Translations under genes and position numbers: made by a program
Assembly (NCBI RefSeq): GCF_965227005.1
Contig: NZ_CBDDFJ010000034.1
Span: forward strand, 56,855 to 96,854
DNA: 40,000 bases
DNA from: Roseococcus sp.
GTDB lineage: Bacteria; Pseudomonadota; Alphaproteobacteria; Acetobacterales; Acetobacteraceae
Reading direction: 5' to 3'
Part shown: positions 1-40,000 of the stretch, piece by piece
Position numbering within the stretch: position 1 is the first letter of the stretch
How the letters are laid out: every line of letters begins with the position of its first letter
Notes under the pieces: generated by a model
What the model was told of the DNA's origin: nothing
Database searches by the model: none
Seen by the model: only the letters and a program-made list of their open reading frames with translations

Positions 1-28
1 AGACGATCCCGTCTGATCGGGTGATGCT

Positions 29-2866
29 CTAACCCGGACGATCGTCGGCCGGGGAGCTGGCCCCGGTCCCCAGCAATTCCCGCGTTCGGGCGACGGCCTC
101 GGCCAGCGTCACGCGCTGCGGCGTCACGCCCTCCGGCAATCCGGCGAGAAGGCGCGAGGGGCAGGCGCGGTCGAGCAGGACGAAGACGCCCTTGTCGTCC
201 GCGCGGCGCACCAGGCGGCCGAAGGCCTGGCGCAGCTTGTGGCGGGCATGGGTGTCGTCATAATCCTGCGGCCGGCCGCCCGCGAGAAAGAGCCGGCGCT
301 CGCGCTGCAGGATGGTGCGGCGCGGCCATGGCACGCGGTCGAAGACCAGCAGGCGCAGCGCGCGGCCGGGGACGTCCACGCCATCGCGCATCGCATCCGT
401 CCCCAGCAGGCAGGAATTCTCCTCCGCGCGGAAGATGTCGACGAGGGTGGCGTTGTCCATCGCGTCCACATGCTGCGCGTAGAGCGGGATCCCGCGCGCC
501 TCCAGCGCCGGGCCGATGCGCGATTGCACCTCGCGCAGCCGGCGGATGGCGGTGAAGAGCCCAAGCCCGCCGCCGCCCGAGGCGAGGAAGAGCTGTTGCA
601 TCGCGCTGGCGATCGGGCCCGGCTGTCGCGCATCCACATCGGTCACGACGAAGGTGCGCGTATTGGTCGCGTAGTCGAAGGGCGAGGGCAGGGCCGCGCG
701 GATGGCCGGGTTGGGCAGATGCAGGGCGCCGGTGCGCGCCTCGGCCTCATGCCAGGCGGCCTCGGGGTCGCCGCGCTTGGCGGCGTCGGTCAACGTCGCG
801 GAGGTGACGAGCAGGCCATGTGCGGAGCTCGCTACCGTGCGCGCGAAGGGGATCGTGGGGTCGAGCCAGTGGCGATGCAGCCCGGCATCCGCGTCGCGCC
901 CCTCGCGCCGGTCGAGCTGGAGCCAGTCGACCATGAGCGGGCGCGTGCCGGCCTCGCGGGGGGGCAGCTCCAGCTGCTTCAGCATGCCGCGCCAGGCGGC
1001 CAGCGGCATCAGCGCGCGCCGCTCGATGCCGCGCATGGCGGTCTCGAGGCGGATGCGCTCGCCGGCCTCCATCTCCTCCTCCTCGGGCACTTCGAGGCGC
1101 TTGGCGAGGAGCTCGCAGAGATATTTCAGCGGCGCCTCCAGCGCCTGCAAGGCGCGGCCCAGCGCCGCGCCCGTCTCGGCGACCTCCTCGACGACGGGCT
1201 GGAGATCGACCTCCAGCGTGTAGATGCCGTCATCCTCCGGCGTGCGGGCGAGGACCTGGCGGCGCGCGGCCTGCAGGAAGGCCTCGGTCAGCGCCTCCTC
1301 GGGCGGCGGCGTTCCTTCCGTGAGGCGGGCGTACCAACCGCCGCCGGGCAGGCATCGCGCCTCGCGCAGCGCGAGGTCGAGCGGGGGGAGCAATTCGGGA
1401 ATGTCGCCGGCCAGTTCCTCGATGCGCGCGCGCAGGCCCTTGGCGCGCGAACGCCCGCCCTCCGCGCCGAGCAGCCAGCGCCGCAGCTCGGCCGTCTCCA
1501 CGCCGTTCAGCTCGGCGGAAAAGGCGGCGTCGGCGGCGTCGAAGAGGTGATGGCCCTCGTCGAAGACGTAGCGCGTGGGCTTGCCGTCCTCGCCGCCGCC
1601 CAGCGCCGCCTGCACCATCACCAGCGCGTGGTTGGCGACGACGAGCCGCGCCGTCCGCGCGCGGCGGATGGAGTGCTCCACGAAGCATTTCTTATAATGA
1701 GTGCAGGCCGAGCGGATGCACTCGCCACGACGGTCGCCCAGGCCGTAGAGCGTGCCCGGCGGGAAGAGCTCGCCGATCCATCCCGGAAAATCGCCGCCGG
1801 TGATGTCGCCATCGCGCGTCGCGCTGGCCCAGCGCGCGACCAGCGCGAGCGGCAGCGCCATCTGGCGCAGGCCGTATTGGCCGAGCGCCTCCTCCAGGTT
1901 CAGCAGGCACAGGTAGTTCTCCCGGCCCTTGCGCACGGCCACATGCGCGCGGCGCTCCTCCGGATCGGGGAAGAGCTGCATCAGCTCCTGGTCGATCTGG
2001 CGCTGCAGGTTGCGGGTATAGGTGCTGAGCCAGACGGGCGCGCCGTTGCGCTCGGCCCAGAGCGAGGCGGGGGCGATATAGCCCAGCGTCTTGCCCGTGC
2101 CCGTGCCGGCCTCGGCGAGAACCATATGCGGCGAGCCCTCCACGTCGCGCGGCGCGAAGGCATGGGCGGCGGCGGAGGCGAAATCGGCCTGCTGGGGGCG
2201 TTGCTCAGCGCCGGCGCCCAGCATCTCGGCCAAGCGCTTGCGGGCATCGGCGCCCGTGACGTCAAAGCTCGAGGGCGGGGGCTGCGGTGCGATCTCCTCC
2301 CAGTCGGGCAGGCGGCGCCAGGGCTTGAAGGCATCGCGCGAGGGGCGGGCGTCGGGCATGCCCAGCGCGGCGAGGACGCTGGGCACCCAGGGCCAGTCGG
2401 CCGCGATGGCGAGCTGCGCGGCCATGCCCGCGGCCTCGCGGCCCGAGGGGCTGTTCGCCTCGTCGGCCAGGGCGCGGAGCAGGCGCGAGGCGATCTCGGG
2501 CAGGAGGGCCGCGGCGGCCTCGTCATCCTCGGGCGCGGGAAGGTCGAGGGCCAGCGCCAGGCCGCGCGGCGTGGGCGCGGCGTGGTGGGCGGGAAGCGCG
2601 AAGGCGAAGAGCTCGAGCAGGTCGAACGCGTCGAGGAAGCGGGGCAGGTCGAGGCGACGGGCCGTGGCGGGGGCGTGGACGAGGAGCGGCGGCGGGTATT
2701 CGCCGAGCGCCTCGGCGATGTGCGAACCGGTGAGGGTCAGGACCTCGCCATCGGGCGTGAGGAGAGTGGCGCGGCCGTGCGATGCGACCAACGCGGGCAC
2801 CTCGGGCATCAGCAGGCGCGGGCGAATGGAGGCCATGGGGCGTATTTGGGGGCAAAAGGCGAACAA
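29..2866 (-). CDS. DinG/XPD-family (Fe-S type) ATP-dependent DNA helicase; chromosomal flank
   Basis: 945-aa ORF. Walker A 'AEAGTGTGKTLGY' and DEAH-variant box 'VFDEGHHLFD', with the Cys cluster 'GECIRSACTHYKKC' between them (Fe-S helicase pattern). C-terminal helicase motifs 'LLVTSATL' and 'FGRLVRRADDKGVFVLLD'. The true start is probably ATG 2836 (MASIRPRLL...). Confidence 0.85.
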   Translation of the reverse strand: MFAFCPQIRPMASIRPRLLMPEVPALVASHGRATLLTPDGEVLTLTGSHIAEALGEYPPPLLVHAPATARRLDLPRFLDAFDLLELFAFALPAHHAAPTPRGLALALDLPAPEDDEAAAALLPEIASRLLRALADEANSPSGREAAGMAAQLAIAADWPWVPSVLAALGMPDARPSRDAFKPWRRLPDWEEIAPQPPPSSFDVTGADARKRLAEMLGAGAEQRPQQADFASAAAHAFAPRDVEGSPHMVLAEAGTGTGKTLGYIAPASLWAERNGAPVWLSTYTRNLQRQIDQELMQLFPDPEERRAHVAVRKGRENYLCLLNLEEALGQYGLRQMALPLALVARWASATRDGDITGGDFPGWIGELFPPGTLYGLGDRRGECIRSACTHYKKCFVEHSIRRARTARLVVANHALVMVQAALGGGEDGKPTRYVFDEGHHLFDAADAAFSAELNGVETAELRRWLLGAEGGRSRAKGLRARIEELAGDIPELLPPLDLALREARCLPGGGWYARLTEGTPPPEEALTEAFLQAARRQVLARTPEDDGIYTLEVDLQPVVEEVAETGAALGRALQALEAPLKYLCELLAKRLEVPEEEEMEAGERIRLETAMRGIERRALMPLAAWRGMLKQLELPPREAGTRPLMVDWLQLDRREGRDADAGLHRHWLDPTIPFARTVASSAHGLLVTSATLTDAAKRGDPEAAWHEAEARTGALHLPNPAIRAALPSPFDYATNTRTFVVTDVDARQPGPIASAMQQLFLASGGGGLGLFTAIRRLREVQSRIGPALEARGIPLYAQHVDAMDNATLVDIFRAEENSCLLGTDAMRDGVDVPGRALRLLVFDRVPWPRRTILQRERRLFLAGGRPQDYDDTHARHKLRQAFGRLVRRADDKGVFVLLDRACPSRLLAGLPEGVTPQRVTLAEAVARTRELLGTGASSPADDRPG

Positions 2867-2915
2867 GGCCAGACTTCGCCTCGGGCGGGTGGGTGTGCTA
2901 TGGGCGAAAGCGGTC

Positions 2916-2992
2916 GTCTCCGTAGCTCAGCCGGATAGAGCACCAGATTCCTAATCTGGGGGCCGTGGGTTCGAATCCCGCCGGGGACACCA
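2916..2992 (+). tRNA. tRNA-Arg (anticodon CCT), 77 nt with encoded CCA
   Basis: Hand-folded cloverleaf. Acceptor GTCTCCG/CGGGGAC, D arm GCTC-AGCCGGATA-GAGC, anticodon arm CCAGA-TTCCTAA-TCTGG (CCT at positions 34-36), T arm GTGGG-TTCGAAT-CCCGC, discriminator A, then CCA. Confidence 0.9.
2978..2992 (+). repeat. att core direct repeat, copy inside the intact tRNA (CCGCCGGGGACACCA)
   Basis: Identical 15-mer at 35336-35350. Both copies are followed by a T-run. Confidence 0.8.
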
Positions 2993-3047
2993 TTTTATTC
3001 CATTAACTAATTGAAGATAAGAGATTTTCTTCCCGATCATCTGATAG

Positions 3048-3067
3048 TACCCCCATCTCTACCCCCA
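3048..3067 (+). repeat. Two tandem TACCCCCA motifs (candidate integrase arm-type sites), tRNA-proximal end
   Basis: TACCCCCATCTCTACCCCCA matches 35197-35216 (TACCCCCAACTCTACCCCCA) at 19 of 20 positions. It is bracketed by the 7-bp inverted repeat TCATCTG...CAGATGA. Confidence 0.45.
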
Positions 3068-3273
3068 TGCGCAGATGAGATTGCAGTGGACGGTGTTAGA
3101 CACTCCCTCTCCGCGCGATCGAATTGGGCAGAGCGCACGCGTAGCGACTCTCAGATCCAGATTGTCTCTCAATTCTGGCAGCCTCTATGCCCGAAAGGGA
3201 TGCAATCTGAGTCGGTTTCTCCTCGAACTGGAGGAATTTCGCGGCGGTAAAAGCTAGCAGCCAATTCGGTGGT

Positions 3274-4593
3274 TCACCCCTCGTCGAGCTCTGCCATCAG
3301 CGTGGCCATTTCGCGCCGCGTATCAGGGCAAAGCGAAAATGCTCCTTCATAGCCTCGTATGCGATACCGATGGATTGCGAGTGGCACGCGCGGCGCTATG
3401 CACGGCGCGTCCAAGATGTCGCGTCGAAAGTTCAGCACGCGATCGGCAAGGTGGATGGGGTCGACACGCGCCTCCGCGATATCGCCCCGCTTCCTCCACT
3501 CATAGCCGAGAAAGCGGAAGCCCGTTGCCATTGGCTGCGCGGCTGAGGCGGTGATGAAAAAGGGCCCGGCCGGGTGCTCCGAAAGAGCACGCCGAAACAG
3601 CTCCACAATGGCATGCCACTCCTCTGGCCGACCCTCGAAAACGAAGGCCGTGTTGTCCGAGTAGTTGATCATCACCCCGCCGGGCAGGTGGTCGGTGAGC
3701 CCTCCCAGGAGATGCGACATCACGATCTCGGCAACCAGAGGAGAGGCCGCCGAGCCTTGGGGTATCCCCCGCCGGGCGACTTCTTGAATGTCCTCGTCCG
3801 AAGTACGAGCTCGACCACGTCCTGAAGGAGATAATGACATTCCACCTGTATGAAGAACGGCACGTATGATCCCCCGCGGGAGCGGTAGGTTCTCCTCCAG
3901 CCATTCGTGCGAGATCGACCCGAAGAAATTCTTCACGTCGATTTGAGCCACGCACGTTTCCGGACGGGCCGCATTCAGCTGCTGGAGGAGGTTCTCGCAA
4001 GCTACCGACCGCCCACGCCGCAGACCGAACTGCGATGGGTGGAAGCTTGCGAAAGGTGTGAGGCAAACCCGCATGAGGTGCTGCCGTGCTTTGTTCTGAA
4101 TGGAGAATGCGCATATCGGACGACGCCCACCACGCTTTTTGTCGCGCATCGTCACACGAGCATGCGAGGGCGATGTGAGATCGCGAAGGCGTTCCGTGCA
4201 CGCCCAGATGTCAGCAAATGTCCAAGCATTGCCTTGGGATCGGCGAGTCTTCGACACCGCCTCACTTGCCGCCACCAGGCGGGCCGGAAGCGATCGCATC
4301 AGCGCTGATACTTTGCGTCGCGCGATCTTAAACCGGTGACGCTCATGCTCCACCCGGATCTTCTGCTGCGCTGCATCGACCGACCGCTTTGCTTCCCTGA
4401 TGACGGAAACGGCCTCTCCCGTAGAAATCGAAGTCGGAGCTATCGAGCCGTCAACCAGGCCATGCTGAAGCTGGCGCATCGGGCGGCTACCGGCAGCCAT
4501 GGCCGGGTTCGCGCCCGCGGTGTTCTCGTTAGCGCCGCTGAAGCGGGCCACTGGCATGGCGGCATCAGTGAGATGCGGTTCAAGCAAGGACAT
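3274..4593 (-). CDS. Reverse transcriptase with a non-canonical motif C (YSDN instead of YxDD); class undetermined
   Basis: RT motifs occur in order: 'DKKRGGRRPICAFSIQNKARQ' (1-2), 'QIDVKNFFGSIS' (A), 'RGIPQGSAASPLVAEIV' (B), 'VMINYSDNTAFVF' (C) and 'GFRFLGYEW' (E). The ORF is open to 4671. The start is set at ATG 4593 (MSLLEPHL) because the extension runs through a palindrome that also recurs in non-coding sequence (6154, 33696). Confidence 0.8.
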   Translation of the reverse strand: MSLLEPHLTDAAMPVARFSGANENTAGANPAMAAGSRPMRQLQHGLVDGSIAPTSISTGEAVSVIREAKRSVDAAQQKIRVEHERHRFKIARRKVSALMRSLPARLVAASEAVSKTRRSQGNAWTFADIWACTERLRDLTSPSHARVTMRDKKRGGRRPICAFSIQNKARQHLMRVCLTPFASFHPSQFGLRRGRSVACENLLQQLNAARPETCVAQIDVKNFFGSISHEWLEENLPLPRGIIRAVLHTGGMSLSPSGRGRARTSDEDIQEVARRGIPQGSAASPLVAEIVMSHLLGGLTDHLPGGVMINYSDNTAFVFEGRPEEWHAIVELFRRALSEHPAGPFFITASAAQPMATGFRFLGYEWRKRGDIAEARVDPIHLADRVLNFRRDILDAPCIAPRVPLAIHRYRIRGYEGAFSLCPDTRREMATLMAELDEG

Positions 4594-4621
4594 GGTCGTA
4601 TCTCGCGGAGAGGTGGTCGGC

Positions 4622-4639
4622 TCTGAACCCGGGTGCAGA
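4622..4639. repeat. Palindrome family copy 1 (TCTGAACCCGGGTGCAGA, one mismatch), 29 bp upstream of the RT ATG
   Basis: Read directly from the sequence. Followed on the plus strand by TTTT. Confidence 0.7.
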
Positions 4640-4689
4640 TTTTCCATTGGGAGTGGACTACGAGTGGCCAACGCGCCAATGCGTCCTTG

Positions 4690-5079
4690 CTATTGAGGGG
4701 CGAATTCACGCCGACATAGCTGACCGAGCCACTCCGCTGCATGCGGATCAATGACATATGGTTCGGTTGTCATGTCCGCCCTGATCCAGTTCAGACCACT
4801 TCGTTCGCGCTCCGATAGGCCCTGGCAATGCCATAGCAGGTCCGTCAACGCGAACATCTGCTGACGTGAGACTCGTCGGAAGCCGAAGATCGGCCCGTCT
4901 GGCGCGCGCTGTCCGTTCACTTGCGCCGGTGCATTCTTACCAGCCAGGATCTGCGCCCAATTCATCCCGGCATCAGCGATTATCCTGGATGCGATGATTC
5001 CGGCGGCAGCCCGTTCACCAACATGGTCGCTTGCAAGACGGTCGAGCACCTTGGAAAGCTTACTCAGTGAGATATTCAT
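4690..5079 (-). CDS. Small hypothetical protein, paralog A of a pair (mobile-element accessory protein)
   Basis: 129 aa. The N-terminus 'LSKLSKVLDRLASDHVGERAAAGIIASRIIADAGMNWAQILAG' aligns with the neighbouring 145-aa ORF. Confidence 0.65.
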   Translation of the reverse strand: MNISLSKLSKVLDRLASDHVGERAAAGIIASRIIADAGMNWAQILAGKNAPAQVNGQRAPDGPIFGFRRVSRQQMFALTDLLWHCQGLSERERSGLNWIRADMTTEPYVIDPHAAEWLGQLCRREFAPQ

Positions 5080-5209
5080 GTCTGTCCGGTCATTGAGTTG
5101 GGATCGTCATGCGTGGGCACAGGCAAGTGGAGGCTTGACGCGGTGAAAGCCCACGCCTTTGTCCTCGCAGGTGGCCCGCTTGCCCGGCCCAAGTTCAGAT
5201 GCAGGTTGG

Positions 5210-5647
5210 CTAATTTGCTGCGGTTCGCCGCCGATATGCTCTCACCCGTTCCGGTGTGACGCGGCGGCTGTAGAGGTCGCGGAGTTGTTGCTGCTCACCG
5301 ACCGTGACTCTAGACCCAGGCTCGCTGGTTAAGCGCTTCCACGTCACCCATACAAATCGCTGTTCAGCCTCGGTCATGCCTCCGAGAAGATCCAGCTGAT
5401 CGAGCCATGCCTTCGCCTGAAACTTGGACATCCGGTTCGCCTTGATGTCGGTCGTCCAGGATCCTCCCGTTGCCAACGGAATTTGGCGCAGCTCCGTGCC
5501 TATGCCAGACAGGAGCGCGGCCCACGATGCACCAGATTCGTGGACCATCTTGGCGGCAATCAGACCGGCCGCGGCCCGCTCGCTCCCGGAGTCACTTCCG
5601 AGGCGATCGAGCACCTGGGTAAGCGCTGACAGAGACACCCGGCTCAT
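5210..5647 (-). CDS. Small hypothetical protein, paralog B of the pair
   Basis: 145 aa. 'LSALTQVLDRLGSDSGSERAAAGLIAAKMVHESGASWAALLSG' parallels paralog A. Its ATG overlaps the upstream stop (ATGA at 5644-5647). Confidence 0.65.
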   Translation of the reverse strand: MSRVSLSALTQVLDRLGSDSGSERAAAGLIAAKMVHESGASWAALLSGIGTELRQIPLATGGSWTTDIKANRMSKFQAKAWLDQLDLLGGMTEAEQRFVWVTWKRLTSEPGSRVTVGEQQQLRDLYSRRVTPERVRAYRRRTAAN

Positions 5648-5949
5648 TGTGACATCCCCCGCCGAGAATCTGCACCCGGGTGCAGATTTTTGCCCCCAGA
5701 CGAGGTTTTCACTTCGACGGTGACCCCATTAGCGAGCCAGGACAGGTGCCAGCGCGGCGCTCTCGCCGTGACGTAGATAGGCGGGCGGACAGTCCCCTCC
5801 CGGACGTCGCGCCAGAAGGTGCTAACACCCTGCCGCCGGTAATCAGCCGCTTCCGCGGCCGTCAGCAACGGATCAATTCCAGCAAAAACTTGGTCAGCAG
5901 GCCAGTTAGGCAAACATAAGGTTCGCCCCATACACTCAACCTTCTTCAT
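5644..5949 (-). CDS. AlpA-like / excisionase-type helix-turn-helix DNA-binding protein
   Basis: 'LLTAAEAADYRRQGVSTFWRDVREGTVRPPIYVTARAPRWHLSWL' fits the AlpA-family HTH pattern. The start is uncertain (ATG 5949 or 5931, with the ORF open to 6021). Confidence 0.55.
   Translation of the reverse strand: MKKVECMGRTLCLPNWPADQVFAGIDPLLTAAEAADYRRQGVSTFWRDVREGTVRPPIYVTARAPRWHLSWLANGVTVEVKTSSGGKNLHPGADSRRGMSQ
5667..5688. repeat. Palindrome family copy 2 (AATCTGCACCCGGGTGCAGATT, perfect 22 bp), 20 bp upstream of the paralog B ATG
   Basis: Perfect dyad read directly from the sequence, followed by a T-run on the plus strand. It lies in the 3' end of the AlpA-like ORF. Confidence 0.75.
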
Positions 5950-6153
5950 GAATACCTCAGCATCGTTTGGTGTTGGGACGTTTATCTCTAGCCACATTAA
6001 GCGTCTAGAGGGTGGAATCACTAAATTTCCGTTTTTATTCAGTGATATACGCAGCCCACATTTGTAGGCGACACCTAATCAGCATCGGCGATATTTACTT
6101 CATACGAGTTGCGCCGGCTGATCTCGGGGTCTGCTTCGCGCCTACACCTCAGC

Positions 6154-6169
6154 CTGCACCCGGGTGCAG
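6154..6169. repeat. Palindrome family copy 3 (CTGCACCCGGGTGCAG, perfect 16 bp), upstream of the AlpA-like gene
   Basis: Perfect dyad read directly from the sequence, in the 6022-6699 gap. Confidence 0.7.
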
Positions 6170-6699
6170 AACCTGCCTCTTGATCGCAACCGAGTATGGA
6201 TCTCGTGCCCCGTCCAAAGGGAGCAGCCGGCGTTGCAGTACAGCGACCGACCGATGGCGTAGCCTTCTGCGGTGCCTGCTAGCGGTGCCCGTGCGACCTT
6301 GGCATCGCCTATCACGTACAAAAGCACGCCGGCGCGCAGCGGTGTGGCTAGGGCAGGAGGCGGAAGCAGAGCAGCACGCCGAGGGCGGTGACGACGAAGA
6401 ATCGCCAACCTTTGCCGGCCGCCCGCTGTCGTTCCCGTCCATATGGGCCGGAGCGTTGCCTGCTGTTCCGATGGGATTTGAACGAAATGCGTAGGTCGGC
6501 GAGTCTAGGACAGTATTGGGCGTTGGCGACCCTGGTGTTCTCCGACCCTGCGAATAGACGTATTGGCTTAAATAGCGCGTCTGAGCGATGATCCGCTCGT
6601 CAGTTGCCCGCTGTGGCCCTCCGACCGATCCGGCCCACGCCGGAGAGCGCGGGTATCACCACGCCGCGGTTACATCAATAACGGGGAAGCGATCGACCG

Positions 6700-9600
6700 G
6701 TGTTTGTAAAAGTTCGCAGCGGTGAAGGCATAGCGCTAGGTGTTGGCAAGCTGGTGCGACGCGAGGGCGACGCCTGTACGGTCGAGTTCTTCGAGGCTCC
6801 CATTACCCCGCTGGTCGTCCGACAAATGCGTGCTGGAGAGGTGGAACCCGCACCATTGCCTAGTCAGACTCGCGTCTACTACTTCGATCAGCGGACCGAT
6901 ACTTGGGAAATCGGCCGCGTTCTGGATGACCATGGTGACAGCCAACTCATCCAATTTCCGAATAGCAAGAGCCGGCACGTCAGGGTTAGCGAAGTGTTCG
7001 TCCGCTGGAGCCAGGAAGTCGGCGATCCGACGCCCTTCCTGGCGCACAAGATCAACGAGAGTCCTCGTTTTTCCGAGGGCCGCAGCGCATTCGTCCGTTC
7101 GCAAGTGGCGCAGCGGGCCGCTTCAATGGGCCTGTCGGCGCTCCTGGCATCCGCCATCGAACTTGAAGCGCACCAAATCGAAGTCGTGCGTCGGGTACTT
7201 CAGGATCCGGTGCAGCGCTACCTCCTCGCCGACGAGGTCGGCCTGGGTAAGACGATTGAAGCCGGAGTTCTCATCCGCCAATGCGTTCTGGACGCGCCGA
7301 ATGAAGCCGTCGTCCTGATCCTCGCGCCGGCTCCCCTCGTCCGTCAGTGGCGAGGGGAGCTTTCTAATCGGTTTTTCCTCGGGCCCTACCTCGACAAATC
7401 GATCCAAATCGTCGCGCTTGGTGATCATGCCACGACCACTCGATGGCTGCGGATCGCGACCATGTTGGTCATCGATGAGGCGCACCACCTGAGCCACACC
7501 ACTGACGGCAAGAAAATCTATCGCGAGATTGCCGCAGTGGCCCCGGCCATCGAGCGTGTGTTGCTGCTCTCAGCCACGCCTGCCCTTCACAACGAGCGTG
7601 GGTTTCTGGAGATGCTTCATCTCCTCGATCCGAGGGCCTATCCGCTTGACGATGAGGAAGCGTTTCGGCGCAAGGTGCGGGACCGGCAGGCCATTGCCGA
7701 GATCGTCGCGACCCTCACCCCGGAGAATGCGCTGCACCTCGACTATGTGCTCGATCAGCTCGGCAAGCTCTTCCCGGACGATGCTCTGCTCCAGGAGCAT
7801 GCCCAGGCGCTACGGTCGGTGTTGGATGCAATACCGACCGAGGACGATCCCGTGCTGATCGACGCGGTGGCCAAGGTTCATGCCCACCTGAGCGAGGTTT
7901 ATCGCCTCCACCGGCGCATTCTGCGCTACCGTCGGCGCAGCGTCAGCGGGCTCACGCCGGACCGGGCTGGGGTGCGAGTAATCAATTATCGTAGTCCCGG
8001 TCGCACGAACCTTATCGCGGCGCTGGAAGACTGGCGCTTCGTGGAGGCCTCGGCGCTGAGCGGGGTTACCGATGGCCAAGCCTGGACCCCGCCGGTGCAA
8101 ACATTCTGGAGCATGCTCGAGCGCGCCTCCGAGTATGCTCTGGTTTCGTCGGGGCGGGCGTCAAACGCCTTTGAGCGAACGGTGCATCTGGACGTCCACT
8201 TTAAGGAGCGACTGGATGCGCTGAGTCGTGCGCTGCCCGCGATGATGACCGATGGCGCGCATATCGTCCTGTTCTGTTCGGAGACGGCAACTGCTGACGC
8301 CATTTCGGTCGCACTCGGCAGGTCCCTCAGGGTTCCAGTCTATCGCCATCGCGCTGACGACGACGGCTGGCTCCAGTTTACCGAGGCGTCCGCGAATGCG
8401 GTCCTGGTATGCGATCGCCAGGCAGAGGAGGGTCTCAATCTTCAAGGTGGGCGGAAGATCGTGGTTCACTACGACCTGCCGCTCAATCCGAACCGGATCG
8501 AGCAGCGCCTTGGAAGGACAGATCGCTACGGCGCGGGCGATCCGGTCCTGTCAGTGGCGCTTCTATGTTTGGACGACCCCGTCGATCGGGCGTGGTTCGA
8601 GTACCTGAACACAGGACTCAGGCTGTTCGAGCGCTCGGTCGCCGGACTGCAGTACCTGATCGAGGACACCACTCTGCGGCTGGCTCCGGCAATGTTCGCC
8701 GATGGCGTCGAGGCACTGATCGAATTGACGGCGGCGAGCTTTGGCCCTGCCGGCCTCGTCGAAGGGGAGATGCGCGCGCTCGATCAACAGGACGCGCTCG
8801 ATTCACTGGGTGCGCCTCCGACGGCATTTTACGATCAGCTATCCGATCTCGACGCGGATTGGGCCGAAATCGCCGCCGCCACCACGCTCTGGATCGAGCG
8901 CACGCTGCAGTTCAGCCGCGTGGAGGAGGGCCAGGCCCCCGCCCGGTCAGGGAACGCTGGCCCATTTCGTTACCTTTACACCACCGACCACCCGCGTACG
9001 TTGATACCGCTCCCGGTCCTATTGGAGTTCTGCCGCCCGGCGCTCGACCTTTCGGTGGCGGCCCGGGGTGGCCGCGCAGTGCGAACCATCCCTTACGCCT
9101 TCAGCCGCCGGGTCGCGCTAGCCCGGAAGTCGCGTCGCGATGGGGTCGCCATGATGCGGTACGGCGATCCGTTCGTGGCAGGCATCACCGAGGTGACGCA
9201 AGCGGACGATCGCGGCCGAACCTTCGCCATGTGGCGCTACGTTCCCGGCTATCGCGCCGATCTGCTGGCGGATCTCCACTTCCGCTTCGATTTTGTGGTG
9301 GAAGCGGACGTGGCGGCGGCCGCCGCAGAACTCGCGGCGCGCGGCGTGGGCGGGGGCGCCTCGGCGGCTGCAGCCCGCCGCCGGGCCGACATGTCGCTTC
9401 CGCCGTTCTTCAAAACCGTCTGGCTCAACAGCGAACTGCTGCCGGTCGACGACCCGGACAAGCTCAAGGCCCTCGAACAGCCCTACGCTCCGGATGGCCG
9501 TGGCGCCGTGGGCCGCGACCTGAATCTGAACGCCCAGCGTTGGCGCCGTCTGAGTCGGCTCGACATACCTGAGTTAGAGAATTGGCCTGCGCTCTGTGCC

Positions 9601-9903
9601 GAGGCGCGCAAACGGGCGGAGGTGATCCTGCATGCCCGCGAGGATCTGGCCGAACGTCTGGCGCGCGCTGATCGCAGCGCAGCCGAGGTCGAACATGGCC
9701 GGCTCGGGCAACTTCGCGCCCGGGCGCGGGTCGAGGCGGCGTCCTTCGGCGATCCCGTCGCGGACTTGCAACTGGAGGAGGCTCTCTTCGCGGCATTGCG
9801 ATCGGGCATTCGCGCGCCGAGGATTCGGGTCGACTCCATCGGGGCCGTCTTCATGAGCGGCGATCGCGCCGCGACCGACGTCGTGGACGGCGGCGCCACA
9901 TGA
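6700..9903 (+). CDS. dpdE: SNF2-family helicase/ATPase, DpdE-type (first gene of the restriction operon)
   Basis: 1067 aa. GTG start with GGGGAAG ~10 nt upstream. SNF2 motifs: 'LLADEVGLGKTIEAG' (I), 'LVIDEAHHL' (II), 'LLLSATPALHNERGFLEMLHLLDP' (III), 'AVLVCDRQAEEGLNLQ' (V) and 'HYDLPLNPNRIEQRLGRTDRYG' (VI). Confidence 0.75.
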   Translation: MFVKVRSGEGIALGVGKLVRREGDACTVEFFEAPITPLVVRQMRAGEVEPAPLPSQTRVYYFDQRTDTWEIGRVLDDHGDSQLIQFPNSKSRHVRVSEVFVRWSQEVGDPTPFLAHKINESPRFSEGRSAFVRSQVAQRAASMGLSALLASAIELEAHQIEVVRRVLQDPVQRYLLADEVGLGKTIEAGVLIRQCVLDAPNEAVVLILAPAPLVRQWRGELSNRFFLGPYLDKSIQIVALGDHATTTRWLRIATMLVIDEAHHLSHTTDGKKIYREIAAVAPAIERVLLLSATPALHNERGFLEMLHLLDPRAYPLDDEEAFRRKVRDRQAIAEIVATLTPENALHLDYVLDQLGKLFPDDALLQEHAQALRSVLDAIPTEDDPVLIDAVAKVHAHLSEVYRLHRRILRYRRRSVSGLTPDRAGVRVINYRSPGRTNLIAALEDWRFVEASALSGVTDGQAWTPPVQTFWSMLERASEYALVSSGRASNAFERTVHLDVHFKERLDALSRALPAMMTDGAHIVLFCSETATADAISVALGRSLRVPVYRHRADDDGWLQFTEASANAVLVCDRQAEEGLNLQGGRKIVVHYDLPLNPNRIEQRLGRTDRYGAGDPVLSVALLCLDDPVDRAWFEYLNTGLRLFERSVAGLQYLIEDTTLRLAPAMFADGVEALIELTAASFGPAGLVEGEMRALDQQDALDSLGAPPTAFYDQLSDLDADWAEIAAATTLWIERTLQFSRVEEGQAPARSGNAGPFRYLYTTDHPRTLIPLPVLLEFCRPALDLSVAARGGRAVRTIPYAFSRRVALARKSRRDGVAMMRYGDPFVAGITEVTQADDRGRTFAMWRYVPGYRADLLADLHFRFDFVVEADVAAAAAELAARGVGGGASAAAARRRADMSLPPFFKTVWLNSELLPVDDPDKLKALEQPYAPDGRGAVGRDLNLNAQRWRRLSRLDIPELENWPALCAEARKRAEVILHAREDLAERLARADRSAAEVEHGRLGQLRARARVEAASFGDPVADLQLEEALFAALRSGIRAPRIRVDSIGAVFMSGDRAATDVVDGGAT

Positions 9904-12485
9904 CCGTTCTCGACTTCAGTTCGCTGCAGCGCCTATTCGACGCGTTTCCAGACGGACCAATCCCGTCGCGGGCCGAGGATGGAGTCTTCGACCGCCTGGG
10001 CCAGATCCTTGCGGCGTCGCGTGCGGCCGGTCGCCTAGTCTGCCAGACAGACCTCATGGCATTGGTGCGCCATGTCCTGCGCCGCCATTCGCTTCACGCA
10101 TCGCAACCCGCCCTGTTGGCCGTGCCAGTCGCTCAGGGGTGGCCAACCCGCGAGGGATGGGAGCAGTTTGGGATGCGCGCTCAGAGCGGCAGCACGGGGC
10201 GCTGGTTGATCGAGGCCAGACCCTGGCGGCCGGCGTGGGTGGCCGACTCTGACAACCCGATCTTTGAAGACGTGTTCGCGGAGCATCACGTTCGTTTGAA
10301 CTGGGTGCGGCCCATCGATCCATTCGTCGGCGAAGCCAGCCGGTTTGCCGACTACGTTTCGCCCGGGCAGCGCGAAGCGGTCCGCAGCGCGATCCTTCTG
10401 CCTCCTGGCGAGACGCTGATCGTCGGGCTGCCGACCGGGTCCGGAAAAAGCTTAGTCGCCCAGGCCCCGATGCTCATCGGTGGGCCGGAGGGAAGCTTGA
10501 GCGTCTGCGTCGTTCCCACGACGGCGCTGGCGATCGATCAGGCGAGACAGACGGCGGATCTCCTTAAGGCGCGCTTTCCCAATCGCGAGGTCCCGCCGCT
10601 GGCGTGGTTCTCGGGGCTCGACGAAGGGGCGCGCGTGGCAATCAAGAGGGCCATTCGCGAGGGCCGTCAGCGCATCCTCTACTGTTCGCCGGAAGCCATC
10701 ACCGGTGCGCTGCTGCCGACCCTGTATGAGTGCGCCAAGTCGGGTTTGCTGGCCTATCTTGTCATCGACGAAGCGCACCTGGTCAGCCAGTGGGGCGACG
10801 GCTTCCGGCCGGCCTTTCAAATGTTGGCAGGCGTTAGGCGCGGCCTCTTGGGCGCCTGCGCCGGCCCGCCCTTCAAGACCCTGCTGATGTCCGCGACGCT
10901 CACGCCCGACACGGTGCGGACCATTGAAACTTTGTTCGGTCCCGCCCGGACGACGCGCATGGTGGCGTCGATCTATCTGCGGCCGGAGCCGCAATACTGG
11001 TTTCATCGCGAAGACGATGCCCAGACGAAGACCCAAAAGGTGCTCGAAGCCCTCCGTCACGCGCCGCGCCCGTTCATCCTCTATGTCACAGAGCGCCGGG
11101 ACGCCCGCCGTTGGCTGAGGATACTGAAGGCGGAGGGATATGCGCGACTGGACTGCTTTCACGGTGAGACGCGTTCCTCAGACAAGGTCGCAATTATCGA
11201 TTCGTGGGCACACAATCGGCTGGACGGCATCGTCGCGACATCGGCGTTCGGGGTCGGGATCGATAAGCGCGACGTCCGCACTATCATTCACGCCGCGGTT
11301 CCGGAGACGCTGGATCGCTTCTACCAAGAGGTTGGTCGCGGCGGCCGCGACGGGCGGTGCTCGGCTGCCGTCATGATCTACTCGGCGGAGGATCGCGGTG
11401 CAGCAAGTCAAATCGCGTCCCCTTCGCTGATTGGGGAGGAACTAGGTTATGAACGGTGGGACGCGATGTACGCGCACGCCGAGCCCGTAGACCCCACAGG
11501 CCACTTGATGCGGCTGGACTTGAGCGTGGTGCCGCCGAGACTGCGCCGCCAGACCGACTACAACGCCGCTTGGAACATGCGAACGCTGATCATGATGGCG
11601 CGGGCCGGCATGCTCGACCTTGAGTCGGAGGCGCCGGAGCGCATCGCCCAGTTCGAGTCAGAAGCCGAGGCCGCGTTCGAGCTTCGCAACGAAGAGCATT
11701 GGGGTCGCTATTTCGGGCAGGTGCTGGTGCGCGTGAAGGAAGGCGCCCACCGCGACAAGGAGGTGTTCGACGCCATCATCTCCCAGGAGCGCACAAGGAC
11801 CTTCGAGGCCGCCAAAGCCGGCGAGGCAATGCTCGACGCCTTGCTTGACGGACGCGTGGAGGTGTCCGCGCTGCTCGACCGTCTCTATCGCAATCACGCC
11901 GACGGGCGTTCAGTGGCCGTGTCGAAGGCCTGCGGCGGGTGTCCTCAGCATCGGCGTGAGGGCGGGGTGCACACGCACTACGCTGAACCCGCCGCGTTCG
12001 GGATCGAGCAGGTCGGACGGCCCGACGCCGGGACTTGGCGGAGCCATTTCCCGCACCTGGACCTTGGTGCGCCCATCATTTTGGCGTTGCCAAAGGACGC
12101 TGAAGAGGATGGCGTTCTGCCGATTCTCGGAGACCTCGTCGCGTTGCTCGGCGTTCGAGAGGTCAGCGTGACGCGCCTGTTCCGAAGTCAAAACGTCGAT
12201 ATCGAGGCGCTTCACAAGCGCGCGCCCGACGGAGTCCTTCTCGTGCAGGATCTGGAGGAAGAGGAGGTCCGCGGTCCGACGTCTTACCAGTTGGCCCGCG
12301 CGAGCGTGTGGGACGCAGGCGAGCAGCAGCCGATACCCATGTTCCTGTTCGGGATGGATCGACCGCTCCACGTGATCCTCGTGGCCGCGACGACGCCGGA
12401 TCCTTGGCATCCTCAGCGCCGGCTCATCGACACCGGCGGGAATGTCCTGTCTTTCGATCAGTTCAAGTCAGGAGTTCGCGCATGA
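9900..12485 (+). CDS. dpdF: RecQ-like SF2 DNA helicase, DpdF-type
   Basis: 861 aa, with an ATGA overlap on the upstream stop. Motifs: 'GLPTGSGKSLVAQAP' (I), 'LVIDEAHLVSQWGDGFRPAF' (II), 'LLMSATLT' (III), 'IVATSAFGVGIDKRDVRTIIH' (V) and 'YQEVGRGGRDG' (VI). A ~350-aa C-terminal extension has no RQC/HRDC motif that I can see. Confidence 0.7.
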   Translation: MTVLDFSSLQRLFDAFPDGPIPSRAEDGVFDRLGQILAASRAAGRLVCQTDLMALVRHVLRRHSLHASQPALLAVPVAQGWPTREGWEQFGMRAQSGSTGRWLIEARPWRPAWVADSDNPIFEDVFAEHHVRLNWVRPIDPFVGEASRFADYVSPGQREAVRSAILLPPGETLIVGLPTGSGKSLVAQAPMLIGGPEGSLSVCVVPTTALAIDQARQTADLLKARFPNREVPPLAWFSGLDEGARVAIKRAIREGRQRILYCSPEAITGALLPTLYECAKSGLLAYLVIDEAHLVSQWGDGFRPAFQMLAGVRRGLLGACAGPPFKTLLMSATLTPDTVRTIETLFGPARTTRMVASIYLRPEPQYWFHREDDAQTKTQKVLEALRHAPRPFILYVTERRDARRWLRILKAEGYARLDCFHGETRSSDKVAIIDSWAHNRLDGIVATSAFGVGIDKRDVRTIIHAAVPETLDRFYQEVGRGGRDGRCSAAVMIYSAEDRGAASQIASPSLIGEELGYERWDAMYAHAEPVDPTGHLMRLDLSVVPPRLRRQTDYNAAWNMRTLIMMARAGMLDLESEAPERIAQFESEAEAAFELRNEEHWGRYFGQVLVRVKEGAHRDKEVFDAIISQERTRTFEAAKAGEAMLDALLDGRVEVSALLDRLYRNHADGRSVAVSKACGGCPQHRREGGVHTHYAEPAAFGIEQVGRPDAGTWRSHFPHLDLGAPIILALPKDAEEDGVLPILGDLVALLGVREVSVTRLFRSQNVDIEALHKRAPDGVLLVQDLEEEEVRGPTSYQLARASVWDAGEQQPIPMFLFGMDRPLHVILVAATTPDPWHPQRRLIDTGGNVLSFDQFKSGVRA

Positions 12486-13381
12486 GCGTCTTGAACCAGG
12501 CCAGCGACGGGCTCTTCAACGTACTCATCGTCCTTGTTCGGGTGATCATCCGGTTCGGCCCTCGCAACCGCGAGGACTTGCTGCGGGCCTGCGGTGCGGA
12601 CATCGCGTCCGTTAACGCCGGCATGCTGACAAACACACTGAACCGCTGGCAGGAGCTAGGTCTCTTCGAGACCCGCGACGGCATGGTGTCGCTTGCAGAT
12701 CCGCACCGAGCAGCGCTTGGGTCGACGGCCGACGTGGCGGAAGAACAGTTACCCAAGGTGGCGCGCACTATCGCCCTCGCCTCGGCTAACAACCTTCGCT
12801 TTTGGGAGAACGAGCGCGCCAAGAGCGCGGATCTCAGTCGCGGCGTGGCCTGGATGCTCGCCCAGGACATCTACGAACTCGACACCACGACGAACGGCCT
12901 CCAGGAACAGGAAACCCTACAATTTCGTGGCAAGACGAGCACGATCGTGCAGAACAACACGCGCTGGGCGGGTCTCCGAACATGGATGGGCTACCTTGGC
13001 TTCGGGCGCGAAGGCAGTCCTTGGCAGGTCGATCCGACCGAAGCCTTGCGAGACGCGCTGCCTGAGATCTTTGCAACCGATTGGACCTTGCCAGCGTCCG
13101 AATTTGTCGAGCGCGCCGCTAAGGTTCTTCCGGTCCTCGACGGCGGCGCCTACCGGCAAGAGGTGGAGACTGCACTTAAGGACACCGCTTGGGTCGGGCC
13201 GCGCGAGGGGATGCTCTCGACGTCGCTCTCGCGTGCCGTTCAGCGCCTCGACCGCGAGAAGGCGATTGAACTCAAACACGAGAGCGACACCGAGGACGCG
13301 CTTTCGCTTTCTGGGAGCGGCGGTCGAATCTGGCGCGACATAACCCATTTCGCTCTTACCCCGACGAAGGCGGTTCGGTGA
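12482..13381 (+). CDS. Hypothetical protein occupying the DpdG position
   Basis: 299 aa from ATG 12482 (ATGA overlap with the stop at 12485). The longer track ORF from 12308 lies inside the preceding gene. No motif recognised, so it is named by position only. Confidence 0.55.
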   Translation: MSVLNQASDGLFNVLIVLVRVIIRFGPRNREDLLRACGADIASVNAGMLTNTLNRWQELGLFETRDGMVSLADPHRAALGSTADVAEEQLPKVARTIALASANNLRFWENERAKSADLSRGVAWMLAQDIYELDTTTNGLQEQETLQFRGKTSTIVQNNTRWAGLRTWMGYLGFGREGSPWQVDPTEALRDALPEIFATDWTLPASEFVERAAKVLPVLDGGAYRQEVETALKDTAWVGPREGMLSTSLSRAVQRLDREKAIELKHESDTEDALSLSGSGGRIWRDITHFALTPTKAVR

Positions 13382-16300
13382 TGTTGGAAGCCTACTGGCC
13401 GAGTGCCGAGCAAGTTAACGCGTGCATCAAGAACGAGGCAGAGACGGCCTCTGCGTCCGTGCTGCTGGCTGTGCATCAGCCGAGTCTGCTGACCACGCGC
13501 AATGTCGGCACCAACATCCCCGCGCCGGCGAGCGAACAGGATCTCCTGGACGCCTTCCTGACCGACAACACGCCGGGCGGCTACGTGCTGACCCCAATTA
13601 CCGGCCCATCCGGCATCGGAAAGTCCCACGTCATTCGTTGGCTCGATGCGCAGCTGCGCCGCTCGCCCAAGAGCGACAAGCTGCTCATCATCAAGATCCC
13701 GAAGAGCGCCAGCTTGCGGCGCGTCGTCGAACTGATCCTCGAGCCGCTGGCCGATGATCCTCGCTACGCCAAGTCACGCGAAGAGTTGACCCGCGCGATC
13801 TCCGAAGTGGACGCCGGCGAGGCTGTGGTGCTCTTTCGGGCTCAGCTTGAAGTGGCGCTCGCGGCGCGTGCCGTGGCGTTCCAGGCCGAGGCGCGGGAGC
13901 ACCCTGAGCGCGGCGCCCAACTGCGACCGCTGATGGGTCACGCAAAATCACTCCCGCAGCTATTCTCGGACGCGGCGCTTAAGCAGCACTTCGCCGAGAA
14001 GGTGCTGGCGCGGGTCATTGCGCGCGCCCTGTTGGGACGCTCGGACGCGGCCATCGACGATGAGACCCAGTCACAATTCTTCCCCGACGATCTCATCATC
14101 CCCGACGATGTGCCATTAGGCGAAGCTGCACATGCAGTCCGGACGTACTACCAGACGCAGCTCGCCGCGGGTGACGCGAGCCGGCGCCAACGCGCGGTCG
14201 ATCTCCTCAACACCGTCGTCGATTCGGCCATCCGCAATGTCTTCCAGCTGGAGCAGAACACGGGGGGGATGACTCTCCAGGACATCATCCTCGGCGTCCG
14301 CAAGATCTTATTCGAGGACGGGCGCGATCTCGTCTTGCTGATCGAGGATTTCGCCGCCCTCGCGGGCATCCAGGAGGTGCTCCTCAAGGTCTGCATCCAG
14401 GAGGGCGAGTATGAGGGGCGCAAGGTGCAAGCGACCATGCGCACCGCCCTGGCCTTGACCGACGGCTACCTGACGTCCCGCGACACGATCCTCACTCGGG
14501 CACAACGGGTCTGGGTAGTCGGTGACAGGCAGCTGACCGATGAGGAGATCAAGAGCAACGTCGTCGAGATGGCCGGTGCCTACCTCAACGCCGCCCGTTG
14601 GGGGGCGGCCGCCATTCAGGAACGGTTCGAGGACCGGGCAGACAGCGCTGACCTTTCGGGTCGGGACTGGCTGCCGTCGTGGCACGACGAACTTCAATCC
14701 GACGAAGCTACGGCCGCCTTGGAAGCATTCGGATTCTCGAACCGAGGCGACCCTCTATTTCCGTTCAATCGGTCCGCGCTTGAGCAGTTGACGAACCGCC
14801 ACCTAGCGGCAGGTGGCCGCCTGGTGTTCAAACCCCGGACCGTGGTCAACGAGATTCTCCGCAGCGCGCTGTTGATGCGCCCAGTATTCGAGCGCGGGGC
14901 GTTTCCGCCCACCGATTTCCAAGGCCTGCGCCCCAATGGCTTCCTGGCGGAATGGACCTCTCAAAGCAGTGCGACAGACGCGCAGAAGGGACGGCTAGGG
15001 GCCTTGCTGGCCACCTGGGGCGGCAACGCGCCCAATCAATCTACGCTCGCCCAAGTGCCGCCGGCCTTGTTCACGACGTTCGGGCTGCCAACACCGGTGG
15101 CGCTGGCGAACCTCAAGCATGTTCCAAAGCCACCCGAGCAGCAAACCAGCGGTCCGCGCGAGCAGACCATAACGCCCCAGGTCCCGCCCGCTCCCTCTGA
15201 GACCGCAGCCGAGGACCCGCTGATCGTCGAGTGGAACCGAAAGCTCGAGGCATGGGCTCAGGACGGCGAAATGCTGCCGCAGACGGAGGCGCGGCAACTT
15301 CGGACCCTGCTGGCTGACATGCTAACCGACGCCATGGATTGGCCCGCGCTGCGGTTGCGCAAGCGGGCGATTCGACCAACTTGGTTGTCTATTGCCGGCG
15401 CGCGAAACAACCCGACGGTCGGACGTGTGTTAACGGTTTGCGATCAACAACAAGACCCTTCGGGCGCCATTCGCGCCGGGTTCCTGGGCGCCGTCCGATT
15501 CGACCTTCACCGCCGCCGTTGGTCGTATCCTGAGGCTGATCGAGACTACGTCGCGACGGCCGCTATCGTTGACGATCTGAAGCGGCAACTGACACCGCTC
15601 CTGCTGGAGGAGGCTCGGGGTCAAGCGGCGGCAGTTGGCTCTGCCTTGCTGACGCAGGCGCGGATCGCAGGGCTGGCGCCGCCGATCCGGGTCTCTGGCG
15701 CCGCTGGGATGCTGCCGGCACTTTTTGTGCCGTTGCCGACGCCGGAGCCGACCTCCAACGAAGCCTGGGATCAGTTGCGGCGCGATACCTTCCCGCCTCA
15801 GATGCGCGAAAAGCTTCAAAAAGAGCTGTTTGACCGCGTCGCCAGCTTCCAAGGAACTGGCGCGCAAGCGTTTGCGGTGGACACGGCGCGGCTGACGGAG
15901 GCCTTGTCGTCCAGCGATGGGGCGGCGAATGGGCTTCCGGAAGAACTTCCTCCATTCATCGCGTCGGTCGGCACATCGCGTCTCTGGAACCGACTGTCGC
16001 CGCTGATTGCCCGTCTGCTCGGCTTCCAGAACGAGATCGCTGAGTTCATCGACGACACTTTCGACAAAGCCATGTTTGTCGCCGACCTGCGTGACGTCGC
16101 CCTCCTGCTGCAGGCGACAGGCGTCTGGCCGCATAGTCTGAAGCTGGCTGAGTTTGAGCAGCGCGTGACCGAGTTTCAGTCGAGCGCCATCGTCGATCTG
16201 ATCGAGAAGCTCGCGACGATCACGGGCGAAAACGATCGTGAACAGACACCCCGGCTGTTGAACGCTCTCGGCGCCCTTGACCTCAACCTCATTCAACGAA

Positions 16301-16473
16301 CGGCGGCGTTCCTCGCCACTACCAAGGAGTTGTTCGATTTGGCAGAGCCGCGGGTTGCCCAATTGGAGAGGTCGCACGGCCAGGCCAACCCGGAGGTTGT
16401 GGCCGACGAACTCATCGATCTTCTGACTGTCATGGTGGGCGATGAACCTCCAACTTCCGAGGCTGCGGCATGA
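13378..16473 (+). CDS. Large P-loop NTPase occupying the DpdH position
   Basis: 1031 aa with a GTGA overlap. Walker A 'ITGPSGIGKSHVIRWL' and Walker B-like 'DLVLLIEDFAALAG'. The remaining ~750 aa have no motif I can name. Confidence 0.6.
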   Translation: MMLEAYWPSAEQVNACIKNEAETASASVLLAVHQPSLLTTRNVGTNIPAPASEQDLLDAFLTDNTPGGYVLTPITGPSGIGKSHVIRWLDAQLRRSPKSDKLLIIKIPKSASLRRVVELILEPLADDPRYAKSREELTRAISEVDAGEAVVLFRAQLEVALAARAVAFQAEAREHPERGAQLRPLMGHAKSLPQLFSDAALKQHFAEKVLARVIARALLGRSDAAIDDETQSQFFPDDLIIPDDVPLGEAAHAVRTYYQTQLAAGDASRRQRAVDLLNTVVDSAIRNVFQLEQNTGGMTLQDIILGVRKILFEDGRDLVLLIEDFAALAGIQEVLLKVCIQEGEYEGRKVQATMRTALALTDGYLTSRDTILTRAQRVWVVGDRQLTDEEIKSNVVEMAGAYLNAARWGAAAIQERFEDRADSADLSGRDWLPSWHDELQSDEATAALEAFGFSNRGDPLFPFNRSALEQLTNRHLAAGGRLVFKPRTVVNEILRSALLMRPVFERGAFPPTDFQGLRPNGFLAEWTSQSSATDAQKGRLGALLATWGGNAPNQSTLAQVPPALFTTFGLPTPVALANLKHVPKPPEQQTSGPREQTITPQVPPAPSETAAEDPLIVEWNRKLEAWAQDGEMLPQTEARQLRTLLADMLTDAMDWPALRLRKRAIRPTWLSIAGARNNPTVGRVLTVCDQQQDPSGAIRAGFLGAVRFDLHRRRWSYPEADRDYVATAAIVDDLKRQLTPLLLEEARGQAAAVGSALLTQARIAGLAPPIRVSGAAGMLPALFVPLPTPEPTSNEAWDQLRRDTFPPQMREKLQKELFDRVASFQGTGAQAFAVDTARLTEALSSSDGAANGLPEELPPFIASVGTSRLWNRLSPLIARLLGFQNEIAEFIDDTFDKAMFVADLRDVALLLQATGVWPHSLKLAEFEQRVTEFQSSAIVDLIEKLATITGENDREQTPRLLNALGALDLNLIQRTAAFLATTKELFDLAEPRVAQLERSHGQANPEVVADELIDLLTVMVGDEPPTSEAAA

Positions 16474-17189
16474 CAAGCTCCCTTCCGGATCGCGTGCGGG
16501 ATCTGCGCCGCCGCCTGAAGCAGGTCCAGGATCTCGGTGACAAGGTTCGGGAAGCTGGACGAATCAACGACCTGCGCGCCGAGTTGGCAGCGCCGATCGC
16601 TGCCCTGAAGCAACAACTTGAGCAGCGAGCTATCCTGCAAGGCGCGGGCCTAACGGCTAGCCTGCCGGTCAGCCTTGAACCCAGGCGGGGGCGGACAGCG
16701 GTTTTGCTCGAGCGCTTCCGCGCTGACCGATCTGCCGCGACGCTCAAAAAGGGTCGATCATGGACCCAACTGCTGGCTGACGTAGATGAGGCGGCACGGG
16801 AGGTCGGCAAGGTCCTGGATACGGCTTGGCTCGCCTACAAGGAGGACCAATTCAGCGGCGACAAGCCGGCCGATGTCCGTAACCGTCTCGCCATGACGCG
16901 GGAGAATGCTGACGCCTTTAAGACCTACGAAGACCTCTACAAGCGCTTCGGCGCCTTCAGCGTCCGACCGCGTGACGCCGCAGCATTGGCGGATGCTAAG
17001 ACTCTCGCCCGCGGACTCCGCGCGGCTGCAACCCGATTCGACTTCGATGTCCCGCCAGACGTGAAGGCCTTCCTGGACGCCGTGCAGGAAGGTGGGGCAC
17101 CGCTGCTACTGCTGACCGAGCCGGTCAAGGACTGGCTGCTGGCGAACAACGCGCTGCAAAACTATCGCATACGCGCCGTGGCAGCCTGA
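16470..17189 (+). CDS. Hypothetical helical protein occupying the DpdI position
   Basis: 239 aa with an ATGA overlap. Charged, helix-prone sequence. No motif recognised. Confidence 0.5.
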   Translation: MTSSLPDRVRDLRRRLKQVQDLGDKVREAGRINDLRAELAAPIAALKQQLEQRAILQGAGLTASLPVSLEPRRGRTAVLLERFRADRSAATLKKGRSWTQLLADVDEAAREVGKVLDTAWLAYKEDQFSGDKPADVRNRLAMTRENADAFKTYEDLYKRFGAFSVRPRDAAALADAKTLARGLRAAATRFDFDVPPDVKAFLDAVQEGGAPLLLLTEPVKDWLLANNALQNYRIRAVAA

Positions 17190-20100
17190 TGTCGGCCGAC
17201 GAACGTCTTCTTCTTACGCTCCTCGAAGAGTTGGAGCGGCACGAAGCCAGGCTGCTGACCTGGGGCTTGGTCGACGGCTTCTTGTCGGCTGCGGAAGTGA
17301 ACGCTGCGGCGGATCGTCTGCTCGATGACCCGGACGCCTCAGCCGGCGTGAGCTTCGTCAGTTCCGCGGACGTGCTCGCGGCTATGCGAGCGCGGGTACT
17401 GCTGCTCGATGTCGGAGAATTGCCGGGGCAGCGCTTCCGCAGCCGGATGGCGGAGACTGTCAGACTTCTGTTCCGGCTTCGCCAGTTGTTCCCGAAGCAC
17501 GCCGGCGCGCTGGGATGGGCGACAGCGCCGACCCTTGTCGCCGATTTCCGCTTCATCTGGCGTCGCCGGCGCTATCCACGGCGCTACATTGAGGCGCGCC
17601 GGGCCAGCGTGGTGCTCGGCGAGGCGATCGCCGATACGGTCGCCGCCCGCGCGGCGGCCACCCTGTTGGAAAGCTATGGCCCCGAGTTCACGCTCGCCGA
17701 CTTCCAAGTTGAGGCCGCCCGTCGGATCCTCGCGGCGCTGGAGGGGACCGGTTCGACCGCCACGCTAGTCAGCGCGGGGACTGGCAGCGGCAAGACACTC
17801 GCCTTCTACTTGCCCGCGCTCGCCCGGATCATGTCGCATATCCAGCGCGACACGGGCGCCTCGCGCTGGGTCAAGGTGCTGGCGCTCTACCCGCGCAACG
17901 AACTCCTCAAGGATCAGTTCGCCGAAGTCTACGCGCAAGCCCGTCGCCTTGATGCGCCCGGCCACCGCAAGATCTTAATCGGGACATTCTTCGGACCCAC
18001 GCCGTACGCCGCGGCGGACGTCGAGCACCCCGAGAACGGCTGGCGCGGTCACCCGGCGGGCCGAATTTGTGATTATCTGCGGTGTCCAGCGCCGACCTGC
18101 GATGGCGACTTGGCGTGGCCCGACGCGGATCGCACCGACGGCCGGGAACGTCTGGTTTGCGTCGATTGCGGTCGATCGATCGAAAGCGACGAGATCGTGC
18201 TGACGCGTCGCCGGTTGATGGCCGAGAGCCCCGACATCCTCTTCACCACGACCGAAATGCTGAACCAGCGACTCGGCGACGATCGGTTCCGGCATCTGTT
18301 CGGCGTTGGCGACCGCGCGCCGCGCCCGGTCGAGATAATGCTGCTGGACGAGGTTCACACCTATGCCGGCAGCACCGGCGCCCAGGTCGCCTTCCTGCTG
18401 CGTCGTTGGCGTCGCGTCCTGCGTCGGTCAGTCTGCTTCGTCGGTCTGTCGGCGACCCTTGCGGACGGCGCTCGGTTCTTCGCGAGCCTGACTGGACTAA
18501 GCGAGCAGGCTTGCGTGGAAGTCAGCCCCCGCGCCGCGGATATGATCGAGGAGGGCGCCGAATATCTTCTGGCCTTGCGCGGTGATCCCGTGTCGCGCAC
18601 CGCCCTCCTGTCGACCACCATTCAGACCGCCATGTTGCTTTCTCGGATGTTGGATGCGCCGGACTCGCACAAGAGTCGGGGCATTTTCGGCGAGCGGATA
18701 TTCCTGTTCACTGATGACATCGATGTGACCAACCGCATGTACTTCGCCATGCTCGACGCCGAGGGGCGGCGCAGCAGCGGTGCGATCGACCCAGTGAACT
18801 ATCCCCAGGGCGGGCTGGCGACGCTGCGGCGCGCCATGCCCAGTCAGCACCGAAAGCTGCACGGCCAGGACTGGGAAGCGGCGACCGAGGTCGGCCACAG
18901 CCTGCAGGCACCGGATCGCAAATCGGTCGGTCGGGTCATGTCGATGGATCCCGGCGTGGACAGTGGCCGCGATATCATCGTCGCTACCGCCTCACTCGAA
19001 GTCGGGTTTAACGATCCTAAGGTGGGGGCTGTCGTCCAGCACAAGGCGCCCCGCGACGTCGCACAGTTCTTGCAGCGGAAAGGCCGCGCCGGCCGGTCGC
19101 GGCTCATGCGCCCCTGGACCGTCGCGGTGCTGTCCGACTACGGCCGCGACCGGCTAGCCTACCAGGGCTACGACCTGTTGTTCGATCCCGAGTTGCCGGC
19201 CCGCACGCTGCCGACCGGCAACCGTCATATACTGCGCATGCAGGCGGTCTACGCGACCTTGGACTTTCTCTCGCAAACGTTAAGGGCGGGCACGCCGGAG
19301 GGGAGCGTCTGGACCAATCTCGCGGGCCCACCGTACCGTCAGAATCCGGTCCAACGGCAACGCCAACTCGCTGTGGCGGCACGCGTCCGCCAAATCCTCT
19401 CGAGCCCCGTGGAGCAAGAGCGCTATGCAGCGTACTTGCGTGAGGCGCTCCGCATCGACGATGCCGAGGTCGAACTCCTACTTTGGCAACACCCGCGTCC
19501 GCTTCTGACGCAGGTCCTGCCCACAGCCCTCCGGCGTTTGGAGAGCAACTGGAGCACACTCTCCGGACCGGCGAGCGACTACCAGGTGAGCAATTCTCCG
19601 CTCCCCGAGTTTGCGCCCACAAACCTGTTCAGCGACCTGAACCTGCCCGAGGTCCACATCGTCTTGCCGCAAGGCTTCGGCAACCGCGGCGACGTGATGG
19701 TGATGCCCATCGCCCAGGCGATGCGCGAGTTCGCTCCCGGCCGCGTCTCCCGCCGCTACGGCCTCAGACATATCGCCGAGCGCCATTGGTTTTGTCCGCC
19801 GCTCGATCCCAACCCACGCCAGGCGGTGGCGCTGCATGCGGACCTTGTCGTCGACCCGCTAGGTAATTGGCAGATGCGGACGCCGGGTGGTGCGGTCCCC
19901 ATTCCGGTGTTTCGGCCTCGCGAGATCAGGGTTCAGGGGCCGCCGAACACCGTGATCGACACTTCAAATGCACGGTTGCGTTGGCGCACGCAGATAGTCG
20001 CGCGGGCCGGTGGGCTGGCCCTCGACCCGCCCCTAGCCGGGCCCTGGCGGGGTCTGATCGCCGAGGTGCGTTTTCACACCCACCAGGGGCTGGCTCCGGT

Positions 20101-21739
20101 CAATGTGCGGCGCATGGCTCTCGGCAGCGATGCCGAGATCCGACACCTCGACGGGACCTCGACGAGCAAGGACTTCTACTTCGAGGCCGATGGCGCGCCG
20201 GCCGCGCTGGGGTTCGAACTGACCGTCGACGCGCTGTGCCTCAAGTTGCGATTCCCGGACGCGCTTTGGACTGGTCTCGTTGACGCGTCGTCAGCGCTTA
20301 CCCGAGCCATGCGGACGGCGCGATTCCATCACGAGGCGCAGCGCGGGCCGTATCTCCGGGCGGTGGACAATCCCTTCGCGCGCGAATGGCTTGGCCAACT
20401 GCTGCTGGCCACCTTGGTCAACGAGGCCATGACGAAGTCGATCTCCCTTGAGGACGCGGCGGCCAACCTCGCGCAGGGCGTCGCTGATCTGGATCTGGGC
20501 CGCACCCTTCTTATCCTGTTCGATTCCCCGGTAGTCGACGACGCCAACGGTCAGGGCAACCAGCAGGATCGCCTCCGGCAAGACTTGGCGGCCTTTCTGG
20601 CGGATCCTCAAGTTCGCCAGGGTCTGGCGGACCTGGCCGCCACGCTCTGGACGCCGGTCGACGCCAGCTGGGAACTGTGGCTACGCGAACGGTTCGCCTC
20701 CACAGTCGCTGCCGCCGCGCTCAGCGCCGTGCTTAGTCTTTGCCCGGAGATCGATGGTAGCGGCTTGGTCGTCGATATCGATGCCGGACCGTCGGAGCCG
20801 GGCGACGTTTGCGCCGGCGCGGCGCGGCACGAAATCTGGATCAGCGAACTGGCACCGGGCGGCAACGGCCACATCGAAGAGGCGCTGCGCCACTACGCGG
20901 AGGATCCCCGGCGCTTCTTTACGTTGATGGCGGCCGCGTTGCGTGACAACGACCTCGCTCAGAGTGACTTCCAGATCACGCGGTTCCTGGATACGATCGT
21001 CGAGGGACCGGGCGACGGTGAGATCGTGGTCGCGACGCGAGCGTTCCGGGCCGCGAGGGGGGCCGAAGCGGGGCATCAAACCCTGACGACATTGCGGCAG
21101 ACCCTCGCGGAGCAAGGTTTTGTCACCTTCCACACCTTTCTCGTCGCCTTGGGAAACCGTGTGCTGCGGCCAGGGTCTGGGCCGGACAGCGACGCGTTTC
21201 TGCTCCACGCGATCCGAACCTGGAACGCCGAGGAGTCACGCCTCGGCGTTGAAGTGGACTCGCGCGTGCTCGCCTACCGACTGGCCCGAAGCGGAGACAT
21301 CGACATCGCCCTCGGCCTCGCCGGCATCGCTGCTCCGAGCGTCAACCCGGACCAGTGGCGCTTCAGCGCCATTTACGGACTGCTTTGGCCGCGGGGGCCT
21401 CTGATCCGGCAGTCCGGGCTGAATCTCTACTCACCCTTTTCCGATCTGCCGCCTGCCGAGCCGCTGCTGCTGGGCCGCCACCTATCACAAACTGACGCCA
21501 CGCTGGACGTGCGGGAGACCGACTGGCGCGATCGCTGTCTGCAGCAGCTGGCCGAACGCGGCGCCGTCACGCTGAGCTGCCCGGCCACGGAAGCAGCACT
21601 GCTCGCGCAGGCGTTCGGCTTCCTCGCCACCAATCCCGTCCAGAGCGACTATCTCTCGGTGTTCGCGCGAGTGCAGTGCATTCGCCGGGTCAAGGACGAC
21701 TTGCAGGCGGACGTCGATGTCGCGGAGGCGCTGCAATGA
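17189..21739 (+). CDS. dpdJ: Giant DEAD/DEAH-box helicase with a zinc-ribbon insert and a DUF1998-like C-terminal signature, DpdJ-type
   Basis: 1516 aa with a TGATG overlap. Motifs: 'VSAGTGSGKTLAFYLPAL' (I), 'MLLDEVHTY' (II), 'GLSATL' (III), 'IVATASLEVGFNDPKVGAVVQH' (V) and 'FLQRKGRAGR' (VI). Cys-rich insert 'CDYLRCPAPTC...CVDCG'. The C-terminal 'WISELAPGGNGHIEE' resembles the PGG-G signature of MrfA/DrmB-type domains. Confidence 0.7.
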   Translation: MSADERLLLTLLEELERHEARLLTWGLVDGFLSAAEVNAAADRLLDDPDASAGVSFVSSADVLAAMRARVLLLDVGELPGQRFRSRMAETVRLLFRLRQLFPKHAGALGWATAPTLVADFRFIWRRRRYPRRYIEARRASVVLGEAIADTVAARAAATLLESYGPEFTLADFQVEAARRILAALEGTGSTATLVSAGTGSGKTLAFYLPALARIMSHIQRDTGASRWVKVLALYPRNELLKDQFAEVYAQARRLDAPGHRKILIGTFFGPTPYAAADVEHPENGWRGHPAGRICDYLRCPAPTCDGDLAWPDADRTDGRERLVCVDCGRSIESDEIVLTRRRLMAESPDILFTTTEMLNQRLGDDRFRHLFGVGDRAPRPVEIMLLDEVHTYAGSTGAQVAFLLRRWRRVLRRSVCFVGLSATLADGARFFASLTGLSEQACVEVSPRAADMIEEGAEYLLALRGDPVSRTALLSTTIQTAMLLSRMLDAPDSHKSRGIFGERIFLFTDDIDVTNRMYFAMLDAEGRRSSGAIDPVNYPQGGLATLRRAMPSQHRKLHGQDWEAATEVGHSLQAPDRKSVGRVMSMDPGVDSGRDIIVATASLEVGFNDPKVGAVVQHKAPRDVAQFLQRKGRAGRSRLMRPWTVAVLSDYGRDRLAYQGYDLLFDPELPARTLPTGNRHILRMQAVYATLDFLSQTLRAGTPEGSVWTNLAGPPYRQNPVQRQRQLAVAARVRQILSSPVEQERYAAYLREALRIDDAEVELLLWQHPRPLLTQVLPTALRRLESNWSTLSGPASDYQVSNSPLPEFAPTNLFSDLNLPEVHIVLPQGFGNRGDVMVMPIAQAMREFAPGRVSRRYGLRHIAERHWFCPPLDPNPRQAVALHADLVVDPLGNWQMRTPGGAVPIPVFRPREIRVQGPPNTVIDTSNARLRWRTQIVARAGGLALDPPLAGPWRGLIAEVRFHTHQGLAPVNVRRMALGSDAEIRHLDGTSTSKDFYFEADGAPAALGFELTVDALCLKLRFPDALWTGLVDASSALTRAMRTARFHHEAQRGPYLRAVDNPFAREWLGQLLLATLVNEAMTKSISLEDAAANLAQGVADLDLGRTLLILFDSPVVDDANGQGNQQDRLRQDLAAFLADPQVRQGLADLAATLWTPVDASWELWLRERFASTVAAAALSAVLSLCPEIDGSGLVVDIDAGPSEPGDVCAGAARHEIWISELAPGGNGHIEEALRHYAEDPRRFFTLMAAALRDNDLAQSDFQITRFLDTIVEGPGDGEIVVATRAFRAARGAEAGHQTLTTLRQTLAEQGFVTFHTFLVALGNRVLRPGSGPDSDAFLLHAIRTWNAEESRLGVEVDSRVLAYRLARSGDIDIALGLAGIAAPSVNPDQWRFSAIYGLLWPRGPLIRQSGLNLYSPFSDLPPAEPLLLGRHLSQTDATLDVRETDWRDRCLQQLAERGAVTLSCPATEAALLAQAFGFLATNPVQSDYLSVFARVQCIRRVKDDLQADVDVAEALQ

Positions 21740-22275
21740 CCTTCGAGACGCGCCGGATCTTCAAGAGCGCGGTGACCAGTCAGAATCTAATCCGCGAACT
21801 TCTGCAGCTCATGTTTCTTGGGGAATACCTCGCGCCGGGAGGGGATCGCGCCTGGCTGGTGAGTCCGTGGGTCAGCAATGTGGTCCTGCTCGATAACCGC
21901 GCAGGCGGTTTCAGCTCAATCAATCCCGATTGGCGACAAGGGGAGATCCGGTTGGCGGAGCTGATGACCGACCTCATGGCGCGAGGCACCTCCCTTGGGC
22001 TGGCGACCAACCACGACGCCCACAACGATCCCTTCATCGAGCGCTTAACCACAGCCGCGCAGGAAAGCGCCGTCGCTGAGAAGCTTACCGTCGTGCGCCG
22101 GCAGCACCTGCACACCAAAGGCGTCCTGGTGAAGCGCGGCCTGCTCACCGGCTCGATGAACCTGACCTACCGCGGACTCGAACTGAACGATGAGGTGGTG
22201 GTTTACGACACTGTTCCGAAGACGCTGGCCGAGGCGCGGCTAAACTTCGAGTCCTATCTGGGGTCGACCGAGTGA
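21736..22275 (+). CDS. dpdK: Small phospholipase-D-family (Nuc-like) nuclease, DpdK-type
   Basis: 179 aa from ATG 21736 (ATGA overlap). A single HKD-type motif, 'HLHTKGVLVKRGLLTGSMNLT' (HxK...GSxN), is encoded at 22111-22161. Confidence 0.7.
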   Translation: MTFETRRIFKSAVTSQNLIRELLQLMFLGEYLAPGGDRAWLVSPWVSNVVLLDNRAGGFSSINPDWRQGEIRLAELMTDLMARGTSLGLATNHDAHNDPFIERLTTAAQESAVAEKLTVVRRQHLHTKGVLVKRGLLTGSMNLTYRGLELNDEVVVYDTVPKTLAEARLNFESYLGSTE

Positions 22276-24518
22276 TCCACGGCCTTCCCGAGACCGAAGC
22301 GGTGTGGCTGCGCGCATTCTTCTCAGACCCCAACGCCCTGCACTGGGGTGATTTGATTAGCGGCGTCGTGCCTGCCCGTCTCGCGGACCAAGTGCGGCCC
22401 TGGGTCGAGACCCTGGTCTCTGGCCGCGGCGCTACCGCGATCGTTCTCCCGTTCGTGCGGGAGGGCGTAATCGTCGGGTGGTACGCGTCGTCGAGGGGCA
22501 CCGATGGCAGCCAAGAGCTTGGCGATGAGCTGCAAGCCTGGCTTGGCCCCAACCTTTTGAAGATGGTGCGCCAGTTGCCCTTGGCCGCCGGCGATCCGAT
22601 GGCGCGGGCCATGACGAGCCGCTTCGGCACGCGCGTGTGGCGGTTCGCGGGGGCGGATGCAGTGGGTAACCAAGCGATTGTCACCAAGGTGGCCGAGTAT
22701 GGCGCGCTGCTCGCACGGCGGCCGTCGCTCACCCGTCGATACGCCCGCCCAGTCGGCAGCATCCGGGCGGAATTCGAGCGCGCACTCCTCGCCCAAGATG
22801 AAGCCCACGCCGAGGCTATGATCGCCGAGTTGCGCGGTACCGGGCGCTTGAACGAGGAGAACCTTCGCTACCTCGACGTGCGGCTGAAAGCCGGTTTGGG
22901 CCTTTGGCCGCAGATCGCCCGAGACAATTGGCTAATCTCGACACTCTCGGATTTGGCCTTACCGCCACAGGTGCTATCCGACCTAATCGAGGCGCTCTAC
23001 CGCACCTTCATCGATGAACTTGAGGCCAGCGTCGACCCGGTGGCGGCGCTCCGCGTCTTCAGTGAGGCGGTATCCGGCCGGTACCCACGGCTGTTTGCGT
23101 CCCGGCGCGGCCTGCGCACGCCGCGCGTCGTCAAGGCGTTCCTGCTGTTCGAGCGCCTGCAGCCGCGACCCAACGCGCATATCTTGTTCGACCTCGCTGC
23201 CCTACTATCGGCCTCCGATCGCGCCAGTGCCTTCGTGCAGGCGCTATCCGCGATCAAGACGGTGGAGCCGCCGACCGAAGGCGACGCCGATCTCGCCTTC
23301 GACGACAGGCAGTTCGACCGGGCATTTGAGTTCTATATCGTGCTCAGACCGGACCGCAAAACAGCGAGCCGATTGCTGTCGTGCGTCCTCGCCATCGGGA
23401 CGCCCGACGCGCGGCAGCGTTTCAGAACCTGGATCGACGGCGCCGGCGACGCCTTCCTCGCGAGCCTCCCGCCGGCGGTTCGCGAGAAGATCGAAAGTCT
23501 GGACGCCGCGGATCAGAGCGCCGTAATCGCGGCGGTCGACCCCGACCGTTGGATGTACTGGGCGCGGCGTCTGCAGTCGGGCGGCGATCTTGCGGCAGCG
23601 GAGCTGGCGGTTCGAGATGGCGCGACGACATGGGACGCCTCGCCCTATCTGACGAGCGAGTCGCGGTCCCAAGAGTTGGCGGACCTGCTCGGCAATCTGC
23701 AGGGCGAACCCGCTGAGGTCCTCCGGCGATCGTTCGCGCAGATCTTCGCTGCTTTCTTTCCCGAGGATGCCGCGCCTGAACGGTCAACGCGACCGATCGC
23801 CAACATGCTGTTCCTGCTGCTTGCGCTAGACGACGCCTTGTCCGCGGCCGACCTCGCTCTACTGGAACAGTTGCTGACCCGTCTCCTCGGCCTCGGGCTG
23901 TCGGAGGCGGACTATGTCTCGCTCGTCGGCGATCTATCGGAGGTTCAAGGGCGGATTGCGTCCTATGCGCACCTCGCCTGGAGCCTGGATGTGTGCGAGG
24001 CGCTCGCGGTCGCGCCCAGTCCCTCGACGGCCTCGCGGGAGGCTCGGCTGCGCTTCTTCCTCAGCGTGCTGGTGCAGGCCCAGGGCTTCGGCCACCGACT
24101 GCTGGCGCCCGACCTCCTCGTCATCGAATACTTGGCCAAAGACTTCGGCGTGGACACCGAGGCGATCACCTCGCTGCGCCGCGCCAGCGAAGCGGTGGGC
24201 GCTGATTTGACCGGCCCTGACTTGAGTGGGAAGACGATCGGCATTTACACCCTGGCGGAGGCCGCTGGGCTCCGCGCCAAGCAACTGCTCAAGACACTTT
24301 ATCCCGGTTGCGACGTCCAGCTGAATTCAGACCTAGTCTGCACTTCGGCTCTGACCAGTCTCGCGCAGGCATCGGACGTCTTCGTGTTCGCATGGAAGAG
24401 CAGCAGCCACCAAGCGTACTATTGCGTGAAGACGGCGCTGACGAAGTGCGATCTGATCTATGCGGCCGGCAAAGGTACGGCCAGCATATTGGCCGCCGTG
24501 CGCGAGGCTATCGAGTGA
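22272..24518 (+). CDS. Hypothetical 748-aa protein, last gene of the restriction operon; possible DpdD equivalent
   Basis: GTGA overlap with the PLD gene. The C-terminal ~100 aa ('KTIGIYTLAEAAGLRAKQLLKTLYPGCDVQLNSD...ASDVFVFAWKSSSHQAYYCVK...IYAAGKGTASIL') look like a small Rossmann-like, DUF2325-type module. The rest is unrecognised. Confidence 0.45.
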   Translation: MIHGLPETEAVWLRAFFSDPNALHWGDLISGVVPARLADQVRPWVETLVSGRGATAIVLPFVREGVIVGWYASSRGTDGSQELGDELQAWLGPNLLKMVRQLPLAAGDPMARAMTSRFGTRVWRFAGADAVGNQAIVTKVAEYGALLARRPSLTRRYARPVGSIRAEFERALLAQDEAHAEAMIAELRGTGRLNEENLRYLDVRLKAGLGLWPQIARDNWLISTLSDLALPPQVLSDLIEALYRTFIDELEASVDPVAALRVFSEAVSGRYPRLFASRRGLRTPRVVKAFLLFERLQPRPNAHILFDLAALLSASDRASAFVQALSAIKTVEPPTEGDADLAFDDRQFDRAFEFYIVLRPDRKTASRLLSCVLAIGTPDARQRFRTWIDGAGDAFLASLPPAVREKIESLDAADQSAVIAAVDPDRWMYWARRLQSGGDLAAAELAVRDGATTWDASPYLTSESRSQELADLLGNLQGEPAEVLRRSFAQIFAAFFPEDAAPERSTRPIANMLFLLLALDDALSAADLALLEQLLTRLLGLGLSEADYVSLVGDLSEVQGRIASYAHLAWSLDVCEALAVAPSPSTASREARLRFFLSVLVQAQGFGHRLLAPDLLVIEYLAKDFGVDTEAITSLRRASEAVGADLTGPDLSGKTIGIYTLAEAAGLRAKQLLKTLYPGCDVQLNSDLVCTSALTSLAQASDVFVFAWKSSSHQAYYCVKTALTKCDLIYAAGKGTASILAAVREAIE

Positions 24519-24820
24519 TCTTAGCCATCGGGGCGTTGGCGCCGCCCTCGCAGATCACCCGATCAACCGCACCGGCGAGCTCGCGCCTAGGAACCTGCGG
24601 CCCGAAACCACCTGAGCGCGTCAAGCCGCCGCGACCGCAGCCGTCGGTGAACGCTTACCTATTACGACCGCTCAGCGAAGTAATGGGCGCATTGGCGCTG
24701 ACCTCTGAAGTGAATGCGTGGAGCACAGTTTTCGCTCAAACGTTTCCAGCCGCGGCTAACGAACCGCTGGTGACTCGGATGAAGCAGTTGGACTTTTCTG
24801 ATCTGGGGCGGCGCGCCCCG

Positions 24821-25522
24821 TTAGGCGGCTGCCGCCTCCCAGGCTTGGTGTCCTCTTGCGCGCAAATCGCAAGCGGGGCACTCGCCGCAGCCATATCCCC
24901 AATTATGACGGCGTTCCCTGGCGCCTTGATAACAGGTGTGGGTATGCTCGACGACGAGGTCCGTCAGGCGCTCGCCGCCCAGATCTCTAGCGAGAGTCCA
25001 AGTGGCAGCTTTGTCGATCCACATCAGCGGGGCCTCGAGCACAAACCGGCTCTCCATCCCGAGATTCAGGACCACCTGCAGCGCTTTTATCGTATCGTCC
25101 CTGCAGTCGGGATATCCGGAGTAATCGGTCTCGCAGACGCCGGTAACGATGTGCTTCAGGCCGCGCCGATAAGCAATTGCAGAGGCTAGCGTGAGAAAGA
25201 CGATATTGCGGCCAGGCACGAAGGTGTTCGGCAGGCCGGACGCCGTGGCCTCGATCTCTAGATCGCGCGTGAGCGCAGTTTCGCTGACCTGGCCCAGCAC
25301 GGCTAGATCGAGGACGTGATCTTCGCCGAGCTTTTCGGCCCAGGTCGGGAAGCCGCGTCTTAATTCCTGAAGGAATGCTTGGCGGACATCGAGTTCGATC
25401 GCATGACGCTGGCGATAATCAAAGCCGACGGTTTCGACAGTCGCGAACCGAGCGAGCGCCCACGCCAGGCAGGTAGCGGAGTCTTGCCCGCCTGAAAACA
25501 ATACCAGCGCGCCGCCGCTCAT
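24821..25522 (-). CDS. queC: 7-cyano-7-deazaguanine (preQ0) synthase QueC
   Basis: PP-loop '[19 protein letters not shown]' and C-terminal Zn cysteines 'CYQG...[10 protein letters not shown]'. Start set at ATG 25522 (MSGGALVLF), 5 nt after the queD stop. The ORF is open to 25555. Confidence 0.9.
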
Positions 25523-25527
25523 GCCGC

Positions 25528-25896
25528 TTAATCCTCTCGGCCGAAATAGCTGCACGCGCCCTGATCGCTGTCGCGACGCACGGTCACGCGCCAGAGGTTA
25601 GGGCAAACAGGCTCGACCTTGCGCCAGATCCAGGTCGACAGGTTTTCCATCGTCGCGGGGCCAAGGTCATTGAGTTCGTCGAGGAATCGATGATCGAGGC
25701 CCTCCCGAGCAGATTCCAGCGCACGCTCGAAGATCCCTAGGTCCATGATCATTCCGGTCTGAGGATCGGGGCGGCCTCGAAGCACCACCTCGGCTCGGTA
25801 AGAATGGCCATGGATTCGGCGGCTCGACTCTGTGTCGATCACCCGTTCCAGCGTATGCGCCGCGTCGAAGCGAAATTCCTTGCTGAGTTCGAACAT
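25528..25896 (-). CDS. queD: 6-carboxy-5,6,7,8-tetrahydropterin synthase QueD
   Basis: 122 aa. '[15 protein letters not shown]' and '[13 protein letters not shown]' are PTPS-fold QueD signatures. Its ATG overlaps the queE stop by 1 nt. Confidence 0.88.
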
Positions 25897-26531
25897 CAGG
25901 GAATCCCCAAGACTTTATGTGATTGGAGGGAGAGTCGCCAACGCGGGTTGGCAAGACAGTAGGCCACGGCAGCGGATGTGTTGGCCGCAAGGTTGGGCCC
26001 ATCCATCGGCTGCAGAAGGAAATGGGTGAACGCTAGGTCTTCGAAGCGGTCCGGCGGCGCCTCGGGTTGGGGATAGACCAGCTTGAGTTCGTCCCCCTGC
26101 TGGATCTGGAGTTTTGCGTCCGCCTTTGGGCTGACCGCAATCCAATCGAGCCCAGCCGGCGCGGGGAGGGTGCCGTTCGTCTCCACAGCCACCTCGAAGT
26201 CCAGGGCGTGCAGGCGCTCGATGAGCGGTTCGTCGACCTGCAGCAGAGGTTCGCCGCCGGTCAGCACGACGAGGCGGCGGCCTCCCCGGCCAATCCAGGC
26301 GTCGGAGATCGCTTGGCCAAGGGCCGCGGCGTCCCGGAATCGCCCGCCTCCCACGCCATCAACGCCGACGAAGTCGGTGTCGCAGAAACGGCAAGTGGCT
26401 GTTCCTCGATCCTGCTCGCGGCCACTCCAGAGATTGCAGCCCGCAAAGCGACAGAAGACGGCAGGGCGACCCGCGTGCCGGCCCTCCCCCTGCAGCGTGT
26501 AAAAGATCTCTTTGACGGCGTATGCGACCAT
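25896..26531 (-). CDS. queE: 7-carboxy-7-deazaguanine synthase QueE (radical SAM)
   Basis: Start ATG 26531 ('MVAYAVKEIFYTLQGEGRHAGRPAVFCRFAGC...'). The cluster motif is in the CX14CX2C form (C-NLWSGREQDRGTAT-C-RF-C). The track ORF extends to 26663, but that part overlaps the upstream gene. Confidence 0.88.
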   Translation of the reverse strand: MVAYAVKEIFYTLQGEGRHAGRPAVFCRFAGCNLWSGREQDRGTATCRFCDTDFVGVDGVGGGRFRDAAALGQAISDAWIGRGGRRLVVLTGGEPLLQVDEPLIERLHALDFEVAVETNGTLPAPAGLDWIAVSPKADAKLQIQQGDELKLVYPQPEAPPDRFEDLAFTHFLLQPMDGPNLAANTSAAVAYCLANPRWRLSLQSHKVLGIP

Positions 26532-26533
26532 TG

Positions 26534-27616
26534 TCAGGCTGCCCGCTCTTGTGCGGCGAGTGCTGCCTTGATGACGTCGAGGAGATAGAAGGACAGTTGG
26601 CGGACATCCGCGGGGACGTTCTGCAAGCCGTTCCATCGCCGGCGTTCGTCGCGGAAGTTCCACTCACCGGAGGACCAGGCTGTCTTGCCCTTTAGCAGGC
26701 GCAGCCCGCGCGCGAACTCGTCGCGAGTTTCGGCGCCGGTGACGGCGTTAAGGTAATCCATCACGTAGCCCAGGGCGATGATGCCTGTCCCATGGATGAG
26801 CCGGGAGTCCTTGGGGGTCTTCCCATCCCAATCGGAGACGAAAACGGCCTGCACAGCGTGCCAATATTCGCTGATCAGTTCGACGCCCTTGCTCAGCAGC
26901 AACGCGTCGTCGCCGGCGTAGAGACGCAGGGCGCCATCGCTTAGCGAGTTCATGATGACCCGTTGGAGAACCGTGTCGCGGATCACGCCCTTCGGGTTCG
27001 TCTGCTGCTTAATCAGGCCCTTGAGCGCTGAGCCCGCGCGGTAGTTCAAGGCTTCGGTGAGCAGCGCAGCCTGAGATCGGCTGGACATCCGCAGCGGCAG
27101 GTCGGCGACCTGCGGCAGCAATTCATAGATGAGCGCCTTCGGCAGGGGCCGTGTGTTGTTGATGAGGATGAACTGCTTTTGGAGTTCTTCCTCCGTCTCA
27201 CACAGGAAGCCGGAGACCAGCACCTCGAACTCCCGTCCGCAGAGCTCCGACAGCGCCGTGAAGCGCTGCTGTCCATCGACGATCCAACCGGGCGGCCCCT
27301 CAGTGATGTCGATCTTTAGGCGTCGCGATCCGCTCGCCTCGCGAGACGGCTCGAGTGCGGCCTTGCCCAGGAAGGCCACGACGATCGGATTGGGCAGGAT
27401 CGCGTTGGGCTTCTCGAGATAGTCGCGGATCTCCCGTATGTGGGCGGCGATTTGCGGGCGCTGGAAACCCTGCAGCATGCCGTCGGCGGCGCGCCCGGCG
27501 CGTTCGATCCGGACGATCCGGACGATGTCGGCGGCCTTCGCCACGAAGGTGAAGACGGTCAGATTGCGGCTTTGAGCCGGGACCAGGACGTCGAATGAAA
27601 GATGAGTCTCGCTCAT
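26534..27616 (-). CDS. dpdB: DGQHR-domain (ParB/DndB-like) protein, DpdB-family paralog 2
   Basis: 360 aa from ATG 27616 (ATGA overlap with the dpdA stop). 'GMLQGFQRPQ', 'WIVDGQQRFTAL', 'QFILINNTRPL' and 'DSRLIHGTG'. It is a clear paralog of 28899-30041. Confidence 0.7.
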   Translation of the reverse strand: MSETHLSFDVLVPAQSRNLTVFTFVAKAADIVRIVRIERAGRAADGMLQGFQRPQIAAHIREIRDYLEKPNAILPNPIVVAFLGKAALEPSREASGSRRLKIDITEGPPGWIVDGQQRFTALSELCGREFEVLVSGFLCETEEELQKQFILINNTRPLPKALIYELLPQVADLPLRMSSRSQAALLTEALNYRAGSALKGLIKQQTNPKGVIRDTVLQRVIMNSLSDGALRLYAGDDALLLSKGVELISEYWHAVQAVFVSDWDGKTPKDSRLIHGTGIIALGYVMDYLNAVTGAETRDEFARGLRLLKGKTAWSSGEWNFRDERRRWNGLQNVPADVRQLSFYLLDVIKAALAAQERAA

Positions 27617-28902
27617 ACGGTTTCCCGCCGAAATTCGTTGAGGTGAGTGTGGAAGACATGGAGGTTGTGGATGCCGCGCCGCTTGTTGCGGTTCGAAGTT
27701 CGGAAGATCAGCGCCTCGACACCGCTCTCCCGACAGACGCGACACCCGCAATGCTCCCACGGTCGGTCGGTCAAGGTCTTAGCATAGACTTTTCGCTGTC
27801 GCGCCGCCGCTTCGGCGCGGCGGGTGGGCGAGGTCTCTTCGTCCCAGTTAAGCGCGGCCCAATAGGCCATGACGGCATCCAGGCTCTGATCGAGGGTGGC
27901 CTCGCCCGTTGAGTAGGCCCTCACGCTTTTGAGCGCGACATCTTCGAGGTGGCGCGCCGCCTCTTGGTTCAAGCTGCCCTCAAGCGCCTTATGCTTAAGC
28001 TTGTTATTCTCAATGGCCTGAGGAATGCGGATAGCCGTGTAGTAGGATAGATCGCCGTCCGAGGTCCGCGCCCAGTAGTTTTTGCGCGCGTCCTTGAAGG
28101 CCCGCAGCAGCGGCGACGTCGTGTCGAAGCTGCTGACGCCAAACTCCTCTAAAGATCGAAGCTCTTCGATCTTCCCAAAGCCCAGCAGGTGGAGCCGCAC
28201 CGAGTTCGGCAGAGCGTCCCGTACCGCCGCCAGGACCCGCCGAATCTGATCGATCTTCAGTGGGACAGTCCCACCAATGGCCAGATAGTCGAAGCCCATC
28301 GCGGCGAGCTGGCGGGCGGCGTCGGCCATGCTCCGGGTCGACCAGCCCTGGATAACCCCCATCGGCGTGAAATCAGGACCCAGCCGCGCGGCCTCGGCGA
28401 AGAACTCCGCGCCATTCTGAAGCGTAATCTCGTACCGCCGGCGGACGTCTTCGGGCACATCGATCAGCGCTCGTTCGATGCCCACTTCGTCGAAATCGAA
28501 GATGAGGTGGTCGGGCGCACAGCCATGGGAGAAGCCTCCGTCGGCGTAGAATTCTACGGTGTCGCCGGCTCTGTACGGAGGTTCAGGAAAGTTGCGATAC
28601 GTAAAGGCCCCGCAGTCCCCCATCATTATACTGTCTGGGAATCGCTCTAGCGGGTAACGCAGAAACCTGCGGGCGCCCTCGCGCCGAAACCGCATCAACT
28701 GCGCCTCTGAATACTTCCCAGGATAGCGAGCGTCGCCGACGATCCCGCGCGACACTAGTATGCCATCGTAGGGCGCCCGATCGAGAAATTCGTGCGGATA
28801 CTGATCGTCGCGGTGGACCGTGCGGCCTGTGCCATTTCGGTCGGCGACGAAGTTGTAGGCCGGGTCGATCGTATCAAGACTGTCGGCGAATAGGAACTTC
28901 AC
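27613..28902 (-). CDS. dpdA: tRNA-guanine-transglycosylase-like DNA transglycosylase DpdA
   Basis: 429 aa with a GTG start. TGT-type Zn motif 'CGCRVC...(x)n...HNLH' near the C-terminus and 'MMGDCGAFTY' resembling the TGT catalytic-Asp loop. It is flanked by DGQHR genes and co-operonic with queCDE. Confidence 0.8.
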   Translation of the reverse strand: MKFLFADSLDTIDPAYNFVADRNGTGRTVHRDDQYPHEFLDRAPYDGILVSRGIVGDARYPGKYSEAQLMRFRREGARRFLRYPLERFPDSIMMGDCGAFTYRNFPEPPYRAGDTVEFYADGGFSHGCAPDHLIFDFDEVGIERALIDVPEDVRRRYEITLQNGAEFFAEAARLGPDFTPMGVIQGWSTRSMADAARQLAAMGFDYLAIGGTVPLKIDQIRRVLAAVRDALPNSVRLHLLGFGKIEELRSLEEFGVSSFDTTSPLLRAFKDARKNYWARTSDGDLSYYTAIRIPQAIENNKLKHKALEGSLNQEAARHLEDVALKSVRAYSTGEATLDQSLDAVMAYWAALNWDEETSPTRRAEAAARQRKVYAKTLTDRPWEHCGCRVCRESGVEALIFRTSNRNKRRGIHNLHVFHTHLNEFRRETV

Positions 28903-30041
28903 GAGGCCACCTTCGCGAACGCGTAAAGGTGATCGAGCCGCGCCAGATGACCGGCCAGGAGCTTGATGTCGCGCGAGATGTTCTGGATCTCGTTCCAGTC
29001 CCGCTGCAGTTCATTCCAGCGGCCCGATGTCCAGCGACAGTGCGGAGCGATGCGGCTCAGCGCCTCGTAAGCATGGGCCAAAAGATCGGCGCCGGGCGCA
29101 GCGCGCGACATTACCCGATCCATCAGCAAGCTCATCGCTTCCACGCCCGCAGAATGCATAAGCCGGCTATCAGTCACAGGGCGTCCCCAGGCCTCGGGAA
29201 AAGCGGCCTTCACCGCAGTCCAGAAGGCCACGAGGATCCGGTACATGCCGTCGACATCGGTCTGCTGACCGCCGCCCGCCCTGAGCGGGCCAAGAGCGCC
29301 GAGGCCGCTGCTGATGCTCTGACGAATGCCCTTAATCAGAGCGCTATCGATGATGACGCCGCCGCCCTCGTCTTCCGAAACTCGCCGAATCATGCCCCGC
29401 AGCGGAGAATCCGTCGCGGTCTGAAGCCGATGTACCAGCAGGCTGGGGATTTTGCGGGCGGCCAGGTCACGCGGAAAATGAGCGTCGACCTCTGGCAGCA
29501 GCTCATTAATCAGCCGCGGATCAAGCGGCTTGGCCTTGTTGACCAGGATGAACTGCTCGCGATGGACAGATAGTTCCTCCGAGGCAAAGGCGACGACTGG
29601 GACCGGGAAACCCTGATCCTTGGCTCGAGACAGGGCCAAGGAGCGCTGCTGTCCGTCGACGATCCAGGCCGCGCGGCTGCCATCGGTTGGCATCGGCATG
29701 CGCAGGGTTCCAGCTTCCGCCACGCGTAGATCGCCCGACGGCCGCTCGCCTCGCGCAGCGGTAAACCTGGCCCGCGGCGAGATCGCGAGAATGATGGAGT
29801 TGGGGAAAAGTACCGGACCTTGGTCAAGGAACTCGGTGATGGACTGAACGTGGCTCCGAATCCCCTTGCGCTGGAAGCCCTGCATGCCGCCATCGGCGTC
29901 GCGACGCACGCGTGAGATATCAGCGACCTTCAAGAGGTCGGCGCCGGCGAGAAAGAAGGCATAGACCGCTTTATCTGCCTGGTAAGTTCGAACGGCGCGC
30001 ACCGCCAAGGTGGGCTCGCTCATCGTCTTAGGACGCGTCAT
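28899..30041 (-). CDS. dpdB: DGQHR-domain (ParB/DndB-like) protein, DpdB-family paralog 1
   Basis: 380 aa. 'GGMQGFQRKG', 'WIVDGQQRSLAL', 'QFILVNKAKPL' and 'DSRLMHSAG'. ATGA overlap with the upstream gene and GTGA overlap with dpdA. Confidence 0.72.
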   Translation of the reverse strand: MTRPKTMSEPTLAVRAVRTYQADKAVYAFFLAGADLLKVADISRVRRDADGGMQGFQRKGIRSHVQSITEFLDQGPVLFPNSIILAISPRARFTAARGERPSGDLRVAEAGTLRMPMPTDGSRAAWIVDGQQRSLALSRAKDQGFPVPVVAFASEELSVHREQFILVNKAKPLDPRLINELLPEVDAHFPRDLAARKIPSLLVHRLQTATDSPLRGMIRRVSEDEGGGVIIDSALIKGIRQSISSGLGALGPLRAGGGQQTDVDGMYRILVAFWTAVKAAFPEAWGRPVTDSRLMHSAGVEAMSLLMDRVMSRAAPGADLLAHAYEALSRIAPHCRWTSGRWNELQRDWNEIQNISRDIKLLAGHLARLDHLYAFAKVAS

Positions 30042-31000
30042 GAACAGTCACCTTCCGACTGGGCTTGGCGAAAGAGCTTTGCAAAGCGGCCTTGCTCACA
30101 GGCGATCTGGTCGTCGTCCCGCAGGCGCCGCAGCAACTGGCTCGCGCTTGCACGCGGATGAAGCCGAGACCGGATCACGGCCAGTAGGGCCTCATCGGTC
30201 GCGGTGCTCCGCACAGGGCGCAATGGCGACTTTGACTTGGCCATCGCGCGTCGGACCCATTCGGCGTCCAAGGAAATGTCTCCGTCCTGCGGAGCGATGT
30301 TTCGACTGAAATGCACCAAGGCGCGCTGTGCGAAGTCAGATCGCGTGCCAGGAAAGATCGTGTCGAGCCGGTCATCGTAAGGAAGGAGGAATGGCTTCAG
30401 AACGGCCGGCAACACTCCTCCAAGCCCGGCACCGAAGATTCGCAGGCGGCTCAGCGCCGAGGCGGGAACGGCGGCCAGGCTTTGGGACGCCATCTCAGCG
30501 TAGGGCTTGGTTACGGCGAATAACACGCGACCGTTGACGCTTGAAAACGCGTCAGACCATTGCGCCGAGTAGGGGCTCGCCAGAAGTCTCCTGAACCATT
30601 CCGGCGGATCGAAGGCGTCGATGACCCTGTTCCGAATGGAGTCCGTATCCCCCCGCGCGACCGTCAGGCTGTAGCCGGGCACGGCTGTGCTCCCCGCGAC
30701 TAGGCCAAGTCCCGCGGAAACCACAAACAATTTGGCGCCGGTTTGCGCAGCCGCATCGCGAGCCAAGGCAAAAGCTCGACCCGCATACAGTTTAGTCGCG
30801 GGAGTCGTGGGGAACGCTGCCGAAATCTGCCACAGCCAACGCGACGCGACATCCGCTTGGGGCGCGAAAGGAAGAGCGGCAGGTGTTCCTTCAGAGGTCG
30901 GGGGGAGCCGCTTTTGGTTGGTGCAGATGGTAACGATCGCCGCGACGGTTGCGGTCGAGCGCTGAACGTTGGGTTCAATAACTGCGTACTCCCGTGTCAT
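30038..31000 (-). CDS. Hypothetical protein, first gene of the modification operon; DpdC candidate by position only
   Basis: 320 aa. 'VTICTNQKR...LYAGRAF...LFVVSAGLGLV...PGYSLTV'. No catalytic motif that I can name with confidence. The C-terminal ~60 aa ('TDEALLAVIRSRLHPRASASQLLRRLRDD') look HTH-like. Confidence 0.45.
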   Translation of the reverse strand: MTREYAVIEPNVQRSTATVAAIVTICTNQKRLPPTSEGTPAALPFAPQADVASRWLWQISAAFPTTPATKLYAGRAFALARDAAAQTGAKLFVVSAGLGLVAGSTAVPGYSLTVARGDTDSIRNRVIDAFDPPEWFRRLLASPYSAQWSDAFSSVNGRVLFAVTKPYAEMASQSLAAVPASALSRLRIFGAGLGGVLPAVLKPFLLPYDDRLDTIFPGTRSDFAQRALVHFSRNIAPQDGDISLDAEWVRRAMAKSKSPLRPVRSTATDEALLAVIRSRLHPRASASQLLRRLRDDDQIACEQGRFAKLFRQAQSEGDCS

Positions 31001-31172
31001 TTAACTGCGCCCCTGGCTCCTCGTTCGCCGATCAGCTTGGGTAGGCCGTACCCTAAATATGGGGGCCGCCCACACGGCCGGATACTAGATTTGGACCTTA
31101 ACATAAGGGCGATTCTGCAGCTAGTCCTACGTGTGCAGTTTTGGGGAATTGTGGATTCAATTGCTCCCGCAC

Positions 31173-31188
31173 GTGCAGTGATCTGCAC
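31173..31188. repeat. Inverted repeat GTGCAG-TGAT-CTGCAC, using the same hexamer half-sites in everted order, upstream of the modification operon
   Basis: Read directly from the sequence. Extra half-sites occur at 31133-31138 (GTGCAG) and 31230-31235 (CTGCAC). 31181-31191 (ATCTGCACCGG) resembles the left arm of the palindrome family. Confidence 0.45.
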
Positions 31189-31307
31189 CGGATGGTCGCA
31201 GTTATTGAGGTAGCCCATGTTGAACGCGGCTGCACTTACAGGGGCGCGCAAGCAGGGCGATTCTCCGTACACGGCCTTGCCCAGCGGCCGAGCGTTGATG
31301 CGTGCGG

Positions 31308-33188
31308 CTAAGCCTCGATCGGGACGAACGCAACTTTGATTTCGACCACCATGGTGTCGCTATCGCCGGCGCCTGCGGCGGCTTTTTTCACTGTGCGCAC
31401 ATCAGGATCGCCCGTCCACAAGCCGATCACATCGTCGACAAGCCACCCGGCCAGGCTCCGCCCCAAACGCGCAACTCGGTCCGGATGCAGATGGCGGATT
31501 TTCTGCTCCGTACCCAACCGGTCGATCATGAGCTGGGCCGGTACGATTGGCATCACAACATCCTGGGCCGTCGGCCCCACGGCCAGAAGGTAGGATGATT
31601 TGGTTTGAATGGCGATGTCGCTCATCTGGCTCATATCGACGGCATAGTGCTCATCCACGTTTCGCTTCTTCCGTTTAAAGCGCTTAGCTTGGATGAAGGT
31701 CGCACGTTCACTGAACGGCTTATCCGCACCACGGCGCGCCCGTATGATCAGGGTCACGTCGGTTGAGAACTTGCGCTTCTTCCTAAGCCCGTCGGCTCCT
31801 TCCTCCGTCTTCCCGATGATGCGGTGGGACAGTGCGACGGTAAGCCTTTCGTGGCGATCTGTTTCGCGCGCCCAGATTGCGGCTTGTCGCGTGACAGCCA
31901 CGCAGGCACCCCGGAGCCGCTCAAAAAGCTTGCCGACCAAGTTCTCTTCACCACTCGATGCAGTCGCGAGTACCTCATTCGCCATACTCATTGCGGCTTC
32001 GCCAAACGCATTGCGGAGCAGTGCTTCCAGCCTGGCATCGCCGAGCCAGGTCCTCGATGGAGCGAGGACAGGGTTGGAAGCGTGGTGTGCCGGCTCTTTG
32101 CCAAGGAGCACTTCGAGGTAGTCGGGTTCACCCCCAAATATCTCGAGGGCGGATCTGGCTCGCAGAGCTACCAGATGCGACGGATGGGCGGCGAATGGTT
32201 CGATCGCGCTCCGCGGGTCGGGCTCGCTCATCTCAAGTGCGGTAACCTGACACAGCAAGTCCTCGCGATGGTCGGCGAACCAGAGCAACACCTCGATGGC
32301 GGCATCGCGCAGCGCAGCATCCTCGGCGACCAGTCGCGTGAGTGTTCGGCGCCATGCGGCCCGGGACGGACCAGACATATCGCGCAACGCGAAGGAGTCG
32401 AGCGAGGGGCCGCATATGAGCGGCACCTGGCGTAGCAGATGGGCCAACTCTGCCACCTGTTGCGGCGGGTGATAGGTCTCGAGCCTACTCGACCAAATAG
32501 CAGCGAAAAGCTGTCCCCAACGCACCTCGCCTGCCCACTCATGAACGAGGCGTGAGATTGCTTCGTTGCGTAAGTGAGGCTGCTCTCCAAGTATGATCGC
32601 AAGCGCAGCGCGAGCATCTTCCGCCGTCCCTTTGAGCGAGGCTAGGACGTGAAGAACCGAAATTGGACGGTCCCGCTTTGCGTGCAATACATCGAGGCCA
32701 GCGCCTATCACCCGCTGCTCACCTCTCAATTCGGGCCAGTACGCCAGGAATCTTTCCTCTATGTGATTTGATTCAAAATAGTATGAGAAATTTCCTGACA
32801 ATTCGGAGACGATCCGCTCCCGAACATGCTTCCAATTTTTTGATCTCCAGCTCGTTAGCGCCGAGATCCATTCATCTTGTCGCTCTGCAGGGATCTCGCG
32901 CGCGCGCCTCCAAAGTAATTCGTACTCAGATCGGTCAAAAGGATGCTTGAAGATGCCCGCTATGATGGCTGAGATTGCTTCGCTCCACACCTCGTCCGTA
33001 ACGTCGTGGTCCTCTCCCGGCGCCTCGCCGCCCAGCGCGAAGCCAGTGAAACGAGCGATCCATCGTTTGCTGACAATCGCGATGGCCTCAGCAACAGGGA
33101 GCGATCGCCGAGTGGAAGGACGCGTCACGGTTTGACCTCTGTTATTTAATTTTCTCAATGTGATGAGCTTTGCCGCTGAGCTACGCAA
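31308..33188 (-). CDS. Orphan 626-aa hypothetical protein: helical-repeat N-terminal region plus a possible Mrr-like PD-(D/E)xK nuclease C-terminus
   Basis: A long ORF with no competing frame. The C-terminal pattern 'KLFERL...FSTDVTLIIRA...ATFIQAKRFKRKK...SSYLLAVGP' resembles the E...D...QxK arrangement of Mrr-type catalytic domains. The track start is TTG 33188, but GTG 33128 is preceded by AGAGG and is a better candidate. Low-GC codons are noticeably more frequent in the 5' third. Confidence 0.55.
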   Translation of the reverse strand: MRSSAAKLITLRKLNNRGQTVTRPSTRRSLPVAEAIAIVSKRWIARFTGFALGGEAPGEDHDVTDEVWSEAISAIIAGIFKHPFDRSEYELLWRRAREIPAERQDEWISALTSWRSKNWKHVRERIVSELSGNFSYYFESNHIEERFLAYWPELRGEQRVIGAGLDVLHAKRDRPISVLHVLASLKGTAEDARAALAIILGEQPHLRNEAISRLVHEWAGEVRWGQLFAAIWSSRLETYHPPQQVAELAHLLRQVPLICGPSLDSFALRDMSGPSRAAWRRTLTRLVAEDAALRDAAIEVLLWFADHREDLLCQVTALEMSEPDPRSAIEPFAAHPSHLVALRARSALEIFGGEPDYLEVLLGKEPAHHASNPVLAPSRTWLGDARLEALLRNAFGEAAMSMANEVLATASSGEENLVGKLFERLRGACVAVTRQAAIWARETDRHERLTVALSHRIIGKTEEGADGLRKKRKFSTDVTLIIRARRGADKPFSERATFIQAKRFKRKKRNVDEHYAVDMSQMSDIAIQTKSSYLLAVGPTAQDVVMPIVPAQLMIDRLGTEQKIRHLHPDRVARLGRSLAGWLVDDVIGLWTGDPDVRTVKKAAAGAGDSDTMVVEIKVAFVPIEA

Positions 33189-33554
33189 GGGGCAATGATG
33201 GGCGGAGTGTGTCGGCGGTGCCGTGGTGGCTGTTCTCGCGCCACCAGCAGGGAGGAATGCCCGAATGGAACGGGATTTGGTGGGTCTTCCGCATGCGCTT
33301 TGGGATGCCTGCAGGAGCGGAAGAACGGTGGAGCGCTCGCACTTTCAGCTTCCTGAGACCAAGTTCGAAGCCTACGCCGTTCAACGGATGATCATAGAAC
33401 TGAGCGGCTAGCGCCAATGCGGTTACAAGATCGAATCGACAAGCAAAGAGGCCCAGCGTCTTCTCGGAAACGATGAGCCGGGCGCAGGCGCCGTCATTGA
33501 ATCGTTCCTGCTCACAAGCCGTGTGCTGCGCGGGGTGACCGCGGCGCACATGCC

Positions 33555-33581
33555 TGAACGGGTGAACGGGTGAACGGGTGA
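33555..33581 (+). repeat. Tandem 8-bp repeat TGAACGGG x3 (plus partial)
   Basis: TGAACGGGTGAACGGGTGAACGGGTGA read directly from the sequence, in the gap between the orphan gene and int. Confidence 0.7.
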
Positions 33582-33695
33582 CTTAGGGCGGACGTCATCC
33601 TTACCGACAATCTTGAGGGGAAGGGCTCGGCTTAGGCGAGACAGATAACCCAGCGTAACCATGGCCGCCGCTATCGCCGCCGAGGTCGAGTTCGA

Positions 33696-33717
33696 AATCT
33701 GCACCCGGTTTCAGAAA
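33696..33717. repeat. Palindrome family copy 4 (AATCTGCACCCGGTTTCAGAAA, degenerate right half), ~115 bp downstream of the integrase stop
   Basis: The left 13 nt are identical to copy 2. Read on the minus strand it resembles copy 1 plus a T-run (TCTGAAACCGGGTGCAGATTT), so it could act as a terminator-like hairpin after int. Confidence 0.55.
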
Positions 33718-33829
33718 AGCTTTCTCACCGATGTTGCAGCTGAGGCGCCACATATGTGGGGTAACCTCAACCTCTTGCAGGCAGAAGTTTGACGTAGGAT
33801 CGTCAAAAACACGCCGGCCGTCATGCGAA

Positions 33830-35176
33830 TCATCTCGCCAAGAATCCGTTTGAGCAGTGATCCGCCCATGCGCTCATCAACGGGATGCGTCGATCGAAGA
33901 GGTCGCTCCGTCGATATGCGCCAGACACTTTATTAGCGATCTCGTGAGCCAAGGCGCGCTCCGCAGCCTCGCGTTCCTGAGGGCAGGTATCGTCTACCCA
34001 CGTCGAGAACGTAGCTCGGAAGCCGTGGGGTACAGCCGGTCTACCGTCTGCATCGCGCCACGGGGCAGTCTGACCTTCTGGCCGATCCGCATTCATCCGC
34101 CGGACAACCATCGATACCGCCATATCAGACAAGGGAACGTCGCGCTTCTGGCTCGGGAAAATCAGCGCGCTCCCTAAGCCGTCCAGGAGACCAGGCAGTC
34201 CTTCGGCTGAAACGCGATAGCCGACCGCATGGCCGCAAGCCTTCGCCAGGACCTCTATGGTCGCTGCCGCTAGTGGAACTCGGTGAGGCAAGACCTCGGC
34301 CGACTTCTTACCTTTCATCTCCTCGCCGGGAACAGTGAGGGTCGGGGTGCCGTCGAAGGAGAGATACGACCAACGAAGCTTCCTCACCTCACCAGAGCGC
34401 AGCGCGGTGAGAATAATGGTTTGGAGAACAAGCGCTGATTGCCCCTCCACCATCTTGAGCTCCGCCATGAAGGCGGCAATTTTCATCCAAGGTAAAGATG
34501 GATGATTTTTGCCACCAGGCAGTGCGGGCAGCCCAGCGTATCGCAGCATTCGAGCGTCGGCAGGATTGTCATTCGCACGCCAACCATGGGCTGCAGCGTA
34601 GCGAAGCACGGCTGCTATTCGACGTAGCACCTTGCGACCGATAGACGGAGCCGAGCTCCAGACACCTTCAATTGCTTTCTTCACTAGCGCCCGATCGATC
34701 TGGCCGACTGGTAGATCACCGAGCACGGGATAAGCATGTCGTTCCAACGACGACTTCCATAGCAGCGCCGTTCTTACATTCTTCCAGCCCGGCGCCTCTG
34801 CTTCGATGCACGCCATCGCGACCGACCTAAATGTTCTCGCCCGAGCGGCCTCTGAAGCAGCCTGATCGTCGTCGCGTTGACGGCGGACCCGTACTCTTTC
34901 GTTTAGGGGGTCAATGCCGTCGCTGAGTAACGCTCGCGATGCTGCGGCTCGCTTGCGCGCTTCGGCCAACGAGGTTCCGTCAGGCGCGTCGCCAAGAGGG
35001 CCGAGACCCATTTCACGTGCCTTACCTCGCAGCGTGTATCTGAATAACCAGGACTTGGATCCTCCCTGAGCTATCTGAAGATAAAGACCGTCTCCATCGG
35101 GAAATCGCACCGGCCTGCTGCCCTTGGCCGGGTCATGTCTGAGCGACTTGACAGTCACAGCAGTTAGTCGGCCCAC
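33830..35176 (-). CDS. int: Tyrosine recombinase / phage P4-type integrase
   Basis: 448 aa with a GTG start. N-terminal 'LTAVTVKSLRHDPAKGSRPVRFPDGDGLYLQIAQGGSKSWLFRY' (P4-integrase arm-binding, DUF4102-like). Catalytic 'ALRSGEVRKLRW' (R), 'HGFRATFSTW' (HxxR) and 'ALAHEIANKVSGAYRRSD' (H...Y). Confidence 0.9.
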   Translation of the reverse strand: MGRLTAVTVKSLRHDPAKGSRPVRFPDGDGLYLQIAQGGSKSWLFRYTLRGKAREMGLGPLGDAPDGTSLAEARKRAAASRALLSDGIDPLNERVRVRRQRDDDQAASEAARARTFRSVAMACIEAEAPGWKNVRTALLWKSSLERHAYPVLGDLPVGQIDRALVKKAIEGVWSSAPSIGRKVLRRIAAVLRYAAAHGWRANDNPADARMLRYAGLPALPGGKNHPSLPWMKIAAFMAELKMVEGQSALVLQTIILTALRSGEVRKLRWSYLSFDGTPTLTVPGEEMKGKKSAEVLPHRVPLAAATIEVLAKACGHAVGYRVSAEGLPGLLDGLGSALIFPSQKRDVPLSDMAVSMVVRRMNADRPEGQTAPWRDADGRPAVPHGFRATFSTWVDDTCPQEREAAERALAHEIANKVSGAYRRSDLFDRRIPLMSAWADHCSNGFLAR

Positions 35177-35196
35177 ACGTGCCTCTCAATTTTCCT

Positions 35197-35232
35197 TACC
35201 CCCAACTCTACCCCCAATTCCGTCGGGGGTAA
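35197..35232 (+). repeat. Three TACCCCC(A) motifs (two direct, one inverted); candidate integrase arm-type sites between the int start and distal att
   Basis: TACCCCCA at 35197 and 35209, and the inverted copy GGGGGTAA at 35225-35232. The 20-mer 35197-35216 repeats 3048-3067 with one mismatch. Confidence 0.45.
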
Positions 35233-35335
35233 ACGCAGATCATCCTAGATGCATTGAGACAAATCATCACCTAAGTCACTGTTAATGCGTGTGTTCATAG
35301 ACGATGGTAGATGCAGGTAGACTACGATTTGGCGT

Positions 35336-35350
35336 CCGCCGGGGACACCA
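35336..35350 (+). repeat. att core direct repeat, distal copy (displaced tRNA 3' end fragment)
   Basis: CCGCCGGGGACACCA is identical to tRNA positions 2978-2992. No tRNA body lies upstream of it. Confidence 0.8.
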
Positions 35351-35429
35351 ATTTTTCAATACGTTACGGTCGACTAGCCTACTCATTTTGCGGACTTGAA
35401 GTTCGTGGACTTGTGGCGGACCTCAAGGA

Positions 35430-35639
35430 ATGACTGCCATGACACCCATCTCCACTCCTCTCAACCGCGCCGAAGCCGACCCGCGAGGCGGCCGGTGGGG
35501 CTATGTGCTGCGCAACCCGGAAGGCGAGGAGGTTTACCGGTCGGTGGATACCTTCGCCCATCCGCTGGACGCCGTGGCGGCCGGTGTCAGGAAATCCGCC
35601 ACCCTGCCGCGCGGCATCAAGGGTCGGCTGAAGCGCTGA
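35430..35639 (+). CDS. Small hypothetical protein (outside the island)
   Basis: 69 aa with strongly GC3-biased codons consistent with real coding. The alternative ATG 35439 has AAGGAA 8 nt upstream. No motif recognised. Confidence 0.45.
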   Translation: MTAMTPISTPLNRAEADPRGGRWGYVLRNPEGEEVYRSVDTFAHPLDAVAAGVRKSATLPRGIKGRLKR

Positions 35640-35781
35640 GATCAGCAGCCCTCACTCACGTCCAGGCCTGGCGCGCGATCGTCAGATCGTCGCGCCGCCG
35701 CAACCGGCAGAACCGCCCCCGCGTTTCATTTGCGCGCCACGCCGGCTGAATGCGACGCGCAGGAATCCCCGGGGGTGATGT

Positions 35782-36006
35782 ATGTTGCAGCTCAATCCGC
35801 CGCTGCCCGTGACGACGCCTCACGGGCCCGGCCTCGCTCATTTCTGCATCGACTATGGGGTGGAGAGCCACCTCATGTGGGTCGTGTTCCTCGACGCCAA
35901 TGGTGAGTGCTGGACAGTGCCTAACCCGGAGATCCGGATGGCCGCCAACTGGTCGCTGGGCCGCCGCCTGAAGAAAGCCCCCATGCCCCTCGCCGCCGTC
36001 GGCTAA
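35782..36006 (+). CDS. Small hypothetical protein (outside the island)
   Basis: 74 aa with GC3-biased codons. No motif recognised. Confidence 0.4.
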   Translation: MLQLNPPLPVTTPHGPGLAHFCIDYGVESHLMWVVFLDANGECWTVPNPEIRMAANWSLGRRLKKAPMPLAAVG

Positions 36007-36170
36007 CGGCCGGCGATCGGGGCGGCTGCCCGCGCGCCGCGCAGCCAGCGGTTCCATTGCCTCCTGCCGCGGCAATCCGCGGCGTTCTCCGCCGCGTACG
36101 GAGGTCGCGGAGCTTGCTCCAGAGTTGAGCTTTGCTAGGCTGCGTGCATCCGGATCTTGGAGCGACACGC

Positions 36171-37124
36171 ATGGATCGCCGCCTCTTTCTCAGCGCCACC
36201 ACGACCGGGCTGCTGGCCGCTCCGGCCGTCCTGCACGCCCAGACGCTCCCCAAGGTCATCATCGGCATGTCGGGCTGGACGGGTTTCGCCCCGCTGACCC
36301 TGGCCGAGCAGGCCGGAATCTTCCGCGCCAATGGCGTCGAGGTCGAGACCAAGTTCATCCCGGTGCGCGAGCGCAACCTGGCCCTCGTCGGCGGGTCGCT
36401 GAACTGCGTGGTCACCACGGTCGACACCATGATCCTCTGGGCCAGCACGGCGCCGCTCGTGCAGGTCCTGGTGCTCGACCGCTCCAAGGGTGGCGATGGC
36501 CTCGCGGTGCGCCCCAACATCAATTCCTGGGCCGATTTCAAGGGCAAGACGATCGCCTGCGACGGCGCGGGCAGCTCGCCCTATTTCGTGCTGGCCTACA
36601 TGTTGCGCGAGAACGGCATGTCGATCCGCGACGTCAGCCTCGCCACGCTGGCCGCGCAGCCCGCCGCCCAGGCCTTCGTCGCCGGCCAGTATGACGGCTG
36701 CTCGAGCTACGAACCCTACCTCTCCCAGGTGCGCGCCATGGGCGCGGACAAGGGCAAGGTCTTCGCCACGACGCTGGACCATCCCTGCATCGTCGACACC
36801 CTCGCCTTCCCGCCCGCCTTCATCCAGGCCAATCCCGAGGTCGTGCGCCGCGTGGTGAAGTCCTGGTTCGACGCCCTGGCGATGATCGCGAGCGAGCCCG
36901 ATCGCTCGGTCGAGATCATGGGCCGCCGCGTCAACCAGAACCCGGAGCAGTTCAGGGCCAGCGCGCGGTTCATCGAATGGATGGACCAGCCGATGAACCG
37001 CGATTACGTCGCCAACGGCCTGCCGGAATTCACCCGCAAGGCGCATACCGTGCAGCGCGAGACCGGCACCGTGCGCCGCGACGTCGATCTGTCGGCCCTC
37101 TTCAACCCCGCCTTCATCGGGTGA
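36171..37124 (+). CDS. ABC transporter periplasmic substrate-binding protein (NitT/TauT family, NMT1/SsuA-like)
   Basis: Tat-like signal 'MDRRLFLSATTTGLLAAPAVLHA', with GGAG 9-12 nt upstream of ATG 36171. It is followed by cognate permease and ATPase genes. Confidence 0.8.
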   Translation: MDRRLFLSATTTGLLAAPAVLHAQTLPKVIIGMSGWTGFAPLTLAEQAGIFRANGVEVETKFIPVRERNLALVGGSLNCVVTTVDTMILWASTAPLVQVLVLDRSKGGDGLAVRPNINSWADFKGKTIACDGAGSSPYFVLAYMLRENGMSIRDVSLATLAAQPAAQAFVAGQYDGCSSYEPYLSQVRAMGADKGKVFATTLDHPCIVDTLAFPPAFIQANPEVVRRVVKSWFDALAMIASEPDRSVEIMGRRVNQNPEQFRASARFIEWMDQPMNRDYVANGLPEFTRKAHTVQRETGTVRRDVDLSALFNPAFIG

Positions 37125-37125
37125 C

Positions 37126-37899
37126 ATGAAGCCCCTCGTTCCAGTTTCGGCGCCGGCCCGGGTTGCCCTCGGCGCCGGCTTCTTCGCCATGTTCGTCGCG
37201 GCCTGGGCGGGCGTGACCTATTCCGGCTACGTGCCGCCGCTCTTCCTGGCCTCGCCGGGCCAGACGCTGATGTCGGGCTGGTCCCTGCTCACCGAATACG
37301 GCTTCCTCGGCGACATCCTGGTGACCATCGGGCGCGTCGTCGGCGGCTTCCTCATCGCTTCGGCGCTGGGCGTGCCGCTCGGGCTGATGATGGGCGCCTT
37401 CAAGCCGGTCGAGGCCTTCTTCGAGCCCTTCGTCTCCTTCGCGCGTTACCTGCCCGCCTCCGCCTTCATCCCGCTGCTGATCCTCTGGGTCGGCATCGGC
37501 GAGGCGCAGAAGCTCTCGCTCATCTTCATCGGCTCGTTCTTCCAGATCGTGATCATGGTGTCCGTCATCGCCGGCGGGACGCGGATGGACCTGGTCGAGG
37601 CGGCCTATACCCTCGGCGCGAAATCCCGCGGCATCGTGAAGCGTGTGATCCTGCCCTCCTCGGCGCCGCTGGTGATGGAGACCCTGCGCCTCGTGCTCGG
37701 CTGGGCCTGGACCTATGTGATCGTCGCCGAGCTGATCGGCGCCTCCTCGGGCATCGGTCATATGATCATGGACAGCCAGCGCCTGCTCGACACCGGGCAG
37801 ATGATCTTCGGCATCGTGCTGATCGGCCTGATCGGCCTCGTCACCGACTTCCTCTTCAAGGCGGCGAACCGCTGGCTCTTCCCCTGGGCGTCGATCTGA
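37126..37899 (+). CDS. ABC transporter permease (NitT/TauT family)
   Basis: 257 aa with multiple hydrophobic spans. Permease loop 'VEAAYTLGAKSRGIVKRVILPSSAP'. It starts 2 nt after the binding-protein stop. Confidence 0.85.
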   Translation: MKPLVPVSAPARVALGAGFFAMFVAAWAGVTYSGYVPPLFLASPGQTLMSGWSLLTEYGFLGDILVTIGRVVGGFLIASALGVPLGLMMGAFKPVEAFFEPFVSFARYLPASAFIPLLILWVGIGEAQKLSLIFIGSFFQIVIMVSVIAGGTRMDLVEAAYTLGAKSRGIVKRVILPSSAPLVMETLRLVLGWAWTYVIVAELIGASSGIGHMIMDSQRLLDTGQMIFGIVLIGLIGLVTDFLFKAANRWLFPWASI

Positions 37900-37900
37900 G

Positions 37901-38689
37901 ATGAGCAACAAGACCCTGCGGGTCGAGGGCGTCACGCGCTCCTTCCCCGCCCGTGGCAAGGCGGGTCCGACGCTCGCTTTGCAGCCCACCGACCTCACCG
38001 CCGCGCCCGGTGAGTTCGTCGCCATCCTCGGCCCCTCGGGCTGCGGCAAGTCCACGCTGCTGCGCATCGTCGCGGGCCTCGACACACCGACCGCCGGGCG
38101 CGTGACGCTGGACGGCGCGCCCGTCACCGGCCCCGGCGCGGATCGCGGGATGGTGTTCCAGTCCTACACGCTCTTCCCCTGGCTGACCGTGGGCCAGAAC
38201 ATCCGCTTCGGGCTGGAGGAGCGCGGCCTGCGGGCCGCGGAGCAGGACGCCACGGCCGAGCGCTTCATCGCGCGCACCGGCCTCAAGGGCTTCGAGAATC
38301 ACTGGCCGCGCCAGCTTTCCGGCGGCATGCAGCAGCGCTGCGCCCTGGCCCGCGCTCTGGCCAACGACCCCGAGATCCTGCTGCTCGACGAGCCCTTCGG
38401 CGCGCTCGATCACCAGACGCGCGAGCTGATGCAGGAACTGCTGCTGGAGATCTGGGTGGCGGACCGCAAGACGGTGCTCTTCGTCACCCACGATATCGAC
38501 GAGGCGATCTTCCTCGCAAACCGGGTGATCGTGATGTCGGCGCGGCCGGGCCGCATCAAGGCGGATGTGCGGGTGCCGATGGGCTATCCGCGCGACTGGA
38601 CGATGAAGACCACGCCGGAATTCGCCGCCCTCAAGGCGCAGCTGATGGGCGAGATCCGCGACGAGGTCCGCAAGGCCGCGATGGGCTGA
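37901..38689 (+). CDS. ABC transporter ATP-binding protein (NitT/TauT family)
   Basis: Walker A '[17 protein letters not shown]', signature '[15 protein letters not shown]' and Walker B '[12 protein letters not shown]'. Confidence 0.9.
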
Positions 38690-38716
38690 GGGATCGCCCC
38701 GGCCCATCGCCTTTCG

Positions 38717-39751
38717 TCACTCCGCGGCGGCCAGCTTCGTGTCCCGGATTTCGGGCGCGATGTGCTTCATGAACAGCTTCAGCGCGCGGGCCGAGAATTC
38801 TGCGGGCATCGGGCCCGTGCGGAAGCGGATGCTGACGCCGCCGATCCCGGTCTTGGCCAGATTCGTGAAGTCCTCCATCACCGTCTCCGGCGAGCCGCAG
38901 AGAACCGGCAGGGTCGGCTGCGCATTGGCCTTGGCGACCATCTCCTCGAAGGCGGAGCTCTGCGCCGCGCGATAGGTCTGCATCTGCCGGAAATACGGCA
39001 GGCCGACCTCCTCGGCCTCCTTGTCCGTCGGCGCGAGAATCACGGTGCGCGACACCCAGCTCTCGCTGATGGCCCAGTCGATGCGGTCGTCGCTGACGCC
39101 GGCCTCGCGCGCCGCGTTGCGATAGGCCTCGATGTTGCGCGCCGCGCCCTTGGCCGTCGCGGCCGCCATGATCACCGGGCGCCCCTGACGGGCCTGGCCC
39201 ATGATCGAGCCCTCGGAGGCGACGGCGCGCAGGATCTGCGGATGCGGCTTCGTATATGGCCGGGGGCGCAGCATCATCGGCACGTCGAAGTTCCAGTACT
39301 TCCCCTCGTGCTTGAGGTGGTCGCTGGTCCAGCTCTGGATGAGGATCTTCTCGATCTCCTCGAACCGCTCCTGCGCGCTCTGGGGATCGATCTGGTAGCC
39401 GCTGTATTCGTGCTGGTTCACCATGCTGCCGCGGCCCAGGCCCACGATCATGCGGCCCTTGCTCAGATTGTCGAGCAGCGAGATCTGCTCGGCCACGCGC
39501 AGCGGGTGGTAGAGCGAGGTCTGCAGGACGGCGAAGCCGATCTTGATGCGCGTCGTCGCCATGGCGAGCGCGGCGGCGAAGGTCGGTGGGTCGACATAGA
39601 CGCAATTGCCGTCGAAGTGGTGCTCGGCGAGGAAGACGGCGTCCATGCCCTCGGCCTCGGCCAGCTGGGCTTCGCGGACGGCTTCGTCGATGACCTGGGA
39701 ATCGCCGGAAGGGTCGCGCGATTCGTGGAACAGAAAGACGCCGGTTCTCAT
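38717..39751 (-). CDS. LLM-class (luciferase-like) flavin-dependent oxidoreductase
   Basis: 344 aa. 'GMDAVFLAEHHF', 'IKIGFAVLQTSLYHPLRVAEQISLLDNLSKGRMIVGLGRGS' and 'PQILRAVASEGS' follow the typical LLM pattern. Confidence 0.8.
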   Translation of the reverse strand: MRTGVFLFHESRDPSGDSQVIDEAVREAQLAEAEGMDAVFLAEHHFDGNCVYVDPPTFAAALAMATTRIKIGFAVLQTSLYHPLRVAEQISLLDNLSKGRMIVGLGRGSMVNQHEYSGYQIDPQSAQERFEEIEKILIQSWTSDHLKHEGKYWNFDVPMMLRPRPYTKPHPQILRAVASEGSIMGQARQGRPVIMAAATAKGAARNIEAYRNAAREAGVSDDRIDWAISESWVSRTVILAPTDKEAEEVGLPYFRQMQTYRAAQSSAFEEMVAKANAQPTLPVLCGSPETVMEDFTNLAKTGIGGVSIRFRTGPMPAEFSARALKLFMKHIAPEIRDTKLAAAE

Positions 39752-39826
39752 ACTCGAAACTTTCCTGGGGCCGAGCTCCGCTCGCTACAGCCGGGCCGGG
39801 GGAACTTCAATGCGGCGCGGATGAAC

Positions 39827-40000
39827 TCAATTGCCTCCCGGGCGCAGCAATGCCTGCATCAGCGGCACCAGCGCCGCTTCCTCCAGCTCCCAGTACCGCG
39901 CGAATTCCTCCGGCCCTCGATAGGTGATGGGGATGGCGAGCTGCTCCATCTTCTCGCGATGCTCGGGCGACAGGATCGCCCGTTCGAGCGCGCCGGCCCA
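39827..40000 (-). CDS. 3' end of a Bug-family (TctC-like) tripartite tricarboxylate transporter substrate-binding protein (partial; runs off the window)
   Basis: My own translation of the minus strand gives '...ILSPEHREKMEQLAIPITYRGPEEFARYWELEEAALVPLMQALLRPGGN*', which resembles the Bug-family C-terminus. It is too short to appear in the ORF track. Confidence 0.4.
   Translation of the reverse strand, partial: WAGALERAILSPEHREKMEQLAIPITYRGPEEFARYWELEEAALVPLMQALLRPGGN

Follow-up and report, generated by a model that had tools for sequence, protein, structure and literature searches.

Fifteen genes, all of them intact, occupy positions 6700-31000 of the window (the whole 40,000-nt stretch of DNA that was analysed), at the coordinates given in an earlier note on this DNA. 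Eight plus-strand genes (dpdE-F-G-H-I-J-K-D) converge with the minus-strand genes dpdC-dpdB1-dpdA-dpdB2-queE-queD-queC. Neighbouring genes overlap by 1-4 nt at all plus-strand junctions and at the dpdC/dpdB1/dpdA/dpdB2 junctions, which fits two operons. The earlier note had read the locus as a complete Dpd-type cluster carried as island cargo in two convergent arms, and this was borne out gene for gene by curated profiles. The profile searches (NCBIfam, PADLOC and Pfam) placed nearly all proteins in Dpd families. Matches were full length throughout and above the curated cut-offs for all proteins except DpdI and QueD, and the family-match E-values of the Dpd proteins were well past chance.

The dpd cluster sits within a 32.4-kb mobile island that has a 15-bp copy of the 3' end of tRNA-Arg at each limit. 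The features of the island boundaries are:

2916..2992, plus strand, tRNA-Arg(CCT), integration target (ARAGORN; Rfam tRNA, 68 bits)
2978-2992, left direct-repeat copy, the last 15 nt of tRNA-Arg (CCGCCGGGGACACCA, exact)
33830..35176, minus strand, island tyrosine integrase (Pfam Arm-DNA-bind_3, Phage_int_M and Phage_integrase; NCBIfam integrase domain)
35336..35350, plus strand, right 15-bp direct-repeat copy and right island boundary (CCGCCGGGGACACCA, exact)

The GC content steps exactly at each of the two repeats, rising from about 0.5 to about 0.67 at the right one. The island is inserted at the 3' end of tRNA-Arg in a Roseococcus-type alphaproteobacterium. A reverse transcriptase and a 626-aa ORF are also carried. 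The earlier note had counted the neighbouring reverse transcriptase and an orphan nuclease among the features of the system; the reverse transcriptase and the 626-aa ORF were found in none of the related dpd loci and are island cargo unrelated to the dpd system.

The minus-strand operon encodes the modification enzymes and the preQ0 genes:

30038..31000, minus strand, dpdC, DUF6884 protein (PADLOC DpdC PDLC02815, E 1e-80, full length)
28899..30041, minus strand, dpdB1, ParB-like DGQQR ATPase upstream of dpdA (NCBIfam DpdB 423 bits; PADLOC 412 bits)
27613..28902, minus strand, dpdA, DNA-guanine transglycosylase (NCBIfam DpdA 528 bits, cut-off 200)
26534..27616, minus strand, dpdB2, ParB-like DGQQR ATPase downstream of dpdA (NCBIfam DpdB 381 bits, cut-off 300; PADLOC DpdB 387 bits)
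25896..26531, minus strand, queE, radical-SAM 7-carboxy-7-deazaguanine synthase of the Cx14CxxC type (TIGR04508 345 bits, cut-off 240)
25528..25896, minus strand, queD-like COG0720 protein (TIGR03367 QueD 70.7 bits, cut-off 89; TIGR00039 80.9 bits, cut-off 125.5)
24821..25522, minus strand, queC, 7-cyano-7-deazaguanine (preQ0) synthase (TIGR00364 QueC 207 bits, cut-off 150), with an alternative GTG start at 25555

DpdA had been proposed as a TGT family member with a zinc motif, and its DpdA profile score agrees with this assignment. Its closest solved structure is the S. Montevideo DNA-guanine transglycosylase (PDB 7UI4, E 5e-90). Residues D96, D131, D260, G210-G211, L240 and the CxCxxC...H motif correspond in the alignment to active-site residues that PMC10164549 names for the Salmonella protein. 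Both catalytic Asp residues and the base-binding Asp are conserved with the Salmonella enzyme, as are its Gly-Gly loop and zinc ligands; the CxCxxC...H motif lies at residues 385-413. Gln185 of the window's DpdA corresponds to His181 of Salmonella DpdA. Bacterial TGT has Gln at the matching position, and the substitution is therefore probably benign.

The ParB-like genes flanking dpdA were correctly recognized in the earlier note: both score as DpdB, and the motif reads DGQQR in each, as it does in all 137 of 137 related DpdB sequences. The dpdB2 start codon (ATG) and the dpdA stop codon overlap by 4 nt. DpdB1 and DpdB2 are 33% identical and fall into separate clades, DpdB1 in an 'upstream' clade of 65 sequences and DpdB2 in a 'downstream' clade of 68. 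The arrangement with two DpdB genes recurs in 62 of 76 related loci, and extra dpdB copies are on record (801 among 2,335 unique islands; PMC12235509). The two proteins are an ancient conserved paralogue pair and not the local duplication that 'duplicated DpdB' had implied. DpdC exceeds the Pfam DUF6884 cut-off of 30 narrowly, at 31 bits, and gave no NCBIfam match in the profile search; the E. coli gene at the same position is also DpdC. The predicted role of the protein is to turn preQ0 in DNA into its amide, ADG. The motifs SGGQDS and CGECPAC are present in QueC.

The plus-strand operon contains the putative restriction genes:

6700..9903, plus strand, dpdE, SNF2-type helicase/translocase (NCBIfam DpdE 962 bits, cut-off 500)
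9900..12485, plus strand, dpdF, RecQ-like SF2 helicase (NCBIfam DpdF 892 bits, cut-off 550)
12482..13381, plus strand, dpdG, 299 aa (NCBIfam DpdG 305 bits, cut-off 80; PADLOC DpdG 179 bits)
13378..16473, plus strand, dpdH, large P-loop NTPase with GPSGIGKS (NCBIfam DpdH 820 bits, cut-off 450)
16470..17189, plus strand, dpdI-like, divergent, 239 aa (NCBIfam DpdI 79.7 bits, E 3e-22, below the cut-off of 150)
17189..21739, plus strand, dpdJ, 1,516-aa YprA-family DEAD/DEAH helicase (NCBIfam DpdJ 1809 bits, cut-off 800)
21736..22275, plus strand, dpdK, small phospholipase-D-family nuclease (NCBIfam DpdK 195 bits, cut-off 100)
22272..24518, plus strand, dpdD, 748 aa, closing the restriction operon (NCBIfam DpdD 535 bits, cut-off 300; PADLOC 237 bits)

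The SNF2, RecQ-like and giant DEAD/DEAH helicases, the P-loop NTPase and the PLD nuclease described for this arm were all confirmed by profiles. DpdE contains DEVGLGKT and DEAH motifs (Pfam SNF2-rel_dom, ResIII and Helicase_C), and DpdF contains TGSGKS and DEAH (Pfam DEAD and Helicase_C). The dpdF ATG and the stop codon of dpdE share a 4-nt overlap. DpdH also matches Pfam AAA_22 and PADLOC DpdH (440 bits). DpdJ carries AGTGSGKT and DEVH motifs (Pfam DEAD, ResIII and Helicase_C) and shares 37% identity with its E. coli counterpart along the full length. DpdK has a single HxK...GSxN motif (Pfam PLDc_2; PADLOC DpdK 170 bits). The DpdI-like protein gave no PADLOC or Pfam match; its alignment covers positions 2-239 of the 239 in the NCBIfam DpdI profile, and its gene has dpdH and dpdJ as neighbours, like dpdI in the E. 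coli order.

The AF2 model of DpdG (pLDDT 83.6, pTM 0.86) gave weak fold matches in the PDB, the best being the BpuJI recognition domain (E 0.01, probability 0.99, TM 0.36), followed by wHTH regulators; DpdG is predicted from this model to be a tandem winged-helix DNA binder. The DpdD model (pLDDT 85) consists of an N-terminal alpha/beta domain, a helical-repeat core (160-640) and a small C-terminal alpha/beta domain, and the PDB fold search returned only TPR/HEAT-like matches, none at E<=0.001.

The cluster was compared with that of E. coli strain CFSAN061772 (NZ_CP042893). The latter is near-identical to the S. enterica serovar Montevideo system, with 93% identity between its DpdA and the S. 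Montevideo protein that was crystallised. Families DpdA-K, the two convergent operons and the restriction order E-F-G-H-I-J-K-D are common to both, as are dpdC upstream of dpdA, a dpdB directly downstream, the catalytic residues and zinc site of DpdA, and DGQQR in DpdB. The E. coli order is dpdC-dpdA-dpdB converging on dpdD-K-J-I-H-G-F-E, so that the 'relocated DpdD-like gene' of the earlier note is in its canonical place. However, the individual proteins are only 28-39% identical, and target specificity and activity levels may therefore differ. In the window an extra DpdB paralogue lies between dpdC and dpdA, DpdI is barely recognisable, and queE-queD-queC is fused to the modification operon, whereas a lone queD lies beyond dpdE in E. 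coli. The integration site is tRNA-Arg in the window and the leuX region in Salmonella (PMC5699537).

The dpdC-B1-A-B2-queE-D-C module recurs in about 60 loci of Alpha-, Beta- and Gammaproteobacteria, and the convergent dpdJ-K-D arm is visible in 13 of these. Clusters with two DpdB genes in Acidisphaera rubrifaciens HS-AP3, Mesorhizobium, Methylosinus, Lysobacter and Stenotrophomonas have a modification module identical to that of the window; in such clusters of other Proteobacteria DpdA is 50-90% identical, but hosts and insertion sites differ. Four Sphingomonas-type loci are without DpdB1, and in some relatives, for example on a plasmid of Caulobacter sp. S6, the module is joined by another restriction arm (a DpdF-like helicase and a 2,100-aa AAA protein). 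Phage systems with DpdA1-4 and a preQ0 or archaeosine pathway likewise combine a TGT-fold DNA transglycosylase with preQ0 biosynthesis genes (PMC10516641), whereas the NCBIfam equivalog assigns the window's DpdA to the bacterial bDpdA type.

The analysis established which genes are present, that their motifs are intact, how the operons are built, where the island ends and that the architecture is conserved. A complete Dpd system is supported by profile searches, by active-site checks and by synteny with both the 76 related loci and the canonical E. coli cluster. Positions 6700-31000 very probably represent a bacterial restriction-modification system of the Dpd type (7-deazapurine in DNA), intact and carried on an integrase-bearing island. 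This is a defence type already described, which labels host DNA with 7-deazaguanine and attacks DNA without the label. The biochemistry of DpdA, DpdB and DpdC and the genetics of DpdD-K have been published (PMC10164549; PMC5699537), and from the Salmonella work we infer dPreQ0/dADG in DNA and restriction of unmodified DNA. In the proposed mechanism, the QueD-like protein, QueE and QueC would make preQ0 from the product of the host GTP cyclohydrolase FolE; the island carries no folE. DpdA would then exchange selected guanines of double-stranded DNA for preQ0 at the expense of ATP hydrolysed by the ParB-like DpdB, here the conserved DpdB1 and DpdB2 pair, and conversion by DpdC would be the third step. 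Finally, the products of dpdE-F-G-H-I-J-K-D would restrict DNA lacking the mark with three SF2 helicases/translocases, a P-loop NTPase, the predicted winged-helix DNA binder, a helical-repeat protein and the PLD nuclease DpdK as the likely cutter. Steps one to three would follow the Salmonella biochemistry; for step four, only Salmonella genetics and domain content serve as a guide.

Because DpdA is a TGT-superfamily protein and the tRNA queuosine pathway also uses queC, queD and queE, the minus-strand genes could be taken for a queuosine/tRNA-modification operon (tgt and queCDE) without DNA modification. This is exceedingly improbable: against 528 bits on the DpdA equivalog, the protein scores 33 bits on bacterial tRNA-Tgt (cut-off 307) and 30 on archaeal TgtA (cut-off 350), its nearest solved structure is a DNA-guanine transglycosylase, and dpdA lies between DpdB and DpdC genes, facing DpdD-K. 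The plus-strand operon might instead be a separate DISARM- or BREX-like defence that merely adjoins the modification module. DpdE matches DISARM DrmD (149 bits) and DpdK matches DrmC (30 bits), and DpdE has been likened to BrxHII, DpdH/I to BrxC and DpdJ to the DISARM YprA helicases (bioRxiv 10.1101/2025.09.15.676423). An SNF2/BrxHII-like helicase, a YprA-family helicase, a PLD nuclease and a BrxC-like NTPase are shared. However, each protein scores far higher on its own Dpd equivalog, with DISARM/BREX scores far under their cut-offs; no methyltransferase, PglZ or DrmA/B was found in the window by profile search; the self-mark of the Dpd system is a 7-deazaguanine base placed by transglycosylation and not a methyl group; and the arm is paired with the dpdA module again in related loci and in E. 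coli. A separate defence of this kind is very unlikely.

A somewhat greater, though still small, probability is given to modified DNA with an eight-gene arm that is not classical restriction against unmodified DNA, acting on phage replication intermediates only, serving genome maintenance or being silent here. The restriction mechanism is uncharacterised across the whole Dpd family, there are no solved structures among the relatives of DpdB, DpdD, DpdG, DpdH and DpdJ, and related loci keep the modification module while exchanging the restriction arm for other gene sets, which indicates that the two halves are separable. Yet none of the eight genes is disrupted or truncated, and they are translationally coupled. 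All eight stand in one order in the window and in E. coli, at 28-37% identity, an argument for their having been selected to work jointly. Also, Salmonella genetics assigns a restriction phenotype to dpdD-K (PMC10164549).

With a layout common to dozens of relatives, the Dpd island described here is real but ordinary. The non-canonical features proposed earlier mostly did not hold, the DpdD position and the dpdB pair being normal. One real oddity of the island is the QueD-like protein, which reads SRRIHGH (SxxxHGH) where the QueD signature has CxxxHGH (signature motifs from PMC5041015). Since the signature catalytic Cys is missing, preQ0 production by the island itself may require a host QueD. 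Related loci are divided, 28 having this Ser and 24 having Cys, the Cys being retained in about half of the two-DpdB relatives.

The evidence supports a standard, complete Dpd island in the window, with the two-DpdB architecture that is common in Proteobacteria. A six-frame ORF list combined with profile searches gave 15 intact genes between 6700 and 31000. Curated profile models assigned nearly all of them to Dpd families; the DpdI-like protein fell below its cut-off, and DpdC was recognized by PADLOC and by DUF6884. Most of the genes are already named by the NCBIfam models used in NCBI genome annotation. The Dpd genes and the QueD homologue are located as follows.

6700-9903, plus strand: DpdE (NCBIfam 962 bits; Pfam SNF2, ResIII and Helicase_C)
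9900-12485, plus strand: DpdF (NCBIfam 892 bits; Pfam DEAD and Helicase_C)
12482-13381, plus strand: DpdG (NCBIfam 305 bits)
13378-16473, plus strand: DpdH (NCBIfam 820 bits; Pfam AAA_22)
16470-17189, plus strand: DpdI-like protein of 239 aa (whole NCBIfam DpdI profile, E 3e-22, 79.7 bits, cut-off 150)
17189-21739, plus strand: DpdJ (NCBIfam 1809 bits; Pfam DEAD and Helicase_C)
21736-22275, plus strand: DpdK (NCBIfam 195 bits; Pfam PLDc_2)
22272-24518, plus strand: DpdD (NCBIfam 535 bits)
25528-25896, minus strand: QueD-like protein (NCBIfam QueD 70.7 bits, cut-off 89)
26534-27616, minus strand: DpdB2, the paralogue downstream of dpdA (NCBIfam DpdB 381 bits, cut-off 300)
27613-28902, minus strand: DpdA (NCBIfam DpdA 528 bits, cut-off 200)
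28899-30041, minus strand: DpdB1, the paralogue upstream of dpdA (NCBIfam DpdB 423 bits, cut-off 300)
30038-31000, minus strand: DpdC (PADLOC DpdC E 1e-80 over the full length; Pfam DUF6884 31.2 bits, cut-off 30)

At every plus-strand junction the next start overlaps the preceding stop by 1 or 4 nt. The same overlaps are found at the dpdC/dpdB1, dpdB1/dpdA and dpdA/dpdB2 junctions, by which dpdB1 and dpdB2 are each translationally coupled to dpdA, and queE, queD and queC come next, within a few bases. The converging gene sets are separated by a 302-bp gap at 24519-24820. Judged from these junctions, the arrangement fits two translationally coupled operons converging on the gap, in agreement with the convergent operons described in the earlier note. 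Consensus scans for promoters detected no promoter-like site in the gap or in either operon leader, and the few terminator-like matches in these regions do not explain the operons.

The minus-strand gene described in the earlier note as TGT-like, with a CxCxxC...H zinc motif, is a DpdA family member. Its only solved relative is the DNA-guanine transglycosylase of S. Montevideo (PDB 7UI4, E 5e-90). The Salmonella residues shown or proposed to matter, Asp95, Asp130, Asp256, Gly206-Gly207, Leu236 and Phe99 (PMC10164549), align with D96, D131, D260, G210-G211, L240 and F100 of the window protein respectively. The zinc ligands CxCxxC...H are also retained, from C385. The features of a TGT-fold DNA-guanine transglycosylase are conserved: the nucleophile and the general acid/base, both Asp, and the zinc site. 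Gln185 corresponds to the base-contacting His181 of the crystallized Salmonella enzyme. This residue is not regarded as a defect, because bacterial tRNA-guanine transglycosylase carries Gln at that position; the peptide flanking it, PMGVIQGW, was among the DpdA peptides picked for back-translation in the locus search. DpdA is not a tRNA enzyme, since it scored only 33 bits against the bacterial Tgt model, for which the cut-off is 307. DpdC, which would be needed for conversion of dPreQ0 to dADG, matched no NCBIfam model and was identified from its PADLOC and DUF6884 matches; it occupies the same position as in the E. coli cluster considered below.

In the restriction arm, DpdD, E, F, G, H, J and K exceed their NCBIfam equivalog cut-offs, cover the profiles end to end and are encoded by intact genes, with helicase, P-loop and PLD motifs found in the sequences. 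The DpdI-like protein had no PADLOC match and no BLASTP match to its E. coli positional counterpart, and its gene retains the conserved position between dpdH and dpdJ. The E. coli counterpart is itself annotated as hypothetical, and its PADLOC DpdI score is only 40 bits. On these comparisons, the family as a whole conserves DpdI poorly. DpdB, D, G, H and J have no relative of solved structure. The AlphaFold2 model of DpdG (pLDDT 83.6, pTM 0.86) best matched the two-winged-helix DNA-recognition domain of BpuJI, a restriction enzyme (E 0.01, prob 0.99, TM 0.36), followed by regulators of the MarR/DtxR/IclR type, a weak but coherent hint that DpdG may bind DNA. In the model of DpdD (pLDDT 85, pTM 0.47) an alpha/beta domain at the N terminus is followed by a long core of helical repeats and, at the C terminus, by a second, small alpha/beta domain that contains many invariant residues. 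A fold search with this model returned TPR/HEAT-like matches only and recognized no nuclease fold; modelled in this way, DpdD looks more like a scaffold than a cutter.

A published comparison links DpdE with BrxHII, DpdH/I with BrxC, and DpdJ with YprA helicases that have a PLD partner (bioRxiv 10.1101/2025.09.15.676423). From their domain content, the helicases and the NTPase would scan or translocate on DNA, the mark would be read by a DNA-binding component, possibly DpdG or the terminal domains of DpdJ, and DpdK would be the cutter. How DpdD-K distinguish modified from unmodified DNA and cut it is the question facing the field, and it is made no easier by this copy.

For comparison with a known system, the Salmonella DpdA sequence from the PDB alignment was back-translated, and dpdA was located among 159 complete E. 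coli genomes. Strain CFSAN061772 (NZ_CP042893) encodes a DpdA that is 93% identical to that of Salmonella. In its cluster dpdC-dpdA-dpdB and dpdD-K-J-I-H-G-F-E converge, and a single queD follows dpdE; the dpdC gene is annotated as hypothetical and scored 470 bits on the PADLOC DpdC model. The window agrees with this cluster in its convergent layout and in the order of transcription, E-F-G-H-I-J-K-D. Layout and order are therefore canonical, and the suggestion that the DpdD gene had been relocated was rejected. The window and E. coli proteins are 28-39% identical, with no detectable similarity for DpdI. Unlike the E. coli cluster, the window contains the extra DpdB1, and queE-D-C are joined to its modification operon. 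Assignment to DISARM was also considered. That system has a DrmA/DrmB helicase pair, a DrmD/DrmC above its cut-off and an associated methyltransferase. None of these was present among the window ORFs scanned, the two DrmD models reaching 149 bits (cut-off 610) and 111 bits (cut-off 950).

Relatives were collected by scanning one genome per species, which gave 76 loci encoding DpdA relatives. The closest DpdA, 90% identical, was that of Acidisphaera rubrifaciens. The order dpdC-dpdB1-dpdA-dpdB2-queE-queD-queC was found in about 60 loci, which belong to Alpha-, Beta- and Gammaproteobacteria. The 10 kb retrieved per side showed the convergent dpdJ-dpdK-dpdD arm in 13 loci. In one related locus (L077), at 25100-40759 on plasmid NZ_CP073079 of Caulobacter sp. 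S6, DpdA is 84% identical to that of the window, and the partner of the module is a putative restriction arm unlike that of the window. In this arm a DpdF-like helicase is accompanied by three hypothetical proteins, an AAA-domain protein of 2,100 aa and a further hypothetical protein of 760 aa; DpdE, J, K and D are absent at the locus. In several other related loci, DpdF alone follows queC.

The earlier note was right that DpdB is present twice, and both ParB-like ATPases beside dpdA carry DGQQR, a motif that has been linked to NTPase activity (PMC10164549). Its reading of the second copy as an unusual duplication did not hold. A recent local duplication of dpdB was rejected because DpdB1 and DpdB2 are 33% identical and because neighbour-joining separates the 65 upstream copies cleanly from the 68 downstream ones, each set forming its own clade. 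The E. coli DpdB (38% against 35% identity to the two window copies) lies near the root between these clades, together with four single-copy Acidimicrobiia sequences. DGQQR is intact in all 137 of 137 DpdB sequences, and mean identity is 58% within the upstream clade as within the downstream clade. The two clean clades, the intact motif and the equal conservation argue that the pair is old and under selection. DpdB flanks dpdA on both sides in 62 of the 76 related loci, RefSeq names both copies DpdB on the Caulobacter plasmid, and 801 extra dpdB copies were reported among 2,335 unique dpd islands (PMC12235509). Nine of the 76 loci contain the downstream DpdB alone; in four of these, which are Sphingomonas-type loci (L028, L029, L031 and L032), DpdB1 is missing and dpdC directly adjoins dpdA. 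DpdB1 is dispensable in some lineages while the downstream DpdB2 is kept.

Neither the DpdB1/DpdB2 pair nor the Cys-less QueD described below is peculiar to the window; both belong to a whole subclade. It is conceivable, though rather doubtful, that the two DGQQR-containing proteins flanking dpdA form an obligate hetero-oligomeric clamp or loader for DpdA. If this were true, a distinct and widespread two-DpdB subtype of Dpd would exist, differing from the single-DpdB Salmonella system in target selection or modification density, and the Cys-less QueD variant would be part of its adapted preQ0 supply. The Dpd system studied biochemically is of the single-DpdB Salmonella type. In practice the window is useful as an example of the two-DpdB, queEDC-linked architecture common in Proteobacteria, and specialists may take an interest in the role of the DpdB pair and in the Cys-less QueD.

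Among the preQ0 genes, QueE (TIGR04508, 345 bits, cut-off 240) has its Cx14CxxC radical-SAM cluster, and QueC (TIGR00364, 207 bits, cut-off 150) has the PP-loop SGGQDS and the zinc cysteines CGECPAC. The QueD-like protein is below both NCBIfam cut-offs. Signatures have been defined for QueD (PTPS-I, CxxxHGH), PTPS-II (CxxxxxHGH) and PTPS-III (ExxHGH) (PMC5041015). The island protein has SRRIHGH in place of CxxxHGH and lacks the PTPS-II and PTPS-III signatures, and no other COG0720 subfamily signature was matched. It keeps the zinc-binding HGH and, further downstream, LDH. The first residue of the motif is Ser in 28 related dpd loci and Cys in 24, and six more have Tyr, His or Leu; since the Ser form is conserved, it is probably functional, and a Ser-His-Asp arrangement could stand in place of Cys-His-Asp. 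The island, which carries no folE, may depend on host QueD. An Rfam search found no preQ1 or other riboswitch, a tRNA being the sole match.

That tRNA and a tyrosine integrase lie on either side of the Dpd genes.

2916-2992: tRNA-Arg(CCT)
33830-35176: tyrosine integrase

The last 15 nt of the tRNA gene, CCGCCGGGGACACCA, at 2978-2992, are repeated exactly at 35336-35350, 160 bp past the integrase; a 15-mer match across 33 kb is not significant alone. At the left repeat GC drops from 0.70-0.77 to about 0.52, and at the right repeat it climbs from about 0.5 to 0.65-0.70, with 0.58-0.69 inside the island versus 0.67-0.73 in the flanks. The flanks contain housekeeping genes (a DinG-like helicase, an ABC transporter and a luciferase-like monooxygenase). 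Because the repeat falls at the end of the tRNA and coincides with both the integrase and the GC steps, the case for a 32.4-kb tRNA-integrated island is convincing, and the Dpd cluster is its cargo, as had been thought. It is one more intact Dpd island, in an Acetobacterales host, and confirms that the full 11-family Dpd system moves as a unit on tRNA-targeting integrative elements.

The island also contains the following other cargo.

3274-4671, minus strand: reverse transcriptase ORF of 465 aa (RVT_1, 71 bits)
31308-33188, minus strand: ORF of 626 aa, between dpdC and the integrase
33181-33549, minus strand: ORF of 122 aa, overlapping the preceding one
4622-4639, 5669-5686, 6153-6170 and 33698-33715: copies of an 18-bp palindrome

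Against the group II intron RT/maturase model, whose cut-off is 300, the reverse transcriptase reached only 63 bits, and its PADLOC matches, to generic RT, Drt9 and UG17, were weak. It was not found beside dpd in the related loci, and the several small ORFs that follow it (4690-6494) had no family matches. Neither the 626-aa nor the 122-aa ORF matched Pfam, NCBIfam or PADLOC, and the former had no PDB sequence match; no signature of a nuclease was found. In a set of 5.8 billion proteins the 626-aa protein has only 18 homologues, all unannotated, one of which, from Roseococcus sp., is 100% identical. The perfect palindrome TCTGCACCCGGGTGCAGA occurs four times at ≤2 mismatches, versus 0.03 expected. 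Its copies are confined to the non-Dpd cargo, three around the reverse transcriptase and the neighbouring small ORFs and the fourth between the 122-aa ORF and the integrase, and they could be operator sites or hairpin terminators.
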